This document shows, in pieces, positions 1 through 64,000 of a stretch of DNA of 64,000 nt. The notes below the pieces were generated by a model. The model saw only the letters and a list, made by a program, of their open reading frames with translations, searched no databases and was not told where the DNA came from. The number at the start of each line of letters is the position of its first letter. Within the stretch, counting starts at the first letter, position 1. The translations under genes were made by a program, and so were the position numbers. The stretch is from Candidatus Bathyarchaeota archaeon (GTDB taxonomy: Archaea > Thermoproteota > Bathyarchaeia > 40CM-2-53-6): positions 83,358 to 147,357 of the forward strand of contig CAWIHH010000004.1 of assembly GCA_963835925.1 (NCBI GenBank). The letters are read 5' to 3'.

Positions 1-672
1 CTCGGGGCTGTAGCGCATATGGCCTTGATCTGAAAAGTTCTCCCACTCAATGCCGAACTTTCTGCAATACTCTAGAAATCGTGGTTCCCCGCCGGTCAAC
101 CCTTTCTTTAGGGCTTCTTTCTCCACTAGAACTCGGAACTCTTCCTCTCCGGTTTTGTACTGGTAATTTTCGGGGTCGTATAATTTTCCGTCGAGGGCAA
201 GTATCTTGTAATATGTGGTGACGACGCTCGGTGCTGCTTTTGCCTGCTCCGGTCTTATGGTTCTAGAGAGTTCGGAGAGAGGATGACCGAGGCATTTTAG
301 GTTGAAGCTCTTGTAGTAACCGAAGGGGCTGCGGTGGACTTCGTATCCTCGCTCACGTAGATGCTCGGCGAGTTGTCTGATGGTGGATATTGCAGTGTTA
401 CGTCCGGCTAGGCTGCTTGAGAGGTGGGCGTATGGGTAGATTAGGAGTCGGGTCGTTTTCACGGAGTCCGCTACCTCAGCAATGGATTCCGATGCCTTGG
501 TAGCAACCTCGTCAGGATTGGTTTCGTCTTCTTTCTCGACCGTGCAGAAGTTTACTAGAACATTCTCGAATTTGCCCGCTCTACTTCCTTCTTCAAGCTC
601 TTCAGAGTTCTTGACTGCCTGTTCGCGGGTTGTATACTCGAAGTATTCGCAGTGCAGCAGCAGTAGTCTCAT
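1..672 (-). CDS. thrS: Threonyl-tRNA synthetase, N-terminal part with archaeal-type editing domain; gene runs off the window start
   Basis: Own translation of the minus strand from ATG at 672: MRLLLLHCEYFEYTTREQ...LIYPYAHLSSSLA...SPFGYYKSFNLKCLGHPLSELSRTI...GHMRYSPE. This matches the conserved N-terminal editing domain of archaeal ThrRS. Open to position 1, so absent from the ORF track. Confidence 0.8.
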   Translation of the reverse strand, partial: MRLLLLHCEYFEYTTREQAVKNSEELEEGSRAGKFENVLVNFCTVEKEDETNPDEVATKASESIAEVADSVKTTRLLIYPYAHLSSSLAGRNTAISTIRQLAEHLRERGYEVHRSPFGYYKSFNLKCLGHPLSELSRTIRPEQAKAAPSVVTTYYKILALDGKLYDPENYQYKTGEEEFRVLVEKEALKKGLTGGEPRFLEYCRKFGIEWENFSDQGHMRYSPE

Positions 673-732
673 GTTGGGTCGCGCTCATTCTCAGTTGTGG
701 GTACTATAAGCATCTTGCTCGGTGTGCGATGG

Positions 733-939
733 TTAGGTTGAGAAACGCCACTTGTCGATTTGTCTATCCTTGCGAGAGAGCTTCTTGTACTCGCGGTAAT
801 GAGTCTTGCACAAATAGGCTCTGCGAGCGGAACCGATATTGATCCCTGTGGGGGCCACCTTGTCCGATGAGATGGAACGCGCCGCCGACTCTTTACACCC
901 CACAACGCTGCATTGCTGTCCTTTAGCCACTCTTCCCAT
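733..939 (-). CDS. Small basic Cys-containing hypothetical protein
   Basis: 68-aa ORF (CSVVGC...CKTHY, K/R-rich tail). No family recognised. Confidence 0.3.
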   Translation of the reverse strand: MGRVAKGQQCSVVGCKESAARSISSDKVAPTGINIGSARRAYLCKTHYREYKKLSRKDRQIDKWRFST

Positions 940-1052
940 CGAAATCTGGACTTGATGGGTAACGCTACTTGAAAAACTTGATTCCAGCCGCCTCCAACTT
1001 CCAACAGGCGCGCATTGGTCACCTGCGAAACGGTCATTAGGCGTGGCGGTTT

Positions 1053-1667
1053 ATGCGCGCTCGAAATCCATTGCTTGGACGATTTCGCGTAAAATACGAG
1101 GAGGCGACGCTACCCCTAGGAAAAAGACTGGGAGCCTTAGGTGTCAAGCCTAATGCCATAACGACAATGAGTCTCCTTATCTCATGTCTGACTGCCGCTG
1201 CCTACACTCTCAGACTGCCCGTGTGGGGGGCGTTGGGAATCCTGGGATCGGGCTTCGTTGATATGCTCGATGGCGCGGTGGCGAGGGCCACAGGCAGGGT
1301 TACGAGATTTGGCGCCGTCTACGATCATGTTCTTGATAGGTATGCGGAATTTGCAATCATGGTAGGGATTGGTTTGGGTGGCTTCGTTGATTGGGTTTGG
1401 GTTGTGTTCGCGTTGTTCGGCATGGTTATGGCCAGCTTCGTTAGGGCCAAGGCTGAATCGGTGGGCGGATTGAAGAGCTGCACCGTGGGCGTGGCTGAGC
1501 GGCAAGAGAAATTGATCCTGCTTGTGGTAGGTTCATTGTTTGAACCATTCCTGCCGCTTGCTTTGCCGATCTGCGTGGTCACTGTTGGCGTTCTTTCCCA
1601 CGTGACGGTTATTCAGAGACTGCTGTATACTTTCAACCAAACTAGAGGGCTCAAGATTGACTTTTGA
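1053..1667 (+). CDS. CDP-alcohol phosphatidyltransferase family protein (archaeal polar-lipid head-group transferase)
   Basis: Multi-TM 204-aa ORF carrying the family motif D-G-x2-A-R...G-x3-D-x3-D (VDMLDGAVARATGRVTRFGAVYDHVLDRYAE). Confidence 0.8.
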   Translation: MRARNPLLGRFRVKYEEATLPLGKRLGALGVKPNAITTMSLLISCLTAAAYTLRLPVWGALGILGSGFVDMLDGAVARATGRVTRFGAVYDHVLDRYAEFAIMVGIGLGGFVDWVWVVFALFGMVMASFVRAKAESVGGLKSCTVGVAERQEKLILLVVGSLFEPFLPLALPICVVTVGVLSHVTVIQRLLYTFNQTRGLKIDF

Positions 1668-2586
1668 TCTAGTGGGTATTGGCAACCCTGTGTACGACAT
1701 TATAGTGACGCCATCGGTGAAAACTGATGGCAGGGTACTCTCAGGTTGTAGCACAAATGGGTGCCTCGCAGCCAAGAGACTCGGGTTGAATCACGTTGGC
1801 CTAGTAGGACGCATAGGGCGAGATTTTGGAAATAGATTTCTCCAGGACATGGCGCAGTATGGGATCGAGGCTGATCTAGATCCTCTGGAAGGCGAAACCG
1901 GAGGTTTTAGCCTAATTTACGACGACCACGGTGACCGAACTCTCGACGTTCTAGGAGTTGCTGAACGAATAACCCCCAGGAACTTTCCAGACGAGTACCT
2001 GAACGCTTCTTTCTTTCTAATTGGTCCAATTCTGGGTGAGGTCGACCTGGGGCTGATCGAATTCGTTCGCACATCATCAAAGGGGAAGCTGTTTCTAGAC
2101 CCTCAGGGACTGATACGGGTAATTGGAAAAGATCAGCGAATAATGCACACCTGTGACCGAGATGTCTTCAGCAAAATCGCTAAGCTGGTGGACTTTATCA
2201 AACCGAATGAGCATGAAAGCAAAACCATAACTGGTCAAGAGGATCCGGTTCAGGCACTTTTGCAGCTCAAAGAGATGAGCCCTGCTGTTCCGATCGTGAC
2301 ACTTGCCGAACGAGGATCAATCCTTGTTCAGGGCAATGAACTTCTCCGAATCTCAGCGTTCCCCACCAATGCTATTGACCCAACGGGAGCCGGTGATGTA
2401 TACGCTGGATCGTTCATAACAGAATATTCACGGACAAAGAACTTGAAGGAATCGGGTCTGTTCGCATCGGCTGCTGCTTCAATCATGGTCGAGCAGGTCG
2501 GCCCCGACTTCAAGATGCCCTCCACAGCTGTTGACGAACGAAAGAAATCAATCCAGGGGCGGCTTGCCAGGGAGCGATTGGTATAG
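1657..2586 (+). CDS. PfkB-family carbohydrate/nucleoside kinase
   Basis: 309-aa ORF with an N-terminal GxG region (DLVGIGNPVYD) and the C-terminal PfkB signature DPTGAGDVYAG. Overlaps the upstream gene by 11 nt. Confidence 0.75.
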   Translation: MTFDLVGIGNPVYDIIVTPSVKTDGRVLSGCSTNGCLAAKRLGLNHVGLVGRIGRDFGNRFLQDMAQYGIEADLDPLEGETGGFSLIYDDHGDRTLDVLGVAERITPRNFPDEYLNASFFLIGPILGEVDLGLIEFVRTSSKGKLFLDPQGLIRVIGKDQRIMHTCDRDVFSKIAKLVDFIKPNEHESKTITGQEDPVQALLQLKEMSPAVPIVTLAERGSILVQGNELLRISAFPTNAIDPTGAGDVYAGSFITEYSRTKNLKESGLFASAAASIMVEQVGPDFKMPSTAVDERKKSIQGRLARERLV

Positions 2587-2625
2587 GGTGTCGTCTTTCA
2601 ACGTATGAGTCAGTTCTCTCGCTTG

Positions 2626-4085
2626 TTAGTAGGCTCGTGCGAAATAGACCACTTTGCTTGCGGGCTTGCCGCAATGAACGCAGCTTGAGAAGGGGTTCTC
2701 CTTAGCCAGGGGTACGGCGCGTATTGTAGCCCCAGTTTCCGCCTTTATTTTGTCTTCACAATCAGAATCGCCACACCAGCAAGCAAGTATGAAACCTCCG
2801 TGTTCTTCGAGAATTTTCTTGAATTGGTCGTACTCCTCCGCCTGTGCTATGGACGCGTTCAAGAGGCTCCTTGCTGAATTCAGGAGGTGAGTTTGTATCT
2901 CCTCAAGGGAGTTCGTGACCGTTAAGACGACGTTATCGTCGGGGACGAATGTTTTCTGTGAATTGTCTCGTCGGACTAGGACCACTTGATGTTTTTCAAC
3001 ATCCTTTGGTCCGATCTCCAATCTGAGCGGCACCCCTTTCAGCTCCCAATCGTGGAATTTCCAGCCGGGAGTGTACTGGTCGCGAAGGTCCAAGTGAACT
3101 GCGAATCCCGACTTCGTCAGCAGGTCGAATACTACGTGTGCCTTCTCCGTGATGCTCTCACTATTTCCCTCTTTGAAGTATATTGGAACAATAACGACTT
3201 GGACAGGGGCGATTCGCGGAGGAATTATCAATCCTTTATCGTCGCCGTGGAGCATGATCATCGCGCTGATCAGCCTCCAAGAAACCCCCCAGGATGTGGT
3301 CCAGGCGTAGTGAGTCTGCTCATCTTTTCCAAGATACTTTATTTCGAAGGGTTTGGAGAAGTTTTGGCCCAGGTTGTGAGATGTGCCCATTTGGAGCGCT
3401 TTGCCGTCGGGCATCATTGCTTCTAATGTCGTGGTGTAGAGGGCTCCCACAAATTTCTCCCTATCCGTCTTGTATCCCAGAATGGCGGGGACGGCTAGTT
3501 GGTCTTCGATGAGTTGCCGATAGAATTCGAGTATCATCATGACTTCTCTGTCAGCCTCTTCTTGGGTCGCGTGCACGGTGTGCCCTTCCTGCCAGAGGAA
3601 TTCCGATGTTCTGATGAATGGTCGTGTGGCCGTGATTTCAGGCGCAGCACTGAATTCCACACGTTGATCAGGATGGGTAGGTCTCGCCAGCTACGGACCC
3701 ATCTTGAGTAGGCATCGTAAATTATGGTCTCGGAGGTAGGTCTGACTGCCAGCCGCTCTGATAATTCGCTGTCGCCGGCGTGGGTTACCCAAAACACTTC
3801 GGGCGTGAACCCCTTAAAGTGCTCCGCCTCTCTCTTGAGAAAGCTCTCGGGGATCAGTAGGGGAAAGTACGCGTTTGAATGGTTTGTTTCTTTTAGCTTA
3901 CGATCCAAGTATTCTCTGATTCGTTCCCAAATCGAAAACCCATAGGGACGTAGAACCATGAAACCCTTGATGGAAGAATAGTCCGCTAGCTCAGCCTTCG
4001 TGACTAGTTGAGTATACCATTCTGAGAGGTCTTGCGCTTTTTTTACCGTGATTCCGATTTCCTTAGACGTTTGTGTGTCACCTAG
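2626..4085 (-). pseudogene. proS: Prolyl-tRNA synthetase (archaeal/eukaryotic type) interrupted by an apparent 1-nt frameshift near 3645-3655; N-terminal start codon unclear
   Basis: ORF 3537..3959 (VLRPYGFSIWERI...WRDLPILINVWNSVLR) and ORF 2626..3660 (TRPFIRTSEFLWQEGHTVHATQEEA...C-terminal Zn-binding CWCG..C) are consecutive parts of one ProRS in different frames. The frame extends upstream (KKAQDLSEWYTQLVTKAELADYSSIKGF) to a stop at 4086-4088 without an ATG, GTG or TTG. Confidence 0.85.
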
Positions 4086-4301
4086 TTACAGTGGTCTTTT
4101 GACCTCGTTGGACCGATATTCTGGAGCTATGAGGGAACGGATTAACTCCTAGCACCGGGGAAGTCTATGCTCGATACGTAAAGCGACTTCTTAAACTTGT
4201 GAATCCTAGGGATCAATGTACTAGGTGTAGTTTTGGTTGCTTGGTTGCTGACATCAAGTCGCAGTGTAGCGTGTAGCTAAAGGTTACTTTATTGCCAAGA
4301 A

Positions 4302-4616
4302 ATGGAAGGAAAGAGTTCGGCGACCAGATTGCTTTTTTGCGCTAATTGTGGGAAGGAAATCACATCTGGCACGGGCTTCTGTCCCAGCTGCGGTAAACCG
4401 GTATCAGTTGCAACGGCACCGCTTCCAAAACCGACTGGAAGAGTCTCTATCTTGTGGTATCTTTTGCCTTTCTTTTTCAGCTGGCTGGGCGGGATTGTCG
4501 CTTGGATCATTACGAAGAAGCGGGACCCGGTAAAAGCACGTAAGATGCTGATTTTCGGAGTCGTTTGGTTCATTGTGGCATTGGCAATAGGGCTTCTCGG
4601 ATATTACTTTGGATGA
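4302..4616 (+). CDS. Zinc-ribbon membrane protein
   Basis: N-terminal CxxC...CxxC (CANCGKEITSGTGFCPSCG) followed by two predicted TM helices. Confidence 0.5.
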   Translation: MEGKSSATRLLFCANCGKEITSGTGFCPSCGKPVSVATAPLPKPTGRVSILWYLLPFFFSWLGGIVAWIITKKRDPVKARKMLIFGVVWFIVALAIGLLGYYFG

Positions 4617-4824
4617 AAGTCGCTGTTCAAGAGATGCCTAACTGAAGGCAGAAACCAGAACGAAACAAAAGCTGTGACTCGATTAAAACAAGCAGGCTAC
4701 TCATCCAGAATGCACCAGATGCGGCTATAAGTGGCGTCATAGATCGAAGAACTTTCCAACAATCTGACCTAAATGCAAATCACCATACTGGGGCAAACGG
4801 AAGAAAGCTTAGGGGTAGCAACTA

Positions 4825-4935
4825 ATGCCTATAATTGAAAAGGAAGGACAACGATTTACCTGCGACAAATGCGGCTTCGAAACTAACAGTGCCGAAATCT
4901 TTCCGCTTCACAAGAAGAATTGCCCACGAGTCTGA
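4825..4935 (+). CDS. Small zinc-finger-like protein (36 aa)
   Basis: Own translation: MPIIEKEGQRFTCDKCGFETNSAEIFPLHKKNCPRV (C-x2-C...H-x4-C). Below the ORF-track cutoff. Confidence 0.3.
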   Translation: MPIIEKEGQRFTCDKCGFETNSAEIFPLHKKNCPRV

Positions 4936-5199
4936 TCGACACTACGAGCAGAAGAGTGAGGCGCAGGCGGCAGGTGGAAATTCATCGTAGATGAAACGAT
5001 TGCCGTAATCGTCTTCTCCGTGATCTTAGGGTTGGGCCTCGTCTTTACGTACTTAGCAATTCGCCACTACTTCAAAAGTCTACCAAAACAACGTAGAACT
5101 GCCGCGAAGATCAAGAGAACGTAACTAAATGCTGCGCTATCCTAGTCGAAGAAGGCCTTAAGGTTCTCAAGAACGGGTGGTCTTTGCGCCCCAGGGGAG

Positions 5200-5541
5200 T
5201 CAGCCGGCGCGAGACGGCTTTAGGGTCGGCTTTCGTATTTCGTCGGCAAGGTGCTGAATCGCCAGCACGGGGTGGCGGAGGAGCAGGTGGGGGCCGGAAT
5301 AGTGCATCACCGGCCGGATTCTCTCTCTCATCTGGGGATTGTAAAAGTGGACGGTACAGTTGAGGCAGGAAGGCTTCTCCTTCTTGAAGGGACACAGATC
5401 AAGCCTTTTGTTACAGTAAGATAGGGGCTCGTCACACTCAGGGCACAGCTCCTCACTGCCGTGCTTTGCATGGCAGTAGATCGTTACCATCGCCTCTATG
5501 GTCCTCCGCTCCCTTGCCATCCTGGCCGAAGAGCTGTTCAA
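5200..5541 (-). CDS. Nitrous oxide-stimulated promoter (YgbA_NO) family protein
   Basis: RTIEAMVTIYCHAKHG..LCPEC...CPF..EKPSCLNCTVHFYNPQMRERIRPVMHYSGPHLLLRHPVLAIQHL follows the conserved Cys pattern and C-terminal motif I recall for this family. Confidence 0.75.
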   Translation of the reverse strand: MNSSSARMARERRTIEAMVTIYCHAKHGSEELCPECDEPLSYCNKRLDLCPFKKEKPSCLNCTVHFYNPQMRERIRPVMHYSGPHLLLRHPVLAIQHLADEIRKPTLKPSRAG

Positions 5542-6964
5542 GACGCTCAGAAATGGCGCGAATACGTCGGGAGGACTTAGAGTTTATGCGACATAAACCG
5601 CTGAGAAAATCCGGTAAGCAGAATTATGCGTCCTCATTCCCAGTAACCGTAGTCTCCGTACCACGGATAGAGGGGATATGCGTAATATCCATAAAATGGA
5701 TAGTACGGGTAAACCGGGACTTCCAGATGCTCGACCCCGGGCACCTTCATGGTTTTCATTGCAGCCATTCACCTCACGCAGAACAAAGCGTGCCTACTCT
5801 CCAAATATCCATCACATCTTTCCATCAAAAGTCAGGCTCAAATATGGCATACGACATGTGCGTGCAGCGGAACCTACGACTCTTTTTGTGTTTCCGTTCC
5901 TGCTCACAACACTTTCTAGAATTGTACGCTACGACCCGGACCCCTTGTTGCCTGATCAAAGAGTTAGGGGTCCGGGCCGCAACGACGAACGAGCTAGGGC
6001 AGCGTCCTGATTTAAACGGTTGGAAAGAACTCTAAAGACTATTCATTGACATCCAGTAAACTAAGCAAAAAAATACCGATCAATCACCTAACTCAGTAAA
6101 TACTGTAAGGAGAGTTTCAGGAGTTTCTAGCCCGGAAAACGAGAGCGCATCCACCTCACAAGATTGGAACAGGTAACTCGTCGTGGTGAAGAACGTACTA
6201 GTTCGAGAGAAAATTCAAGGTGACGTTTGCAATGGCCGGACTACTGTTCACTAAGATGAGGTAGGGTGTTCAATCCTGATCGATACTAAACATACCGTTT
6301 GAGGTTTCGGTTGAAATGTACGATTGTATACTCATCTGAACAAGTAGGGCTCCTGGAACTGAACTGAGTTTGCGGGGTTCTCTACGTAGTATCACGCCTA
6401 CTCTTGAAGAGTATGATGACGAGGATTATGGTTGTGCCGAGCAGGCAGGCGAACCCTAGCATGTTAAGCCATGGATCATATGCGAAGCCAATGGGGATCC
6501 TTTGAGCCGGAATCGGCACGCTGAACGTACGAGTGGCATTGAACGGGCGCATCGCCGTTGAAATTGGCAAAGTTGCGGTTCCCCGGAAATCTCCGCGTAA
6601 AGTTCTGAAGCAGTAGACTTCCAGCCATGGCACAAGTGCCAATCACTGAAATTACAGTTGCCAGCAGGAACTCTCGAAAATGAGATTGAAGTGGCTTCGC
6701 CGATCTCTTACCTTCACTCAAACCTAATCACCTAGTATCAACTACAGCACGTAGTTGACTTGCATATAAGCGGGATTCATCTTTGGTGTGCACCAGAGTC
6801 CTCGCAGTGTTACAGAATCGTTCGTATGCACCGGGAAGTAATCCAAGTAAGCTAGAGATTTCGGGCGGTCTGAAATTGGTGCGACCCATCGCAAGATCTC
6901 AAGCTCCATGTGGATGATTCGTCCACAATCACTAATAAGGAGAAATCGTAACGACGCAACGTAG

Positions 6965-7180
6965 TTGCAAGGGGGTGAAAAAGAGTTGAGTTTACTTAAC
7001 ACAATCCTTCAAACAAGCCCTAACCTACCTGGGCGAAGCATGGGAGGGATGGGGTATAGTGGAGCGTTCATCTTCGGAGCCATCGGCGCTGTCTCTGTTC
7101 TCCTAATCACCGTCGGACTATTCTATGTTCTCATAAAACTGGGAAGCTTCCTTGACGCCTTGAAGGAGACAAAGAAGTGA
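6965..7180 (+). CDS. Small single-pass membrane protein
   Basis: 71-aa ORF with one strongly hydrophobic segment. Followed by a hairpin at 7200-7220. Confidence 0.3.
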   Translation: MQGGEKELSLLNTILQTSPNLPGRSMGGMGYSGAFIFGAIGAVSVLLITVGLFYVLIKLGSFLDALKETKK

Positions 7181-7199
7181 GACCCCGCTTAACACCGCC

Positions 7200-7220
7200 C
7201 CGGTCTTAACCTTAGACCGG
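7200..7220 (+). terminator. Hairpin downstream of 6965..7180 (CCGGTCT-taacctt-AGACCGG)
   Basis: Perfect 7-bp inverted repeat read directly from the sequence, 20 nt after the stop codon. Function as a terminator is inference. Confidence 0.25.
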
Positions 7221-7384
7221 CCCTATGCTCCAACTTTTTCGAGCAGACCATGAGGAAGACGACCCAGGCGACAAGGACTAGGGGGATCCTGAACACTTGC
7301 TTGTTCAACGTGTCGCCTTAATCATAGCATTGGGCCTATCATAACTCTGAAGAAGGAGCGAATTACTCCGTGTCCGACCTAGAA

Positions 7385-7537
7385 ATGGAAATGAGCCTAG
7401 AGAGCTGTCCAAAATGCGGAGAACGCCAAATGGCGGTTTACTGGTCTGTGGACACCGGCGATAACGTGATGTGGAAATGCCAATCGTGCGGAGTGAAAGG
7501 CATCTTCAGGAACAAAGCCATTCTCGCCATAGAATGA
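7385..7537 (+). CDS. Small zinc-ribbon protein (50 aa)
   Basis: Own translation: MEMSLESCPKCGERQMAVYWSVDTGDNVMWKCQSCGVKGIF... (two CxxC pairs). Confidence 0.35.
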   Translation: MEMSLESCPKCGERQMAVYWSVDTGDNVMWKCQSCGVKGIFRNKAILAIE

Positions 7538-7865
7538 GTAGTAGTCGGATTCATGAAGCTAAGTACACGAAATGCCACTCGCAAATACCGAATGGTCCGA
7601 TTATTCGGTGAACTTCTGCTGCCATTGCCGCCCTAGCGTGGTAGCCGAGAGCACTAACGGACTAGTAGAAACGGATAACATGCAAAGGCATTTCTAAGTT
7701 CCAATTTCATCACTCATTATCATACAGCTCCGAGAAAATCAAACGCATCCTAACAGGTCGTGAACTTAGTGTGTGGAACATCAGGTAAGTCCATTGTTGT
7801 AGCCTTCACGAATGGATCCTACAACACTAGGCGAATATTAGTTAGCGTTTGTTCAGCTGTCAGAG

Positions 7866-8324
7866 TCACTCTAAGGGTGCGGTCATAACGAAGCAGTTGG
7901 CTCCACGGACAACTCTTTGGCTAACACTGCGGGTGAATAGTCCTCGCCAACCCTTTCGGGTTTTTCTTTTCATCATGAAGACGGCTGCATAACCATCGCT
8001 TTCGGTTTCATCGATGATTCCTTCTGCGACGTTGCGTGCTACAACTACTTTCACTCGCACGTTCAGATCTTGAGCCGTCAACCATTTTGAGAGGTCGTTC
8101 AGTCGTTTTTCGGCATGGCTGATCTGAAGCCTGTAAGGTTCGGTTTCCAATGTGGCAGTTCTGCTGGGAACCTCGATGACGGTAAAGAGAACGATTAGTG
8201 GGTCTTTGAGAACCGAGAAGAGGTGAAGTGCTTGAGTGATGAGCTGCTTGCTCACCGCGTTTCCTACAGGAATTAGAATTTTGGCCGAGGCTGGCTTGTT
8301 TCGTTTTCCGTGTTTCGTTTTCAT
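7866..8324 (-). CDS. Universal stress protein (UspA) family protein
   Basis: 152-aa alpha/beta ORF with USP-like layout (ILIPV...VIEVP...VVVARNVAEGIIDE...GYAAVFMMKRK). Confidence 0.55.
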   Translation of the reverse strand: MKTKHGKRNKPASAKILIPVGNAVSKQLITQALHLFSVLKDPLIVLFTVIEVPSRTATLETEPYRLQISHAEKRLNDLSKWLTAQDLNVRVKVVVARNVAEGIIDETESDGYAAVFMMKRKTRKGWRGLFTRSVSQRVVRGANCFVMTAPLE

Positions 8325-8596
8325 CCAGCCATCGTTTTCCCGTTTCTCTTGTAAGTGTGAATGATGACTAACGTATTCGTTGCGCTTATGCCTTTGATCG
8401 ATAGGATCTTGTTTTTCAAGAGGTTTCTAAAATCAACTATTGAATCAGTCTCGACCACAGCGACCAAGTCATATTCGCCAGTGACTTCGTGCAGATCGGT
8501 CACTTGTGGTATCTTCTGAAGTGTCTGTGCCACCTTCTCCAGTTCCTGAGATTTGACGTTCACATCTAGAATGACCATTATTTCACCGGCCATCAT
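8321..8596 (-). CDS. Stand-alone Lrp/AsnC ligand-binding (RAM) domain protein
   Basis: 91-aa ORF with a typical RAM-domain pattern (VILDVNVK...IPQVTDLHEVTGEYDLVAVVETDS...ATNTLVI). No HTH. Start and stop overlap both neighbours. Confidence 0.7.
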   Translation of the reverse strand: MMAGEIMVILDVNVKSQELEKVAQTLQKIPQVTDLHEVTGEYDLVAVVETDSIVDFRNLLKNKILSIKGISATNTLVIIHTYKRNGKTMAG

Positions 8597-9021
8597 TCTC
8601 TCCTCCGAACGATCATTACCTTTCCAGGGTATTTAGATAGCACTGCCATGGCCGAGTCAAGTTTTTCCTTCTCGATATGTCCCTTCAGAGTCTTGCGTCT
8701 AATTAGGACAATTATGTCGTTCTTGTCGGCGGCAGCTTCTTCGTTAACAATCTGGGTGAAGGAGCCGATCGCAACTCGTGGGGATACTTCGTATCCGAGC
8801 GAACGCAGTTTGCGACCGATCGCCTGCAGGTCGTTAATTGATTCGGTTTGATATTGCTTGATTTCTGAATAGGCTGATAGTCGGTCAGTGCTGAGTCCGA
8901 GTTCAGATGGGTCTAGGATGTTTAGTAGAGTTATGCGAAATCGCTTGTCGAGCGCTTCACTGATTGCATGGACAACGGTTTGTTCGTCTACAGGTGTCCT
9001 GACAAGGACAACAGCATTCAT
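8593..9021 (-). CDS. Universal stress protein domain protein (possibly the C-terminal module of the upstream permease)
   Basis: 142-aa USP-like ORF directly abutting the 3' end of the disrupted permease. Confidence 0.55.
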   Translation of the reverse strand: MNAVVLVRTPVDEQTVVHAISEALDKRFRITLLNILDPSELGLSTDRLSAYSEIKQYQTESINDLQAIGRKLRSLGYEVSPRVAIGSFTQIVNEEAAADKNDIIVLIRRKTLKGHIEKEKLDSAMAVLSKYPGKVMIVRRRE

Positions 9022-10521
9022 GACGTAGCCGCCTGGCAGGATTCGCTTGCCAGTCTCTGCTCGTCAGTATTGGCATGTGCCTCATCCTTCGAAGAGCAAC
9101 AAACCCAACTACCCCCACCAATACCCATGCGGTTCCAAGAATCCGTCCCTCTTCGTGAAACGTCAGGATCAAACCCCAGAGAATAGCGCATGAAACCGCG
9201 CCTAGCACGCTAATGATTGGAATGTAGTAGCTCCGACCTCGGAGGCGCAGGGTAATCGTCCCCGGGATCTTCCAAGCGCGATATGCGCCTGCTTCCGTAT
9301 TGCGCAAGACAACGAGACAGGTATTCACCAGAATATACGAAAGAAGCGCTCCGTAATTGTACAAGTCTGCTACAAAAGTGAGTTCCCCGACCAACGCAAG
9401 CGCCATGCCAATCGTGCCAAAGACAATGATCGTTCTGATAGGGAGTCTTGAATTTGGAATGGACTTTGTAGAACCAATGCGGAAGAAGGTCGAATCTCCC
9501 CATTGAGAACACGATGCGTGAAACACCAATGATTCCCGTGTTCGTGGAAACATAGCAAATCGCGAACCCAGTTGCCGCAACAATGGGAGCTAGATATGGT
9601 CCGATGATTGGAATGTGTGCGGCAATCGCTCTAATCGGGTCATTGCGCGCGGCCGCAAGCTCTTGCCATCCCATCAATCCCATGCTAATGGCGGACAAGC
9701 CGACCGCGAATATAACTACTGAGATTATGGACAATTTGTTTGCTCGTGGGATCCACTTGTCAGGGCGCTTCGTTTCCTCAGCAGCCTGTGCTATCGATTC
9801 GATGCCTATGAAGGAAGTCATCGCTATGGTTATGCCGTAAATGAAATTCTGGTTCTGAACGCCAAGACTGGGTAGCGAATATGCAATATTGACGTAAGTC
9901 TCGGGTGATCCAAAGACTGTAACCTGGCCCAGAAAGCGAGCAAGACTGAAAGCAAGCAACAGGCCGAAGACAAGAATCACAGTTTCGACGATCAAATCGA
10001 ATGAGACGAGAATTTCGTTGAACCATGAGGATTCTCTAATTCCAATAATGTTTACGCATCATTAGGAAAACTACCATGACCGCGGCAATTATCCCGAGAT
10101 GCGGAATGCTGAGAGTCAAGCCGAACAATCTGCAGATGACATGACCGTTCACGATGTTAGGGAAGAAGAAGCTCAGGTAACCTGCTGACGCTAGCGAGAA
10201 GAGGGCTATGTCAACTGTGTAGTCGAGCATGACTGCCCAACCCGCTATGAACCCGAACAAGTCGTTGAAGGCTTTCATCGCGTAAATGTGGGCTCCGCCT
10301 GCGTATGGGTAGGTTGTGGCAAGTTCAGAGTATGCGAGTCCGGTGGCGACGTAGGTTACTGACGCTATGAGGAAAGCAATTGGTGAGGCGCCGCCAGCAA
10401 AGAGCGCTACGAGGCCGATTGCAACGTAAATATCGGCTCCCACATCGGCATATCCCATAGCGAAGGAGCCGTACCATCCGACCTCTCGGCGCAAACTCTG
10501 CTCTTCAGTCTGTGTTGCCAA
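9022..10521 (-). pseudogene. APC-superfamily amino acid permease split by at least two frameshifts (near 10045-10050 and 9440-9470)
   Basis: Three consecutive ORF pieces (10036..10521, 9210..9995, 8957..9583) each contain permease-like TM segments that continue one another (…VVFLMM / NIIGIRESSWFNEIL…; …KVHSKFKTPY / …IRTIIVFGTIGMALAL…). The first break sits at an A-run (cgtaaac). Confidence 0.8.
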
Positions 10522-10629
10522 AATCTCAAAGCGCCCTGAAAGGCATCCTTCAATTCTAACAGCGTTCCTTTCGATAGGGTCAGCGTAGGTTTTAAGGTCT
10601 TCAGAGCCTTGGCCTAACAGCTTTTATCG

Positions 10630-14889
<4,260 letters not shown>

Positions 14890-15110
14890 AGGCTCAGTTT
14901 GCCGCGCTATTAGGTTTACGAGGACTAAAACTTCTCCCCAAACCCTTTGATGCCAACGTTTCGTTGGGCCCTAACACGACATACAACTAACCAGCGAGAG
15001 CTTCAGAAATTTGAACCAGATTCCACGTTCAAACGATATGATCAGGCTATTTGTAAGTGGAAATGATTCATCTCTAATTCAAACATCAGCTAGTCGCTTG
15101 ATCGTAGCTT

Positions 15111-15188
15111 TGGCGGGCGGGGAGGGATTCGAACCCCCGACCTCAGGCTCCGGAGGCCTGTGCCCTATCCTGGCTAGGCTACCCACCC
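15111..15188 (-). tRNA. tRNA-Arg (anticodon CCG), CCA encoded
   Basis: Hand-folded cloverleaf: acceptor GGGTGGG/CCCGCCC (one G-U); D arm GCCT...GGGC; anticodon arm CAGGC-CUCCGGA-GCCTG; T arm GGGGG-TTCGAAT-CCCTC; then G-CCA. Confidence 0.8.
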
Positions 15189-15394
15189 CGACCCAACAAA
15201 GAGCCATAGCCCATGTATATTTATCGACAATCCCTAAATGCAAATTTTAAGGCGCCCCGATAAGCGAGAAAAGACCCGCAAGTATGCGGTAGCATCACGA
15301 ATTTTCTTAAGGCGGCCAGTTTCCAACCAGTTATAAGAACCCTACCCAGCTAGCACATTAATCCCCCCTACATTCGGAAGGACAACTGATCTCA

Positions 15395-17335
15395 ATGAGT
15401 TGGGTTCTTCAGCAATTCAGAGTTCAATGCGAGGAGGCCCTGGCGCAAGCACTGAAGAACACATATCCAGAATGGGCGGACAACATACCTCGGCTTACGG
15501 TTCCCTCAAATTTCGAATTCGGAGAACTATCCTCCTCGGTACCACATGAAATAGCAAAAAAAGATGAAAGGACTCCGCACCAAATCGCGGAAAAGATAAA
15601 CAAAGCAGTGAACTTGAATGACAGAACCCTGGTTGCCTCTGTCGAAGAAGTTTCAGGGTATCTAAACTTCAGACTCAACTATAGCACAGCTGGAACCATG
15701 ATACTAGAGTCGGTATCGAAACAGAATGAGAATTATGGAATCATCAAGACCTCCACACCAGCGAGAATATCAGTTGAGCATACGAGCGCTAACCCCAGCG
15801 GACCCCTAACCATGGGACACGCACGGAACTCTATTCTCGGCGATGCCCTAGCACGTATACTCAAAGCCAGAGGACACCTGGTAAACAGGCGGTTCTACGT
15901 CGATGACGTAGGCCGACAAGTGTCTATCCTCGCTTACGGTTACAAATTGCTCAACAAGCCGAAACCAAAAGGAAAAGTTGACCACTGGTTTGGACGCCTT
16001 TACGCTTGCACAAACTGCGCAATGCAATTAGAAATCACTAACGCCAAACTGAAAGTGCTGGGCGTTGAGGCTGAAAATTCCGAAGAAAGAGTCAAACAGC
16101 AACGAAACCTCGACGAATGGATTGGAATAGCGGCTGAATTAGAAAACTCGGACAGGGAACTATTCCGACAAGTAGTCAGCGCCATCCATGGCCAATCAAA
16201 CCCGGAGAAGGAAGTTGAAGAAATAGGAAGAAACTACGAGAAAAACGAGAAAGCAACCTCGGCACTGGTCAGGGAGGTGGCGAACCTCTGCCTCGAAGGC
16301 ATGAAATCCACTCTTGACCAAATGGAGATTCAATTTGACACTTGGGACTGGGAAAGCGAACTCATCTGGAATGGAAAAGTCGAAACAGTTCTCAGCAAAT
16401 TGCGAAAGTTACCCTTCGTGAAATCGGAAGGGTTGTCATCGTCGCTCGACATTAACGCCATAGTGGAAGCCTACTCCTTGCGAGAAGATTTTCATCTTTC
16501 CCAGAACTACGAGGTTCCTTCTCTCACAATTGCCCGCAGCGACGGAACAACTCTCTATCCCACCCGAGACATGGCCTACACCCTTGCCAAGTTCTCCGAC
16601 TCTGACAGAGTAATCAACGTAATTGCATCCGAGCAGAGCCTTCCCCAACTTCAGATCCGACTAGCACTCTACGCTATGAACGAACGAGACGCTGCCAAGA
16701 ACCTCGTGCACTACGCCTACGGTCTCGTTGAACTTCCTGGGACAAAGATGTCAAAACGCAGAGCTAGATTCGTGTCACTTGACGAAGTCATGGATCAGGC
16801 GAGAATGAAGGTCGCGGCGACGATGGCTGAGAGAAAGGGAGCATTCGGGAAGACTGAGTCGGATGAGATAATAACCGCTATTGCTCTCGGGGCGATCAGA
16901 TTTGCCATGATCAGTCTGAACAGCGTGAAGAACCTCACATTCACATGGGGCCGTGTCTTGAGTCTAGAACGGAACAGCTCCCCGTTCATCAACTACGCAT
17001 TCACTCGAGCGGGTAGCATTTTGCGAAAACTCGGGCAAGTCCCACTTGAGGCAGATGCCTCTCTCCTGACTCATCCCCTGGAGCATCTTCTCCTATTCAA
17101 AATCGGTCAGATGCCCCAGATGTTCATAGAGTCTGCAGACCAACTGAAACCAGAAGAACTTGCAAGCTATGCAAACTCTCTGGCCGAGAAGTTTCACGAA
17201 TACTACGAAAAAGTAGACGTAATCCACTCGGATGAGCAAGTTAAAAATGCTAGAGCGATGCTAGTTCAAGCAGTCCAGATCACCCTCCGCAATTCTATGA
17301 AACTACTTGGAATAAGAGTAAGCGAAAGGATGTAG
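15395..17335 (+). CDS. argS: Arginyl-tRNA synthetase
   Basis: 646-aa class I aaRS: SANPSGPLTMGHARN (HIGH-like), MSKRR (KMSKS-like), C-terminal anticodon-binding helical domain. Confidence 0.9.
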   Translation: MSWVLQQFRVQCEEALAQALKNTYPEWADNIPRLTVPSNFEFGELSSSVPHEIAKKDERTPHQIAEKINKAVNLNDRTLVASVEEVSGYLNFRLNYSTAGTMILESVSKQNENYGIIKTSTPARISVEHTSANPSGPLTMGHARNSILGDALARILKARGHLVNRRFYVDDVGRQVSILAYGYKLLNKPKPKGKVDHWFGRLYACTNCAMQLEITNAKLKVLGVEAENSEERVKQQRNLDEWIGIAAELENSDRELFRQVVSAIHGQSNPEKEVEEIGRNYEKNEKATSALVREVANLCLEGMKSTLDQMEIQFDTWDWESELIWNGKVETVLSKLRKLPFVKSEGLSSSLDINAIVEAYSLREDFHLSQNYEVPSLTIARSDGTTLYPTRDMAYTLAKFSDSDRVINVIASEQSLPQLQIRLALYAMNERDAAKNLVHYAYGLVELPGTKMSKRRARFVSLDEVMDQARMKVAATMAERKGAFGKTESDEIITAIALGAIRFAMISLNSVKNLTFTWGRVLSLERNSSPFINYAFTRAGSILRKLGQVPLEADASLLTHPLEHLLLFKIGQMPQMFIESADQLKPEELASYANSLAEKFHEYYEKVDVIHSDEQVKNARAMLVQAVQITLRNSMKLLGIRVSERM

Positions 17336-17418
17336 AAGATTGGTCGAGAGAATTCTCCCCAGCCCGAAATGGCAGGCAATTCGATCTGTAAGGCTCGATT
17401 TGAACTTGAAGAATCTCT

Positions 17419-18661
17419 ATGACCGACTCTTTCTTGATGCTCTTCGTGGTCGACATTGCTCTTCGCTTGATATGGTTGAATCAGCCTTCGGGATCACTGA
17501 TTTTCGACGAATGGTATTACGTGAACGTTGCGCGAGTTATTCTAGGTCTGCCACAGAGCGTCGGCTCAAATGGGCAACCCCCCTACGTTAACGCAATTCC
17601 AGGAATGGACCCCAACCATGAACACCCGCCTCTCGCCAAACTCTTCATCGCACTATCAATGTACTTCCTCGGCGACAACGGCTACGGATGGCGTATTCCC
17701 AGCGTAATCTTCGGCGCATCGGTGTGCTGGTTTTCTATCTATTAATGAAGAAGACGATCGAAATTCAACAGGCTCCAATCATTGCCACGTTTCTGTTCTC
17801 GTTTGATACACTCACCTTCGTGCTGGGCAGAATCGCGATTCTGGACATATTCACACTGACTTTCATGTTATTAGGATTCTATTGGTACTTCACAGGCCAT
17901 TCCTATTCTCAGCGCACTTGGGATGGCACTGGCCTCTCTGACCAAGATCACTGGCGTGGCTGGTTTTGCGGTCATCGTCGTCGTTCAAGTATTCCGATGT
18001 ATCAAGAATCGAGGGAAGGCAGGCACCTGGAACGCGTTCTTCAAATGGTTTGAAAAGTATCTGGCTACTTTTCCGGTTTCGTTTCTCAGTACTGTTGACA
18101 TTGCTCGATAACATCACGAGGTTGTTGTGGGTCGGTCCACCCTATTCCAATCCATTCGAGCACATCCAGTACATCCTTAACTTACTCAACCTCGCTAGTT
18201 TCGTCATGTCCTAACGGGATAATCAGCTGCCCGTGGCAGTGGCTCGTCAACCAGATCCAAATTCCCTATCTTGTTGTGAACGTCCAGGTGACGCGCGGGC
18301 AATGTCGTAAGCAAGTACAGCTCTGTCGCATTCTTGGGAATGATGAACCCCACAATCCTATACCTAACGATACCTGCCATGCTGTACTCTGTCGTACAAC
18401 TACTTCAACACGAAAGATGATTTCTCATCATTCAATCTAGTCTGGTTTGCAGCAACGTATATACCGTACTTGCCCGCGGTCATCCTCGGAAATAGGGTAA
18501 CCTACCTGTTCTACTTCCTCCCGGCGATGCCCGCCGTCTGCGCAGCCATAGCTCACATGATCGCAGATCAGAACCCTCCCAAACTCGTCGTGTTATTTTA
18601 TCTAGGAGTGGTGGTAGCTTGGTTCTTCTGGATGTTCCCCTTCAAGGTCATTCCCACGTGA
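17419..18661 (+). pseudogene. GT39/PMT-like dolichyl-phosphate-mannose protein mannosyltransferase, fragmented by 4 or more frameshifts
   Basis: Pieces 17419..17745, 17688..18053, 17923..18111 and 18470..18661 all encode consecutive TM segments (DEWYYVNVAR...HPPLAKLFIAL...; ...ILDIFTLTFMLLGFYWYF...; ...YLFYFLPAMP...). Confidence 0.6.
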
Positions 18662-18837
18662 AGCGCCCCACTTTGGTACACCAACGTACCCACGTTTATA
18701 TTAGCAGCTCTCGACCGAAATCGAAAAATACGAAATTGAAGTCTACCTGTCACGAAAACGGCAACCTACAACAGCTTGATTTCAAGACCACGCTATCTAA
18801 CCAGGAGGTGACATGAACTTGGCACAAGAAGAGAGGG

Positions 18838-19155
18838 GTGCTCCATCCCCACAGAGCACCGCCACGACCAAGAGAGCCCATTCCGCCAGACACAATATTG
18901 ATCGGGCGAAAGCCCATAATGGCATACGCAACCGCTGTCATGATGCACTTCCAATCCGGAGCAAAAGTGCTCTCAGTGAAGGCACGAGGTAGAGCAATCA
19001 GCACAGCCGTAGACGTAGTGGAAGTCGTGCGGAGAAGGTTCTTCGCTGGCAAACTGACCGTCAAAGAAATAGCCATAGGAACCGAAGCACTAGGGGAAGG
19101 AAGCGACATTAGAAACGTCTCAACCATCGAGATAAAATTGGAGAAGACGGCATGA
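18838..19155 (+). CDS. albA: Alba DNA/RNA-binding chromatin protein
   Basis: ILIGRKPIMAYATAV...VKARGRAISTAVDVVEVVRRRF...VSTIEIKLEK is the canonical Alba fold signature. The true start may lie internal to the ORF. Confidence 0.85.
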   Translation: MLHPHRAPPRPREPIPPDTILIGRKPIMAYATAVMMHFQSGAKVLSVKARGRAISTAVDVVEVVRRRFFAGKLTVKEIAIGTEALGEGSDIRNVSTIEIKLEKTA

Positions 19156-19484
19156 CAGAGACAGAACTGAATCAACTCAGATTCCTCCAGCCCACTTTTT
19201 TCTTTCACTGATCCAGAACGTTGATTTGAACAACAGATTCCGCGAATTGTTTTGGTGAATGCGAGAACCAGTTGTGGAACAACAAGCCTGAATTCATCTA
19301 GCATCCACGTCGACACCCTATTCTGTGTTGGTTCAGAATGGTTCCGCTTTTGAGTTCGTGAAAGTCGATTATGAGAAACCAGTTTCAGTGAGTCACTCGA
19401 TTCTTGACAGCTTTCTTTCACGAAATTTGAATAGTATTCGTTCTATAACGGGCAATCAACAACTGGAATTGTTGCAAGCACAAA

Positions 19485-20155
19485 ATGGAGATCGATGCAT
19501 TGAACAGTGGTTTTCTCAAGGGCTGGGACAGAGAAGCAAAAGAACCCGTTTTCTCGAGAGTCAACTCGAAGTTCCATCACAGGCACCCATCAAAGAGCAG
19601 GTCGCAACAGCCCTCTACAGACTCAAAGTTCAACAGAACAAGCTTGAAACAGCCGCCATGCGAATGCAACAGCATGACAAAGAAATTTTCGCCAAATGCG
19701 TCAGTTCGCAGATGGCGCATGACGTGGCCCGAGCATCAATGTACGCAAACGAGTGCGCCGAAGTGAGGAAGATGGCTAAGGTCACGCTGCAATGCCAACT
19801 TGCCCTCGAGCAGGTTTCGCTAAGACTCGAAACCATCGAGGAGTTTGGTGACATGGCAAGACTAATGGCGCCTGCTGCAAGCGTAGTGTCACTCGATAAA
19901 GAACCAAATCTCCGGTCTAATACCTGAAGTCGGCTTCGAGCTCAGCGAGATAGGAGAAGTCCTGAACAGTGTTGTTGTGGAGGCCGGAGAGACGGGTACA
20001 TCATACGAGATGGAGGCGTCAGGCGCTGAAGCACAAAGGATATGACTGAGGCAAGCACTATTTCCGAACAGCACATGAAAGATCGTTTCCCCGACATTCC
20101 TGCAAGCGCCCTTCCGACCCCGCAGCGGACCAGCCAATTGAGCTCTTCTCAGTAG
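19485..20155 (+). pseudogene. cdvB: CdvB (ESCRT-III/Snf7-like) paralog 1 with about 3 frameshifts (near 19585, 19895, 20040)
   Basis: The core (PIKEQVATALYRLKVQQNKLE...MYANECAEVRKMAKVTLQCQLALEQVSLRLETIEEFGD) aligns with the two intact CdvB ORFs. N-terminus (MEIDALNSGFLKGW) and C-terminus (KNQISGLIPEVGFELSEIGEVLNS...; TEASTISEQHMKDRFPDIP) are found in other frames. Confidence 0.7.
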
Positions 20156-20170
20156 GAGGACACCGAAGCC

Positions 20171-20854
20171 TTGACCATAACCGTTGAAGAGATAGGAAAG
20201 TATCTCGGCAGGACCATCGAGGACTCAATGGGCAGACCTATCGGCAAACTAGTGGGTATCTCAGCAGATATCAAAGACGCAGTCACAGAAATACAGGTTG
20301 CACAAAGCAACGGCGAGGTCAACCAATACCCAATCGAGTTCGTCAGACTTAATGATGGGCATCCCATTCTTCTCCAGACTTGGCGGGTAGAAGCCGAGGA
20401 CCTCAGAAGGGAGCACGACATAATAAAACGAAGAAATCAAGCACTCGACCTGCTGCTTAAAGACGGCGACATCGAACAACCCGAGTACAACCAACTCCGA
20501 AACACCTTCGAAGATCTAAACAAGGAAATCAGCCAAAAACGTGACAGCCTACTTGATACATTGAAAGAAGTCGAAGGGAAGCTGGATCAGCAAATCAGAG
20601 ACCTTCAATCCGCTTTGACGAACAACAAAATGCTGTACACAGCAGCCGAAATCGACGAAGAGACCTATCATGCCGTCACGGAGTCCATTCGATCTGGCCT
20701 TGAAATAGCTCGGAAAGAACGTAAGGACCTCGACAACATCTACGAACACCTTCAGACCATCGATTCGCTGGAGACACCCCCCCCAATGACGTCCTCGGCA
20801 CCAGCCAAAAAGATCCCAGATATTGTCGTAATCAAGATGAGAGAGCCCGCCTAA
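20171..20854 (+). CDS. cdvA: CdvA cell-division protein
   Basis: N-terminal PRC-barrel-like region, long coiled coil, Pro-rich linker and short C-terminal beta-peptide (PDIVVIKMRE) in the position of the ESCRT-III-binding tail. Sits directly upstream of cdvB. Confidence 0.75.
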   Translation: MTITVEEIGKYLGRTIEDSMGRPIGKLVGISADIKDAVTEIQVAQSNGEVNQYPIEFVRLNDGHPILLQTWRVEAEDLRREHDIIKRRNQALDLLLKDGDIEQPEYNQLRNTFEDLNKEISQKRDSLLDTLKEVEGKLDQQIRDLQSALTNNKMLYTAAEIDEETYHAVTESIRSGLEIARKERKDLDNIYEHLQTIDSLETPPPMTSSAPAKKIPDIVVIKMREPA

Positions 20855-20867
20855 ACCTGAAGGAGAC

Positions 20868-21656
20868 GTGGACGCTTTCTCATTCATCAAGAAAGTCGAA
20901 GACAGACTACACCCTGTACCACTGAAAGAGCGCATTGCTCAAGCTTCATTCAGGCTGCAAGCACAATTCGACCGGCTCGATCAAATGTACACGAAACTTC
21001 AACAGCGCGACAGAGACCTCTTCCAACGCTGCGTCGGAGCACAAGTATCCAAAGACACGGACCACTCAAGGCTTTACGCCAACGAATGCGCCGAGATCAG
21101 AAGAATCGCAAAAGTCGTCCTAGGCAGCCAACTAGCTCTTGAGAAAGTAATCCTGAGACTCGAGACCGTCAAGGACTTCGGAGACATAATGGTGCAAATG
21201 GCTCCAGTAATGAGCATTGTAAAGGATACGAAGTCAAAGATCGCTGGAATCGTTCCACAGGTAGCGATGGAACTTGAGGAAGTCAACGACACACTCGCCG
21301 ACCTAACCAATGAAGCTACAACCGAGACAACAATGCCAGAACTCCCGATTGAAGCAACCGATGATGAAGCAAAGAAAGTTCTCGAGGAAACCGGAACGGT
21401 CGCCGAACAAAAGCTTCGCGAACATTTTCCAGATCTTCCGAACTTCGAGACACCCCCCAACACAGTCAGCCAAATATTGGAGACTTCGACGAGACCACTG
21501 AACCGTGATTTCGAGGATCGAGTCTACGAATACGCCAAGAAACACAACGGTCAGTTCAGTCTTCACGGATGCGCAAACGATCTAGGTGCTTCTCCAGATC
21601 TGATTCAGAATGCGCTTGAAAAACTTCGTGAGACCGGGAAGATTGTAATCGAATAG
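20868..21656 (+). CDS. cdvB: CdvB (ESCRT-III) with C-terminal winged-helix domain
   Basis: Snf7-like helical core (LYANECAEIRRIAKVVLGSQLALEKVILRLETVKDFGD), Pro-rich MIM2-like segment (FPDLPNFETPP), and a C-terminal wH-like module (YEYAKKHNGQFSLHGCANDLGASPDLIQNALEKLRETGKI). Confidence 0.85.
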   Translation: MDAFSFIKKVEDRLHPVPLKERIAQASFRLQAQFDRLDQMYTKLQQRDRDLFQRCVGAQVSKDTDHSRLYANECAEIRRIAKVVLGSQLALEKVILRLETVKDFGDIMVQMAPVMSIVKDTKSKIAGIVPQVAMELEEVNDTLADLTNEATTETTMPELPIEATDDEAKKVLEETGTVAEQKLREHFPDLPNFETPPNTVSQILETSTRPLNRDFEDRVYEYAKKHNGQFSLHGCANDLGASPDLIQNALEKLRETGKIVIE

Positions 21657-21679
21657 GTGCTTCTTCAAGGTGGCGTTTT

Positions 21680-22813
21680 TTGAACATGTCCGCTTCTGAG
21701 GAACTCGAACAAATGGCTGTCAAGTTCGCGCACGAAGCCATTCAGTTCGACAAACAAGGTGCAAAGAACAACGCCATCTCACGCTACGAGCGTTCAATAG
21801 AGATATTGCTTAAGCTCTGCGCGCTCTACCCCGGGGCTCCTCAAAACAAGCTCTACCTGCAACAAATTGAGAACTATAAACAGAGAACTCGCCAACTTAA
21901 GGAGCCCAACGGCCACTTCGAAAACGACCAAACGGACAGACACCCAGCAAAACTCGAACAGCTCGTTCTGACGGAAAAACCCAGCGTAAGCTGGGAAGAG
22001 ATCGCGGATCTTCACGAAGCGAAAAAAGCAATCGAGGAAGCCATCGTGTTTCCAATAAAGCGACCCGACCTCTTCCCACTTGGATGGCCCAGGGGTATTC
22101 TCTTTTTCGGTCCTCCAGGGTGCGGCAAAACCCTGCTCGCTGCTGCAATTGCAACCGAAATTGACGCAGCGTTCTACAGCCTAGACGCCTCTTCTCTAAT
22201 ATCCAAATGGCTCGGCGAATCAGAAAAGAACGTCGCTGAACTTTTCGAAAACGCTCGAAAAGGAACTCAAGAAGGACGAGCTGTAATAATCTTCATCGAC
22301 GAGATCGATTCATTCTTCGGCGTCAGAGCAGACGAAGTGGGCGGAGAGGTCCGAACCCGCAATCAATTCCTACAAGAGATGGATAGCGTCCTAGACAAGA
22401 AACGTCCCAGCCATGTCTACGTCATAGGTGCAACCAACAAACCCTGGGACCTCGATCAAGCATTCATACGTCGCTTCCAGAAGCGTATCTACGTTCCATT
22501 ACCTACCACGCAAGCAAGGAAGGAAATGATACAAATCTACACGAAGGACCTCAAACTTGCTAATGACGTGGACGTTACAAGCCTCGTAGAAAAAACGGAA
22601 GGGTATTCTGGGAGCGACTTTCACGACATCTTTCAAGCAGCACAAACAAGAGTCGCACGAGAAGTCATCGAAGGAGGCCACGCAAAACAAGGGCAACCCA
22701 GACCCATTACAATGGAAGACCTCCGCGACATTCTGAGAAGACGAAAACCCAGCGTATCCACGCAAATGTTGGGCATGTACGACAGATGGTTCGAAACCTA
22801 CAAAGCATTATGA
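21680..22813 (+). CDS. cdvC: CdvC / Vps4-like AAA+ ATPase with N-terminal MIT domain
   Basis: Walker A GPPGCGKT, Walker B IIFIDEID, second region of homology, N-terminal three-helix MIT-like region, Vps4-type C-terminus. Confidence 0.9.
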   Translation: MNMSASEELEQMAVKFAHEAIQFDKQGAKNNAISRYERSIEILLKLCALYPGAPQNKLYLQQIENYKQRTRQLKEPNGHFENDQTDRHPAKLEQLVLTEKPSVSWEEIADLHEAKKAIEEAIVFPIKRPDLFPLGWPRGILFFGPPGCGKTLLAAAIATEIDAAFYSLDASSLISKWLGESEKNVAELFENARKGTQEGRAVIIFIDEIDSFFGVRADEVGGEVRTRNQFLQEMDSVLDKKRPSHVYVIGATNKPWDLDQAFIRRFQKRIYVPLPTTQARKEMIQIYTKDLKLANDVDVTSLVEKTEGYSGSDFHDIFQAAQTRVAREVIEGGHAKQGQPRPITMEDLRDILRRRKPSVSTQMLGMYDRWFETYKAL

Positions 22814-22825
22814 GGAAGAAGCAAA

Positions 22826-23341
22826 ATGATAGATTCCACAGACTATAAAATCCTAGCCGAACTCGCAGAGAATGCTAAATACTCCTACGCCGAAATCGGC
22901 CGCAAACTCAGCCTCCATCCGAATGTCGTAGCATACCGAGTAAACAAATTGGAAAAGGCAAGAGTAATCAGAGAATACACAACCGGAATCGACCTAGAGA
23001 AACTTGGCGTCGCAGAACAAATCCTAGTCGGCGCCTCCTTCCCAAGGGACATGGAGAGAGACGACGTCATTGAGAAAATCGCAGCGATACCTCAGACTGT
23101 CAAAGTAGTCAGCTCGCTCGGAGAACCAGAAAGCATCGTATTTCTAGTCGGAAAAAACAAATCGGAAATCGAAAAGCTGATGACAAAACTCAGATCACTC
23201 GACCTCAAAATCGAATACACGGGCTCAATAATACGAACATTCGAAGAAGGCAGACTCGGCAACTTCCTAAAAGTTCTCGCCAGTGAACAAGAAAACAAGA
23301 GCAACGGCCACGGAGAACGAATTGACCATCAGGGGGGATAA
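22826..23341 (+). CDS. Lrp/AsnC-family transcriptional regulator
   Basis: N-terminal HTH (DYKILAELAENAKYSYAEIGRKLSLHPNVVAYRVNKLEK) plus a RAM domain. Embedded between cdvC and the third cdvB. Confidence 0.8.
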   Translation: MIDSTDYKILAELAENAKYSYAEIGRKLSLHPNVVAYRVNKLEKARVIREYTTGIDLEKLGVAEQILVGASFPRDMERDDVIEKIAAIPQTVKVVSSLGEPESIVFLVGKNKSEIEKLMTKLRSLDLKIEYTGSIIRTFEEGRLGNFLKVLASEQENKSNGHGERIDHQGG

Positions 23342-23346
23342 ATAAA

Positions 23347-23952
23347 ATGTTTAGAGAAAAAACCTCATGGACCAAAAAAATCAAGGAATCAGTTCACCCC
23401 ACCCCTATGAAGCAACGCGTCAACCAATGCCTATTCACGTTGAAGATTCAGCAACGAAAACTCGAGAGAACCTCCTACCACATGCAGCAACGCGACCAAG
23501 CACTGTACGGGAAATGTGTACTGGCTGTCCAAAGTAAGAACACTCAACTCGCTTCCATCTATGCCAATGAATGCGCAGAACTCAGAAAGATGGCGAAAGT
23601 AGTCCTCCACAGTGAACTGGCACTGGAACAAGTAACACTGAGATTGGAAGCGGTGCATGAATTCGGCACCCTCGCAGCGACAATGATGCCCGTCGCCAAC
23701 GTGGTAAGGACACTGAAAACGCAACTGGAAGGGGTAATGCCAGAAGTCTCCATGGAACTCGCAGAGGTCAACGACACACTAGAAGGCCTCTCCGTTGAAG
23801 TGGGCGAAGCCACAGAAACTTCCTTTGATCTCTCATCTTCCAGCGGCGAGTCACAACAAATCCTTCAAGAGGCAAACACAGTTGCAGAACAGAAGATGAA
23901 AGAGCGCTTCCCAGAACTGCCACCCCTAGCGACCCACGAGGCCAAAATGTAG
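23347..23952 (+). CDS. cdvB: CdvB (ESCRT-III) paralog 3, no winged helix
   Basis: IYANECAELRKMAKVVLHSELALEQVTLRLEAVHEFG core and a C-terminal FPELPP MIM2-like motif. Confidence 0.8.
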   Translation: MFREKTSWTKKIKESVHPTPMKQRVNQCLFTLKIQQRKLERTSYHMQQRDQALYGKCVLAVQSKNTQLASIYANECAELRKMAKVVLHSELALEQVTLRLEAVHEFGTLAATMMPVANVVRTLKTQLEGVMPEVSMELAEVNDTLEGLSVEVGEATETSFDLSSSSGESQQILQEANTVAEQKMKERFPELPPLATHEAKM

Positions 23953-23973
23953 CCCAAACCCCATCCCGTCAGC

Positions 23974-23987
23974 TTTTCCTTTTTTTT
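23974..23987 (+). terminator. Oligo-T tract after cdvB paralog 3
   Basis: ttttcctttttttt about 20 nt after the stop codon. Archaeal terminators are typically oligo-T runs (established knowledge); function here is inferred. Confidence 0.35.
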
Positions 23988-24035
23988 CAATCTCTTTTTC
24001 TTCCGCGCCCACCATACCACGTTGGGTACGATAGA

Positions 24036-24452
24036 ATGATCGTAGTAAGCAAAGTTCTCACACTTACTTCAACAAAAAGGCGAGAACTCATCGACATCAC
24101 GGAAGAGGCCACGAATTTCACCCGCGAACAACACGTCACAAACGGTACATTCACTGTCAGTGCCCCGCACGCAACCGCTGCAATCATAGCGAACGAAAAC
24201 GAAAACGGCCTCCGACGCGACTTGCTCGCAAAAATCGAGGAACTCTTCCCACAAACGGGCAGATACGCTCACAATGCAACTGATGACAACGCCGATGCAC
24301 ACTTAGCAGCCGCGTTCCTAGGACATTCCACCACATTTCCAATAGTCCAAGGACGACTTGTTCGCGGAACCTGGCAAAACATATTCCTAGTCGAGCTCGA
24401 TGGCCCCCGTTCCAGCCGCGAAGTCTACTTACAAATCATGGGAGAAAGCTAG
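24036..24452 (+). CDS. YjbQ/UPF0047 family protein (secondary thiamine-phosphate synthase-like)
   Basis: 138-aa ORF with the family pattern (FTVSAPHATAAIIANENENGLRRD...HNATDDNADAHL...GRLVRGTWQNIFLVELDGPR). Confidence 0.8.
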   Translation: MIVVSKVLTLTSTKRRELIDITEEATNFTREQHVTNGTFTVSAPHATAAIIANENENGLRRDLLAKIEELFPQTGRYAHNATDDNADAHLAAAFLGHSTTFPIVQGRLVRGTWQNIFLVELDGPRSSREVYLQIMGES

Positions 24453-24581
24453 GATATGCCATTGCGGCACTGGTTTGCTGCAGCACACGCCAAAGCACGC
24501 GTGAGCAATCGCGGAATAGTCGTTCAGGACCTGAAAAACAATTCTTAACTATACTAGATCCTCGTTGAGTGCAGATGCACT

Positions 24582-25607
24582 TTGGTGCGGACTGTGGCGT
24601 TGATCAGAGGCGATGGGACAGGCCCCGAATTAATCGAAGCGACGCTAAATGTCTTGAAATCAGTAGGAACCACCCTGAACTTTGTTGAGTGCGAGGCAGG
24701 GTTCGAATGGTGGCAATCTCACGGAGGACCCACATTAATCTCCCCCGACAATTGGAAGACGATCGAATCAGCAGACGCTTGTCTCAAAGGCCCCACGACC
24801 ACGCCTGCCGGACCTGGTACACCGCGAAGTGTGGCCGTGACAATTCGCCAAGGCAAGAAGCTGTACGCGAACATCCGACCAATACGCACATTCCAAGGAA
24901 CAAAACAGCCACTGGGCGAAATTGATCTTGTTTGCGTTCGAGAAGCCACAGAAGGACTCTATTCCGGGATAGAGCATAGACTCTCGAACGACGTCGCAAT
25001 CGCATTTCGCAAGATAACAAGAGAACCCAGCGAGAAACTCGCCAAAGCAGCATTCGAAGAAGCCAAACGCCGCGGATGGAAACGAACCTTTGCCATTACC
25101 AAGCAGAACATATTGAAGGAAACTGACGGACTCTTCATGGAAGCCGCGAACAACGTTCACAAGAACTACCCAGAGATTACCATTGAGGAATATTTCATCG
25201 ACAATTTCTCCCAACAAATCATCAAGAACCCTCAGCGGTTCAACAAGAGTATTGTGTTTGGAACCAACCTCTTCATGGACATAATCTCGGAAGAGGCCTC
25301 CGCTCTGGTGGCGAGCATCGGATGCATTTACTCGGGAAACTTCGGGGATGGCTATGCGATGTTTGAACCAGCCCACGGTAGCGCTCCGCAATACAAAGGA
25401 TTAGATAAAGTGAATCCGACGGCCACAATTCTCGCGGGTGCTTGGATGTTGGAATATCTTCAAGAGAAGGAAAAGTCACAAGCCATATTCAGAGCCGTAG
25501 AATCGGTGATTGCAGAAAACAAAAAAGTCACCTATGATCTAGGTGGCAAAGCACACCTGTCCGAAATGACTGAGGCAATCGTTGAACGCACCCACAAGTT
25601 CCTCTGA
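24582..25607 (+). CDS. Isocitrate/isopropylmalate/homoisocitrate dehydrogenase family protein
   Basis: IRGDGTGPE N-terminus, VREATEGLYSG, NLFMDIISEEAS (variant of NLFGDILSD), HGSAP. Substrate cannot be assigned by eye. Confidence 0.8.
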   Translation: MVRTVALIRGDGTGPELIEATLNVLKSVGTTLNFVECEAGFEWWQSHGGPTLISPDNWKTIESADACLKGPTTTPAGPGTPRSVAVTIRQGKKLYANIRPIRTFQGTKQPLGEIDLVCVREATEGLYSGIEHRLSNDVAIAFRKITREPSEKLAKAAFEEAKRRGWKRTFAITKQNILKETDGLFMEAANNVHKNYPEITIEEYFIDNFSQQIIKNPQRFNKSIVFGTNLFMDIISEEASALVASIGCIYSGNFGDGYAMFEPAHGSAPQYKGLDKVNPTATILAGAWMLEYLQEKEKSQAIFRAVESVIAENKKVTYDLGGKAHLSEMTEAIVERTHKFL

Positions 25608-25736
25608 CGCTCGCGAACAGTATGTTGACCGGCTCGCCGTGGAGCTACATATCTCCTAGGGTCATTTCAGGATCCACCATCTTCAGTTAACACAAATACA
25701 TATCTGAGAGTGTGAGCGATAACAAAGCCGAGAACT

Positions 25737-25931
25737 TTGCCAGCAAAGGAAGAAGACGATAATTTCACTGACGAAGAACTTGAAGAGATAATGGACAGAC
25801 ACTCCCCTACTGGACAAATCAGCATCGCGGAGTTCCGTCAAATGATCAGAGAGAATCCACTTCTTGTAGCAGGGCTTATTTTCACCGTCGGCCTACTTCT
25901 CGGGGTCTCATTTCGGTCGCGAAAGAGGTAG
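25737..25931 (+). CDS. Small C-terminally anchored membrane protein
   Basis: Acidic N-terminus, single C-terminal TM helix and RSRKR tail. First gene of a three-gene small-membrane-protein cluster. Confidence 0.35.
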   Translation: MPAKEEDDNFTDEELEEIMDRHSPTGQISIAEFRQMIRENPLLVAGLIFTVGLLLGVSFRSRKR

Positions 25932-26057
25932 CTTCAGGTAAATCCGTCGACCCTAGCGCTTAATCGCGCAATATTACATGCGACCCAGGTCGCAAAAATG
26001 CGTTGTTGACTAAAACGGCGAGGGTAGTCTTTTATCCGTAAGCCATCAAGTTGTAAT

Positions 26058-26291
26058 TTGGTGCCATTCTTGTCCAAAAACAAAGAAACACGGGATGTTC
26101 GTGAAATTGAAGAATACGTCAAAGAACTACGTAAGGACATGGACAAGCGTCTGGACGACCTCAAAGTTCAGATGAACGTGGTCTCGCAGAGAGCGACCAA
26201 AAAGGTTGCAGAGCGCCCGCTATTAGCTCTCGCAGTGGCCTTTGTGGCGGGCATGGCAGTAGGAATCGCTCTTTCAAAAGGCAGCGACTAG
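26058..26291 (+). CDS. DUF883 (YqjD/ElaB)-like tail-anchored stress protein
   Basis: Helical N-terminus plus ERPLLALAVAFVAGMAVGIAL C-terminal anchor, typical of this family (from memory). Confidence 0.45.
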   Translation: MVPFLSKNKETRDVREIEEYVKELRKDMDKRLDDLKVQMNVVSQRATKKVAERPLLALAVAFVAGMAVGIALSKGSD

Positions 26292-26301
26292 GCGAAGTAC
26301 T

Positions 26302-26601
26302 TTGTCGGAAAACGAGAAATCCTCATGGCTGGAGAATATGCTGCGGCTAATTCTGCGCCAGACCATGGGTAACGCTGCTAAGATTGCTCAGCGATTTGTC
26401 AAGAGAACGATACGTTTGGTCGCGATGGCTTTGACAGGAGTGATCATAGCCGTCCTCGGAATCGCTTTTTTTGCAATTGGCGTCGTAAAATGGTTCTCCC
26501 TAGTAATCCCAAGCTGGCAGGCGTGGGCGATCGTCGGAGTCATACTACTGCTCGTAGGCATAGTTCTCGCCGTAGCAACTCTAATAGGCTCAAGCTCCTG
26601 A
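26302..26601 (+). CDS. Holin-X/YqjE-like two-TM membrane protein
   Basis: 99-aa ORF with two TM helices following the DUF883-like gene, mirroring the bacterial yqjD-yqjE arrangement. Confidence 0.4.
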   Translation: MSENEKSSWLENMLRLILRQTMGNAAKIAQRFVKRTIRLVAMALTGVIIAVLGIAFFAIGVVKWFSLVIPSWQAWAIVGVILLLVGIVLAVATLIGSSS

Positions 26602-26674
26602 AAAATAAGTCTCCATTCACGAAACTCTAGCAATCAGCGACTAGCATCGGCTCTAACTTCTCGGGTGCCCGTGG

Positions 26675-27031
26675 TTACGCCGGCAGCGCTTCGTCCGAAA
26701 GGAATCTCACGATCTTACCAGCACCTAGCTTCTCGATGACGAGCTTACGTTCTTCTTCGCAGAGCTGTGTGTATTTCAAATGCGTCTGGTTAACACCTAC
26801 ATATCGTCCCGCAACGAGATATGCGCTCGCGTTTTTTTCCTTGTATACAGTAATAGGTTTGTAGGCCGCGGCAACGTCGCTTCCGGCGTAGATATACGTA
26901 ATCAAATCTTCGTAATTTTTCTTATCCTCAATCTTGAGCAGCACCATTCGGGAATCGTCAGCTTTCATGAGACGCCCAGTATCAGACATGCGTAAAACGT
27001 TTGCTGCTGTTTCACCAAGCGAAGTGATCAC
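26675..27031 (-). CDS. Hypothetical protein
   Basis: 118-aa ORF with normal composition. No family recognised. Confidence 0.4.
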   Translation of the reverse strand: MITSLGETAANVLRMSDTGRLMKADDSRMVLLKIEDKKNYEDLITYIYAGSDVAAAYKPITVYKEKNASAYLVAGRYVGVNQTHLKYTQLCEEERKLVIEKLGAGKIVRFLSDEALPA

Positions 27032-27394
27032 TTCTCACGCATCTGTCGGTTGAGAATCTGCGATGGCACCGGACCGCAGCACTCGTCAACTGAAAAGTAT
27101 CTCCATTACGCTAGGAATTCACAGCATGTGCAACCAGTCAGAATCTCGTTTCTTCATCCATACATGTGTTTTGGATTCGAGCACTCCATTCTTGACCTAC
27201 ACATGACGAGTTCGAGAAATAACACTCACAGGCCAATAGCATTGTAGAATACGTTGACGTAACTCGTTGCCGTCATCCATTCCCCATTCAAAGATGCTTT
27301 GCGAAAGAGTATTGAATATATATTCATTATTCCTTCTCTTCAAAACTGAGATTCGTCCGATCGCTTACTAACCCCACAAGGTGCATGCCCTGCT

Positions 27395-27844
27395 ATGTCG
27401 AGGCCAAGGAAATGCAGATGGATCAACTGCGAACCGACTGTCACCCTGTTCAAGCCAAGAGGAATCCCAACCACAGAACTCGAAACGGTCACCTTGATGG
27501 TGGACGAGTTCGAAGCGTTGCGACTGAAAGACTTGGAGGGTTTGGAGCAGGAGAAGGCTGCTGCGAAGATGAACGTGTCACAGCCAACCCTGCATCGAAT
27601 GCTGGAATCAGCGCACAGGAAGGTCGCGGACTCATTGGTTCACGGCAAAGCCTTGGTGATCGAAGGAGGAGATTATGAAGTGAGACAAGGAGAACGCCTG
27701 TTCAAATGTTACTCGTGCCAAAACGAATGGCAAGAACCATACGGCACCGGGAGACCAGACGGATGCCCGAAATGCCAAAGCACAGACTTCCGCAGAGCGC
27801 CACAAGACAGAGGATACAGCCGACATGGGACTAGGGGATGCTGA
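27395..27844 (+). CDS. DUF134 (UPF0251) HTH protein with C-terminal zinc ribbon
   Basis: MSRPRKCRWI...F.KPRGIP...V.L.VDEFEALRL.DLEGL.QE.AA.KM.VSQPT..R.L motif, then CYSC...CPKC. Confidence 0.75.
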   Translation: MSRPRKCRWINCEPTVTLFKPRGIPTTELETVTLMVDEFEALRLKDLEGLEQEKAAAKMNVSQPTLHRMLESAHRKVADSLVHGKALVIEGGDYEVRQGERLFKCYSCQNEWQEPYGTGRPDGCPKCQSTDFRRAPQDRGYSRHGTRGC

Positions 27845-27848
27845 AGAC

Positions 27849-28240
27849 ATGACCAGAATTAGAGTAGCCATACCCTGCCAGGGCGAAGCAACTTCCAGTT
27901 CGCAAGTGTCACCCCACTTCGGACGCTGCGACTCCTACGCGATACTAACCGTCCAAGACGGCAAGATCGAATCTGTCGAGTCCCTCTCAAACTCAAACCA
28001 CACGGACTGCTCCAGCCCAGTACGAATGCTCCGGAACGAGGCGTTGAACTAATGCTAGTCGCAGGGATGGGCATGCGACCGTACATGAGTTTTCGGGAAA
28101 AAGGAATAGAGGTCAGATACGGAATATCAGGAACAGTGGCGGACGCTGTGGAATCCTACATCAACAATGAAACCATACCAATGACGGAAGAAACTCTCTG
28201 CGGATCCCATGGAGAAGGCACGCACGACCATCCTCACTAG
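27849..28240 (+). pseudogene. NifB/NifX-type (dinitrogenase FeMo-cofactor-binding domain) protein with a frameshift near 28030
   Basis: MTRIRVAIP...VSPHFGRCDSYAILTV... continues in another frame as ERGVELMLVAGMGMRPYMSFREKGIEV.... Usual partner of DUF134 genes. Confidence 0.65.
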
Positions 28241-28295
28241 GATAACCCGTCAAAACGTGACGTAAGAGAATAAATGAAACGCTACGAACCTTGCC

Positions 28296-29528
28296 ATGAG
28301 TAATCTTCATCGCGATGGAAGTAATCCCTTTCTATCACAGAGAAAATCGATAAGTGAACAGAAAGCTAGTCAAGCGGAGGCAGCAGATGAAACTGAACAG
28401 AAAATCGTTCCTAACGCTGATTCCCGTGACTCAATTCTAGACTATTTATTCTCGTGTTCCTCCTTGGAAGCCAGAAAGGTCCAGAGAGTTGGGTATTCCA
28501 CCTTAACCGTCTCTTTGCCCAGAGACTGGGTTCAGGAGGTGAAACTAAACGCTGGCGATATCGTTTCAGTCACGTGCGAAGACGACGACTCATTGAAACT
28601 AATACTCGGGACAGAGCAAAAACGAGAGGAAGTTCGGAATTGTGTGATCAACGTGGACCTTTGTAATTCACCCAACCTTCTTACTCGAATAATAAAAGCG
28701 AACTACATCCTCGGCCATGACACGATCCAAGTCGTCGCTAGAGACAAGCTGGGGAGAGTTCACCTCGAAGAGATCCGGAAGACAACACAGCATTTGAACG
28801 GTATCAGTATTGTTGAACAGACTATCAAGCAAGTAGTCCTGCAGAACTTCGTCGACCCTACGCGGTTTCCAATCAATGGCCTACTGCGCAGGCTGCATAT
28901 CATAATCTCGTCAATGGTGGATGCTTCGATCAAGGCCCTGTTGATAGCGAGACCTGAACTCGCATTGGAAGTTATGCACATGGAGGAAGAGTCGGACAAA
29001 ATCTACTGGTTCATAGTGAGACAGCTACTACTTGCGGTACGCGACCGACGCACGGTCTCCGAGATCGGCATTGATTCCCCTCTTCACATAGTCGGCAACA
29101 GAATGGTCGCAAAGGCTCTGGAAGAGATGGCGGACTCAGCGAATAATATAGCAAACGAAATCTTGGCATTAGAAAATATGGAGATAGCTGGTGAGGAGAT
29201 TTTGAAGGATATCTCCAAGTTTGCAGACCAAGTCAACCGAATCGCTAAGCAAAGCGTCGAGGCGTTGTTCGCAGGCGAGATTAGACGCGCCAATGAGGCG
29301 GTGGAAATGGTTCTTAGGGCAGAGAATGATGAGCGAAGGTTGACCGAGAAGATCTTGTCACAGGTGAAAGATGTGAGTCGTGCAACGAGCCTTCGAATCA
29401 TAATCCGGAACCTAGGTCAGTTCGCCAAATACTGCAAAATAATTAACGAAATAACGATCAATCGTGTCATGGAGACTCCCTCAGAAATCTGTAAGTACAT
29501 CTCAAATAGCAAACCCAGACAACGTTAG
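28296..29528 (+). CDS. AbrB/SpoVT-PhoU domain phosphate-uptake-regulator-like protein
   Basis: SpoVT/AbrB-like segment (TLTVSLPRDWVQEVKLNAGDIVSV) followed by two PhoU-like helical repeats. Confidence 0.65.
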   Translation: MSNLHRDGSNPFLSQRKSISEQKASQAEAADETEQKIVPNADSRDSILDYLFSCSSLEARKVQRVGYSTLTVSLPRDWVQEVKLNAGDIVSVTCEDDDSLKLILGTEQKREEVRNCVINVDLCNSPNLLTRIIKANYILGHDTIQVVARDKLGRVHLEEIRKTTQHLNGISIVEQTIKQVVLQNFVDPTRFPINGLLRRLHIIISSMVDASIKALLIARPELALEVMHMEEESDKIYWFIVRQLLLAVRDRRTVSEIGIDSPLHIVGNRMVAKALEEMADSANNIANEILALENMEIAGEEILKDISKFADQVNRIAKQSVEALFAGEIRRANEAVEMVLRAENDERRLTEKILSQVKDVSRATSLRIIIRNLGQFAKYCKIINEITINRVMETPSEICKYISNSKPRQR

Positions 29529-30129
29529 GTGGTTAGTAGGAAATTTCGCCGCCGCTGACCTCATTATCACGACAAATGCACTGAATTGGATACTGTTCCG
29601 CGAACCTAAGAACCCAGTTCTGACTTACCGCTGCATGCAAGCCTCCCCCGAACTCCGTTTCCCTACTACGCCTGTTTGCGAGAAATGCGGCCGCAACGTC
29701 CGCAATCACTTCTCACAGTTTGCGCCTTTAGGAAAACGTTGCTGTGAGCATCAATGCAAATGCGACCGGGCTTGGGACGCAAGCAATGAGACGAAACCCA
29801 TTACGCAAACAGGCTTAGACTGAGAACAAGGTCAATTCTCAATACTCAGAGATGAGAAAGGGGATTTCACCCCCAAAGACTCTATGCTGAGATATGCAAG
29901 AGTTGTGGTTACACCGAGCTTTATGCGAATACTGAAGAACTAAAGGCTTGAAGCCAGCACGTCGTGAATAATGCGCATAAATCGTGTGAGAGAGCGCGAC
30001 GGAACGCATAGTTGATAGAACCTAGTTGGAACAGTTGAGAGGGTAAAGGTAGTCATTGACCGTTTCCGTAAAGTAGGTATGGGAAAAATGGGGTAACTGG
30101 GAGCGTATCCTCCCGAGTCACTTTTGATT

Positions 30130-30654
30130 TTATGCCTTAAGGTTAGGCTGGTACGCGAATAGTGTTTCGCTTCTCCAGATCCCGTCAGTATGGGTTAATT
30201 GTTCGACGGTAGTTTTCATGAGTTGCTCGTAGTTCGGAGCCTTGTAGCTCATGACGATGTCGTACTGACCTGGGAAACTGTATGAGTCGTATATGGCGGG
30301 TAGGCTTTTCAGCTTGTTGAGAACTTCGGGTAGTGGTTTGTTGACTGATAGGAGGCTGAATCCCCAAACGCCTTGCGTGTCAAGTTTCTGACCGTTAACG
30401 AACCCATCATTTGCCGTAATAGTATTAGTAGCGTTCACACCATGGATGGTGCGTATCTTGTTGATGACGTTGGTTAGTTGTTCTGGGTTACTGGATTTGA
30501 TTCGCATGATGATGTCGTATCGGCCGGTTACTTGTGCGCTAAACTCTATTTCGCTGTACTTGCGTAGCTCCTCGACAACTTGTGGGACACGGTCACGCTG
30601 GACCTTGGCGAACACGTAAGTCGGGAACATTTTATTTGCTTGCATTAAATTCAC
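30130..30654 (-). CDS. Tandem Lrp/AsnC RAM-domain protein (no HTH)
   Basis: Two internal repeats of the RAM pattern (…VTGRYDIIMRIKS… and …FPGQYDIVMSYKA…). Confidence 0.55.
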   Translation of the reverse strand: MNLMQANKMFPTYVFAKVQRDRVPQVVEELRKYSEIEFSAQVTGRYDIIMRIKSSNPEQLTNVINKIRTIHGVNATNTITANDGFVNGQKLDTQGVWGFSLLSVNKPLPEVLNKLKSLPAIYDSYSFPGQYDIVMSYKAPNYEQLMKTTVEQLTHTDGIWRSETLFAYQPNLKA

Positions 30655-30762
30655 CTACTAACTCCAAGTATTGTTAACAGAAGCTATACCCGTATCAGAC
30701 TTATAACAGTTGTTACCAAAAGATATAATTGTAACATTCCCCTAATCAGGCATGACCGAGCG

Positions 30763-31440
30763 ATGAAAACAGGAAGACCAACCATATCCGCAGCCGTAGT
30801 GGACCTCCTAACCCGCAACCATCCCGTCTATCAGCACATTCGCATGGGACTCATCAACTATCACGCCCTGGCAGCGAGAATCAAACCCACCGTAGACCGA
30901 ATTACCGGCAGAAACGTGAACGTTAACACGATAGTCGTAATCATCAAAAGGTTCTCAGACGCGCAATCCAAGCTCGGCCTACCCCTCACAATGTCCGTCC
31001 TCAGAAATTCAAAAATGACGTTAAGCAGCGGAGTGGTCGACGTAACAATTACCCCCAAGCGAGAAGCCTTCATTACCGAACTGAAAAGACTAGTCGAACT
31101 ATCCGCTGAACTGAACGAACGCCCCCACATCTTCCCCCTCGTAAGCTCCATCAAAATCATAACCGACGCAAACGATTATGAGAAACTGAAAACAGCATTG
31201 AAGAGCCGATATTCCCTAAAGCCTCGTCTGAACGCGGCGAAGATTACAATACACCTATCCGAGGAAGCTGAAAGGTCACCCGGAATCGCTGCTTACATTA
31301 CCGACCTGCTCTACCGCAACGGAATAAACATCGTAGACGCATTCCTCGGATACGAAGAAATCATCCTAATCCTCGACGAGTCAGACGGACCACGAGCATA
31401 CACAACATTAGAAGAGGAGCCCGGCAAAATTCGGAAGTGA
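30763..31440 (+). CDS. Conserved hypothetical, probable ACT-domain regulatory protein
   Basis: The C-terminal part (AKITIHLSEEAERSPGIAAYITDLLYRNGINIVDAFLGYEEIILILDE) looks like an ACT fold. Confidence 0.4.
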   Translation: MKTGRPTISAAVVDLLTRNHPVYQHIRMGLINYHALAARIKPTVDRITGRNVNVNTIVVIIKRFSDAQSKLGLPLTMSVLRNSKMTLSSGVVDVTITPKREAFITELKRLVELSAELNERPHIFPLVSSIKIITDANDYEKLKTALKSRYSLKPRLNAAKITIHLSEEAERSPGIAAYITDLLYRNGINIVDAFLGYEEIILILDESDGPRAYTTLEEEPGKIRK

Positions 31441-31477
31441 GCTTACAATTGCGCCATTCGAGTGATGCTAGAACTCT

Positions 31478-31530
31478 TTAGTGTGTGAGCCAGGTGGTGC
31501 GCGTCACACACAAAATTGGAGTTCAAATTA
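31478..31530. repeat. Composite intergenic repeat, copy F
   Basis: tTTAGTGTGTGAgccaGGTGGTGCGCgTCACACACaaaattggaGTTCAAATTa: an 8-bp stem GTGTGTGA/TCACACAC around the GGTGCGC core, plus a TTCAAAT module. Confidence 0.65.
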
Positions 31531-31812
31531 GCGTAAGGATGGTTCAGGCAATGATTGTGGGGATCAAAGTCGAGCAGTAGAATAAACGGATTACACTAAT
31601 GCAACGTGCCGAGGAGAAAAGCAAATTTCTGAGAACTAGGCTACTGAAGATACCTTATGATGCGTTTCGGTATAAGAGGCTGGACTTTAGCCCTTAGAAT
31701 TTGGATACTCCGTCCGTGATTGAGAATAAGCGTGATTCGTCGAAACAATTCTTAGTTTGGGATTTGTACGCGCAACTAGACCCGCAATTCTTACAGGTAG
31801 CAACGTGTCTGG

Positions 31813-31998
31813 TCATGGTGTGATCTTCCTAAATGCGCTGATCGGGAAACCGTCATGCTGTCGGGCATACTTGAGGTAGTCGTCGCAAACCCACCACATA
31901 TTATGAATATTATTCGCGTCTTTATCGCATTTTACGGGTTTACCGTCACGTTCAACGATGACGTCGCATTTACCTGATTCTGGAATTTGAGGCGGCAT
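31813..31998 (-). CDS. Hypothetical small protein
   Basis: 61-aa ORF. Its stop overlaps (ATGA) the start of a further 39-aa Cys-rich ORF at 31697..31816 (own translation MTRHVATCKNCGSSC...). Confidence 0.3.
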   Translation of the reverse strand: MPPQIPESGKCDVIVERDGKPVKCDKDANNIHNMWWVCDDYLKYARQHDGFPISAFRKITP

Positions 31999-32046
31999 AT
32001 CTATGCTAGCGTATGCAGTTCCAGAGAGTGAGCAGGTAGTTCTGTT

Positions 32047-32439
32047 CTATAGTAGTTCTGTCCACTTCTCCGGTTTCTCTATGACCTTGACTTCGCTGGC
32101 CGTTCGCATCATCCTTGACTTTTGAGGTCTTGCCTGATCGATCATGTCCCAAGTCTTGTGAGTCCATTCCGCTAAAGCCTTGCAGTCACGCATCTTGTCT
32201 AAGGCGGCCCAGTCGGGCGCAGCCCACCAATCCTCAGCATCATAATCGCCAAACCCTAGAATCGTAGTGTAGGTGTTAAGATACTTGACCCCAGTTTCCT
32301 TCTCTATTCGAGAAACCAAATGCTTTGCCTCGTCTGAGCCCAACCATTTCACGTACTCTGCAACTTTCCCTGATTTTCCATAATAGCTCCATACCCAAAA
32401 TACCGACATATTTCCCCACGATGTACTTGGTCGAGGCAT
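32047..32439 (-). CDS. Hypothetical Trp-rich protein
   Basis: 130-aa ORF. No family recognised. Confidence 0.4.
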   Translation of the reverse strand: MPRPSTSWGNMSVFWVWSYYGKSGKVAEYVKWLGSDEAKHLVSRIEKETGVKYLNTYTTILGFGDYDAEDWWAAPDWAALDKMRDCKALAEWTHKTWDMIDQARPQKSRMMRTASEVKVIEKPEKWTELL

Positions 32440-32470
32440 ATGACGTAATTAAGCATGTTTTGTAATCAGC

Positions 32471-32528
32471 GTGATTTGAACCGTGATTTAGTGTGTGGGT
32501 ATAGCTGGTGCGCACCAGCCCGCACCAC
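32471..32528. repeat. Composite intergenic repeat, copy B
   Basis: GTGATTTGAACCGTGAtTTAGTGTGTGGGTATAGCTGGTGCGCACCAGCccgcacc. Contains the perfect 16-bp palindrome GCTGGTGCGCACCAGC (32504-32519). Confidence 0.7.
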
Positions 32529-33382
32529 CAAGATTACTTTCTTCACATCAAATGATGTCGTGCTAGTCAAGGTTTCAGCGTTCATTTTAGATGTACTTTG
32601 ATACTAAGCCGAGTATGCCACCAAGGCCGCCTGCGATCAGCCCTATCACAATGAGAACAATAGCCCAAGTGAGGTCGGCAACACATTTAGCGCCATAGAT
32701 AGCAACAAGGCGAGAACGATTTCAATGATCCCCCAAAAAGATCCACCAAAGGCAAAATACAAGCGGGCGAGAAAGATCGGGAAATCTACTTCTATTGTGA
32801 ATCCAGATGAGTGAGTAGCAAGAGGTGCGGACTGCCAGTCACCAAACCGTTTGCCGCGCTCTCTAGGCACCAAACGACAATGAAGCGTTACCTGTATTCG
32901 TAATCTTTCTAGCTATGGCGAGTATAGCACTACTCCTATGTCTGTACACATCAAGCGTAGGTTTGTTTCCCGTGCGATTCCTGAAGGTGAACGTCCCTAC
33001 AGTTCCACTCGACTGCTGAAATCCTATCCTGGTGGAGACACCGGAGACAATTTTGACGCGGCAGTGAGGGACAATGTTTCAATGTGCGAGCAAGGGCGTG
33101 ACACAACAGTAATGTTCAACGGAAAAAAGAAACAATGGGAGCTACGAGAGTGGATTCCGCTCTGAAGCTGGCAAGGGACCAAGAAAGAGGACAGGCTTCT
33201 CCACCTTCCTAACTGCGAGAGTTCCCTTTTTCTCTTTAGGCATAGCTATTCATTCAGTATTCTATATCAAGATTCATTTATTATTTGTGTGTGCGTACCA
33301 GCGTACTGAAAACTCTCGAGCGAGGATTGCGAGCATCTTAACAACGTAGTGATCAAGACCTGAAAGAGAGGAATCTGCATTC

Positions 33383-33916
33383 TCATTTCTCAAACGATTT
33401 GGCTAGGCTGTCTGCGAATGTCTTGAAGATTTTCTCCAGTTCTTCTTTTGCGATCTCCCAGCTCCTCCATCCGTAAAGCACGACATTCAGTATGCCTATG
33501 ATCGGCAGAACTACTACGACAACACCTATGCCCGGGATGATGACGAGAACTGGAGCGATCAGCGCTATTAGAATCAGAAGTGATACTACTTTTCCCATGT
33601 CCACGAGTGAGCTTCTGAGTTCTTCTTTCCTTCTCGCTGCAAGTCGCTTCCTGCGCGCAACCGCGTAACTGGCGAAGGCACCTGTTAGCCCTTGTAAATC
33701 ACCGTAGATTCGCAACTCAATAATCAAGGCGAAGATGAGCGCTGCTACACCAACAAGGATTCCTCCAGCAACGCCAACTCCGGGAAGCACGTAACTCGTA
33801 ACGTACGCTACGGGCATAATCAGGTAGAGTACAAAGATGAGTGCGAGCATCGTAGCCAGGTTTGTCAGGATGCGTGGCAGACGCTCACGTATCTCATCCG
33901 CGAAGGTCTTCGGCAT
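33383..33916 (-). CDS. Multi-TM membrane protein, paralog A
   Basis: N-terminal EIRERLPR motif and the same TM layout as the adjacent gene. Confidence 0.5.
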   Translation of the reverse strand: MPKTFADEIRERLPRILTNLATMLALIFVLYLIMPVAYVTSYVLPGVGVAGGILVGVAALIFALIIELRIYGDLQGLTGAFASYAVARRKRLAARRKEELRSSLVDMGKVVSLLILIALIAPVLVIIPGIGVVVVVLPIIGILNVVLYGWRSWEIAKEELEKIFKTFADSLAKSFEK

Positions 33917-33925
33917 TCAGGATGC

Positions 33926-34489
33926 CTACTTCCCGGACTTCTCAGATTCTTCAACCATTGATGCGATCTTATCGGAGACCTTGTGAACGGATTTAGCTAT
34001 CTCATCGTATAGTAACCGACCTGCATCGTACAGAAAAATAATAACAACCGCTGCTAGGATTAGCGGAATCGCGGCTGCAAACGATGCACCGATTCCAGGT
34101 ATCAGCACAACGAAAGGCGTCAGCAAGTAGAACAGGATCAGTATCACGACAACTGACAAGAAATCGCGAACGACCTTTCGAATCAAGTTCTGCTGATGCT
34201 CTTCCAGCCCCGGAACTGCTGCCGCCAGCATATGCGATCCATGATGCACCATCACAGCAGTATCGCGCAGGACTCGGACGACTAGGATGGCTAGTATCAC
34301 GAGAAAGATCACTGCCACAGCCAGGCCAACGGACAGACCGACAACGGGAACATTCAGATTTATCGCATAAGCAATAGGAAGAACAATGTAAGCCACGAAC
34401 AAGATAACTACAATAGCCACGAAATCTAGAACTAACCGCGGAAGCCTTTCCCTAATCTCGTGTGATAGTGGTTTAACCGTCTCTGTCAC
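33926..34489 (-). CDS. Multi-TM membrane protein, paralog B
   Basis: Shares the N-terminal HEIRERLPR motif and overall topology with 33383..33916. Confidence 0.5.
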   Translation of the reverse strand: MTETVKPLSHEIRERLPRLVLDFVAIVVILFVAYIVLPIAYAINLNVPVVGLSVGLAVAVIFLVILAILVVRVLRDTAVMVHHGSHMLAAAVPGLEEHQQNLIRKVVRDFLSVVVILILFYLLTPFVVLIPGIGASFAAAIPLILAAVVIIFLYDAGRLLYDEIAKSVHKVSDKIASMVEESEKSGK

Positions 34490-34713
34490 AACATCATCCC
34501 CTAAAAATAGCCGTCTTCTTCGCCCTATCGATAGTCGACGGCGACTAATTTACGTTACGTCTTGACATAGCCATTTTCTAACTTTCAACATTGCTTATCG
34601 TGTTTTCTTTTTTACCTGTCTGCTGTTCAATCAAAGGGGTTTTTCTATTGGGCTTGAATTATGGGGTGCCGCCTAGGAGGTAATCAGCGACGTCTGCGAA
34701 GCTTGGAAGAATT

Positions 34714-35946
34714 ATGGGGATTCCGATCAGGATTCACTACACGTTGTGGTTCGTTTTCATTCTTATCGCTTGGTCGCTCGCGGTTGGATACATGCCTGAT
34801 CAGTATCCGGGCCTTGGCACCGTGACTTACTGGGCCATTGGTATTGCGTCCGCAATAATCCTCTTCGTTTCCGTCCTTGTACATGAGCTCTCTCATTCTT
34901 ACATAGCGAAGAAGAATGGGCTGCCTATTGCGAGGATTACACTCTTCTTCTTTGGGGGCGTCTCTGAGATGACTGAAGAGCCTCAAGACCCTGGCTTAGA
35001 GGTTCGCATGGCCGCCGCGGGTCCCTTGATGAGTTTCCTAATCGCAGGCGTTTTGGGGGCACTATGGTACTTGGGAGGGTTTGCTCATGCACCGGTCGCG
35101 ATAATTGCTGTACTCGGCTACGCGGCGCTAATCAACGGTGTTCTCGGCGTTTTCAACTTACTTCCAGCATTCCCGTTGGATGGTGGCAGAGTATTCCGTG
35201 GAAGCGTCTGGAAGCGTTCGAACAATTTCGTTGGAGCCACCAGGACCGCTATAAGAGTTAGCGAGGTCATTTCGTTGCTAATGATGTTCGGAGGGTTCGT
35301 GTTCATAATCTTCGGAGACTTCGTTGATGGACTATGGGTAATAGTGCTAGGTTGGTTCATCAGATCCGGGGCGCAAACCAGCCTTAAGCAAACACTTGTC
35401 GGTGATGCTCTCTTGGGGGTTTCGGTTGGCGACATCATGACCAGAGAAGTGTTGACCGTCCCGCCAGAGATCACAGTTCAGCAGCTCGTCTCAGATTATC
35501 TCCTTGTGCACCGCCATGGAGGCTACCCAGTTGTTGAGAACGGTGAGGTTCTGGGCGTAGTCACATTGCAATGCGTCCGTGCTGTTCCGAAGGAAAAGAG
35601 GGATCATATGACTGTTCGGGAAGCGATGGTTCCATTCGAACGCATGGTAATGGTGAAGTCTTCTGTGACCGCTCTGGATGCAATGCAGAAGATGGCTCGG
35701 AATAAAGTTGGACGTGTCTTAGTGATCGACGGAGGTCGACTGGTCGGCATGGCAACTCGCGAGGACATCGTCAGGACGATCCAGACACGGCAAGAACTCG
35801 AACTGGGCCCTAGTCTTGGTCTTTCGGGTTTGCCTTCTCCTCAGTATCCTCGCATTCAAGCAGGGCATTGTGTCCAGTGCGGTGCCCCTTTACCCGCCGG
35901 CGTCAAGTTCTGTTCCCAATGCGGCGCTAAACAAAATGTATCCTAA
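34714..35946 (+). CDS. Site-2 protease (M50) with CBS pair and C-terminal zinc ribbon
   Basis: HELSH zinc motif in a TM helix, second motif NLLPAFPLDGGR, two CBS-like repeats, CVQCG...CSQCG tail. Confidence 0.85.
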   Translation: MGIPIRIHYTLWFVFILIAWSLAVGYMPDQYPGLGTVTYWAIGIASAIILFVSVLVHELSHSYIAKKNGLPIARITLFFFGGVSEMTEEPQDPGLEVRMAAAGPLMSFLIAGVLGALWYLGGFAHAPVAIIAVLGYAALINGVLGVFNLLPAFPLDGGRVFRGSVWKRSNNFVGATRTAIRVSEVISLLMMFGGFVFIIFGDFVDGLWVIVLGWFIRSGAQTSLKQTLVGDALLGVSVGDIMTREVLTVPPEITVQQLVSDYLLVHRHGGYPVVENGEVLGVVTLQCVRAVPKEKRDHMTVREAMVPFERMVMVKSSVTALDAMQKMARNKVGRVLVIDGGRLVGMATREDIVRTIQTRQELELGPSLGLSGLPSPQYPRIQAGHCVQCGAPLPAGVKFCSQCGAKQNVS

Positions 35947-36323
35947 TGGGTCACTTCCTATCGAATTCACTGTGGTTGCGGACACCCGCGAATGCAATAA
36001 TCATGGGTCGTGCGGTCTGTGAATTTCTCGGTGCCAGTTGTCGCGCGATAGATCGGAACCTAGTGCAACTCCCACCTCCCGGCGCCAAGAAACTGGCCGC
36101 GACTTTCATCGGACTTTTTGCCCATCAATGTGAGTATTACTGATGTTCTAGCGGCTATTTCTGCGGCAGTAGGCACCATGCGAGGCTTCTTGTTCACACA
36201 TAATTGCCCGTGACGGGTTCAAAGCGGTCAACGTAGCTTACTGGATTGAACGTAGTCCGTCTGGTTGTCTCCCCCATTTACGACCGCATGCTTCGCAATT
36301 GTAGTAGAGGACTGTAACATAAC

Positions 36324-36506
36324 TCATTCTCCCTTCTTCTCCACTACATTCCATTGATCGTAAGGTTCGTCCTGTAGATAAGTCGGATCGTTCAACGGCT
36401 CTCCGTCGCCACGAGCGACCGCTACTCTGGCTTCTTCAGGCGTGTTAGCTTCAATGTTGACTTGCTGCATGTACCTGCTGTAAACTGTTACAGTGAACTT
36501 CATCAC
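36324..36506 (-). CDS. Hypothetical small acidic protein
   Basis: 60-aa ORF only. Confidence 0.25.
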   Translation of the reverse strand: MMKFTVTVYSRYMQQVNIEANTPEEARVAVARGDGEPLNDPTYLQDEPYDQWNVVEKKGE

Positions 36507-36782
36507 AATCCCGGCAATACTACGTTAACGTCTATTACGGTGTGTAACATTACCACTTACGCTAATATTTCTATGATGAGACGAGTAGAACCGTCGATTT
36601 GTGTTCACTGAATAAATTGTTCGGGTCTAGGTTGTGAGAACTCTCTCGTGGCAGGAGGCTGTCTCCTGATTTTGACACCAAGTTTCCTAGCTATTGGTGT
36701 ATGTCGATCTGAAACGACACTGATTAACGTGTGATGTTTGATTGACGAGAAGCTGACTTAGCACCGCAACCTATAGCCGAAT

Positions 36783-37634
36783 TTAGTCGGTCTTCTGGTC
36801 TTTCTTGTCTTTCGTAATATCCTGGATGCTGACTACGCCTAACGGTGGGAATCCCATTGAAACGCCGGCTGTGGGCGTGTTTGTTGGTACGAGCATAAGG
36901 GTGCCTTTGCTCTGCAGCCCGAGTTCGTAGAGAATGTTCATCCAACGCAGTTCCAGAGCGCGTATGTTCTTCTCGTATAGGTTCGCTGCGTCCACCATTT
37001 TCTGTGCTGCCTCGTATTCCGCCATGGCCAGCGTCACTCTCGCCCTGCGCTCGCGCTCGGCGGAGGCTTGACGAGACATGGCTTCTTGAAGCGCTTGGGG
37101 TATCGCTATGTCTCTAACCTCCACGGAGGTCACCTTGACCCCCCACTGCTCCGTTTTCTCGTCGATAATCTTTCGGGCTTCCACTCCCACCTTCTCACGT
37201 TCGGCAAGGAGTTCGTCGAAGCTGACTTTGCCCATGACTTCTCTAAGTGTCGTCTGTGCGGCCCAGGTTGTCGCGTCAAGGTACTTCTCGACGTTCAAGA
37301 TTACCCTTTCAACGTCCACCGCCTGAAAGAACATAATTGCGTCGACGTTCACGGGGAGGTTATCTTTCGTAAAGGTCTGCTCGGTACGGAAAGAAATCGT
37401 TTGTATGCGCAGAGAAACAATGTTCGGAATCCTATCCACGAATGGAATGATGTAGAACAGACCAGGGCCTTTGAGGCCTACGAAACGGCCTAGGCGGAGA
37501 ACCGGGGCACGTTCCCATTCCCTAATCACTCTAATGCCGGACGCGATTATCAATACAACAAATAATACTAGAATTATTCCGGCAATAAATTCAGGGGTCA
37601 GTAAATCCTCTAACGCCATTAAGTCGGCCTTCAC
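36783..37634 (-). CDS. SPFH/band-7 (stomatin/prohibitin-like) protein
   Basis: N-terminal TM helix followed by the SPFH core (REWERAPVLRLGRF...VDVRDIAIPQALQEAMSRQASAERERRA). Confidence 0.85.
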   Translation of the reverse strand: MKADLMALEDLLTPEFIAGIILVLFVVLIIASGIRVIREWERAPVLRLGRFVGLKGPGLFYIIPFVDRIPNIVSLRIQTISFRTEQTFTKDNLPVNVDAIMFFQAVDVERVILNVEKYLDATTWAAQTTLREVMGKVSFDELLAEREKVGVEARKIIDEKTEQWGVKVTSVEVRDIAIPQALQEAMSRQASAERERRARVTLAMAEYEAAQKMVDAANLYEKNIRALELRWMNILYELGLQSKGTLMLVPTNTPTAGVSMGFPPLGVVSIQDITKDKKDQKTD

Positions 37635-38634
37635 TTCTGAGCTTGCTTTAGCTTGACTCTTAATATTAGCCTCTTCCTTTACTCAAGACCTCAACCCCTT
37701 CTCCTTCCTTAATGCGCACACGCCTTACAATCATCGCCTCCATTAGTGGATTCTTTCATCGTCGCTGTGTAGATGCATAATAGGTTGGTTGCGATAGCCC
37801 TGCCAGATGGGTGTTACCGCATGTACCACATGTTAAATCACTTTCGACATCAGAAAACATTAGTCGTGTTCAAACGCAGGCTTCCTAACTTCAAAAGCTC
37901 GCTTCAGGATCTAAATCAGATGGAGTCTCAGCCAGATGAAGAGGCGGAGATCATGATTGATCTGCCTCTTACCCAGTTAGAGGGCGACGGCTAACTTAGG
38001 ACTTTGGTTGACCTGCAATTCGAGCGAGGTTTGTGTCAAGCTGTTGGAAAATTCCAGAGTCTCGTGACGAGTAGTTTAAGGAATAATTGTCCACAAGAGA
38101 GGCAGTACCTGTTGTATGGGGGTCCCATGTGCTTAGGAAGTTCACGTTCAACTTGTTGCGCTAATGGTATTCGCTTCGCAGTCTATGCCAACTTCATGAG
38201 TCGCTTCTCATGACATTTGAGCGATCCGTGGGGCAGCTTCGCAGACGTGAAGACTAACTTACTCGAGATACTTACCAAAGAGCTAGCAAGACGTTCAGGT
38301 GGCCGGGTCTGATTAGCTTGGCTCGAAAAATCCAACTCAGGCCTTAGCACTTCAGTCACCAGCATTAGTGTTCTTCGAGAAAAATCAAAAAGGATGCTCG
38401 ACGCACCGCTCACACAAATATTGATCCTTGCGTCTGAATAGGCTGTAAGACCATGACCCACAACGATCACAGTAACCGTCGACCAACGTCGGAGCCTTCA
38501 ATCTAACAGTAATGTTCCTTTTTTCTCGTGTCGGTCGAAGCAACACCTGGTTTTAGTTGTGAGCTCTCGTTGTTTTCCTTCTCTTTCTTATTCTCGTCTT
38601 CTTCTCCTGTGTTTGAGGCAATTACGTCACGCAC

Positions 38635-38841
38635 CTAGGACTTTGCGATTCTTCTTCGTAGTTCCTTTTTGTTATAGGATTTAGTAGCCCTCGTTCTGTC
38701 CTTTTCTTGCTTTCTTTCCTCTCTCCTCTCTTCCTTTCTGCGGCTGGTCCCTCTCATTCTTCTGACTCTACTCCTCTCCTTTCCTTTCAAAGCCGATCCC
38801 ACATACTGCTGAGAACCTGTTTCGTCAAATCGAGCTCTCAC
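38635..38841 (-). CDS. Possible highly basic K/R/E-rich small protein
   Basis: 68-aa low-complexity ORF lying on the purine-rich strand of a ~300-bp polypyrimidine tract. It may be a compositional artefact. Confidence 0.2.
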   Translation of the reverse strand: MRARFDETGSQQYVGSALKGKERSRVRRMRGTSRRKEERREERKQEKDRTRATKSYNKKELRRRIAKS

Positions 38842-39031
38842 GGAATTGAAGCAGGCGTGCGAATAGAACCTTTCCTGTTTAGTTCAAGAAGTATAAGTGG
38901 TCAGGGGTTCACGCTTTCTCTTTTTTCATCCTCCAAAGCTGTATTCAGATCCAGAGCCCTGGAGCACCTTAAGCATCTCTTGGCTTCAGCTGGGTTCTCG
39001 GCGGCCGCACCACATCTCAGACTAGAATCCC

Positions 39032-40291
39032 ATGGATAAATACGTTCGAAACCAAAATAGTATAGTGAGAAACGAATCTGAGAACAAGATTGTAAACGAC
39101 CTGTATGGTGTAGAGAGAAGACTAGAACTAGTTACCAAGCGGATTGGAGAGTCGCGAGATATCACTGCGCGAAATAAGGAACTCATTTTCAGGTACACCG
39201 ACAATTGTAGTCTGCGGGGCTTGAGCAAGCTTCGAGTCCTATTCTACCTTAACAGGTTCTGGAACATCGCAAGACTCACAGAGAAAGACTTCGATAAGAT
39301 GGATAGGGAAAGAATAGAGGAGCTTGTCAGAAAGATCCAGATGCGAGGATTCAAGCCTCGTACGGTTTCAGACCATCTTACGGCCATCAAAACATTCTGG
39401 AAGTGGCTTGAAGGTATAGAGGATGTCTATCCAGAGAGGGTGAGGTGGATCAAACCGTGGCGCAGCAACAAAACCCGCAAGCTCCCGGAACAACTTCTCA
39501 TGAAGGAGGATGTGGAGAAACTTATCAACGCAGCTGTGAATCCCAGAGACAAAGCGTTGATCAGCGTCCTCTTCGAGAGCGGATGCAGAATCGGCGAAAT
39601 CCTCGGCCTCAAGATAAGGAACATTGAATTCGACAACAACGGCGCCGTGTTAATTGTTAACGGCAAGACAGGACAGCGTCGGGTCAGGCTGATTCATTCG
39701 GTGCCCAGACTCATAGCATGGCTGGAACATCACCCGAAGAATAACGACCCCGACACGTTTCTCTGGGTGTGCATGGGTTCCAGAAACAATTCTGAACGGC
39801 TCGTGCATCAAAGCGTCGCAAGCATGCTCAAGAAGACTACCAAGAGAGCTGGATTAACGAAAGCATGCAACCCGCATATGTTCAGACACTCACGAGCCAC
39901 CTTCCTAGCTAAGCACCTAACCGAAGCGCAAATGAAAGAATACTTCGGCTGGACACAGGCATCCGACATGGCCGCGATCTACGTGCATCTATCTGGAAGA
40001 GACGTTGACAACGCCCTACTGAAACTGGCTGGAAAGAACGTCTCCGAAGCAGAGAAAGAATCCGAAATGGATAGACGAGCAACCACCTGCTCAATCTGCA
40101 AACACGAAAACGCACCCGAGATCCGCCGGTGCTCAAACTGTGGAAGACCATTAGACCTCAAAACCGCTCTAGAAGACGACAAAAGACAACATGAACTCCT
40201 CAACATGCTGACCCCAGAAATATTGGAGGAAATGATTCAGAAACGAGTGCAACAACTATTGACCAGCAAACCCCAACCAAACCCTAGATGA
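39032..40291 (+). mobile_element. Tyrosine recombinase/integrase with C-terminal zinc ribbon
   Basis: Catalytic pattern R (ESGCRIGEI), H-x-x-R (HMFRHSRAT) and Y (AAIYVHLSG), plus CSIC...CSNCG. Homologous to the decayed integrase at 58051..58680. Confidence 0.85.
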
Positions 40292-40432
40292 ACCCACGCC
40301 TCAACAACCGCTCTCCGCCAGTTTTCAAGAATTTATAGTATCAAATCGAAACTAACAATATGAAAGATCCCAAATTCAACTCAATCGAAGAGCTCATGCT
40401 ATACGTGGACGAAGAAGCTCACCGAAGAATCA

Positions 40433-40488
40433 AGGAGAAGACGAACTAGGCTTCTTGTGACTCCAACGTAATTTCACGAATAATCGAC
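40433..40488 (+). repeat. Direct repeat copy 1 flanking XPB-Bax1
   Basis: aggagaagacgaactag (17/17 identical to 43854-43870), followed by ~40 nt at about 75-80% identity by eye. Overlaps the stop of a 29-aa ORF (40360..40449). Confidence 0.75.
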
Positions 40489-40568
40489 TGCTCCTGGACT
40501 CGCTTTTCATTGATAGCCGTTTCAATCAACGAGGCAGTTGAACTGACAGGCCATGACTCTGAAAGGAA

Positions 40569-42165
40569 CTATCCTTGTTTCACACGACACGTGAGAGTCT
40601 TCGATATCTTGACCTTATCCATCTCCATGCCCTCCCAGATCGAGGTGTAGCCCAAAGCTTCTAGCACCCTGTCCGCTTCCTCCTTCAACTCTGAAGCGTC
40701 CATTATTCGGAGAGCATCGGTAAGCTTCTCGACTCCCGCAAGCTTCTGATCTATCTCGTCGAGCTTCGCTCTCGAGACGAAGAGGTCGCCAACCCTTGCA
40801 TACCCCTCGGGTTTGAAGTCTTGGAGGGCTATCCTGACCGATTCTACTGAAACACTTCTAGCTCTCGCAATCTCGTTTAGGTTTACAACATCTCCACTTA
40901 GGGCGATGCCTTCTCCCTTGAGCATCTCTGCCTGTTCTGTAAGGATTGGAGTTTCCCTCTCCTTCAGATGCTCGATTATCGGCTTCATGGGCACATCCTT
41001 CTTGTAGTATATTACAAGCGCCTTGGTTTTGAGCCTCTCGAGCTTGGAGCATGCTAGGCTCTCATCGGCTGCGATGATCATGTCTACATTCGCGATTGAG
41101 CTCAGTTTGTTTATCTTCCTCTCAAGATACTCAGAGGTCCAGAAGCCAACCACTTCGAGGTAAACTTTCGCACCGTACTTCTCGAAGCTGAAGTCTGGTA
41201 TGAGCACGTGCGTGCCTGCTATAAGTGGCTCAGGCTCCCTCCTCAACACCCATCCAGAGTTGTACGAGAGGAATGATTTGGCAAACCTCTCCTCCACGGT
41301 GCTGTCATACAGTTTAGCTTGGGTTTGTTCTTCGTGACCAGCAACTTCTTTCTCCACATTCGTGATGAGATCCTTCAGTTCCTCGCTATCAGGCTCGAAG
41401 CTGTATACTCTCCCCCTGCTCCTCGCGAGTATCTCTGCCTTGATACTCCATGAGTCTGATGCTATTATCTGAGGGAGGAGTTTCGCGATCGACGTGCCAT
41501 ACCGCTCTGTCATCTTGAAGAGCGAGAGAGGGCCATCGAGAGTGACTCTGTATCCCGCTCCATCATCTTCATCTTTCTCCACGGAGTATATCAAACCTAA
41601 TCTCTTCACTTCTCTGAAGATGTTCTTCCAGTTTCCAGATGCGGAGAACTCGACCCTGAGCGACTTGAAGAGGAGTGTCTGCGTCAAGCAGAGGTTATAG
41701 TACTTGATAAGCAGCTCTGGGTCAAGAGGCTTGAAATCTTTCAGGATCAGCTCATCCTCTAAATCGCTGAAGAGTGTTCTCTCCAGAGCTTCTGGAGAGG
41801 TGCCTAACTGGCTTGAGACTGTTTCAATTACATGATTCCTCTCCGCTAAGCTTGATGCCCTTCCCCTGCTCGCTTCCTCGAAGACAGCTGTTCTAGTCTC
41901 CCTTGGATTCAGCGCGCTTTCAACTTGGAAGGTGCATCTCCTCTCTAGCAGAGTTGACAATCCTCTAACGAGCTTGAAGTCGTAGCCCTCGTTCTCTACC
42001 TCCTTCAACCGTCTCAAGGAGTTCTCCCTTCCTCTTTCCCATTCCATCTCTGAATTCACCCGTGATTCTTTCAGCCAGGGCTCGAGTATCGAGATCAAGG
42101 CTCGCATAGATTGGTCGTATCTTTCCTCTGCTAATCTTCGCTCTGAGAAGATTTGATGGGAGCAT
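40569..42165 (-). pseudogene. bax1: Bax1 (DUF790) nuclease, XPB partner; 1-nt frame break near 42005-42015
   Basis: The canonical N-terminus MLPSNLLRAKISRGKIRPIY... lies in ORF 41965..42165. It continues as EVENEGYDFKLVRGLSTLLERR in the frame of the 1015-aa ORF. C-terminal nuclease motif: VLIPDFSF...VYLEVVGFWTSEYLERKINKL. The break sits at gaaGGaggtag. Confidence 0.8.
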
Positions 42166-43616
42166 CTGCTTACGCTCCTACTGACTCGACGATTTCTCCG
42201 CCGTCGTCGTGAGTGTTTGTCCTCTGCGGATTCATCTTCAACCTTTCCCCCTGTTCTGTTCATTGCTCCTTTCCTCCTTCTCCTGCTTGCTGTCCTCGTC
42301 TCCGAGGTCTCTCTCGATACAAGCTCTATCAGCCTCGCCTGTCCTTTCCCCTCGCTTTTTCTCAGCAGCCTGCCTAAGCGCTGGATGAACTCTCTTGAGC
42401 TCCCCGTCCCACTCACTATAACCCCGATAGAAGCCTCTGGAACATCGATCCCCTCGTCGAGCACCTTCGAGGTTACTATCGCTCTGAACCTTCCCTCCCT
42501 GAAGCCTTTCAGCGCATCATACCTCTCCTCCTTGCTCGTAGTATGGGTTATGAACGGGAGCAGAAACCTTCTCGATATTCTGTATACAAGGTCGTTGTGC
42601 TGTGTGAAGATGAGTATTCTATCATCTGGATTTGAGTGTAATATCTCCTCAAGCCTGTCTATCTTCGCTTCGGAGTTGAATGCAATCCCTATAGCTCTAT
42701 TTCTTGCAAGCAGTGCTTGCCTTGCCTGAGGATCCCTTGAGGTCCTCATTATGAACCGTTGGAAGTCTAATGGTGACTTGAGCCAGATCCTGTTCTCCTC
42801 CAAATAGTTCGTGAACGTCCTGTAATTTCTCTCATACTCCTCCTTCTCCTCTTCTGTCAACTCAACGTTTACGCTCTCAATAGTATAATCGGAGAGGTAC
42901 TTTCCCGCAAGGTCCTCTGGCTTGAGCCTGTACACAACGCCTCCAATCAGCCTCGGAAGTTCGAGGTGGAGCATATCCTCCCTCTCGTAGGTTGCTGTGA
43001 GGCCCATCCTGTATGTGGCGGTGAACATCTCAGCTATCTGTCTGAAACTCTCAGCCGGCAAGTGATGCACTTCATCAAAGATAATGAAGCTGAACCTGTT
43101 GCCGAGTTCTCCAGCCCTTATGAAGGCTGAATCGTATGTGCATACCGTTACCGCCCTGATCGTATTCTCCCCTCCTCCATACACCCCAACTTCAATGCCG
43201 AGCTCCTCCTGCACCCTCCTCTTCCACTGCTCCAGCAGGTCAAGCGTGGGAACGATTACAACTGCAGACTGATTCACGAGCTCCATCGCCTTCATTCCAA
43301 TTACCGTCTTCCCAGCCCCGGTTGGTAGCACGATTACTCCTCGCCTCCCCGCTTTATCCCAAGAATCAAGAGCTCTCTTCTGGTACGCCCTCATGCGTAT
43401 GCCCTTGCATTTGAGTTCTGGACAGGGAGGATGGTCCTCAACGCTGTCCTTGATTGCTGACAGCTCGCTCCGCTTCAAGAACTCGATTATCTCATTATAG
43501 TAAAGACCCTGCGCCCTGAACGCCCTAACTCTATCGTCCCAACTCGAGTAAGGAACCTTCGCCTCGCTTCTTATCAGAATACTTCCCTTATCATAGGACA
43601 GGTAGGTGGGCTTCAC
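42166..43616 (-). CDS. xpb: XPB/Rad25-type SF2 helicase (true 3' end uncertain)
   Basis: N-terminal damage-recognition-like domain (LSYDKGSILI), motif I VLPTGAGKT, motif II FDEVHH, motif VI QRLGRLLR. This frame has no stop before bax1; both other frames stop around 42240-42270. Confidence 0.85.
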
Positions 43617-43853
43617 TACACTCGCCTCCTTCCAACCCTGACTTGGGAATGAGACCCATTTAGACTGGAGTGATAGGTGAAACTATTCAAAAGAGAAGGT
43701 CGTAGTATCTTCTGCTCTCCCTCCCCGGCCGAATATTAGATGTCACTGTCAGCGGAGTAGTCGTCTCACAACCCTCTGAGTTAGGGCCTCTCATCGATGA
43801 ACCATTTGATAGATACGTGGTTTGGAAATATTGGATAGTGATTCGCCACTGTT

Positions 43854-43910
43854 AGGAGAAGACGAACTAGATCTCATGTGACTCCGATCGTAATCTTACG
43901 AATCTTCGAC
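43854..43910 (+). repeat. Direct repeat copy 2 flanking XPB-Bax1
   Basis: Same 17-mer core plus a diverged extension (see 40433..40488). Confidence 0.75.
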
Positions 43911-44097
43911 GAGAACCGTCTCTCAAATACTAAATCGGCCGCCGGGCTCCACAGCGTTCTTGTTGCTGGAAGTGGATTCAAAATTCACGGGTTCGAATCT
44001 TGGTGGATTCGAGCTCGCCCGCTATCTTGCCTTTTTCTCATCGCATCACACTTCCACGTGCTCGCTTCGCTCGCATAACAGAGATCTACGTCGTTGC

Positions 44098-44146
44098 GTG
44101 ATTAGGTGGAGTGTGGTGTTGGTTCAGAGGTTAGTGGTGCGCACGC
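44098..44146. repeat. Composite intergenic repeat, degenerate copy E
   Basis: GTGATTaggtggaGTGTGGTGttggttcagaggttaGTGGTGCGCACgcg, just 3' of gene 44182..45702. Confidence 0.4.
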
Positions 44147-44181
44147 GCAAAGAAGTGAGTAGCTTTCGATGTCGACTGTCG

Positions 44182-45702
44182 CTATCCACTTGGCTTCTTA
44201 CGTTTCATCATGAAAATTAGAGTTAGGGCGATAACGATCGCTACGAGAACAGCAGGCAGGATTACCATGCTGGTTCCTATCGAGAACATGGGCGGAACAA
44301 CGCTAGTTGGCGAGGATGAGCTAGTTACTTTCGGAAGAATCGACGTTGATGTCTTTGATGATGCTGTCTGGGTTGATGTGGGTTGTGGAGGGACCAGTTC
44401 AAGGTGCGCCTGTTGGATGGCATCTGGGAAGGCGATCGCATCAGGCGGCAAGGCTTCGATGTAGTTCGCCCGCAGGCTGTTGGTTTTGCCAAGCGGGTAG
44501 ATCCCAACTTCAAGGAGCGCAAGGTAGGTCTTGGAGTCGCACAACCCAGGGTTCTCAGCACTTCCGGAGCAGGCCGCTCGCTCGAATTTGTCTAAATCGT
44601 TGGTCTGAAATCCAATCATGGTTCTCCAGGTCTGTGCGGCGTAGACCACATAGGGGGACGCGGGGGAACTAAAATCCAGCCACTGAAACGATACCGACAG
44701 TCGGCCTGCAAATTTCCTGCTCGCCAGTGCCAGCAGCGGCGCGTTCTGGTCCGTAACATTAGAAGTGTTGAGGCAGACACCGGTGACGTAATTCGGATTA
44801 TTTCGGTCCTTAGGCCAAGGGGGTTGGTAAGCGCAGCCGTTGTCATCAATCGCGGGAAACGGATAATCTAGGTTTCTTGCCTCCGAGGGTGTGGGGATGA
44901 CTTCCACGCCGAAATACTTGTCGGGGAAATTCCTCTGAAAAGAATTTGTAAGTTTGTCCCAAGCGTCAAGCAGTCTGGATGGCCTATAAGGCGGCGTTGC
45001 CTTCAGCCAGGCCTCTAAGGAGTTGGTGACACAAGGGTCGGCAAGGATCTCCGCCGGCAACCGCAGCTCGGAGGTGGTCCGGTCGATTCCCGTAATCCGG
45101 ACCGATGTCAGAGCGCTATAGGTTCCGGTACTCTTGAGATGCGCCGCTACTGCGGCAAGCATGGAATCCCATTCGCTGAGAAAGATCGGCTCCCAAGGAG
45201 CCGCGATGGTTTCCGAATTGCACTTAGACTCCCCGACGCCTGCATGAGGAGAGACGAGGAACCTTAGTGGGGCGGCCCCGGCATATGATTTCGTGTATCC
45301 GGCGCCACACTCGGGCGATTGAAACAGCCAGCACGGCGTATCTTGCCCCGCTCTGATCGCCAAGGCAACCTGCTTGCCTGACGAAACCGCCATACTCATC
45401 CAGTGATCTAGCAGCGTCCAATCATATGCCCCCCTGCTAGGCTCGATGACCTCCCAACCCAGAAGCAGCGTGAGTCCGTCAACGCCGCGCACGGTGAGCG
45501 CTTGCGTCAGCTGCTGCGCATATTGCGGATCCTGAAGATGCTCGGTAAGATGCTCGCTGTAGACATAAATGCCGCGCGGCTCAACCACTGATGCCTGCAC
45601 ATCATTAACTGAAATTGCGATCGTTGAAACTTCTGGAGTCACCAGAAGAATCAGCGCAGCAACAACTACTATTCTTGTCAACCGAACATGAAATCGCAGC
45701 AA
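44182..45702 (-). CDS. Secreted TIM-barrel glycoside-hydrolase-like protein with S/T-rich stalk and C-terminal TM anchor
   Basis: Signal peptide; W-x-x-IEP-x-x-G-x-YDW motif (LLLGWEVIEPSRGAYDWTLLDHW) typical of GH42/GH5-like enzymes; PTSTQTASSKTSTS linker; TM helix plus KRKKPSG tail. Confidence 0.5.
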   Translation of the reverse strand: MLRFHVRLTRIVVVAALILLVTPEVSTIAISVNDVQASVVEPRGIYVYSEHLTEHLQDPQYAQQLTQALTVRGVDGLTLLLGWEVIEPSRGAYDWTLLDHWMSMAVSSGKQVALAIRAGQDTPCWLFQSPECGAGYTKSYAGAAPLRFLVSPHAGVGESKCNSETIAAPWEPIFLSEWDSMLAAVAAHLKSTGTYSALTSVRITGIDRTTSELRLPAEILADPCVTNSLEAWLKATPPYRPSRLLDAWDKLTNSFQRNFPDKYFGVEVIPTPSEARNLDYPFPAIDDNGCAYQPPWPKDRNNPNYVTGVCLNTSNVTDQNAPLLALASRKFAGRLSVSFQWLDFSSPASPYVVYAAQTWRTMIGFQTNDLDKFERAACSGSAENPGLCDSKTYLALLEVGIYPLGKTNSLRANYIEALPPDAIAFPDAIQQAHLELVPPQPTSTQTASSKTSTSILPKVTSSSSPTSVVPPMFSIGTSMVILPAVLVAIVIALTLIFMMKRKKPSG

Positions 45703-45846
45703 GAATATCCCTTAATCATTTTTGAACGCGCGTTTGGCGTTCTCAGAAAATGTGCCAATCGCAATGATTCGCGGGGTTGCGATCTCAATTTCACCCATCG
45801 CGATTGCGATTGAGTTTTGGTTCCCGCAACTCCGACATTGAACTGC

Positions 45847-47406
45847 CTAGCTTTTTTGGCTTTGAGCTGCTTGCGCTGGTCCTCTTGGTTTCCTGCGCAT
45901 TGACACGATGAAAGCTGCACCGACCAGTATAATGATGGCTGCGAGTATCAGCAGGCTGTTTTGCTGGAGCGTGCTCATCAGATCGCCGCCCTGCGTGGTT
46001 GAGGTTTGGGTGCTTCGCCTGGTTGAGCTTGCTCGCGTCTTCGTCTCTGCGGTTTGCGTCTGTGATCCAACGTTCAGAACTAGGTTGGCGACTCGGTTCA
46101 GTCCACCGCCCGTCCCCTTAACTTCCAACGTGAACGAGCCAGCGGGCGTGTTCGCGGGAAGCGTAACCGTAAGCGCAGACGCAAAGTTGGGAGTGCCAGA
46201 TGTGGTGGTGAAGACTCCGTTGGCGCCTGAGGGTAATCCTGATACGGAAAGTGAGACTTGGGAGTTGAAACCGTTCAAGGCGACCACATTGATCTGGTAT
46301 GTGGTTGTCACTCCTTGAGTCGTTGTCTGGGACGGTGGGTTCACGTCGATTCTGAAATCCGGCGACTGCCCAACTGTTAACGTGAACGTTGTAGAGTGTG
46401 ATGTTGCCCCAGCGGTGCCCGTGATCGTCAACGCATACTGCCCGGAAGCCACGGACCCGGTTGTTGTAATGGAGAGTATCGAACTGAAGCTCGGCTTCCC
46501 AGAGGTCGGATTCAACGACGCAGAAACCCCAGCCGGAGCGCCAGAAACAGTCAAAGCCACGTTCTGCGACGTTCCTGACACGAGGCCCACAGTGACCGTG
46601 GATGTTGCGCTTCCCCCGGGCGCGATGGTCTGCTGCGCTGGCGAAGCCGAGATGGAGAAGTCGAACGGCTGCAATGCCTGCACCGTCACTAGACCTTTCG
46701 CCTGATGCACCACGCCCTTCGCAGAACCGGTAAGAGTAATGGAGTAGCCACCGGACGGAGTTGAGCTGGAAGTCGAAACCCGCAGAGTGGGCGGGTTAGG
46801 AATCACCTGATAATTCATCCCCGGCCCCAAACCCGACACCTGAATGTCGATAGACGTACCACTGTACGACGAGTCACTGTACGATATGAGAACCTGAAAC
46901 GTCGCGGTCTCACCCTGCTTAACCGCGACACTAGGCGGAGAGAGCCCGAGACTGAAATCGAAAGGAGCAGTCGAACCAGCCACTTGGAAGCTTGCAGCTC
47001 CCTCCGCTATTGGGTTGTTGACTCCTCCTGGCTCATCGACTGTCACAAGGGCATCATATGTTCCGGGAGTGCTGATGCCGGGAGGGTACACTTCGTAATC
47101 CAATCCGGGTCCAACTTTCATGGTTCCGCTCTGCCAAAGGTCTGAACAAGTTGGACAGGTTCGAATATGCACCGTGGTAGTTTCGGAGCCACCCCATTGA
47201 ATATTGCCAGTATCTTGGATCCAGAAAGCAACCATGAACGATTTGCCTACGGGCACAGGTGCCGGACTAACAGATACGTGGACTATTGCCGCATTTACCG
47301 TTCTCGCAGCACCGCCCACCAACACGACCAACAGGAGCAAAATCACTAGACCGGATTTGACTCGCAAACCCCTTACGCAACTCTCACTCTCGTGAGCGAC
47401 AATCAC
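45847..47406 (-). CDS. Cell-surface protein with three tandem ~95-aa Ig-like repeats, S/T stalk and C-terminal TM anchor
   Basis: Signal peptide; three repeats each beginning (P)FDFS/DFRI...SP...V..G and ending ...TLTV / LVLNV; TM helix plus RRKPRGP tail. Confidence 0.6.
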   Translation of the reverse strand: MIVAHESESCVRGLRVKSGLVILLLLVVLVGGAARTVNAAIVHVSVSPAPVPVGKSFMVAFWIQDTGNIQWGGSETTTVHIRTCPTCSDLWQSGTMKVGPGLDYEVYPPGISTPGTYDALVTVDEPGGVNNPIAEGAASFQVAGSTAPFDFSLGLSPPSVAVKQGETATFQVLISYSDSSYSGTSIDIQVSGLGPGMNYQVIPNPPTLRVSTSSSTPSGGYSITLTGSAKGVVHQAKGLVTVQALQPFDFSISASPAQQTIAPGGSATSTVTVGLVSGTSQNVALTVSGAPAGVSASLNPTSGKPSFSSILSITTTGSVASGQYALTITGTAGATSHSTTFTLTVGQSPDFRIDVNPPSQTTTQGVTTTYQINVVALNGFNSQVSLSVSGLPSGANGVFTTTSGTPNFASALTVTLPANTPAGSFTLEVKGTGGGLNRVANLVLNVGSQTQTAETKTRASSTRRSTQTSTTQGGDLMSTLQQNSLLILAAIIILVGAAFIVSMRRKPRGPAQAAQSQKS

Positions 47407-47602
47407 TGAGCCGCGAAAGCTATTTGAGACTTTGCACGAACCTTCCAGAAATTGAGGGAAGAACGAAGTCGCTGTTCATCGAAACTCCCACGAATCCAAA
47501 CGCGTTCAACAGATCGTCAATCCCTCTAGTTGTTCGAATTTCTGACGAACGCTGAACACAACAAGACCCGACCATATCACGCAACAGCAAAAAATTTGTT
47601 AT

Positions 47603-49207
47603 TTGAACAAAGTGAACATGAAATCGTCGTGGGTACGTGTCAGCTCGCCCAATGCAAAGCTTTTGTTTCTCCTCACAACATTCTTCCATGCAGGAATAGT
47701 TTTCAGATTGGCTTATCCGTTATGGATATTGCTGCTGCTGGCATTGGTTCTTCCCAGCAATGTCTGGCAGGCGGCTGATGCGCAGGCAACGGTGACCGCG
47801 CCTACGATTAGCTACTCGCTCAGCTCTCCCGTCACCTTCGCGACGCACACCGAGCTTGAGAGCTATGGCTTCTCATTTGGCCCCTCGGATGGCCAGTTCG
47901 GAGCAATACCCGCGGGCGGCGCAAGCTACACGTTTTACGGCACGGCTGGTTCTAGGTCCAGGCCTTCGTGCGCAGGAACCCCTAACGTCAAAGGCGCGTT
48001 TACGTTTACTGGTACGCTCGATCGTGTGACCGGAAGCAACGGTTGCACGAGACTGTTCGGTCCAGGGGATGGTCCGTCGGGATGGATCTTCGACAGGGAT
48101 TATGCCGGTGGCGGTCAAGTTGTGCGCTTCGAGAGTGGAGGCAAGAAGGGATGGCTGATGCCCTTCCATGGAGAGGTCTGGTGGCAGAATCCGGCCTCGT
48201 CGGATCACAAGTGCGACGTTTCGGGAAACTCTGGCCTAAGGGTTGACTGCTTCTACTCCTCACTCGGGTTGGCGGTGTCGACAGACGACGGAAAGACCTT
48301 CAGAGTCGTGGGGGAGATTCTCCAGCCCAGCCAACCGATGTCAGTCTTCGTCGGAGGCGGCGCGAACATGATGGTTGGTTACGGCTCGTTGGTCGTTGCC
48401 GACGCGAACGGCAAGCACCTCGATAGCCCATCCGTAGACCTGAAAGGCGCCTATTTCTATCTTTTCTACACCGACTTTCTGCCAGGTTTGCCCGGCGTGT
48501 GCGCCGCCGCAATTTGCATGGGCGTTGCACGCGCACCCTACGCCGATGTGGTCGCGGCTGCACTCTCTAACGATCCACACAAGCTCGCGATGACGTTCCA
48601 CAAGTACGATGGCGCCTCACCGAATCCCTGGACCCAACCCGCCACCAGCGACACCTCAGACTTGTCGGGGACTGCTGGAAGGTACGCGCCTCTCTGGACA
48701 GACGAAGCAGGAGGCGCTGAGGTAATCTACGACAGTACCTTCAACGTGTACCTCGCCGTGCTCAATACCATCGCAGGTGTTAGGGTCCGAGCCTCAAGTG
48801 ATCTGATCCATTGGTCGGGCCCAATTGGCCCCGCATACGATGAAGCAGGCCGCACGCTGTATTATCCAACTCTCCTCGGCGAAACTGGAGATCCAACGAT
48901 TGGAGGTCCTGCACCGCGAATCTACTTCGAAAGCCTACCCGCACGATCCCTTCCAGAGGAAGGAACACCGACCTTGGAGAGCTTGCAACTGAACCTTTCG
49001 TCCCAAACGTCACTCTCAACTGCGACGACTGCAAGGACTAGCACATCGGTCTCTAGTCCTGCATCAGTATCAAGTACCGAGATGTCAAACTCCCCGTATC
49101 ACTGGCAAAACGAGATTGGTTTAATCGTGATCGTCGCAGTGGTTTTAGCCGTTATTCTCGGCGGCATTTTCGTTTTGCGAAAACGAGGTGAGAAGTCGGA
49201 GAGCTAG
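47603..49207 (+). CDS. Secreted protein (possible beta-propeller glycosidase-like) with S/T stalk and C-terminal TM anchor
   Basis: Signal peptide (LWILLLLALVLPSNVWQAADA), beta-rich body, SSQTSLSTATTARTSTSVSS linker, TM helix plus RKRGEKSES tail. Family not assignable by eye. Confidence 0.45.
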   Translation: MNKVNMKSSWVRVSSPNAKLLFLLTTFFHAGIVFRLAYPLWILLLLALVLPSNVWQAADAQATVTAPTISYSLSSPVTFATHTELESYGFSFGPSDGQFGAIPAGGASYTFYGTAGSRSRPSCAGTPNVKGAFTFTGTLDRVTGSNGCTRLFGPGDGPSGWIFDRDYAGGGQVVRFESGGKKGWLMPFHGEVWWQNPASSDHKCDVSGNSGLRVDCFYSSLGLAVSTDDGKTFRVVGEILQPSQPMSVFVGGGANMMVGYGSLVVADANGKHLDSPSVDLKGAYFYLFYTDFLPGLPGVCAAAICMGVARAPYADVVAAALSNDPHKLAMTFHKYDGASPNPWTQPATSDTSDLSGTAGRYAPLWTDEAGGAEVIYDSTFNVYLAVLNTIAGVRVRASSDLIHWSGPIGPAYDEAGRTLYYPTLLGETGDPTIGGPAPRIYFESLPARSLPEEGTPTLESLQLNLSSQTSLSTATTARTSTSVSSPASVSSTEMSNSPYHWQNEIGLIVIVAVVLAVILGGIFVLRKRGEKSES

Positions 49208-50156
49208 CGTGGATTCTCACCACCACTCCATTCTTGACACTTCTATAGCGCCGCGACCTCAACATGTTTCGCGGCAGAATTGCACTCAACTAAGAAGGCA
49301 GATCTCATCAACAGGAAGCGCTGCTTTTCCTGTTCCCACACAAGTGAATTGTGTCGAGGAGCTTTCACCAGAAGACAGTTTGTCTTAGTTCCAATTGCAC
49401 GAACATGGCGGAAAACAGGCCGTCGCAGATTCTACATGTATTGGCTGAGGTGAGATCTGTTCGGGTAGCCAATACGGAACAGGGCGGATAGTAATATCTG
49501 ATATCAAGAATCAATCAAGCACGGAGAAGCAGGTCGGTAGACGTTCAATCTTAAAGTGGATTGGAGCAGTTACGGCAGCCACAATCGTGGGCGAAGTCGA
49601 AAGCTACGAGGCAAGCCAACCTTTCAGGCCGGTTAGAACGGTAACAGATACCACTTTTATCAAGACAACAACTACTAGCATTTACTCGAGTACACCTAGC
49701 ACGACCCTATCTGGTACTCCAGCTAGGGACCTACGACCCGTGATCAATCAGATCGGCCTGAGGGTTCGCACTCAAACCACGGCGCACCATGCACGGTTCA
49801 CGCGTTAGCCTTTCTACTAGAATACATGTATGCGACCCGCCTTGTCTCCGACCTATCGGAAGAGTACCTGCAATACGTCACCTTTCAAGTCGAGGGACCC
49901 CCGATGAAGGGAGAAGAGAATTTCTGGGCTCTGAATATTGGCTATCAGAAGGGGGGGGTAGTCCCGCAGACCTTTCTCGCCAATCAAAACAAAGTTCCAA
50001 CAAGCATTCAAAATACGATCCTCGAAATGAGAAGGAGCGGAATGCGCTTCAATCCGGTATTCATCAGGAACTGGGATTCAACGACCGGTGCCACTCAGGG
50101 CCAGCTCAAGTAAGCAATCAAATATTTAGATCAGAACATTCCGTACCGGAGACAAA

Positions 50157-51380
50157 GTGAAAGTTGGATCCTTGGAAGTTGAACCGATCCATGTTGACCA
50201 TTCAGTACCAGGCGCTTACGGATTCATAATTCACACAACTGAAGGCGCAGTAATCTACTCCGGAGACTTCCGAATACATGGCACCAAATCTGAAATGACT
50301 CGTGACTTCGTGAAGGCCGCTGCTGAAAACAAACCCATAGCCATGCTTTGTGAAGGCACGAACCTGATCGGAGCTGATTTCTCAACTGAGCACGAGGTCA
50401 ATGAAAAGATAAACAAAGTCGTCGGCACGACACAGAATTTAGTGCTTGCCAGCTTCCGTCATACGGACGTTGATCGCACAAGGACCCTGTTTGAAGTTGC
50501 AAAACGCAACCAACGCAAACTCGCGATTTCTCTCCGACAGGCGTACATGTTGAACAAACTCAAGGCAGACAAGAATCTTGACCTGCCAGCTGTTGACTCG
50601 AAGGATTTTCTGATCTTCAAACGCGAAAAGAAATCGTACTTCAAGTGGGAGAAGGCTATCTTAGATTTCCCAAACGCCGTAGATGCACAGGAAGTGAAAC
50701 GAATGCAGAGCAAAGTCATCCTTGCGACAGGTTTCTCCGACCTCAAGGAATTAGTTGACATGCATCCAATGCAGAGCGACCCGTTTTGGAGGCAGAAGTC
50801 CACAAAATCTGCGAACAGACGAAGAATCCTGACTGCCCTGACTGAAGCTGGTCAGACCTTCGGCGAGTTGGAGAGGAAGGTGGAGTTGTCACGTCCCGTA
50901 CTAAGCATCTACATGAAGGAATTGGAGAAGGCCGGCGAGGTTGCTCGCCAAATCAAAGGTAGACGGATCGAGTACGTTCTTACGGACAAAGGAAAAGGCC
51001 AGGAGAGAATGCGCCGAGAATCAATTGCGAAGGCGTTTCAGGTAGTAGGGCAACTCACACGAAATTACTCTTCGGCGAAGTCTATGCTGGAAATCGCTGA
51101 GTTTGCGAAAGAGTCGCCAGAGTTCTTTGCAGAATTTCTGCAGTGGATGACTGATTATATGACTCTGGTATTGAGCGATGACACTCTGCGATGGCTTAGA
51201 AGACATAGAGATGGAAGCGGGAAATTGCTCCAGGCAGAGGTAATGAAGAAATTGGCGCCATTCATCAAAGAGATACATGCCGATTCAGAAGATGACCCAA
51301 AGAAAGTGATGTCGATCTTTCAAAATCTACTCAATTCAATGAAAGAAGTCATATCGGAAACAGGTGGAACTCGACCATGA
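50157..51380 (+). CDS. Chimeric protein: internal fragment of an RNase J-like MBL/beta-CASP nuclease fused to an ArsR-like wHTH and a helical C-terminal domain
   Basis: Residues 1-~210 match the RNase J region spanning motif 3 (VDHSVPGAYGF), motif 4 (YSGDFRIHG) and beta-CASP motif A (LCEGTNL). The HxHxDH motif and the C-terminal MBL half are absent. The wHTH reads RRILTALTEAGQTFGELERKVELSRPVLSIYMKELEKAGEV. GTG start; an in-frame stop lies 30 nt upstream. Confidence 0.55.
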   Translation: MKVGSLEVEPIHVDHSVPGAYGFIIHTTEGAVIYSGDFRIHGTKSEMTRDFVKAAAENKPIAMLCEGTNLIGADFSTEHEVNEKINKVVGTTQNLVLASFRHTDVDRTRTLFEVAKRNQRKLAISLRQAYMLNKLKADKNLDLPAVDSKDFLIFKREKKSYFKWEKAILDFPNAVDAQEVKRMQSKVILATGFSDLKELVDMHPMQSDPFWRQKSTKSANRRRILTALTEAGQTFGELERKVELSRPVLSIYMKELEKAGEVARQIKGRRIEYVLTDKGKGQERMRRESIAKAFQVVGQLTRNYSSAKSMLEIAEFAKESPEFFAEFLQWMTDYMTLVLSDDTLRWLRRHRDGSGKLLQAEVMKKLAPFIKEIHADSEDDPKKVMSIFQNLLNSMKEVISETGGTRP

Positions 51381-52621
51381 ATCCTCTTCATCTTTCAGGT
51401 TGGGGTGTGAAAATCCGCGCCAACAATCTCAAGTCAAGATCTGAGCTTGAAGTCATAAATGGACGAGAAGATGGTAGAGCTGAATCATCGAATGGTTTTC
51501 GTCCTCGACGTTTCCCCTACAGCAGCATAATTATTGATGGACACAGCGGATACATTTCATTGCAGGCGTTTCACTGGCTGTCGAAGCATAAAGTTCCTGT
51601 TTTTGTAATTGGCTTCGACGGCACCATCATCTCTAGTATTCTTCCTCCGATTCCTGTGAAGGCTGATGTTAGGGCTGCGCAGTTCCAAGCTGCTAGTGAT
51701 CCGAAGAAGAGGTTCAAGATTGCTAGAGCGCTTGTTCAGGCGAAGATTGCTAGGAGCTTGCAGGTTTTGGATTGGTTGGGTGAACGTTATGATATTCATA
51801 GAGAGATTTGGGTAACGAAGCTTGAGGCATCAAAACTCAGAACAGCAAACACTGTTCCTGACTTGCGAGTGGTGGAAGGACGTGTGGCTAGGCGCTACTG
51901 GGAAGCATTCGGTAAGGTGATGCCTGAACATCTCGACTTTCAGGGTCGTATGACTTCGAGTCATCAGAATAATGCGTCTGATCCGGTGAACTTGGCGTTG
52001 AATTACGCTTACGGAGTTCTTGAAGGGGAATGCAGGCGAGCAATCAACGCAGTGGGGTTAGAGCCGTCGGTGGGGTTCTTACATGATTTCAGTGATTATC
52101 AAACGAAGCAGTCGTTGGTTTATGATTTGCAGGAGCCGTTCAGATGGCTTTCCGACATGTCCGTTATCGGGGCGTTTGAGTCGGAGGCTTTGAAGCTTTC
52201 AGATTTCTACTTCACGGGGGATGATTACAGGTATCGCTTTCAGCCTGAGGCGAGGCAGCGATTCATCGACATTGTTCGTGAACGATTCAATTCAGGTGCA
52301 AGCTACAGGGGGCGGGTTCTGAAGTGGGATACGGTCATTGAACAGAAGACAACCGAACTCGGACGGATGCTGGTAAATAGAACACGTACAATTGATTTTT
52401 CTGATCCTGAAATCAAGCTGCTAAGGCATGACGATCGCGAGCTGAGAGCAAGAATCCTCTCTCTTAGCCAGTCTGAAGCAAGAAAGCGTGGCATTGGGAA
52501 AAGCACACTCCACTACTTGAGAAAGAATGTCTCGCGTGGCGGCTCTTTCAGGGTTCATGAGCAAATTCGACAGAAAATCGTGGTCTGTAATTCAAGTTCA
52601 TCAGGGCTACAACAGGAGTGA
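51377..52621 (+). CDS. cas1: Stand-alone Cas1-family integrase with C-terminal HTH (casposase-like architecture)
   Basis: N-terminal beta domain (YISLQAFHWLSKHKVPVFVIGFDGTII). Catalytic core with E (VVEGRVARRYWEAF), H (DPVNLALNYAYGVLEGE...GLEPSVGFLHD) and D/E (SLVYDLQEPFRWLSD). C-terminal HTH (LSQSEARKRGIGKSTLHYLRKN). ATGA overlap with the upstream gene. Confidence 0.85.
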   Translation: MNPLHLSGWGVKIRANNLKSRSELEVINGREDGRAESSNGFRPRRFPYSSIIIDGHSGYISLQAFHWLSKHKVPVFVIGFDGTIISSILPPIPVKADVRAAQFQAASDPKKRFKIARALVQAKIARSLQVLDWLGERYDIHREIWVTKLEASKLRTANTVPDLRVVEGRVARRYWEAFGKVMPEHLDFQGRMTSSHQNNASDPVNLALNYAYGVLEGECRRAINAVGLEPSVGFLHDFSDYQTKQSLVYDLQEPFRWLSDMSVIGAFESEALKLSDFYFTGDDYRYRFQPEARQRFIDIVRERFNSGASYRGRVLKWDTVIEQKTTELGRMLVNRTRTIDFSDPEIKLLRHDDRELRARILSLSQSEARKRGIGKSTLHYLRKNVSRGGSFRVHEQIRQKIVVCNSSSSGLQQE

Positions 52622-53291
52622 AGATTCATTCTTGAAGATCCCAAACGCTGGGAATATTGACGCAGCCAAGAAAATACGCGCGGAACTGACATGGATCTAC
52701 GTGGACGAAGTCCTCTACAGAGAATTCGAGCGATTGAAGGAAAACATAAACTCACGTGATGTGGCGTACAAGGTTGTCATGGTGGACAGTTTGCACAACT
52801 GCAGACTAGCGATGGATCCGTGGGAAGTTGCGGGCTTGATAATCGGTGCCAAGGTGGATGAAAAATTCGATCGCGTTGAGCCAGCGACCTTGGTTGGAGA
52901 GATTGCCAACATGGAAATCAAGAAAGTTGGCAAAAGAAGAAGATTGAATCTGGGTCCAGTCTTCTCTAGCAAGTTTTGCCACTTTCATCGCCCTAAGCGA
53001 TTCGCCATCTACGACAAGTTCGCCGACAAAGCTCTAGGAGACCTGCTGGAGCGCCAAGGGAAATTCAGTTATGCAGAATTCCAGTTGTCACTTGACAAGT
53101 TGATTCGGGAAGCTAATCCGCCTCCAAATTACAAGGAAATTGACGTTTACCTCTGGCTCTACGGGCAATGGCTGGACTATAATGGCGGCAACCGAGTGTC
53201 GAGTGAAATCAAGGAAGCCATTTCGAGACAGCGCGAACTTTTCTCACAGCTCTACCCGACCCACGCTGATAACAAGAATTGTGGCCCTTAG
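52527..53291 (+). CDS. Hypothetical protein (start uncertain; may begin after the cas1 stop, e.g. TTG near 52633)
   Basis: 254-aa ORF. The first 31 codons overlap cas1 in another frame. Contains an SSKFCHFHRPKRFAIYDKFA segment. No family recognised. Confidence 0.5.
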   Translation: MSRVAALSGFMSKFDRKSWSVIQVHQGYNRSEDSFLKIPNAGNIDAAKKIRAELTWIYVDEVLYREFERLKENINSRDVAYKVVMVDSLHNCRLAMDPWEVAGLIIGAKVDEKFDRVEPATLVGEIANMEIKKVGKRRRLNLGPVFSSKFCHFHRPKRFAIYDKFADKALGDLLERQGKFSYAEFQLSLDKLIREANPPPNYKEIDVYLWLYGQWLDYNGGNRVSSEIKEAISRQRELFSQLYPTHADNKNCGP

Positions 53292-53418
53292 TCAGTCGGA
53301 GGCAGAACAGCTTGGTATTGGGAGGAGTACTCTCCATTACTTGCGCCGCGATGCAGAGAATGCCCTGTCGCTCAGAGTGCCCTCAAGAATTCGAGATAAG
53401 ATTGGAAGAGTAAGCTAG
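53266..53418 (+). pseudogene. Remnant of a second Cas1-type C-terminal HTH tail
   Basis: Own translation LITRIVALSQSEAEQLGIGRSTLHYLRRDAENALSLRVPSRIRDKIGRVS* aligns with the Cas1 tail LRARILSLSQSEARKRGIGKSTLHYLRKNVSRGGSFRVHEQIRQKIVV (about half identical). No upstream Cas1 body in this frame. Confidence 0.55.
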
Positions 53419-54903
53419 TTGGAAATGGATTTCCGAATTCAGTTCCTAGACATAGACCAAAGCACTTTGAAATCAGTACCTGACTTGCTTTATCCAGTAA
53501 TCTGGGAGCAAGTCAACAGTTTCAAGAAACGATGCTTGGGAGCAGAGCCAGAACGGACAGGTAAAGCGCTCCCTCTAGTACTAGCTATCAGGAATCCTAG
53601 TGTCCAGTCAGCTAGTGGAGTACTGAAGATTCAGCTAATTATCCCTGGATGGGAGAATGAGAAAGGATCAACTCTTTCGATGGATGCAGATTGTCCTTTT
53701 CAGGAAGTCAACGCAGGTGAAACCAAAGAGATTGTGCTCATGGAGGTGTCGAATATTCCTCTACTCAGAATGTACCTTAGGACTGCTGAATTCTACAAGT
53801 CCGGCAAACGCGTAGAGGCAAAGATGACAGGTCATCGTAGTTTCGTTTTCAAGACCACAGGTGATTTCTTAATCTCTTCGGCGTCAAGCAAGATTGAGGA
53901 TAAAGAAGATGAGCGCAACATTGAACGCATAGAACATGAAATCGGTTTCGAGAATTATTTCCTCCTCAAGACCTACTTGGATTTGCCAGTCTATGAAAGA
54001 GGCATCATTCTCAGAGTCTTATTCGACCGCATGGAGGACATACTGAAAGGCCGCGTACTTGCAGATTCGACTCCTGACAGAAAGGCGGCCATACAACACC
54101 TGTTGCAAATTGAAATAATCTCAAAGATTTGCATGATGATCGAGGACCTAGGACTCTTCTCTGTATCAATGCGAACAGGAATCAAGGAGCTGTGTAACAT
54201 ATTCCTTGATGAAGGTAGCAGCAATAAGGTCGGCCAATTCTACAGGGACCTCGATGAATTAAACGGTGAAGATTTTCTTAGAGTTCTATCCTTTCCGACC
54301 GCAGACTCGCTTCGTCTGTCCGCATCGGACTATGAAGTAGTGAACAAAGTGCTTCAGAGCGTACAACAGGAAGCTAGACGAGTATACCACGAAATAGCAA
54401 AATTCAGAAAACAGCACTGGACCTTGTACAATAAGTACAAACATGGATTCGCAATCATCCCGTACGTGCAAAAAACTGCGGGAAACATAGATTTCTTGGC
54501 CGATGTGGAGTCTGCAGTCTTCGTCCTACATGACAAAAGATCACCTTTGAAGGAAGTCATAACTGTTCCTTACAGTGCGAGAATCCTAGAAGCGTATAGG
54601 ATTCTGATCGTTGGGATTCAAGCCCTTCTGAAGAACGTCCTTGAGAACCAGCTTAATCTTCTGGAGAATCCGAATTTGATCAATCTGCCGATGCCCAGTG
54701 AGAGTCTGACGGCAGATGAACGTTCACGATATGCAGCAGTAACGAAGAGATTCCAACCAGCAAAGGAAACAAATCGAGATCATCGAATACACGTCAGAGC
54801 TTTTGCAAAGAAAGATGACCTGAAATGGTATGCGGACTTGCCAAAGTTCTTGGAAGAAAGTGCAGAAAGGGGTAAGCGCGAACAGTCGAGCAGATCAGAT
54901 TAG
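53419..54903 (+). CDS. Hypothetical 494-aa protein (beta-rich N-terminal domain, helical C-terminal domain)
   Basis: Long intact ORF immediately after the HTH remnant. Likely ATG at 53425. No family recognised. Confidence 0.5.
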   Translation: MEMDFRIQFLDIDQSTLKSVPDLLYPVIWEQVNSFKKRCLGAEPERTGKALPLVLAIRNPSVQSASGVLKIQLIIPGWENEKGSTLSMDADCPFQEVNAGETKEIVLMEVSNIPLLRMYLRTAEFYKSGKRVEAKMTGHRSFVFKTTGDFLISSASSKIEDKEDERNIERIEHEIGFENYFLLKTYLDLPVYERGIILRVLFDRMEDILKGRVLADSTPDRKAAIQHLLQIEIISKICMMIEDLGLFSVSMRTGIKELCNIFLDEGSSNKVGQFYRDLDELNGEDFLRVLSFPTADSLRLSASDYEVVNKVLQSVQQEARRVYHEIAKFRKQHWTLYNKYKHGFAIIPYVQKTAGNIDFLADVESAVFVLHDKRSPLKEVITVPYSARILEAYRILIVGIQALLKNVLENQLNLLENPNLINLPMPSESLTADERSRYAAVTKRFQPAKETNRDHRIHVRAFAKKDDLKWYADLPKFLEESAERGKREQSSRSD

Positions 54904-54960
54904 TGATTTTCTCCTTAGCGCGGGGCTCTTGGTGCTGGCGTCGTTGTTCGTCGTTAGGAA

Positions 54961-55027
54961 AGTGTGTGTGGGTCTACTGGTGCGGCCGATTGAATTTGAA
55001 CCGGCCTTGTTTTCATGTGTGTGTTTT
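54961..55027. repeat. Composite intergenic repeat, copy D
   Basis: aGTGTGTGTGGGTCTACTGGTGCGGccgattGAATTTGAACCGGccttgttttcatGTGTGTGTt, lying between convergent genes 53419..54903 and 55034..56656. Confidence 0.65.
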
Positions 55028-55033
55028 CAGCGT

Positions 55034-56656
55034 TTAGGTTTTTGTTGGGTGTTTGCGGCGTAACAAGTACACACCAACAGCCACGACAGCTACCGCGACG
55101 ACCGCCGCAACTATCAAAGTATTGCTGGGCGCGCCCGTTACGATGGGTTTAGTCGTAGTCTCGCTGGAAGTCATCGCCTTTGCCGTAGTGAGACGAGTAA
55201 TGCCCTGCGACGGCAATGTGATTACGAAGTTCTGTTGCCTCGTGTAGGTGCTGTTCGACAACTGCTGGACGTGAATGCTGAGGTTACTTCGCTGGCCACT
55301 CGAGGCCGTAACGGTCACCGTGTAGTAACCAGCAAACCCACGAAAACCAATCTGACCCTTATCATCAGTCAACGCGCTGCCCTTCGTCCTGAACATTTGC
55401 ATCAACCCCAGAAAGACGGAATATGATTGTCTCAGATCGCCGCCCTGTGTGAAAAGACCCATTTCATCAAATTCACCCGCCTTTCCCTGCGTTTGAATGT
55501 CAACCATAGTTAGGAGATGATCACCTAAGGTGTTGTCCATTCCGAACGGAAGCGTAGCCATGTACTTCACCCAGTCCGCTTGCATGGTTTCATCATAGGT
55601 CGTCCCCCACGCCGTCCAATGGCAACTTTGACAGTCGTATGCCGGGTAGCCTCCTTCCTGAATGAAGACTCCCTTGCCGAGGCTTTGCAGTTGCTGAATC
55701 TTTGCTTTATAGAATGAAGGTGTGTGATTCTCATTCTCGTTGGGCGGACCACCCGGATAGGCTTCGACAGAGAACCCGTCCACTCGAAGACCGCTGACGA
55801 GAGCCATGTGAGCAAAATCATAGGGCGAAAAATGTCCACGTGAAGCAACATAGCGCCCCGCATAGGAACTCCCGCTCAAGTCAAAACCAACCATCAAGAG
55901 AACCTTCGCATCCTGCTGTGCATCTCTAATTGCTTGAACCTCAACCCGGTCGACATCGATAGAGTTCTGCATATTTCCCATCAGAACTGTCCAAGATGGG
56001 TCTAGGTCAGGTTCCGTCTCCGTAATCCAATAGTCCACCATGTTTCCATAACGCTTCACGTTCTGGTAGACGTAATCATACAAATCCTTCTTGAACTGGT
56101 CGAAGACAGCGGGATTTGACAATTGTTGCATGTTAGCCCAGGCTGGATAGCTCGGATACGGATCATAGGGATCCGCCTCGGCGAGAGTGCGAAAGACTAT
56201 GATGAAACGCGCCGTGGGGCAGAGGCTGCGTTCTTGTTTGAAAGGGTTGTCATACGCATCCCAACGGTAGACGCCTCTTTGAGGCTCGACTTGGGGCCAT
56301 TGGTTCCAGATCAACTTTATCGTGGCGTTCATGAATGTACACAAATCGCTGTAGGTTTTTTGGGCCTGAGGATTATTCTCGGCTGCTCTGGCAAATCCCT
56401 CAAAACCGAACTTGAAATCGTGGCTGGTCTGTTGGTAGGAGACATTCAGATTCTTGACCGGATGGCCCGACGAGTCCAGAACGGTAATGGTAACACCATT
56501 CTTGCGATGCTGCTCAATATACTGCAACGCCTGCTGATACGCAGCCTCCTCTTGAGTCAGGTCAGGAGGTTGCCCCCAAACTCGAAACGGAATCACACCC
56601 ACCAGAACCAGTGTTATCAGACAAATCGCGAGAACGAGCTTCCAGTGAAAGGACAA
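55034..56656 (-). CDS. Secreted TIM-barrel glycoside-hydrolase-like protein (GH10/GH5-like) with beta-sandwich domain, S/T stalk and C-terminal TM anchor
   Basis: Signal peptide; FKFGFEG...WNQWPQVEPQRGVYRWD motif; carboxypeptidase-regulatory-like segment (GFAGYYTVTVTASSG); TM helix plus RRKHPTKT tail. Confidence 0.5.
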   Translation of the reverse strand: MSFHWKLVLAICLITLVLVGVIPFRVWGQPPDLTQEEAAYQQALQYIEQHRKNGVTITVLDSSGHPVKNLNVSYQQTSHDFKFGFEGFARAAENNPQAQKTYSDLCTFMNATIKLIWNQWPQVEPQRGVYRWDAYDNPFKQERSLCPTARFIIVFRTLAEADPYDPYPSYPAWANMQQLSNPAVFDQFKKDLYDYVYQNVKRYGNMVDYWITETEPDLDPSWTVLMGNMQNSIDVDRVEVQAIRDAQQDAKVLLMVGFDLSGSSYAGRYVASRGHFSPYDFAHMALVSGLRVDGFSVEAYPGGPPNENENHTPSFYKAKIQQLQSLGKGVFIQEGGYPAYDCQSCHWTAWGTTYDETMQADWVKYMATLPFGMDNTLGDHLLTMVDIQTQGKAGEFDEMGLFTQGGDLRQSYSVFLGLMQMFRTKGSALTDDKGQIGFRGFAGYYTVTVTASSGQRSNLSIHVQQLSNSTYTRQQNFVITLPSQGITRLTTAKAMTSSETTTKPIVTGAPSNTLIVAAVVAVAVVAVGVYLLRRKHPTKT

Positions 56657-56879
56657 ATGAAACCCGTAAATTGGACTCTAGGCTTGGCTTAAATAATTTA
56701 CCTGAATGGGCAAACACGCAGTAACCGTTAGTACGATAACTACTTTTTTCAAAACAGACCATGCGGCCCTGAACCGAGGTAATGATGCTTCGGATTACGT
56801 TCCGCTTCTTCTTGAACTCATCTTCTGCCCTTGCGTGTTTGCAGGCGTTTTCAATCGGGGGCGTTGTCGCTGGTGCAGA

Positions 56880-56979
56880 CGTGATTTGAACCGTTAGGTT
56901 GGTAGTTTTCTGTGTGTGTGTGCGCACCAGCTATACCACACACAGAGAAAAATTCCTGAACGACGACGGTTCAAATTCA
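56880..56979. repeat. Composite intergenic repeat, copy C (complete palindromic form, MITE-like)
   Basis: Outer inverted repeat TGATTTGAACCGT (56881-93) / ACGGTTCAAATTCA (56965-78). Inner 10-bp perfect stem TCTGTGTGTG / CACACACAGA around TGTGCGCACCAGCTATAC. The core is the reverse complement of copy B. Confidence 0.7.
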
Positions 56980-57043
56980 TTCAAGTGGAAGAAGAATAGG
57001 CAGGTGAGAAAAAGAAGGGAATGAACTTCTGGTGGCAGAAGGT

Positions 57044-57256
57044 CTACTCAGTCATGTCCACGATCTTTGACGTAGCGTTTTTCTTGACTGATTTGATTCC
57101 GTCCTTGCATCCTTCTTTTGAATCGTATCCTTGACCGGAAGCGATTTCTTCACCGTTTGAAGCTCTCAATCTCCACCTGAACTTACCCGCATGATCCTTG
57201 TAGATCTCATACTTTCCTAATGGCATAAACAAATCACCTCTCTTTGCTCGATTCAC
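57044..57256 (-). CDS. DUF1508 (YegP-like) protein
   Basis: GKYEIYKDHAGKFRWRLRASNGEEIASGQGYDSKEGCKDGIKSVKKNA is the YegP repeat. Probable start is the internal MPLGKYE (57226). Confidence 0.7.
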   Translation of the reverse strand: MNRAKRGDLFMPLGKYEIYKDHAGKFRWRLRASNGEEIASGQGYDSKEGCKDGIKSVKKNATSKIVDMTE

Positions 57257-57269
57257 CTACGCACTATTT

Positions 57270-57623
57270 CTAGAGTCCGCCAAGCCCCATTAGAGCTGAG
57301 AAGCCCAGGGCTGCCAGTATGACTGCTATGACGGCTAGGACGATTATTGCTACTATGCCGACGATTGCTGCTTTACCCCAACTAGCTTTGAAGAATTCTT
57401 TGATCAGTGCTATCCATACAACTAGGGTTACGAGTAGTCCAAGTAGGCCGTGAACGAATGCGCCGAGAATCGCGTTGATGATTACGCCGAGTACCACTAT
57501 CCAGATTGCGTGCATTAGACTTGCTGTCTTGCCTACGATTGCTCGTCCGACAAGCCACAGAACTGGGGCGAGGATTATTGCTCCGACGACGATCTCTACT
57601 ACTATCGCTGTTACGCTAACCAT
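57270..57623 (-). CDS. Small multi-TM membrane protein
   Basis: 117-aa ORF, almost entirely hydrophobic helices. Confidence 0.45.
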   Translation of the reverse strand: MVSVTAIVVEIVVGAIILAPVLWLVGRAIVGKTASLMHAIWIVVLGVIINAILGAFVHGLLGLLVTLVVWIALIKEFFKASWGKAAIVGIVAIIVLAVIAVILAALGFSALMGLGGL

Positions 57624-57821
57624 GATTTTTCATCGTTTTCAGGTTGGACAATTGTTGCATATAAGATGAACGAATGCAGCGCGCATTCTTATCATCTTAC
57701 AAAAAAACAATTCTTCCCTAAGATAAGTTGCCGTCAAAGCAGAGTTCAGCTAGACATTAATTAGTTCAAGTTGACACACACAATTCTGCCTTATATGCGA
57801 TCCTCTAGGAGGTGAATCGGT

Positions 57822-57992
57822 TTGGGTTTTAAGTTCAAATGTTCAGATGTCGGACTGCAATGTCCTTTTGAGACAACCGCTGACACAACAAGCGCTGTCA
57901 TCCAACAGGCAACGACTCATACAATGCAGGCCCACAGAGCTGAGGCCATGACTCTTGCCTCAAAGATCAAGGACGCAGTAAAGAAAACTTAG
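57822..57992 (+). CDS. DUF1059 small metal-binding protein (56 aa, TTG start)
   Basis: Own translation (M)GFKFKCSDVGLQCPFETTADTTSAVIQQATTHTMQAHR... matches the DUF1059 N-terminal pattern. GGAGGTGA lies 8 nt upstream. Confidence 0.65.
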   Translation: MGFKFKCSDVGLQCPFETTADTTSAVIQQATTHTMQAHRAEAMTLASKIKDAVKKT

Positions 57993-58050
57993 CTTCTCAA
58001 TTTCAAGATCCTGGTCTGCGAAAACCACCACTCTCTTTTTTTAACAAAAC

Positions 58051-58680
58051 TCAGCCGGAAACTATGAGAATTGCCCCATACATATCGAATGAGACATGTT
58101 TTCTTTGGAGGTTCAGAAGTTCCGCAATTCGTCCTCCAGTCTCATCCGTGCAGAGAAGAAACGCGCGGTCCCTGGAGCTCTCGCAGGCAAGAAGCATCTT
58201 GGCTACGTCGTCTTCGTTGAGTAGTTCTTCTGGGAGAACTTGCTTGTTTCCGGTTCCTACGGTTATCCAAGCGGTTTCGGGTGGATCCTGCTTTCTCGGC
58301 ATGTGTCTCAGCCACCTGTAGAACCGTTTCAGCGTCACCCTGTAGTCTGATTTGGTCCATTCAGCGTAATTGGACTGGTTGATTTCAGCTAGGAGCTTGC
58401 GTAGGTCTTTCTCTGTGGCTTTATCGAAATCTTTCTTGAGGATGCGAGCGATTGCTGGGAGCAGATTTAGGTATTTGATGAGCCTCGCGAGTCTGATTCA
58501 TTCACCGTGCAGGTCCCAGATGAACCGGACAATGACTTTGCGGTTATGTGGTGAGATAGTGGGGTCGTTCTTCACTCTGGCTAGGGCCAGTTCGTAGCGG
58601 TGTTTTGAGCTGTGAACGTCTAGTTGCTGCCTCAATTCGGCCTCATCCCTAGCTGGATTTCGAGCAAGCTGGTCCCTATA
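58051..58680 (-). pseudogene. Decayed tyrosine integrase (N-terminal two-thirds only; in-frame TGA at 58501-58503; no start codon; catalytic C-terminus missing)
   Basis: Own translation: YRDQLARNPARDEAELRQQLDV...ISPHNRKVIVRFIWDLHGE*IRLARLIKYLNLL...VTLKRFYRWLRHM...DRAFLLCTDETGGRIAELLNLQRKHVSFDMYGAILIVSG*. It aligns along its length with the integrase at 39032..40291 and stops just before the position of GKTGQRR. Confidence 0.75.
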
Positions 58681-58711
58681 CTAAAAATGCACTGGCTCCG
58701 AGTTAGTATTA

Positions 58712-58847
58712 TGGAGCCGGGGATGGGAATTGAACCCACCTCAGCGAATCGCTTCTATACTGCGGGTTGCGGCAAGCGTTCTGCAGCCCGCCGCCTGAAC
58801 CGTTCGGCCTTCGGTGGACCAAGGCGATTCCAAAGACCAACCCCGGC
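58712..58847 (-). tRNA. tRNA-Cys (GCA) with encoded CCA, U73 discriminator and about 60 nt of extra sequence (apparently three introns)
   Basis: Acceptor GCCGGGG/CCCCGGC, T arm GTGGG-TTCAATT-CCCAT, anticodon stem GCGGG/CCCGC enclosing CUGCAGA plus 13 extra nt. About 29 extra nt lie between the acceptor and D arm (GGCCGAACGGTTCAGGC) and about 17 extra nt in the variable region. The exonic parts resemble the archaeal tRNA-Cys sequences I recall. Confidence 0.6.
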
Positions 58848-58945
58848 GTTCCCCCGGCATCGAATCGTTCACTCAAAAGCTCTAATAAACCTGCACCTGA
58901 GGCTATCACAACTCTCACTCGAAACCGGCAAATGATCGCGAAGTC

Positions 58946-59285
58946 ATGAGATGCCTAGAAGAGGCGGATTATTTCAATGATGGTCAGAGATATGAAAGAT
59001 CATCGGAACAAATCTACTTCAAGCTATGTTCCGATCATCTTTCCCTCGAGGCCATACCCAAGAAGAGAATCCGAGTCAACTTCGCAAAGATCAGAGAGAA
59101 TCCCCCGGAGGAGTATGAATTAGTCATGTGGACCCCGCATTTCGCGGTTGTAAGGAATCAGGGCGGCCAGGAAATCACATTAGAGGCGACGGCCGCATGT
59201 TGGTCAGAAACGCCAAGTCGGAAACAATCGCAAGAGAGGCGGCTGCAGAGATGATGAGCTTAGTCCAAGAGATTTCGGGATAGGA
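58946..59285 (+). pseudogene. Small protein homologous to the C-terminal domain of the neighbouring E1-like enzyme; 1-nt frameshift near 59185
   Basis: …FAVVRNQGGQEITL / RGDGRMLVRNAKSETIAREAAAEMMSLVQEISG* parallels VLVFDFKGHEISLFGKGRMLIKNVHSENEALEISEAVTRIIGE of ORF 59994..60323. The break is at ttaga where ttaaga would restore the frame. Confidence 0.4.
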
Positions 59286-59990
59286 TCTCAAACGCGTGAT
59301 GATTCGGGCATTCTCAACAGCCCGACTCACCATTCCTTGAGTGTCCAAAGCGGTCTCAATCTCATTCAAGCGATCACGTTTTGCAGAAGTACTAGGGTTG
59401 CTCGTTGGAACGCCACAACTCGCAACGCCTGGGCGGATCGAAATCTCGTAGGTTCCGATTTTCTTCGCATATCGTTCAATCTGCAGTTTGTTCATCCCCA
59501 CCAACGGTCTGAGCACTTGCACTTGTCTTCAGCACAGAATCAGCTGAGACAATATTCTGAAGTGTCTGACTGGCTTTCTGACCGATCGCATCGCCCGTAA
59601 CAATGGCTCCACAACCCTCTCTGATCGCTATCTGCTCTGAGACTCTGAACATGATTCGCCTTGAGAGCATGCATGCAAACTTCGGCGGGCATTTGGACAC
59701 GATCTCCTGAAGGTCTGGGGAATGTGAAACCACGTAGATCTTCGTGCCTGTGATCTTCTCTTCGGAGCACACTTTTCGGATGGATTCCAAAGCAATTCCT
59801 TCAGCGGCCTGGTCGCAGAGAGGGTAGTTGTCGAAGTACGCAAAGATTGGAACAACTCCCTTTCCTGATCAGAAGCCAGGCGGCAACTGGGGAATCGATA
59901 CCCCCAGAAACAGGAACACAGCTTTCCGAGAAGCTTCAAGTCAGTAGGTTTCTTCTCGACTGCGGATGGAGCCTGCAGCGTCAAATCTTC
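59175..59990 (-). pseudogene. thiI: ThiI-like PP-loop tRNA 4-thiouridine/thiazole sulfurtransferase, fragmented by several frameshifts
   Basis: PP-loop VSGGIDSPVAAWLL (own translation near 59890); TGDAIGQKASQTLQN; RPLVGMNKLQIERYAKKIGTYEISIRP. These lie in at least three different frames. Confidence 0.7.
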
Positions 59991-59993
59991 TGA

Positions 59994-61031
59994 TCACTCG
60001 CCTATGATTCTCGTGACTGCTTCTGAGATCTCCAAGGCCTCGTTTTCGCTGTGCACATTCTTGATCAACATTCTCCCTTTTCCGAACAGGCTAATTTCAT
60101 GTCCTTTGAAGTCGAAAACCAGCACCATCGGCGTCGTCAAGACAACCTTATGTTCGCGGCCAATGGCATTGCTCAAGGTCTGCAGGTTGAGCGAGAGTGG
60201 TGTTTCTGGGTTCACGTTCGCCGTGTCCGAACCGCACAGCCACGCAAGCCGCCTCTGACGCGTTTCAACTTGAATAGGCTTAATTTGGCAAACGGGGCAG
60301 TCTGGGCGGATTCTGAAGGTCAACCGTTCGAAATTCCGACTGTGCGAAGTCGAAGATCATCAATCTTCCCTTCGATTGCGGTTCGATTCCGGCGAGGGCC
60401 TTGATGGTTTCCATGGATTGAATTGCCCCGATGATTCCAGTCGTCGCGCCGAGAACCCCTCGAGTGTCACATGTGGGAAGCTCTGCATCATTCAAACCTG
60501 GAAGAACGCATTCGAGGCATGGTGTCTCAGGACTCTTTGAGAACGGCCACGTTTCCTTCCATGCCGATGGCGCCCCCGAAAATGAACGGGGATCTTGCTT
60601 TCAACGCAGTATTTGTTGATCAAATACCGGGTCTGCATGTTGTCGAGTCCGTCAACGACGCAATCCGAGTCCCGCTAGCAATGAGGCAACGTTTTCTGAA
60701 TCAAGATTCTCAGGGATAGGCTCGACACTTGTTTCTGGGTTGATCTCTCTGATGTGACGCGCAGCTGCCTCCACTTTCGGGTACCTTAGGTCGGCCAGAG
60801 TGTAGAGAACTTGTCTGTGAAGATTATTCAGCTCAACAGTGTCTTGGTCCACCAAGCGCAACGTCCCGACTGCCGGCCAAGGTCAGAAAGAGTGCTGAGA
60901 CGCTTCCCAATCCTCCCAGGCCGACGATGGTGACCTTTGACTTCTTAGTTTCTCCTGACCAGCAACGCCTAGCTCAGGGAGAATGGTTTGCCTGACTGTA
61001 GAATTCGGAACTGATGAACTGTGAGCTCCAT
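59994..61031 (-). pseudogene. ThiF/MoeB/UbaA-type E1-like adenylyltransferase, fragmented by 4 or more frameshifts
   Basis: Pieces in different frames: MELTVHQ..FYS/RQTILPELGVAGQEKL..VTIVGLGGLGSVSALFLTLAG; LRLVDQDTVELNNLHRQVLY; CDTRGVLGATTGIIGAIQSMETIKAL; CPVC-containing C-terminal domain. Confidence 0.7.
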
Positions 61032-61086
61032 TTTGATTTCCGACTCTAATGATGTCCGTTCCGAGCTTTCAGCATATGGGTTCTTT

Positions 61087-62277
61087 TCAGGAGAGAATGA
61101 AACCAAGTCTAGCGAGGCGGTATTTGAAGTAGGGCCAAGCCAACTTCACTTGGACATCTCGGTAGCGAAGGCTGCCATCCATCAATCCGACCATCACGTC
61201 CTGAAACTTCTTGTTGTCAAAAAAGAAATGCGAAACTCGATCCATGTCATATTGCTCAAGGTAGCTCATGCATGCGATGCGATATGCAACATCAAAGTCC
61301 AGTACCGAAAGCGTTCCAGCACCTTCGCTCATACTGCGACAGAAATTCTCTGTCGAACTTTTCCTGCTCACAGGCTTCGGCAGCAACGTCCGCAGCGATT
61401 TGCCCGCCCCAGATCGAGAAGTAAATTCCTTCACCCAGCAGAGGCTCTGCGAATCCAGCGGAGTCTCCAGCCAGCAGTATTCTGTCTCTAGCTTTAGGAA
61501 CTTCTGCTGCTCCTCCCAGCGGGATCAAGTGTGCTTGAGGTTTCGGTATCTCAAACGTTTCAAGGCCGTTCACGCGTTTTGTGAAAGCCTTGAGAAGCTC
61601 CTGCCCGTCACGGAGTCTACTTAGCCTGCATCCAACGCCGACGGTTAAATGATCATTTTTCGGGAAGACCCATCCATAACCTGCTGATGAGACTCCGAAG
61701 TAGAGATCGAAGTAGCGATGGTTTCCACGAAGTCTCGAATCCCCTTCTCGCCGACATACACTTCACTCTCAATTGCGTAAACTACTTGATCGGGTTTCCA
61801 TCTCTCGTAGAATCCCCCGGTCCGCGCTGTTGGACCTCCCATGCCATCAGCACCTATAACGATCTTCGAGCGAAAATTGCCAATCGATGTGTTCACATCG
61901 ACGTGGGTCGCCCTTGCTTCCACATTTTGAACCATGGTTCCGTCCTTGAGTGTGGCTCCCGCGTCAACCGCCTTCTGCGTTAAGAGCGAGTCGAATTTGG
62001 ATCGAGAGGTCATGTATACAAGAGCGTGTTTTGTCTCGAACGTGTGAAGGTTTTCGCCCAAATGGATCCTCACTGCTTTCGCCTCGTATTCAATCAAATC
62101 ATTTGGAAGCTTGAAGTCCAATTTGGCTAAAACTTTCTGGGTGAGTCCTCCGCCACATAACTTGCTTCTTGGTAATCGTTCCTTTTCTAGAATGAGCGTG
62201 TCCAGTCCTTGTTTAGCCGCCGTTCTAGCAGCGGACGCGCCTGCGGGACCTGCTCCGACGACGATCAAGTCATACAT
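61087..62277 (-). pseudogene. Geranylgeranyl reductase family flavoprotein (archaeal lipid saturation), 2-3 frameshifts
   Basis: MYDLIVVGAGPAGASAAR...KLCGGG N-terminus (61645..62277). It continues as ...HLIPLGG...RILLAGDSAGFAEPLLGEGIYFS (61292..61573 frame) and then the 61087..61434 frame. Confidence 0.75.
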
Positions 62278-62289
62278 GGGAATCCAGTA

Positions 62290-63273
62290 TCATGGAAACT
62301 TCAGACTGAGCGAGCTGTGTGGACATGCGTCCACGCATTCCATGCACATTATGCACTCTGGGTCGTTGAACTTCTCCCAAGATAAGTCGAGGATACTAAT
62401 TTGCATAGGGCATCGCACCTCGCAGTGGGGACACTTCATGCACTTGACTGGATCCCTCTTTATTCCGGCCAAACTGTACCGTTGAAAAATCGCCATCAAC
62501 GCACCCGTGGGACAGATGTAACGACACCAAAAACGTGGAACTCCCCAAGCCGCGCCGAAGAATACAAGCAAAATGAACAATCGAACAGCCAGCAAAGGAG
62601 GGGTCCGACTTAGCTGAGCCCAAACTTCTTGAATAGTGGGCGGTCTGGCAAGGAACGATGAAAGGCCATCGCGAGCCAGCGTAAGTAGAGTCGGTATAGT
62701 GCCGAACAACGTGCCTTCAGGTGAGATAGCGATGAACGGCCCAGTCGCAAGAATTCCAAGAGCAGCTTCATAGTCTGACCCGACCCCCAAATATAGAGCT
62801 AAGCCGAGCGTTCCACTGATTAGAACCGTAACAAATAGGAGTAGATACTTGAAATTCTTCGAGGCCTTGTGAGTTCGCGGATTAACAGAATCCAATTTTC
62901 CCCCCTTTAGGGTGGTTATGGTGTCTTGGATGAACCCGATCGGGCAGACCCAACCACAGAAGGCTCTGCCAACGACGGCGCCGATCAAGAAAACGAAGCC
63001 TACCGCGATCCAGGGAAATTCGGGCTGCGACAATTCCAGTTGAATGACGTCAAGTGAACCGGAGATGGCCGAGTAGGGCGAGTTAACACTGGCAAGTATC
63101 GGCAGCGCGAACGGAATTGCCTTCAGATTCAGGTACGGGTAGATTAGAGTGAAGGCCAGGGCGTTGACCGCGAGAAGTGAAAGCAGCTGAACTATGAATC
63201 GAGGAAGCGTCCATTTGAACTTGAATCTTCTCGGATCCTCTTTTGCTGGCTGTGACAATTCGTTAGCCTTCAT
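62290..63273 (-). CDS. Membrane-bound polyferredoxin (NapH/MauN-like, two 4Fe-4S motifs)
   Basis: TM helices with CGWVCPIG and CRYICPTG motifs, plus C-terminal CMKCPHCEVRCP and CIMCMECVDACP. Confidence 0.65.
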   Translation of the reverse strand: MKANELSQPAKEDPRRFKFKWTLPRFIVQLLSLLAVNALAFTLIYPYLNLKAIPFALPILASVNSPYSAISGSLDVIQLELSQPEFPWIAVGFVFLIGAVVGRAFCGWVCPIGFIQDTITTLKGGKLDSVNPRTHKASKNFKYLLLFVTVLISGTLGLALYLGVGSDYEAALGILATGPFIAISPEGTLFGTIPTLLTLARDGLSSFLARPPTIQEVWAQLSRTPPLLAVRLFILLVFFGAAWGVPRFWCRYICPTGALMAIFQRYSLAGIKRDPVKCMKCPHCEVRCPMQISILDLSWEKFNDPECIMCMECVDACPHSSLSLKFP

Positions 63274-63518
63274 GGAAGGAGAGCAGTATAATTGCTTAGG
63301 ATCCCTGAGAGCACTTTGGATTCGCCCAGATAAAGTCCTATCATCGTTGCAGTCAACCCGACAAGTAGCATGTATGTGGCGATCGTACGTTTCAAGGGAT
63401 CACTTCGCGTTTGGCTCTGGATTTTGGTAGCGTTGAAACTCGCTGTAATTATACCTTTGGGGCGCAGCTTCGATTTGGTTACGTCGTGCAGCGGAGGCAG
63501 CAACTGCCAAGGAGCCAC
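63270..63518 (-). CDS. Small membrane protein
   Basis: 82-aa ORF overlapping the start of the polyferredoxin gene by 4 nt. One hydrophobic segment. Confidence 0.3.
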   Translation of the reverse strand: MAPWQLLPPLHDVTKSKLRPKGIITASFNATKIQSQTRSDPLKRTIATYMLLVGLTATMIGLYLGESKVLSGILSNYTALLP

Positions 63519-63616
63519 ACGTTCTCGTTGATATTAGAAGAATCAGCTAAACACATAACTCAATAAGTCTACTTCCAATTGCCACTCTCCTTTGTCGCAG
63601 GATAGTTGAGGCTTGA

Positions 63617-64000
63617 ACTTTGGGCAAGCTGGGAGCATACATTCCGATAATGCGTCCAGTGAACTGCCTCATGATGGGTTTTGCGGTAACAGTGGGCGCT
63701 ATACTCGCAAGTACAGGCGCATCAAGCTTTCTTTGGGTGAACCTAATCTATGGTTTCGTGACTGGTTTTACGCTTACAGCAGGATCTATGGCTGCAAACG
63801 ACTTCTACGATAGAAATATTGACGCCATAAATGAGCCGAATCGGCCGATTCCAAGTGGTTTGATTAGACCTGGAGAAGCGTTAGTTTTCGCCTTTATCCT
63901 GGCCCCGATCGGTTTTGGGACTGCATATTTGACAAGTATCTTTTCCCTCTTCATAGCAGTGGTCTCGTGGCTGATCTTCACAGCCTATACGATCGCTGGA
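63617..64000 (+). CDS. UbiA-family prenyltransferase (DGGGP synthase-like), partial at window end
   Basis: Own translation (TTG 63617 or ATG 63650): ...YIPIMRPVNCLMMGFAVTVGAIL...GSMAANDFYDRNIDAINEPNRPIPSG (the NDxxDxxxD motif). This frame differs from the ORF-track entry 63613..63813. Confidence 0.75.

Follow-up and report, generated by a model that had tools for sequence, protein, structure and literature searches.

Dispersed tRNA-end-like repeats in a Bathyarchaeia genome most likely mark where a casposase joins mobile gene cassettes to the chromosome

A 64,000-nucleotide stretch (the window) of a 2.35-Mb Bathyarchaeia genome carries several copies of a short composite repeat of the form (GT)n–GGTGCGCACC–ATTTGAACC, which raises the question of what these repeats are and which machinery, if any, acts on them. 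The first-pass annotation of the window had offered three options: a MITE-like miniature element, a structured small RNA family, or a shared operator or terminator. The first of these comes nearest, with the addition that the repeats appear to be the ends and junctions of segments that move or recombine, whereas the other two are not upheld. As judged from the sequence, the repeats most likely mark where a casposase joins mobile gene cassettes to the chromosome. The host is a peat or soil archaeon.

The scattered repeats form a genuine family with about 100 members per genome. All four strong copies are present in the window in the form first described, and an nhmmer profile trained on 30 copies from across the genome, used on both window and genome, matched them at 31477-31519(-), 32486-32527(-), 54959-55007(-) and 56905-56946(+), with E values of 1e-9 to 0.01. 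Beyond these four, the profile gave no window match with E<8. Genome-wide, it returned 97 units below E=0.01, rising to 146 below E=1. The reported excess of ATTTGAACC also holds against a third-order Markov model, with five occurrences in the window (0.9 expected) and 65 in the genome (33 expected); the corresponding genome counts are 100 versus 9 for GTGTGTGTG and 11 versus 1.1 for GGTGCGCACC. A generic repeat finder recovered only the fragments D19 and I11, because the copies share short conserved boxes split by variable bases. Most units (70 of 97) are intergenic, often 50-300 bp off gene ends, with some excess in convergent gaps; they are mostly grouped in islands rich in short genes and occur in tandem with a period of about 58 bp, in at most three copies. 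None of the weaker copies proposed for the window is significant singly. By eye, three sites resemble degenerate pieces (Table 1), while those proposed at 7766-7776 and 4073-4079 find no support.

The architecture of the unit is rigid and consists of GGTTCAAWTT, 8 bp, a 14-mer opening with CGCACCA, and CACACAC. TCAAWT and CGCACCA are spaced 9 nt apart in 54 of 58 cases, CACAC begins exactly 14 nt past the C of CGCA in 51 of 84, and GTGTG directly abuts CGCA with zero gap in 17 of 45; a reversed control pattern gave no matches. Read on the opposite strand, the ATTTGAACC module with GGTGCG(CACC) has the order of a tRNA 3' end, namely T-loop, 5 nt, 7 nt, A and CCA. Each unit thus mimics a tRNA gene's 3' end, encoded CCA included, and is composed of the T-loop box (T-box) GGTTCAAWTT, 8 bp and a 14-bp CGCACCA core. 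The same layout is found in the genome's own tRNA genes, for example in tRNA-Gln, where ...GGTTCAAATCCCGGCGAC is directly followed by CGCACCA. At the T-stem position, the 5 nt are hypervariable and form no pairs with upstream bases. Three real tRNA 3' ends are among the catalogued junctions and share the unit grammar, but all are unoccupied; the occupied sites are tRNA-end mimics.

This layout is what two biochemically studied family-2 casposases need. The Aciduliprofundum boonei enzyme requires TCAAATC 9-15 bp upstream of the insertion site as well as the first two bases of the target-site duplication (TSD) (PMC6614799), and in Methanosarcina mazei a 14-bp TSD starting with CGCA lies at the end of tRNA-Leu (PMC6977970). 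The tRNA 3'-end reading, the casposase target grammar and the presence of a casposase gene within the same window had all been overlooked in the first-pass annotation.

The copies bear terminal inverted arms of the form CACACAC...GAACGACGACGGTTCAAATT. The usual sub-terminal arm is GAACGACGACGGTTCAAATT, which carries a new T-box, and many junctions show the inverted arms (CACACAC, linker, GGTTCAAAT) clearly. Single 14-mers with inverted arms are seen in copy C of the window and at 16 other junctions in the genome, and in one relative (G014) inverted arms surround a 2.8-kb Cas1 segment. An alternative sub-terminal module, GCTCGCTTCGCTCGC, follows CACACAC in at least eight units elsewhere. Left-type junctions number about 74 and right-type junctions about 36.

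Table 1. Repeat copies, cassettes and recombinase genes in the window.
Feature	Position	Strand	Description
Degenerate T-box	15009-15017		About 95 nt downstream of tRNA-Arg; by eye
Copy A, degenerate	31477-31529	-	AATTTGAACTCCAATTTTGTGTGTGACG, 14-mer CGCACCACCTGGCT (31501-31488), then CACACAC
Mosaic cassette, about 1 kb	31530-32470	-	Between inward-facing arms of A and B; 130-aa ORF 32047-32439
Copy B	32471-32529	-	14-mer CGCACCAGCTATAC (32512-32499), then CCACACAC-TAAATCAC-GGTTCAAATCACG
Weak copy	33286-33309	+	GTGTGTG abutting CGTACCAGCGTACT; right-end junction with one CGCACCA-core mismatch; repeat-finder fragment D19
Tyrosine integrase	39032-40291		
Weak composite	44059-44148	+	GCTCGCTTCGCTCGC module and reverse-complement 14-mer-like GGTTAGTGGTGCG
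Predicted casposase	51377-52621	+	Stand-alone Cas1 with C-terminal HTH; intact; matches M. mazei casposase 6OPM
Copy D, complete unit	54959-55007	-	GGTTCAAATT (55001-54993), CAATCGGC, 14-mer CGCACCAGTAGACC (54984-54971), CACACACAC from 54970 leftwards
Second arm beside D	55002-55023	-	CACACACATGAAAACAAGGCC running into the T-box of D
Cassette gene between D and C	55034-56656	-	540-aa secreted protein with C-terminal membrane anchor
Degenerate T-box site	56860-56895	-	GGTTCAAATCACGTCTGCACCAGCG; acceptor-like part shortened, without following CACACAC; by eye
Copy C, left arm	56884-56922	+	ATTTGAACCGT...GGTAGTTTTCTGTGTGTGTGTG; inverted T-box, then (GT)n terminus abutting the 14-mer
Copy C, central 14-mer	56923-56936	+	CGCACCAGCTATAC; inverted arms on either side
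Copy C, right arm	56937-56977	+	CACACACAGAGAAAAATTCCTGAACGACGACGGTTCAAATT: terminus, GAACGACGACG box, T-box
Tyrosine integrase fragment	58051-58338		

Within the window, the CACACAC side of copy D points toward the place where the casposase gene array ends, with its final stop codon at 54903, and the adjacent second arm yields the CACACAC-linker-T-box form that is present at many unit junctions. Copy D would accordingly represent a leader-14-mer-terminus junction at the end of this array. Copy C has an outer inverted repeat, ATTTGAACCGT/ACGGTTCAAAT, matching at 11 of 11 positions with a spacing of 71 nt, and inner arms of 20 nt with 85% complementarity around a 14-16-nt centre. We infer that it consists of two facing termini about one 14-mer, the latter being a putative casposase recombination or target core. 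The gene between D and C encodes a protein without any Pfam match. In copy B, the 16-bp palindrome noted earlier, GCTGGTGCGCACCAGC, is indeed present at 32504-32519, together with an additional GCCCGCACCA at 32518-32527. Homology to another relative (G011) stops about 9 nt ahead of copy A. Parts of the cassette between A and B have paralogs elsewhere in the genome (32005-32512 at C4:647 kb and 31801-32006 at C3:147 kb), and A and B appear to be the decayed ends of one 1-kb cassette.

The stand-alone Cas1 of the window matches the M. mazei casposase structure 6OPM with E=7e-74 over residues 6-401, i.e. the full length including the HTH region, and PF01867 with 178 bits, whereas matches to CRISPR Cas1 proteins are at 1e-25 or worse. 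The contexts of the E, H and D/E motifs are conserved. By these sequence criteria the protein is a casposase. Its gene array terminates at copy D; a second end of the array was sought and none was detectable. The genome contains 11 casposase genes or fragments, eight of which lie within 6 kb of a unit, compared to 1.9 expected (P about 4e-4). On C1, three copies of one core (C[G/A]CAC(AC)CAGCATACC) bound two 16-17-kb segments with one casposase gene each, which are candidate tandem elements. PolB is absent near most casposase genes and none occurs in the window. PF00136 matches are confined to C4:425 kb and C5:302 kb, both distant from any Cas1, and one PF03175-like ORF (C4:956.7 kb) lies about 11 kb off a Cas1 fragment. 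Because most casposase genes have no PolB nearby, the loci do not qualify as canonical self-synthesising casposons.

Across 41 related genomes, unit count correlates with the number of casposase matches (Spearman 0.59, P=5e-5), and in other Bathyarchaeia MAGs a strict site lies within 10 kb of 12 of 24 casposase loci. The family is limited to a few Bathyarchaeia genera, where it is patchy and multi-copy, with copy numbers from 0 to 55 inside one genus; about 190 other genomes of the class gave no matches. Four genomes of the same genus hold 9-21 units without a casposase match, and in other species no unit lies within 9 kb of several full-length casposase loci.

The internal sequences are mostly unrelated, and no more than about 10 paralogous HSPs of 120 bp or longer lie in register with units. 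The paralogy of copy B (92% to C4:647333-647834) begins exactly with the initial C of CGCACCA. Only one recent duplicate was found; it measures 1071 bp at 98.6% identity and has both ends on the border between 14-mer and CACACAC; its left 14-mer is locus-specific and its right 14-mer moves with the cassette. Likewise, a paralogous pair of occupied and empty sites (C3:69487 versus C4:882.8 kb) diverges exactly after the 14-mer. These data at the 14-mer edges agree with M. mazei, in which casposon excision in vivo leaves one target copy and a circular intermediate has been hypothesised (PMC10359463). Boundary-identical stretches measure 7-11 bp. Classical identical TSDs were not found when neighbouring 14-mers were compared with random pairs (4.34 versus 4.35 mean mismatches in the variable 7 nt, P=0.5); an exact 14-mer match occurs in 3 of 47 properly oriented end pairs, and identical direct-repeat 14-mers are limited to the C1 triple. 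Furthermore, simple insertion does not explain the head-to-head palindromic forms and the inverted 14-mers around some segments. Gene-orientation switches are enriched at units (33 versus 13), as is expected of segment boundaries.

Taken together, the repeats probably act at the DNA level, as recombination sites and as the ends of elements in a mobile system derived from casposons, rather than as RNA genes or regulatory motifs. Flush with the 14-mer, CACACAC... and its mirror ...GTGTGTG would be the terminus of the inserted segment, and the new T-box in the sub-terminal arm would provide a fresh docking site with each insertion. Segments bringing fresh docking sites would give rise to tandem units with a period of about 58 bp and to arrays in which short gene cassettes are mixed in orientation. 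The island casposases, including that of the window, are predicted to cut both edges of the 14-mer. The moving unit may be a cassette plus one 14-mer, probably via a circular intermediate as hypothesised for M. mazei, and later recombination between copies would shuffle and erode the arrays.

The repeats might instead be selfish REP- or MITE-like sequences that arose from a tRNA 3' end and spread by another transposase or by homologous recombination only, with the casposases merely sharing the variable islands. Such an origin would suit the four genomes with units and no casposase match, the lack of identical target-site duplications and the BIME- or MITE-like head-to-head palindromic doublets; recombination between repeats would also produce boundaries within conserved boxes. 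It is nevertheless considered unlikely, since the genome has no Y1/RAYT transposase, the exact 8-bp plus 14-bp geometry and CGCA start fit casposase biochemistry and no IS family, and the identity at the boundaries is short for recombination, which requires about 800 bp of similarity as cited by the M. mazei authors (PMC10359463). In addition, the association of units with casposase genes is significant and that with tyrosine integrases is not. The tRNA 3'-end geometry could also suggest leftover attachment sites, i.e. duplicated tRNA 3' halves, of tyrosine-recombinase elements, of which the genome encodes nine integrases, several beside real tRNA genes. This is quite improbable: only one of the nine has a unit within 6 kb, about as expected by chance, the hypervariable and unpaired T-stem positions imply that the units are not copies of one tRNA, and the pattern of conserved boxes and variable spacers across more than 100 copies points to selection on a bipartite binding site.

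A shared promoter, operator or terminator of the island genes would account for the intergenic position of most units, their proximity to gene ends and the excess in convergent gaps, but has very little probability. Unit orientation toward gene starts or ends is balanced (22-24 each way), units are enriched at orientation switches, and the restriction to few genera with such variable copy number within one genus argues against the operator or terminator first suggested. Structured small RNA genes or tRNA-like RNAs, brought to mind by the palindromes of copies C and B and by the T-loop-like box and CCA-like end, can hardly be maintained. RNAalifold found no consensus structure, with neither consensus nor covarying pairs among 21 aligned units, Rfam and ARAGORN gave no match at any unit (at the gathering threshold, the only Rfam match was tRNA-Arg at 15114-15188), the T-stem positions are unpaired, and the palindromes are accounted for by two facing element ends.

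Compared to known systems, the casposase-linked repeats share several features with family-2 casposons, named examples of which are AciBoo-C1 of A. boonei at tRNA-Pro and MetMaz of M. mazei at tRNA-Leu. The casposase has a C-terminal HTH, the 14-bp site starts with CGCA and has the T-loop motif TCAAAT about 8 bp upstream, inverted arms occur at many junctions, and the same kind of site is reused in tandem; as inferred for excision in M. mazei, one target copy behaves as moving with the element. In contrast to these casposons, most loci here have no PolB in or nearby, more than 100 dispersed mimic sites are found in place of real tRNA genes, the element arms each bear their own new site, the cargo is usually one or few unrelated small genes, identical 14-bp duplications are absent, and the termini read CACACAC/GTGTGTG. 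Integrons (IntI, attI, attC) likewise combine an integrase gene with a neighbouring array of short, unrelated cassettes, each of which has a copy of the recombination site at its border; here, too, one site seems to travel with the cassette. However, the integron enzyme is a tyrosine recombinase instead of a Cas1-family protein, and here the sites have neither an attC-type fold nor a GTTRRRY core, cassette orientation is mixed, and units also occur distant from any integrase gene. An integron proper was rejected, as most of the nine PF00589 matches lie by real tRNA genes and no conserved attC-like structure was found.

REP/BIME-RAYT systems and archaeal MITEs are similarly short, intergenic, high-copy, lineage-restricted and arranged singly, in tandem or head-to-head, but the conserved boxes here match a casposase target. 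REP/BIMEs were discarded because PF01797 has no matches in the genome, whereas control genomes do give matches, and because the basic unit is not a hairpin, palindromes occurring only where units or arms face each other. MITEs were discarded as the copies share arms but have mostly unrelated internal sequences, and no duplications were found. A CRISPR leader-repeat junction also resembles what is predicted here, in that an upstream leader motif guides a Cas1-family enzyme to the edges of a fixed-length segment and an array is built through repeated use. Here, however, the fixed segment is 14 bp, and gene-sized cassettes or arm stubs of 44 bp take the place of "spacers". A regular array was not detected: a periodic 14-mer scan of the genome gave just one 45-bp tandem repeat (C5:137.4 kb), and the short tandem runs of units do not qualify.

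Casposons have been proposed as ancestors of the machinery for CRISPR adaptation. To our knowledge, those described so far are few per genome, bear PolB and reside at one or two tRNA or ef-2 sites. In this peat or soil Bathyarchaeia genus, single-gene cassettes are bracketed by up to about 100 dispersed sites that follow the casposase target grammar known from experiment. Many PolB-less casposase genes are associated with these sites, and the system is likely to be a new, cassette-forming variant of casposon biology. It is possible, although doubtful, that PolB-less casposases and self-propagating tRNA-end-mimic sites together form an integron-like platform for cassette capture and shuffling run by a Cas1-family enzyme, where each cassette would bring its own leader-like motif and 14-bp core and arrays would grow beside casposase genes. 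Such a platform would be a present-day analogue of the step proposed to lead from casposon to CRISPR leader-repeat array. If the casposase acts on these sites, Cas1-family integrases would be able to run an integron-like cassette system, the element itself could carry and multiply its target site, and a natural test bed would exist for how leader-guided, fixed-length integration leads to repeat arrays. The system would then also account for much of the variable island architecture of these uncultured Bathyarchaeia genomes.

The four strong copies of the repeat reported in the first-pass annotation are present in the sequence just as described, and its palindromes are confirmed. Word counts also stand above background, with ATTTGAACC occurring 5 times in the window versus 0.9 expected and GTGTGTGTG 100 times in the genome versus 9 expected (third-order Markov model in both cases). 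A fuzzy search of the genome (2.35 Mb, six contigs, 49% GC; the window corresponds to C4:83358-147357) with the core of copy C yields 45 related sites, and a genome-wide search with a profile made from 30 of these returns 97 units at E<0.01, a number that rises to 146 at E<1. Within the window, the same profile returns the four strong copies and no others; the weaker copies that had been listed beside them look like decayed fragments.

The unit has the consensus GGTTCAAaTT-N5-TGCy/CGCACCA-N7/CACACACAcaaa, in which a T-box on the leader side is followed by a 14-mer starting with CGCACCA (enclosed here by slashes) and by a CACACAC terminus. Information content is highest at the T-box and at TGCyCGCACCA, with N5 and N7 being variable. 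The geometry is rigid: the TCAAWT-to-CGCACCA spacing measures 9 nt 54 times out of 58, CACAC starts exactly 14 nt past the C of CGCA 51 times out of 84 and, on the opposite side, GTGTG and CGCA adjoin with zero gap 17 times out of 45. As a rule, a short A/T run adjoins the CACACAC terminus, followed by GAACGACGACG and a new GGTTCAAAT; GCTCGCTTCGCTCGC replaces the usual sub-terminal module in at least 8 cases. Mirror-image junctions carry the reverse complement of the CACACAC arm across the 14-mer, on its other side. The junctions comprise the classes T-box + 14-mer + CACACAC (n = 34), T-box + 14-mer only (n = 39, three real tRNA ends among them), 14-mer + CACACAC (n = 23), GTGTGTG + 14-mer (n = 18) and GTGTGTG + 14-mer + CACACAC (n = 16).

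On this reading, the unit is laid out like the 3' end of a tRNA with an encoded CCA, namely T-loop, 5 nt, 7 nt, A and CCA. Real tRNA genes of the genome encode CCA in the same layout, for example tRNA-Gln (...GGTTCAAATCCCGGCGAC/CGCACCA). The units were nevertheless rejected as real tRNAs or T-arms, as the 5 nt flanking TTCAAAT, which occupy the T-stem positions, are unpaired and neither ARAGORN nor Rfam gives a match. Genome-wide (contigs C1, C3, C4 and C5), ARAGORN predicts only 5 intron-free tRNA genes and, with introns allowed, 21, most of these 21 encoding the 3' CCA; some of the introns it predicts are longer than 1 kb and probably artefactual.

The layout of the unit matches the published targets of casposases, the CRISPR-Cas1-like integrases of casposons. 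The Aciduliprofundum boonei (A. boonei) enzyme requires both a TCAAATC located 9-15 bp upstream of where it inserts and the two initial bases of the segment that is duplicated (PMC6614799), and the M. mazei enzyme produces 14-bp duplications with a conserved CGCA start that corresponds to the final four bases of tRNA-Leu (PMC6977970). Both are mirrored in the unit, where TCAAWTT is followed by 8 bp and CGCA..., with a 14-bp segment preceding the element terminus. We read the units as recombination sites and element ends of a casposon-derived mobile system, bracketing gene cassettes.

The genome holds 11 Cas1 matches. The one in the window aligns over its whole length, including the HTH, with the M. 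mazei casposase structure 6OPM (E=7e-74), versus 1e-25 or worse for CRISPR Cas1 proteins, and keeps the contexts of the catalytic motifs; an exact-protein look-up with it returned no record. Its intact paralogs are located at C1:329395-330615 and C5:276347-277573. Of the 11 Cas1 loci, eight have a unit within 6 kb, compared to 1.9 expected (P about 4e-4), the usual layout being a casposase followed by 1-4 co-directional genes and an array of units and cassettes. Across 41 related genomes, the unit count correlates with the number of casposase matches (Spearman 0.59, P=5e-5); units without a casposase occur in four genomes of the genus. All 24 retrieved casposase relatives stem from MAGs of peat or soil Bathyarchaeia or Bathyarchaeota, one of them labelled Nitrososphaerales, and a strict site lies within 10 kb at 12 of the 24. 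The strict pattern is confined, in a sample of 201 genomes from the class, to the genus of this genome, its sister genus and, within the same order, two genera of a neighbouring family and a third family with one match; about 190 other genomes of the sample have 0 matches. Full-text literature searches turned up no account of Bathyarchaeia casposons, of cassette arrays with a PolB-less casposase or of dispersed mimics of casposase targets.

Paralogous segments place the limits of the presumably moved DNA at the unit. Window positions 32005-32512, containing a 130-aa gene and copy B, are 92% identical to C4:647333-647834; the homology of copy B begins exactly at CGCACCA, and a T-box leader that is absent from copy B lies upstream of the second locus. 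Furthermore, a 1071-bp segment is present in two copies with 98.6% identity (C4:641000-642070 and C4:66025-64960), both ends of which fall at the border between 14-mer and CACACAC. The right 14-mer is common to both loci, the left 14-mer and leader being locus-specific, and this duplicate, the only recent one found, behaves like a cassette that is exchanged, along with one 14-mer, at a fixed point. The paralogous sites C3:69487 and C4:882.8 kb agree on the leader side and in the position of the 14-mer and diverge exactly after the 14-mer, with CACACAC continuing at one and not at the other, so that one site is occupied and the other empty. In addition, two 16-17 kb segments on C1, each with one casposase gene, are delimited by three copies of one core, and inward-facing arms in a relative's genome (G014) bound a 2.8-kb segment with a casposase and a 148-aa gene. 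An in-register histogram of paralog breakpoints had too few paralogs to draw on (only 10 HSPs).

Synteny with a second relative, G011, is broken 9 nt before copy A. No clean empty site was obtained from this comparison because the region is rearranged, with pieces at C4:1.16 Mb and window 38.4 kb (31300-31418 of the window versus C4:1165090-1165208, and 38382-38910 versus G011). The rearrangement lies downstream of a 225-aa ACT-domain gene, which is followed in G011 by a thermosome gene; in the present genome the thermosome is found at C4:1.16 Mb, next to an incomplete copy of the 3' end of the 225-aa gene.

Of the 97 units, 70 lie outside a crude ORF set, in a fraction that makes up 20% of the genome. 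They are clustered (30 of 120 20-kb bins occupied) in islands of short genes, with a unit in nearly each intergenic gap. Units do not favour gene starts above gene ends, and those with a T-box are enriched at switches of gene orientation (33 divergent or convergent contexts versus 13 tandem), so that their placement fits segment boundaries, not promoters or terminators. The shared operator or terminator proposed in the first-pass annotation is likewise at odds with the unbiased orientation statistics and the patchy taxonomic range. Another of its suggestions, a structured RNA, fails on folding and covariation, which give no consensus pairs, and on the lack of an Rfam family.

Several known repeat systems were also considered and rejected. 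A REP/RAYT origin is contradicted by the absence of a Y1 transposase from the genome, and scars of tyrosine-integrase att sites or an integron by the position of the integrases, which adjoin real tRNA genes and show no co-localisation with the units. For CRISPR, a periodicity scan found no CRISPR-like array in the genome; its sole periodic signal is a short tandem repeat at C5:137462-137598 (4 copies, 45-bp period).

Positions of the repeat copies and neighbouring features (window coordinates unless a contig is named; copies A-D described as read under the casposon model)
Feature	Position	Strand	Description
T-box-like GGTTCAAAT	15009-15017		With degenerate acceptor-like part; ~95 nt downstream of real tRNA-Arg (15111-15188, minus), same orientation
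Copy A	31477-31529		Decayed; with copy B, inward-facing ends of ~1 kb mosaic cassette with 130-aa gene
Copy B	32471-32529		Decayed; see copy A
Tyrosine recombinase	39032-40291	plus	Full-length (PF00589, 83 bits)
1015-aa ORF	40569-43616	minus	N-terminal helicase-type sequence motifs, long C-terminal extension
GC-rich region	44000-50000		About 54% GC vs about 48% around
407-aa ORF	50157-51380	plus	Upstream of casposase; winged-HTH (HxlR/ArsR type) mid-protein
Casposase	51377-52621	plus
Copy D	54959-55007	minus	Leader + 14-mer + terminus; terminus side toward casposase gene array 50157-54903
Copy C	56884-56977		Two facing arms around single 14-mer 56923-56936
70-aa ORF	57044-57256	minus	MPLGKYEIYKDHAGKFRWRLRASNGEEIASGQGY...; directly after right arm of copy C
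Integrase fragment	58051-58338	minus	Separate from the tyrosine recombinase
PolB-like ORF	C4:956660-957331	minus	Protein-primed type (PF03175, E=2e-14); ~11 kb from Cas1 fragment at C4:968 kb, near two units

The facing arms of copy C account for the nested palindrome noted in the first reading. A second end of the window casposase element was searched for and none was found, the array having one recognisable end only. Many genomes of the genus share the first ~200 codons of the 407-aa ORF, at 70-92% nucleotide identity and independent of Cas1, and ORF fragments at 49789-50160 suggest that the gene may be 5'-truncated or frameshifted. The 70-aa ORF, which we take to resemble a YegP/DUF1508-type small protein, spans a ~240-nt stretch that is 72-84% conserved in many genus genomes and has several copies in this one (C4:558.6 kb, C1:190.9 kb, C3:68 kb). 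The tyrosine recombinase and the integrase fragment indicate other integrated elements, positionally unrelated to the repeat family. By eye, the 1015-aa ORF resembles a fusion of an XPB-type helicase with a Bax1-like nuclease. The compositionally distinct GC-rich region, possibly a separate acquisition, codes for three large secreted proteins that are rich in Ser/Thr and carry a C-terminal membrane anchor; one of them has a weak Glyco_hydro_42 match.

Several features differ from a textbook casposon. Identical target-site duplications are lacking, and PolB is absent from nearly all casposase loci. The PolB-like ORF on C4 may be a remnant of a canonical PolB-bearing casposon. Adjacent 14-mers are no more alike than random (P=0.5), and left and right ends could not be paired by identical 14-mers (3 of 47 direct pairs; no excess among convergent pairs). 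Junctions of the left type outnumber those of the right type, and head-to-head doublets and inverted flanking 14-mers occur. In M. mazei, excision in vivo leaves a single target copy, and a circular intermediate was hypothesised by the authors (PMC10359463). For the segments described here, we infer a mechanism of movement in which the integrating end ...TTTTCTGTGTGTGTG-3' would join at the two positions marked by slashes in GGTTCAAATTACGTTGCT/CGCACCAGCTATAC/, 14 bp apart. Circles with one 14-mer would re-enter at non-identical 14-mers, so that identical duplications would not be expected, and inversions and solo ends would arise in addition by recombination among the many copies.

Follow-up and report, generated by a model that had tools for sequence, protein, structure and literature searches.

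A stand-alone cas1 locus in a Bathyarchaeia contig as the likely remains of two casposons from a PolB-less family

The stand-alone Cas1 locus on this Candidatus Bathyarchaeota contig is a relic of mobile elements rather than a novel defence system. The DNA between 50.76 and 54.97 kb of the window (the whole 64-kb stretch that was analysed) most likely represents the decayed remains of two neighbouring casposons belonging to a single Bathyarchaeia-specific family without a family-B DNA polymerase (PolB). The assignment draws on homology to intact relatives, with one recognisable end in the window itself. It agrees with one reading offered in the initial annotation, that of a PolB-less casposon derivative or remnant: a casposase homologue is present, relatives carry terminal inverted repeats (TIRs) and target-site duplications (TSDs), and one end has been kept. 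The predicted features are as follows:

50136..50762, plus strand: internal fragment of an RNase J gene (TIGR00649; nucleotide match to L064)
50760..51380, plus strand: winged helix-turn-helix (wHTH) gene of the casposon, cluster c5 (HxlR/ArsR/HVO_A0261_N matches)
51377..52621, plus strand: full-length casposase, a Cas1-family integrase with C-terminal HTH (PF01867, 6OPM, catalytic residues)
52632..53291, plus strand: cargo gene of element 1, PF27257 (HI_0787_N) protein (alignment of relatives, PF27257)
53266..53418, plus strand: second casposase 3' remnant (HTH tail, about codons 350-405), element 2 (similarity to Cas1)
53419..54903, plus strand: orphan 494-aa cargo gene, element 2 (no database match; homologues in L031-33)
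54904..54970, minus strand: right terminal repeat, reading inward CCACACACACTTTCCTAACGACGAACAACGAC..., with (CA)n terminus at 54970-54962
54971..55002, minus strand: target site, tRNA-3'-end-like GGTTCAAATTCAATCGGCCGCACCA (55002-54978), then the 7 nt GTAGACC
56871..56944, no strand assigned: second casposon-type junction, 1.9 kb beyond the first (sequence reading)

The open reading frame (ORF) at 51377-52621 had been described as a Cas1 with an apparently intact catalytic triad and a C-terminal HTH, and profile searches against Pfam (PF01867, E=1.9e-52) and NCBIfam (TIGR00287, 178 bits) bear this out. Its catalytic residues, E167, H236 and E253 plus D250, correspond to the motifs originally quoted (E167, H236 and D250/E253) and are invariant in 121/121 casposase family members. 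The M. mazei family-2 casposase (6OPM) scored 252 bits over residues 6-401, HTH included, at 35% identity, whereas the best CRISPR Cas1 reached only 93 bits; because of these scores the protein is, as far as homology tells, a casposase and not a CRISPR-type Cas1. Its C-terminal HTH aligns with that of the M. mazei enzyme. Among casposon Cas1 proteins, such a domain is confined to family-2 casposons (PMC4046053), and the casposase C-terminal HTH is essential for integration (PMC6977970).

The 407-aa ORF immediately upstream (50157-51380) had been read as a chimera of an RNase J fragment and a wHTH, and both halves were recovered. The RNase J fragment in its 5' part covers positions 125-294 of 546 in TIGR00649 (E=8e-17), equivalent to about residues 136-344 of a 442-aa archaeal RNase J; over 50136-50762 the DNA is 75% identical to L064:1302-1928, a stretch inside a full-length 442-aa RNase J ORF. 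Neither the N-terminal metal-binding motifs nor the C-terminus is part of the fragment, and a search upstream of it did not find the N-terminal part. The HxlR/ArsR/HVO_A0261_N wHTH matches fall in the C-terminal half, at residues 216-280, and the probable native start of the wHTH gene is the ATG at 50760 (Met202 of the ORF). Judged by these alignments, the chimera is an RNase J fragment fused upstream of a casposon wHTH gene, and the fragment marks the left limit of casposon-derived DNA. The suggestion of a nuclease-derived regulator is therefore not supported, the nuclease part being an internal RNase J gene fragment. The wHTH is 30% identical (E=2e-15) to the product of a 199-aa wHTH gene in L001, which overlaps the L001 casposase by 4 nt; similar genes occur in L058, L072 and L093, and the wHTH is the sole neighbour of the window casposase that recurs in other casposase loci (about 115 loci). 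In the window, an ATGA overlap at 51377-51380 joins the end of the wHTH ORF to the casposase start; this overlap, the ORF coordinates and the abutment at 53418/53419 are all as the initial annotation gave them.

The 254-aa gene that follows had been called unknown. Its product can be placed in Pfam family PF27257 (HI_0787_N). Relatives (282 representative clusters) align to residues 36-245 of the ORF, so the start of the gene is probably close to 52632. The structure prediction and fold search proposed for the protein gave an all-helical AF2 model (pLDDT 89.9) whose best Foldseek matches, Ogg, MutY and EndoIII, had E-values of only 0.06-0.6 and TM-scores of 0.36-0.48; they weakly suggest a HhH-GPD glycosylase-like fold. 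The block formed by the casposase and 254-aa genes is 76-80% identical to L035-39, where 22 nt, (TG)n and a 14-nt target copy, in that order, separate the 254-aa gene from the next element. In the window, similarity to L035-L039 at the DNA level extends no further than 53260 and gives way to a casposase tail, so the last codons and the stop of the gene derive from fusion to the next segment.

This second, diverged Cas1-HTH tail, also part of the original description, proved real: Cas1 residues 356-401 have a 57% identical counterpart at 53266-53403 (E=2e-13), and casposase family members give 118 tblastn matches in the region. At 53418/53419 it abuts, with no spacer, the 494-aa ORF, whose product has no match in Pfam, NCBIfam, PADLOC, PHROGs or PDB; a search of 5.8 billion clusters yielded just 3 relatives, which share 80-90% identity with it. 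Over the block 53311-54918, identity to L031-33 is 90.5% (88-90% overall for L031-34). In L031-34 the block is likewise preceded by a casposase 3' remnant of varying length (195 aa in L034, 36 codons in L031-33), which in each case lies immediately before the 494-aa homologue, and is followed by a GTGTGTGG terminus. In about 115 other casposase loci, homologues of the 254-aa and 494-aa genes are entirely lacking, which speaks against the earlier proposal of a Cas1-solo module acting as a new integration or defence system; elsewhere, their homologues stand each alone or behind a different truncated casposase. By these comparisons, the two are separate right-end cargo genes from two different elements. 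Conservation of the neighbourhood of Cas1, 254-aa and 494-aa genes was not observed, the wHTH alone recurring. Since the 254-aa and 494-aa genes do not co-occur with this Cas1 lineage, a functional module of the three is not supported.

At least 536 relatives of the casposase were found in metagenomes, nearly all from Bathyarchaeia. At least 120 casposase clusters share 66% identity or more, which would also suit a host-beneficial role. Intact relatives measure 8.6-14 kb, have (CA)n-terminated inverted repeats and perfect 14-nt TSDs, and are inserted at tRNA 3' ends (tRNA-Pro, tRNA-Lys) or tRNA-like sequences; the duplication includes the final ~7 nt of the tRNA or tRNA-like sequence. For example, L016 lies at a tRNA-Pro 3' end with perfect 65-nt TIRs and the 14-nt TSD CCCACCACGATTTC on both sides, and L017 lies at tRNA-Lys with a TSD matching at 13/14 positions. 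A scan of all loci for the arrangement 14mer-(CA)n...(TG)n-14mer returned 52 strand-wise matches (26 pairs) against 0 in the control, and at least 11 distinct elements with perfect TSDs enclose a casposase. Several MAGs carry 2-3 copies plus fragments. New copies settle beside old ones and so form tandem arrays. Same-genome copies, at 65-78% nucleotide identity, appear to be old, and recent activity is hinted at by the perfect TIRs of L016 only. A conserved trio, consisting of a P-loop NTPase (c1), a basic protein (c2) and a small protein with invariant DxD, H and DD (c3), is present in 37 of the 39 metagenome loci whose upstream sequence extends over 5 kb or more. The trio was sought in the window and is absent; it is also missing from L064, L007, L015 and L029, and in some cases this may be a natural variant rather than decay. 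No ORF with PolB motifs occurs in the TSD-bounded elements, and Pfam searches of their largest unidentified genes gave no PolB; close to a casposase, PolB is represented solely by a cellular PolB1 and by a paralogue lying outside the L016 element. Apparently, these elements constitute a large family of PolB-less Bathyarchaeia casposons that has so far gone undescribed.

Domestication is an unlikely alternative explanation, under which the host would keep the wHTH-casposase pair, and perhaps the genes downstream of it, as a Cas1-solo system for regulation, DNA repair or defence. The casposase family is very well conserved and the wHTH-casposase overlap has been kept, yet intact relatives have TIRs and TSDs at their borders and are present several times in a genome, and the locus context shows no synteny between genomes. 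Similarly, 5'-truncated casposase ORFs persist beside cargo genes in many genomes, but these copies lack E167. The cargo of relatives includes defence-type domains (OLD-TOPRIM, Schlafen/AlbA_2, HEPN, NT5C), but the downstream genes differ at every locus. Within the broken element of the window, the casposase ORF is whole and has all catalytic residues, as domestication would predict.

The element terminus and target junction at 54938-55001, overlooked in the initial annotation, form the sole canonical end in the window. The right repeat resembles the termini of intact L005, L007 and L025, with local scores of 52-54 where 200 shuffles reached at most 43, and its junction architecture is common to at least 18 sites. 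The pattern GTTCAAAT-N9-11-GCACCA-N7-CACACA has one match in the window and none in 100 shuffles. The target position corresponds to the 3' end of the real tRNA-Pro and tRNA-Lys genes in L016 and L017, respectively, and the last 14 nt of the target (54984-54971, CGCACCAGTAGACC) are the counterpart of the sequence duplicated in intact elements. A terminus is preserved on the right side, while a left TIR and a second copy of the 14-mer were sought in the window and not found. The second junction comprises (TG)n at 56911-56922, the 14-nt CGCACCAGCTATAC at 56923-56936 and (CA)n at 56937-56944, and the minus strand has a tRNA-like motif at 56892-56871. Tandem-element boundaries in L005, L008 and L037-39 show the same (TG)n-14 nt-(CA)n architecture, and the site looks like the boundary of two further adjacent element remnants.

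A complete, still-mobile short casposon without c1-c3, its left end diverged beyond recognition, is a very improbable source of this arrangement. Four relatives do without the trio, as noted above, and partner TIRs were likewise not found by sequence for L011 and L017, the latter of which has a TSD nonetheless. However, the 54 kb to the left contain no copy of the 14-mer (up to 3 mismatches) adjoining a (TG)n/(CA)n terminus, a truncated housekeeping-type gene lies at the left boundary, and the interior casposase remnant and truncated cargo end imply a deletion.

The preferred reading, two decayed neighbouring casposons, would involve the following steps. By analogy with the family-2 casposases that have been characterised from M. 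mazei and A. boonei, the enzyme, with its E/H/E site and C-terminal HTH, would join (CA)n ends to target DNA some 7 nt beyond the CCA-proximal end of a tRNA (or tRNA-like) stretch, yielding the 14-nt duplication. Element 1 would have supplied the wHTH gene, the intact casposase and the PF27257 cargo gene, and element 2 the last ~50 casposase codons, the orphan 494-aa gene and the right terminal repeat, which would still adjoin its tRNA-3'-end-like target. Judging from the breakpoints, one deletion would have taken out the right end of element 1 together with most of element 2 and the target copy that the two shared. In another rearrangement, the left arm of element 1 (c1-c3, left repeat and left target copy) would have been lost and the wHTH gene fused to the RNase J gene fragment. 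The order of these events is a reconstruction. With left arm and right end lost, the locus would no longer be able to transpose as a unit; the casposase, its gene being intact, could act in trans.

The reported lack of CRISPR repeats, cas2, cas4 and PolB in the 64 kb was confirmed: no CRISPR-like spaced repeats were present, Cas2 and Cas4 models had 0 matches in 70 window ORFs of 60-260 aa, and DNA_pol_B is not among the window's Pfam families with E<2e-21. A remnant of a CRISPR-Cas adaptation module that has lost its array, cas2 and effectors is effectively refuted already, since, although generic Cas1 profiles match strongly and databases name relatives 'CRISPR-associated endonuclease Cas1', the protein is much nearer to casposases (252 against 93 bits) and has their type of HTH, the array, cas2 and cas4 are all missing from the 64 kb, and about 115 related loci have TIRs and TSDs but no CRISPR context.

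Among known systems, the family-2 casposons (M. mazei MetMaz, Aciduliprofundum boonei AciBoo-C1) likewise encode a Cas1-family casposase with a C-terminal HTH (PMC4046053) and the same catalytic E/H/E triad. Both groups have TIRs (with TSDs of 14-15 bp reported for family 2 and 14 nt here), integrate at tRNA 3' ends with a duplication overlapping the last tRNA bases, form tandem arrays, carry an accessory HTH protein beside the casposase and are similar in size (range 6-16 kb). Unlike family 2, the Bathyarchaeia elements have no family-B DNA polymerase and no detected HNH nuclease, the c1-c3 trio standing in their place; their hosts are Bathyarchaeia rather than Euryarchaeota, identity to the M. 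mazei casposase is 35%, and the termini begin with (CA)n, the window subfamily having an internal tRNA-like motif. The proposed 'family 5' from hot-spring metagenomes also comprises casposase-like Cas1 proteins with conserved catalytic residues, mostly without a DNA polymerase, with variable hypothetical neighbours and some TIRs, and was suggested by its authors to consist of non-self-replicating transposons (PMC9755687). However, its members reportedly have no C-terminal HTH and branch near subtype I-A Cas1 and the Cas1-solo outgroup (PMC9755687); the Bathyarchaeia family, which has the HTH and is nearest to family 2, is set apart by that description. The Cas1-Cas2 integrase of CRISPR-Cas adaptation has a homologous fold and active site and duplicates its target, and repeated single-site insertions there create an insert array with duplicated target copies, as here. 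In contrast, the present system has no Cas2, CRISPR array, leader or effector genes, and its inserts are kilobase-sized and gene-carrying, with inverted termini and a 14-nt duplication instead of a 25-40-nt repeat. Finally, Cas1-solo group 1 of Methanomicrobiales (Makarova 2013; Krupovic 2014) resembles the locus in having a stand-alone cas1 without CRISPR, but it lacks the full catalytic set and any sign of mobility (PMC4046053), whereas the present family is mobile and has invariant catalytic residues.

The Cas1 gene lies in a compact array of five ORFs, all of which were confirmed, together with the 4-nt ATGA overlap (51377-51380) and the spacer-less junction at 53418/53419:

50157-51380, plus strand, 407-aa ORF, RNase J fragment joined to a winged HTH (wHTH)
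51377-52621, plus strand, 414-aa Cas1, referred to here as the window casposase
ending at 53291, plus strand, 254-aa ORF
53140-53418, 92-aa ORF containing a second Cas1 C-terminal tail
53419-54903, plus strand, 494-aa ORF

The 414-aa product matches PF01867 (E=1.9e-52), TIGR00287 (178 bits) and more than 30 PADLOC Cas1 models. In a search against all PDB sequences, the top match was 6OPM (252 bits, E=7e-74), the family-2 casposase of Methanosarcina mazei, whose active site is E162/H232/E247 (PMC6977970), whereas the top CRISPR Cas1, A. fulgidus 4N06, reached only 93 bits. Identity to 6OPM is 35% over 385 aligned positions, and the alignment spans residues 6-401, the C-terminal HTH included; the 6OPM HTH is matched by residues 356-401 (ILSLSQSEARKRGIGKSTLHYLRKN vs ILSISYVDWKKLGFSKGTLHYMKQN). 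The equivalents of the M. mazei catalytic residues are E167, H236 and E253, and these, along with D250, are invariant in 121/121 aligned family members, which bears out the apparently intact active site noted in the initial annotation. Integration by the M. mazei casposase requires the HTH (PMC6977970), and a C-terminal HTH on Cas1 is confined to family-2 casposons according to the founding paper (PMC4046053). Taken together, the 6OPM ranking, the invariant catalytic set and the HTH identify the protein, at the level of sequence, as a casposase homologue rather than a CRISPR-type Cas1. It may be termed family-2-like, a placement by pairwise ranking against PDB chains.

The surroundings likewise hold neither the cas2 gene beside cas1 nor the CRISPR array by which a CRISPR-Cas adaptation module is recognized. 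Tandem Repeats Finder and a search for spaced direct repeats returned no CRISPR-like repeats in the 64 kb, Cas2 and Cas4 models had no match among the 70 window ORFs of 60-260 aa, and DNA_pol_B was absent among the window Pfam matches with E<2e-21. The second Cas1-HTH tail is equally genuine (57% identity over 46 residues, E=2e-13) and attracts 118 tblastn matches from family members. In the 407-aa ORF, the N-terminal half matches RNase J (TIGR00649 positions 125-294 of 546) and the C-terminal half is a winged HTH. With the ORFs, the Cas1, the second tail, the RNase J::wHTH ORF and the gene absences all verified, the underlying observation is confirmed.

The initial annotation had offered two explanations for this arrangement, namely a PolB-less casposon remnant or a new module centred on Cas1 and the 254- and 494-aa genes. 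The second was weighed against the neighbourhoods of related casposases. In a large protein database, at least 120 clusters share at least 66% identity with the window casposase, the named ones being Bathyarchaeia entries labelled 'CRISPR-associated endonuclease Cas1'. A scan of one genome per species gave 24 casposase loci, of which 23 come from MAGs of Bathyarchaeia/Bathyarchaeota or unclassified archaea and one from a genome labelled Nitrososphaerales; six MAGs each carry two or three copies. At least 536 relatives were found in a metagenome scan, and a search of IMG/VR for free or viral forms found none in viral contigs. When all ORFs from the casposase loci were clustered, the genes directly 3' of the casposase proved to vary in nearly every locus, so a conserved Cas1 + 254-aa + 494-aa neighbourhood was not borne out, and no homologues of the 254- or 494-aa proteins occurred in the clustered loci. 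The new module is thus unsupported. A conserved downstream partner was also considered and rejected: genes of ~400 aa follow the casposase in three relatives' loci (L001, L005 and L006), and pairwise BLASTP found them unrelated to the 494-aa protein.

The casposon reading, on the other hand, is supported by evidence of mobility in the relatives. For example, locus L016 carries perfect 65-nt inverted repeats (8156-8220 and 17105-17169) around the casposase and three conserved genes, c1-c3. Its left repeat adjoins the 3' end of tRNA-Pro(GGG), and the 14-nt sequence CCCACCACGATTTC is directly duplicated outside both repeats. In another instance, L017 at tRNA-Lys(CTT), CCCGCCATACCAGT and CCCGCCACACCAGT lie 8.3 kb apart; sequence search did not find the partner terminal inverted repeats (TIRs) of L017 and L011, and the second end of L017 was recovered later by a search based on the target-site duplication (TSD). 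The same duplication pattern is seen in L001, L008 and L005. All loci were also scanned blindly for the pattern '14-mer-(CA)n ... (TG)n-same 14-mer', which gave 52 strand-wise matches (26 pairs), against 0 in a control with reversed 14-mers. At least 11 distinct elements of 8.6-14.1 kb have perfect 14/14 duplications with a casposase inside each, and more than 11 of the relatives' elements have (CA)n/(TG)n termini. The general junction consists of a tRNA-3'-end-like GTTCAAAT-N10-GCACCA, a spacer N7 and the (CA)n terminus, and boundaries between adjacent elements read (TG)n-14 nt-(CA)n. The casposons of A. boonei and M. mazei have been demonstrated to duplicate 14-15 bp that overlap a tRNA gene at its 3' end (PMC6977970). 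The dispersed motif GTGTGTGTGGGTCTA.TGGTGCG was considered as a possible sRNA, terminator or MITE; this was rejected because its reverse complement is the tRNA-like end plus 7 nt plus an element terminus.

One such end is present in the window, immediately right of the 494-aa gene:

54904-54970, minus strand, right terminus, with (CA)n at 54970-54962, reading leftward into the 494-aa gene
54977-54971, minus strand, 7-nt spacer of the target segment, adjoining the (CA)n terminus
55001-54978, minus strand, tRNA-like part of the target segment

The junction pattern matches once in the window and in 0 of 100 shuffles, and the terminus resembles those of L005, L007 and L025 (scores 52-54 vs a shuffle maximum of 43). 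It abuts a tRNA-3'-like fragment, not a full tRNA gene; the sole tRNA gene of the window is a tRNA-Arg at 15111-15188. The self-alignment proposed in the initial annotation succeeded for this right-end junction only, since the remaining TIR/TSD pairs in a self-comparison of 47-58 kb were at chance level. No left repeat or partner terminus was found in the window, and the window copy shows no TSD, with CGCACCAGTAGACC occurring a single time window-wide, which fits loss of the left end.

Comparison with the relatives reveals a mosaic. The block containing the 494-aa gene (53311-54918) is 90.5% identical to L031-33 and 88% to L034, loci in which a casposase 3' remnant (36 codons or 195 residues) precedes the 494-aa homologue and GTGTGTGG occurs within ~15 nt 3' of it. 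The casposase-254 block has other relatives: it matches L037-39 over 51935-53260 (76% identity) and L035 over 52526-53260 (80%). The casposase of L037-39 is 5'-truncated (222-246 aa) and precedes the 254-aa homologue, after which 22 nt, (TG)n and CGCACCATTAGACC lead up to the neighbouring element's (CA)n terminus. Homology of the window to these loci breaks off at 53260, ~30 nt before the stop of the 254-aa ORF, and the sequence goes on as the casposase tail remnant. The simplest reading of this internal breakpoint would be two tandem elements joined by a deletion: element 1 contributing the wHTH, casposase and 254-aa genes, and element 2 the casposase tail, the 494-aa gene and the right terminus. 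Such a deletion would have removed the right end of element 1 along with the target copy common to both elements and the bulk of element 2. On the left, 50136-50762 matches, at 75% identity, the interior of an RNase J gene (full-length, 442 aa) in the relative's locus L064, so the 407-aa 'chimera' is an RNase J gene fragment fused to the wHTH gene. Casposon-derived sequence starts at ~50760, with Met202 of the 407-aa ORF as the likely native wHTH start. The full-length RNase J gene (L064:1005-2333) lies ~5 kb from the casposase on the opposite strand, and the window fragment ends where an inversion would leave it if one breakpoint fell within such a gene. RNase J may be either a host neighbour or cargo.

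In composition, GC falls from 0.54-0.56 (44000-50000) to 0.46-0.47 (50000-55000) at the left edge of the casposon-derived block; the high-GC stretch 44000-50000 encodes three large secreted, low-complexity surface-type proteins. In L023, the closest related genome fragment (88-90% nucleotide identity in host genes), the region is rearranged relative to the window, and comparison with it found no empty site for the window genome. Overall, the window very probably holds a casposase in the broken remains of two adjacent PolB-less, family-2-like casposons; of the two original explanations, the casposon remnant is the right one, given the casposase homologue, the TIR/TSD-bounded relatives and one canonical end. 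In itself, the window copy is unremarkable debris, a mosaic of transposon pieces and no new system.

Beyond the right terminus lies a further gene:

55034-56656, minus strand, gene for a 540-aa secreted-type protein with no Pfam match

It is flanked by two junctions, 54962-55023 and 56871-56944. The second reads (TG)n-CGCACCAGCTATAC-(CA)n, as is typical where one element abuts another, which makes the DNA to the right of the Cas1 module an insertion hot spot as well. Three additional casposon-type junction motifs, composed of (TG)n/(CA)n runs with GCACCA-like 14-mers and of GGTTCAAAT motifs, occur in a lower-GC stretch at 31480-31512, ~32474-32530 and 33286-33293. These bracket small ORFs (30763-31440 and 32047-32439) and so may delimit single-gene mini-elements or remnants. 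Not adjacent to the Cas1 module, the window also encodes DUF790 (Bax1/PbeA-like, E=2e-109), a ResIII helicase, a tyrosine recombinase (Phage_integrase, E=9e-23) and an AAA protein matching IetA models.

For the relatives, the absence of a polymerase was judged by ORF size, motifs and profile searches on a subset. No family-B polymerase motifs were found in the ORFs of TSD-bounded relatives, and the largest ORF is at most 476 aa in five TSD-bounded elements. Pfam searches of the largest unassigned genes in these elements gave OLD-like TOPRIM, Schlafen/AlbA_2, NT5C, peptidase A4 and weak HEPN matches and no PolB; no HNH match was obtained in the proteins scanned. The only PolB with canonical motifs near a casposase, in L007 (same place as L041), was rejected as element-borne, being the cellular replicative PolB1 (793 bits to 1S5J). 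A paralogue in L016, 25% identical to the L007 PolB1, lies outside the duplication-bounded element. Defence-type domains (OLD-like TOPRIM, a weak HEPN, Schlafen/AlbA_2 and NT5C 5'-nucleotidase) are found among the following cargo genes of intact elements, and the relatives' casposons may shuttle defence genes:

L016:8590-9744
L016:16253-17050
L017:8144-9274
L008:9281-10507

In place of PolB sits the c1-c3 trio, conserved upstream of the casposase and divergently oriented. Among the 39 metagenome loci in which 5 kb or more of sequence precedes the casposase, 37 have at least one of the three genes and 24 have all three; trio-carrying loci are L001, L005, L008-L011, L013, L014, L016, L017 and most of L040-L119. 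The c1 protein (270-300 aa) carries a Walker A motif and weakly resembles TniB/AAA_22, c2 (125-185 aa) is basic, and c3 (110-157 aa) has invariant D-x-D, H and DD residues and a beta-alpha-beta-beta-alpha core. Pfam, PHROGs, NCBIfam and PDB profiles gave no match beyond the c1 P-loop and an unknown phrog for c3. A natural c2-c3 fusion exists as a single protein (P0285), and its AlphaFold model (pLDDT 45) is too poor to use. In relatives, the start of the casposase usually overlaps with an HTH gene, either a wHTH or one of another kind. The window holds no trace of c1, c2 or c3.

Turning to the cargo of the window, 282 representative clusters of ~205-225 aa align to residues 36-245 of the 254-aa ORF, and therefore the gene probably starts near 52632, just 3' of the casposase stop. 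A database places the protein in PF27257 (HI_0787_N), a model that postdates the local Pfam copy; a large-database search with a concatenated 254+c3 query returned 11 proteins only. The fold search suggested in the initial annotation was productive in part: the AlphaFold model is confident (pLDDT 89.9) and all-helical, and the best PDB folds found with Foldseek are all HhH-GPD glycosylases (MjOgg, Tm1821, MutY and EndoIII), with weak scores (E 0.06-0.6, TM 0.36-0.48). K114 and D128, a Lys and an Asp 14 residues apart, are invariant in the family, and no HhH-GPD sequence-profile match was obtained. Because the fold matches are weak, a glycosylase-like function is a lead rather than a finding. 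The 494-aa protein is an orphan: 5.8 billion clusters yielded three relatives, and neither profiles nor the PDB gave a match.

Casposase genes truncated at the 5' end are in strong excess, C-terminal pieces making up 10/11 truncated matches in the one-genome-per-species scan, and most lack E167 (L019-L027, L030, L034, L037-L039 and L008:10755-11393). Several directly precede a cargo gene, the right terminus following the cargo in L037-39 and L034; in L038, the truncated casposase starts 3 nt after a host Ham1-like gene. Element termini of the window's subfamily hold a tRNA-like motif ~20 nt inside the (CA)n end, and short tandem ladders of 2-3 units (period ~57-62 nt) have the unit [tRNA-like 24 nt]-N7-(CA)n-~20 nt:

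L010:3115-3230
L029:292-374 and 1124-1209
L030:4055-4135

The ladders and the internal motif suggest self-targeted nested insertions or subterminal casposase-binding repeats.

The window points to an apparently undescribed variant of casposons, in which the conserved gene set is new and junction and array structures are unusually rich. A bolder proposal, which we consider rather unlikely as a whole, is an undescribed family in which c1-c3 replace PolB, target-mimic ends build insertion arrays and transposition is polar and replication-coupled. Here, c1-c3 (a P-loop NTPase and a DxD/H/DD protein) could be primase-polymerase-like, an idea that for c3 derives from motifs, or form a new replication or targeting module. 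Since the ends mimic their own tRNA-like target, repeated casposase insertions would build arrays of gene-sized cassettes and 57-62-nt 'stub' ladders, parted by 14-nt duplications, and the excess of right-end copies (5'-truncated casposase, cargo and terminus) would reflect the polar, replication-coupled mode. The CRISPR adaptation machinery is presumed to descend from casposons; if this proposal were true, the family would offer a living analogue of the postulated casposon-to-CRISPR-array intermediate.

With at least 536 relatives in metagenomes, the family shows that a transposon lineage driven by a casposase can succeed without PolB. No published mention of Bathyarchaeia casposons turned up in full-text literature searches; the family extends the casposon range to this lineage, which is abundant in sediment and peat. 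The many natural junctions, tandem arrays and truncated copies provide material for the study of Cas1-family target recognition and array formation, and the current label 'CRISPR-associated endonuclease Cas1' is misleading for these genes.

Compared with the casposon superfamily, the window has a Cas1-family integrase with the complete catalytic set, but only the right terminus where relatives have TIRs at both ends, and it lacks the ~14-15 bp TSD found in relatives. PolB, present in all casposons of the founding, 'self-synthesizing' definition (PMC4046053), is absent from the window, and its TSD-bounded relatives show no PolB motifs and, among the ORFs profiled, no Pfam PolB match. With family 2, the Bathyarchaeia elements share the C-terminal HTH on Cas1, seen in the window casposase, and insertion at a tRNA 3' end, seen in L016 and L017. 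The family 2 core set comprises PolB (PolB3-like), an HNH endonuclease and two HTH proteins, whereas the Bathyarchaeia family is without PolB, gave no HNH match in the proteins scanned, conserves one wHTH protein beside the casposase and has c1-c3 instead of that core. PolB-less casposase contigs from hot springs have been proposed as 'family 5' (PMC9755687); by description, these lack the HTH and branch near subtype I-A Cas1 (PMC9755687), whereas the Bathyarchaeia family has the HTH and combines family-2-type casposases, exact 14-nt duplications and tRNA-end targeting with a different gene trio replacing PolB.

Follow-up and report, generated by a model that had tools for sequence, protein, structure and literature searches.

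Our findings suggested that the window, by which we mean the whole 64,000-nt stretch of Bathyarchaeia DNA analysed here, preserves what is left of two fused casposons, both family-2-like and lacking a polymerase, which originally stood in tandem at a tRNA-like integration site, a reading to which we give a probability of about 0.78. The first element (E1) would have contributed a winged-HTH (wHTH) gene, an intact casposase and an HI_0787_N cargo gene, and the second (E2) the last ~50 codons of a different casposase, another cargo gene and a terminus, GTGTGTGTG, beside its target and leader. One or more deletions, beginning after the last sense codon of cargo gene 1 and reaching about as far as codon 355 in the casposase of E2, would have removed the E1 terminus, the shared target-site duplication, the other terminus of E2, the left-hand genes of E2 and most of its cas1. 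The features concerned, numbered by position in the window, were:

50157 to 51380, plus strand: 407-aa gene directly 5' of cas1, RNase J/beta-CASP fragment with a winged HTH
51377 to 52621, plus strand: intact casposase (Cas1 family, 414 aa, C-terminal HTH), copy A, assigned to E1 (Pfam Cas_Cas1, 1.9e-52; PDB 6OPM)
52442 to 52584, plus strand: HTH-coding tail of the intact casposase, about aa 356-402, repeat copy 1 (alignments)
52629 to 53291, plus strand: cargo gene 1, HI_0787_N family, ~220 aa, listed as a 254-aa ORF from 52527 (homologs P0002-P0007, alignment)
53263 to 53265, no strand: proposed fusion junction between the end of E1 cargo 1 and codon ~356 of the E2 casposase (homology limits on both sides)
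53266 to 53418, plus strand: orphan tail, eroded 3' end of a second casposase paralog (aa ~356-405 and stop), assigned to E2 (HMM, alignments)
53425 to 54903, plus strand: cargo gene 2, 492 aa from ATG 53425, or 494 aa from TTG 53419 (homologs P0009-P0011, 80-90% identity)
54962 to 54970, plus strand: casposon terminus, (GT)n, GTGTGTGTG (same end as in relatives L021 and L024, CACACA...TGTGTG; genome-wide end/target profile)
54971 to 54984, plus strand: 14-nt integration target or target-site-duplication copy, GGTCTACTGGTGCG (duplications of like type in L021, L023 and L024; motif search in the window)
54985 to 55006, minus strand: tRNA T-loop-like leader, GGCCGGTTCAAATTCAATCGGC, beside the target (genome-wide end/target profile)

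The recurrence of the Cas1 C-terminal tail as an orphan reading frame, reported in the preliminary description, was real. A BLASTP comparison of the Cas1 C-terminus with the 92-aa frame matched Cas1 aa 356-401 to 53266-53403 with 26/46 identities (57%, E 9e-16), and an ungapped nucleotide comparison of the two copies, which were also aligned with MAFFT, gave 88/143 identities (61.5%) between 52442-52584 and 53266-53408. The local alignment score was 38, against a best of 14 among 2000 shuffles, and a casposase HMM recovered the orphan piece independently (hmm 341-403, E 5.6e-10). No further Cas1 sequence was found 5' of the orphan tail, the match being limited to aa 356-401; the DNA there is cargo-1 coding sequence up to the junction, so a longer gene with a frameshift, ending in this tail, is excluded. 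Relative to the paralogs of the genome the tail was 40-57% identical, and to the adjacent Cas1 57%, which is no closer.

The first copy of the tail lies within the intact casposase, whose top match among solved structures was PDB 6OPM (E 7e-74 over aa 6-401, HTH included), an entry that we take to be a family-2 casposase. The VEG, GFLH and YDLQEPFR motifs aligned identically between the two proteins, and on these matches the 414-aa Cas1 is assigned to the family-2-type casposases; its paralogs elsewhere in the genome were 81% and 76% identical. Directly upstream, the N-terminal ~210 aa of the 407-aa gene correspond to a 5'-truncated RNase J/beta-CASP protein (NCBIfam RNase J, aa 4-192, profile positions 125-294 only), and the C-terminal half carries a Pfam HxlR/ArsR-type HTH (aa 216-280) and a PADLOC match to a Csa3-like wHTH. 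This gene is probably itself a deletion fusion. A wHTH protein was the usual upstream partner of these casposase genes, the other full-length copies being accompanied by different wHTH genes of 212-285 aa.

Cargo gene 1 was assigned to the element of the intact casposase because, at other loci, its homologs follow casposase genes whose truncations differ in length. Orthologs of 76-78% identity lay 3' of casposase pieces covering aa 186-404 (L042-45) or aa 383-414 (L046/47), and in L042 and L046 DNA homology was continuous across the junction of casposase piece and cargo. Seven homologs (196-215 aa; Pfam PF27257, HI_0787_N) begin with MK(I/T)PN, corresponding here to TTG 52629, 8 nt past the cas1 stop at 52621, and terminate in LYPT and a stop codon. 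The 254-aa ORF had been described as overlapping both copies of the tail. Its 5' overlap was an artefact of taking the longest ORF, as the homologs start at the equivalent of TTG 52629, while the 3' overlap stood: in the window the gene has lost its own stop codon and 3' flank, and its last nine codons (HADNKNCGP) are extra ones contributed by the orphan tail. Homology to the cargo-1 orthologs ends after ...CTCTACCCGACC, cas1 homology begins at 53266, and the missing stop codon together with the nine extra codons places the junction at 53263-53265. In L042 and L046 the cargo-1 stop codon is followed by ~30 nt and then by a (TG)n element end. We rejected this flank as a decayed Cas1 tail; by eye it offered just a 7-mer and scattered matches, and it consists of a casposon terminus and target. 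A better-conserved leader upstream of cargo 1 was likewise rejected, the 69-113 nt 5' of the gene being 70-76% conserved versus 81-83% for cargo 1 itself. PADLOC, Pfam and NCBIfam scans of the two cargo genes of the window gave no match, and searches for the 254-aa gene in 60 related genomes and for the 494-aa gene in 22 same-genus genomes returned nothing but a 33-aa scrap. No empty site for the L042 insertion was found; the TsaD-Bud32-Ham1 genes lie on C6 of this genome, and the genes downstream in L042 were without a match.

The terminus and target of the window (54962-54984) begin 59 nt past the 494-aa gene. The target GGTCTACTGGTGCG is the reverse complement of a tRNA 3' end (...CGCACCA...), and ARAGORN called no tRNA gene at 54985-55006, where no functional tRNA gene is present. 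These features, read with those of the relatives, suggested that the casposase would recognise an element end ...GGAAAGTGTGTGTG-3' and an integration target composed of GGCCGGTTCAAATTCAATCGGC and CGCACCAGTAGACC. The target of the Aciduliprofundum boonei casposase consists of the target-site-duplication segment and the T-loop-coding segment of tRNA-Pro (PMC9939771). One terminus of the composite element was found in the window (54962-54970) and no convincing second, distal one; a candidate at 44142 (GGTTAGTGGTGCG followed by CACGCGC) was degenerate and was set aside. Inverted and direct repeats around the window copy, and TIRs around the five full-length copies of the genome, amounted to chance-level matches only. 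A repeat at 49493-49648, which matches four other places, was rejected as an element end, being the coding region of a Tat-type signal peptide.

TIRs were found only in relatives from other genomes. L024 measures ~9 kb, its longest ORF being 437 aa, and is bounded by a perfect 65-bp TIR; its 14-bp target-site duplication, CCCACCACGATTTC, is located immediately at the tRNA-Pro(GGG) 3' end; L021 has a perfect 40-bp TIR and a 14-bp duplication; L023 has a 50-bp TIR at 92% and a 14-bp duplication, and adjoins the end of another element. Neither a PolB domain nor an ORF >525 aa was present inside the TIR-bounded L021 and L024. In the genome of the window, PF00136 was found only at C4:425829 and C5:302722 and PF03175 at C4:956660 alone, no A-type copy lying less than 9 kb from any of these sites. 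A large neighbour family beside many relics was considered as a polymerase candidate and rejected, as the sequences, read by eye (Tat signal, Cys-rich partner subunit), look like molybdopterin oxidoreductases with 4Fe-4S partners.

Around 16 casposase genes or relics were present in this Bathyarchaeia genome. Nine were 3'-end relics beginning at aa 62-372, and relics of the 5' end only were absent; a hand tally over 61 related genomes gave ~38 relics with the 3' end and ~2 with the 5' end only. The truncation points were variable, ranging from aa 101 to 363. Of 12 tail-only relics, 8 had a co-oriented ORF of 250 aa or more starting within 40 nt of the tail stop, and in all nine A-type copies a downstream gene, different from copy to copy, began -95 to +19 nt from the cas1 stop. 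More than 100 end/target repeats were counted per genome. In eight copies (A, B, C, D, G, H, I and L) the closest such repeat lay 1.5-6 kb 3' of cas1 in a single orientation; for copy F the nearest was inverted, with one of the same orientation 2.9 kb downstream. Two related loci illustrate how elements come to lie together. L016 consists of a full casposase with cargo, (TG)n, a 14-nt target, (CA)n, ~80 nt, and then casposase aa 170-402 with cargo, and is an intermediate stage; L056 runs from a host gene through casposase aa 274-404, a cargo gene, a tail of aa 332-403 and two further cargo genes to an element end, and is packed as tightly as the window. The tandem ancestor of the window locus was deduced from other loci and was not seen at this one.

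The orientation of these remains bears on a clearly unlikely alternative, a truncated (one-ended or abortive) integration, in which the casposase joins only the leader-proximal end of E2 and illegitimate repair inside E2 lets it arrive already 5'-truncated, as LINE elements and T-DNA do. The terminus facing the T-loop-like leader was kept by all truncated copies, junctions of the type '(TG)n + target' numbered 160 genome-wide versus 33 of 'target + (CA)n', the end/target repeat lay downstream of cas1 in one orientation in the eight copies named above, and the proposed model of casposon integration passes through a half-site intermediate (PMC9939771), all of which would fit such an event. However, E1 also lacks its stop codon, 3' flank and terminus at the left junction, so that a deletion is needed in any case, and the truncated casposase of L016 sits in an element whose other terminus is ~80 nt away, which makes it an internal deletion. 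Moreover, the repeat profile preferentially detects the leader-side end, which may explain some of the 160:33 imbalance.

Under the tandem-and-deletion reading, the orphan tail would be decaying, non-coding DNA, now making up the leader in front of cargo gene 2. Copies of cargo 2 in L068-70 (90% identical) have an orthologous, shorter tail upstream, cut in L068 at the equivalent of about 53311-53316 instead of 53266, that is ~45-50 nt shorter. As a 90%-identical copy of the gene elsewhere keeps the same tail, the tail is assigned on homology to the element of the downstream 494-aa gene. In L071 a cargo-2 homolog lies directly 3' of a truncated casposase gene (aa 212-405). Compared with L068, the tail was 80% identical and cargo 2 91%; the differences fell on the three codon positions as 29/25/73 in cargo 2, the pattern expected of purifying selection, and as 9/6/7 in the tail, which on these 22 substitutions only appears to evolve neutrally. 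The last ~30 nt 5' of cargo 2 were nearly invariant. A regulatory role is backed for these final ~30 nt only, as the leader upstream of cargo 1 was no better conserved than the cargo. We propose that the tail survives because it is flanked by two selected genes, deletions entering either of which would be purged, and because the region for ribosome binding and start of cargo 2 lies within it.

A very improbable alternative is that the tail was kept as a functional mini-gene, encoding either an HTH peptide that binds casposon ends and represses or regulates transposition (compare IS1 InsA and the P-element KP repressor) or a short ORF that translationally couples cargo 2. Eleven tail-only relics start at hmm 331-346 and so include the whole HTH domain, the tail in L056 reads as a clean ORF of 74 codons that starts with TTG and is separated from its neighbours by 13 and 2 nt, and in the window a GTG stands at 53281, 8 nt ahead of the cargo-1 stop codon, with the GIGRSTLHYLR motif intact. 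These points are outweighed by the even spread of differences over codon positions and by the lower identity of the tail than of the cargo reported above. In addition, the first helix region is wholly gone in L068, L046 retains the last 32 codons only, no start codon lies at the homology boundary in the window, and the window tail scores 40 bits versus 53-75 for other tail-only pieces.

The preliminary description had also offered a cassette inserted into, or recombined at, the cas1 3' end. Such a site-specific cassette or long target-site duplication, by which the 254-aa gene entered a single cas1 3' end and duplicated or split its HTH segment, would account for the gene lying exactly between the copies, for the varying genes close behind the stop in the nine A-type copies and for L071, which pairs cargo 2 with a different casposase lineage and in which homology breaks at the cargo start, but it is hardly credible and is already contradicted by copies whose mutual identity does not exceed their identity to other paralogs, by continuously varying truncation points, by cargo-1 orthologs followed by a casposon terminus instead of a tail and by a demonstrated family target that is a tRNA-like 14-mer. 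The target-site duplication of a single insertion should leave near-identical, mutually closest copies, whereas these were 61.5% (nucleotide) and 57% (protein) identical, with 40-57% to every paralog. An integron-like cassette should use one fixed site, whereas orthologous units were cut at different nucleotides, as in L068, and the cargo-1 orthologs were without a downstream tail. The repeat is neither a target-site duplication nor a recombination site, and the suggestion of a recombination hotspot at the 3' end of cas1, bound through the HTH, found no support; the actual integration target of the elements is the 14-bp site beside a tRNA T-loop-like sequence. The suggestion that two related Cas1 elements recombined, the second being reduced to its tail, was supported: the tail was equidistant from the paralogs, it travels with its downstream gene, and dozens of 5'-truncated relics were found in this genome and its relatives.

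Repeated 3' gene fragments on both sides of foreign DNA are also known from the tRNA 3'-end repeats at genomic islands and from the split int genes of SSV-type proviruses, where short, near-identical att sites are made by integration. The window resembles these in the position of its fragments; unlike att-site repeats, however, its diverged tails come from two paralogous genes. The locus can also be compared with Ds, derived from Ac, and with P-element deletion derivatives, in which the transposase gene is deleted and the terminus and passenger sequence are left. L016 is similar in keeping both termini around a truncated casposase. Unlike those derivatives, the deletions here nearly always spared the 3' end of the transposase gene and the downstream cargo, likely because the cargo is useful to the host.

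Family 2 casposons, such as AciBoo-C1 of A. boonei and the MetMaz casposons of Methanosarcina mazei (Krupovic et al. 2014, PMC4046053; PMC9939771), share with the elements described here the C-terminal HTH of the casposase (6OPM match), the TIRs and 14-bp target-site duplication of the relatives, integration at a tRNA 3' end (tRNA-Pro in L024) beside the T-loop-coding segment, and the tandem pile-up of elements at one site. The differences were the absence of a family B DNA polymerase in the complete relatives L021 and L024 and near every A-type copy, the high copy number, the variable cargo gene directly behind the casposase, and, in the window, a decayed fusion instead of an intact transposon. 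Like group-1 Cas1-solo proteins and CRISPR Cas1, the 414-aa protein is a Cas1 family member (Pfam PF01867; TIGR00287). However, group-1 Cas1-solo proteins have incomplete catalytic residues and are confined to Methanomicrobiales (PMC4046053), whereas the 414-aa protein retains the motifs and is closest to casposases; and, unlike with CRISPR-associated Cas1, the neighbouring ORFs scanned (50157-54903) had no match to a Cas2 or Cas4 family.

By extension, the polymerase-less casposons of Bathyarchaeia could have a general route for fusing, gathering and shuffling cargo, including some defence genes, in which elements integrate in tandem at a tRNA-like leader and then undergo internal deletion. 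Composites would keep one casposase and two usable ends, truncated tails would be the scars, and the array would resemble spacer acquisition on the scale of genes, with a Cas1 integrase running a leader-directed acquisition locus. We put this forward tentatively and regard it as rather doubtful.

The relic itself is ordinary, and the repeated tail alone is a pseudogene scar that changes nothing; its lesson for annotation is that ORFs of the 'orphan HTH' kind and ORFs called too long beside cas1-solo genes are relics and artefacts. The surrounding family of polymerase-less casposons is more interesting. The context reveals a large family of transposons driven by Cas1, in Bathyarchaeia of soil and peat, that integrate at the canonical target of family 2 (tRNA 3' end, 14-bp duplication) without carrying a polymerase, although the definition of a casposon includes self-synthesis. 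A literature search found no relevant account of casposons that are non-autonomous or lack a polymerase, nor of any in Bathyarchaeota; as far as that search reached, these elements are an undescribed variant of a known family. Their decay pattern is striking and reproducible: the integrase gene is eroded from the 5' side, and what persists is the cargo that follows this gene, together with the leader-side terminus. Here one sees in concrete terms how hosts keep the passenger genes of a transposon and discard its transposase, and how neighbouring elements can merge their cargo.

The Cas1 HTH tail recurs as an orphan reading frame, as the preliminary description had proposed, and formal alignment supported the recurrence. 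The features concerned were the following:

51377-52621, forward strand: intact Cas1 gene, 414 aa
52527-53291: gene between the two tail copies (cargo 1), called as the longest ORF, 254 aa
53266-53403: orphan tail, a recurrence of Cas1 residues 356-401 in an orphan frame with its stop codon, TAG, at 53416-53418

BLASTP of the Cas1 C-terminus against the orphan frame gave 26/46 identities (E 9e-16), the two copies were identical at 88 of 143 nucleotides (61.5%, ungapped), and their local nucleotide score was 38, against a maximum of 14 in 2000 shuffles. A casposase HMM recovered the orphan tail independently (hmm 341-403, E 5.6e-10). As these alignments were significant, and a search for further Cas1 sequence upstream of the orphan tail found none, the repeat is real; neither a non-significant similarity nor the C-terminus of a longer frameshifted protein, both considered beforehand, accounts for it. 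The divergence of the copies had been held to argue against recent simple duplication, and such a duplication was indeed excluded, as the tail was equally distant (40-57% identity) from every paralog in the genome, the adjacent Cas1 included.

The 254-aa ORF had been described as overlapping both tails, and comparison with its homologs showed that these boundaries need correction. Public metagenomes contained seven homologs of 196-215 aa, each carrying the Pfam tag PF27257 (HI_0787_N). Their N-terminus, MK(I/T)PN, aligned with TTG 52629, 8 nt past the cas1 stop codon and with GGAGTG just upstream, indicating that the 95-nt overlap with cas1 was an artefact of choosing the longest ORF. The overlap at the 3' end stood: the homologs terminated in ...LYPT and a stop codon, and the window gene, lacking that stop, read nine extra codons into the orphan tail. 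The DNA alignment with cargo-1 homologs broke at 53263-53265.

Both Pfam and NCBIfam assigned the 414-aa protein to Cas1, and by far its best solved structure was 6OPM (E 7e-74, residues 6-401, C-terminal HTH included), which we take to be the family-2 casposase of Methanosarcina mazei; the VEG, GFLH and YDLQEPFR segments aligned identically between the two. Every relative with a name in public records was a Bathyarchaeia MAG of peat or soil origin. In the window's genome, which comprises 2.35 Mb in 6 contigs, about 16 places matched this Cas1: eleven fragments and five full-length copies, of which the other four shared 81, 76, 42 and 39% identity with the window's. Nine of the eleven lacked the 5' end and reached about residue 401, starting at aa 62, 102, 148, 162, 197, 246, 340, 356 and 372, and none of the eleven kept only the 5' end. 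Among 61 related genomes, a hand tally gave approximately 38 fragments keeping the 3' end and approximately 2 keeping only the 5' end, with start points from aa 101 to 363, denser towards the gene end. Relics such as the orphan tail are very common. In 8 of 12 tail-only relics, an ORF of 250 aa or more in the same orientation started within 40 nt of the tail's stop codon.

Terminal inverted repeats (TIRs) were searched for around the casposase copies of the window's genome and none were found, and DNA homology between these copies stopped at the cas1 ORF limits. Complete elements were visible at loci from other genomes (L021, L023 and L024). L024 carried perfect 65-bp TIRs, starting CACACACACACAG, and, immediately at the 3' end of tRNA-Pro(GGG), the 14-bp duplication CCCACCACGATTTC; L021 had perfect TIRs of 40 bp and the duplication CCACAGCTGGTGAG; L023 had TIRs of 50 bp and the duplication GGTCAGCTGGTGCG, and adjoined the (TG)n end of another element. 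The L021 and L024 elements, ca. 9 kb each, carried as cargo an OLD-type TOPRIM protein and, right behind the casposase, a ThsB-like TIR-domain protein (PADLOC PDC-S66, 1.2e-61); a further cargo protein matched HEPN weakly, its Pfam score of 20.3 bits (E 6e-4) falling below the threshold of 22. The defence-type cargo of these complete polymerase-less casposons lay at L021:7333-8907 and at L024:5590-6741 and 13253-14047.

In the window, 59 nt past the stop codon of the 494-aa gene downstream of the orphan tail (cargo 2), the sequence ran ...GGAAAGTGTGTGTG, GGTCTACTGGTGCG, GCCGATTGAATTTGAACCGGCC (54962-55006), which are, in order, a (TG)n element end, a target of 14 nt that matches in type the duplications seen in L021, L023 and L024, and a reverse-complemented tRNA T-loop-like segment, the leader. 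A profile search recovered more than 100 copies of this repeat in the window's genome, clustered as follows:

54939-55006 and 56912-56980: end/target repeats in the window
C4:640-672 kb, C4:884-893 kb, C5:245-270 kb and C3:118-124 kb: clusters on contigs of the same genome

The repeat unit was ca. 45-70 nt, often tandem, and combined a (GT)n casposon terminus with a 14-nt target of the GGTATNNNTGGTGCG type and a segment resembling a T-loop (GAATTTGAACCGTCG...). The collection looks like an accumulation of dead casposon ends, or like stubs from repeated insertion into a target copy near an element end. At the intact window gene (copy A) and copies B, C, D, G, H, I and L, the nearest repeat was downstream of cas1, always in one orientation and 1.5-6 kb away, indicating that the casposase gene points to the leader-side terminus with one to a few cargo genes between; at copy F the nearest was inverted, and one in the same orientation lay 2.9 kb downstream. 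The distal end of the window's composite element was looked for and not found; at 44128-44148, a degenerate "target + CACGCGC" motif is a weak candidate for such an end of old date. A GC-rich block (44182-49207; 54-56% versus ca. 48% around it) encoded three secreted proteins, with paralogs also near copies B, I and J. Junctions at 31480-31515 and 32480-32530 (...GTGTGTG, AGCCAGGTGGTGCG, CGTCACACACAAAA; GTGTGTG, GGTATAGCTGGTGCG, CACCAGCCCGCACCA) placed casposon ends also 20 kb upstream of the repeated tail. A 540-aa secreted glycosidase-like gene (55034-56656, reverse strand) lay between oppositely oriented motifs (54962-55025 and 56909-56968), and the stretch separating the two casposon arrays may itself represent left-over cargo or trapped host DNA. 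Apparent molybdopterin-oxidoreductase and 4Fe-4S subunit gene pairs (ca. 900 aa and ca. 200 aa; paralogs identified by eye from the sequences) occurred within 9 kb of six copies or relics (E, F, J, M, N and O), and either lie in the same variable parts of the genome as the casposons or are frequent cargo.

The search for homologs of the 254-aa gene near cas1 succeeded behind truncated casposase genes of other genomes. In L042-45, a cargo-1 ortholog (76-78% identical) lay right behind a casposase of which aa 186-404 were left; this piece shared 72% identity with the window gene and was preceded by the housekeeping genes tsaD-bud32-ham1; in L046/47, the casposase's last 32 codons alone were left ahead of the ortholog. 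In both groups the cargo was followed by ca. 30 nt and then (TG)n, CGCACCA... and (CA)n, the element end.

How two such units came together was suggested by two further loci. The order in L016 was a full casposase, cargo, ca. 1.3 kb, (TG)n, 14-nt target, (CA)n, ca. 80 nt, casposase aa 170-402 and cargo; these are two tandem elements sharing a duplication, the second internally deleted, and they represent an intermediate stage. The order in L056 was a host gene, casposase aa 274-404, cargo, tail aa 332-403, cargo, cargo and element end, with gaps of 12, 3, 13 and 2 nt, and this is the end state, as in the window. The most economical history of the window locus would start from a tandem pair, E1 (intact casposase and cargo 1), a target-site duplication and E2 (orphan tail and cargo 2), from which one or several deletions would have removed the DNA between the end of cargo 1 and approximately codon 355 in the casposase of E2. 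If selection keeps the cargo genes, DNA wedged between two of them would shrink only by small, exact deletions, large deletions could remove the cas1 5' half and genes further upstream, and the surviving 3'-end bias would follow. The 407-aa gene upstream of cas1 (50157-51380) joined a Csa3/ArsR-like wHTH to an RNase J/beta-CASP fragment that lacks its 5' part and covers profile positions 125-294 only, and it too probably arose as a deletion fusion; paralogs resembling RNase J lay 8-10 kb from two other casposase copies (C5:285725 and C1:312778). One-ended or abortive integration, in which 5'-truncated copies with an intact leader-side end arise at insertion, is an unlikely origin, and it fits the excess of "(TG)n + target" junctions (160) over "target + (CA)n" junctions (33) in the window's genome. 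However, E1's own end was lost in the window and L016 displayed an internal deletion, so deletion is needed in any case, with or without one-ended integration.

Cargo-2 orthologs, 90% identical, were found in L068-70 behind the same tail in a form ca. 45-50 nt shorter, homology with the window beginning within it at about 53311-53316. The cut point of the tail ahead of cargo 2 differs between genomes. The shared tail was 80% identical, with 9/6/7 differences per codon position (a small test, at 22 differences), and cargo 2 was 91% identical, with 29/25/73; the tail's last ca. 30 nt ahead of the cargo-2 start codon were almost invariant, unlike the rest. The shared but variably cut tails and the even differences indicated that the orphan tail is the decaying 3' end of the casposase gene formerly located ahead of cargo 2. 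It is improbable that the tail is a kept HTH-only peptide, for which tail starts clustering at hmm 331-346 and the clean ORF of the L056 tail would speak, as its substitution pattern is neutral and tails are shorter in L068 and L046. Site-specific insertion of a cassette at the cas1 3' end, one of two origins offered in the preliminary description, or a long target duplication, is highly improbable, being contradicted by the divergence of the copies, their variable cut points and the family's true target, a tRNA-like site. The other origin, recombination of two related Cas1 elements leaving the second's tail, was right, as the tail goes with cargo 2 in L068-70, and the orphan tail is a relic of ordinary decay.

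In L071, cargo 2 (84% identical) lay behind a fragment of another casposase lineage (aa 212-405), and (TG)n and CGCACCA came 75 nt past the stop codon of the cargo. Between L071:6410-8706 and window 53266-54970, the tails were 44% identical and homology broke ca. 10 nt inside the cargo start, suggesting that casposon lineages have exchanged cargo modules.

Family-2 casposons have a target and duplication length identical in type to those of these elements but carry a polymerase (PMC4046053; PMC9939771), whereas the Bathyarchaeia elements here are without it. No PolB was found inside the L021 and L024 elements, and the only PolB-family matches in the window's genome lay far from A-type copies. 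One, a protein-primed PolB (PF03175) at C4:956660-957331, lay ca. 10.5 kb from the frameshifted casposase copy K (C4:967881-968892), of the 42-43% identity clade, and may be what is left of a casposon that had a polymerase and belonged to another family. No description was found in the literature searched of the setting in which the tail decayed, which is a polymerase-less variant of family-2 casposons.
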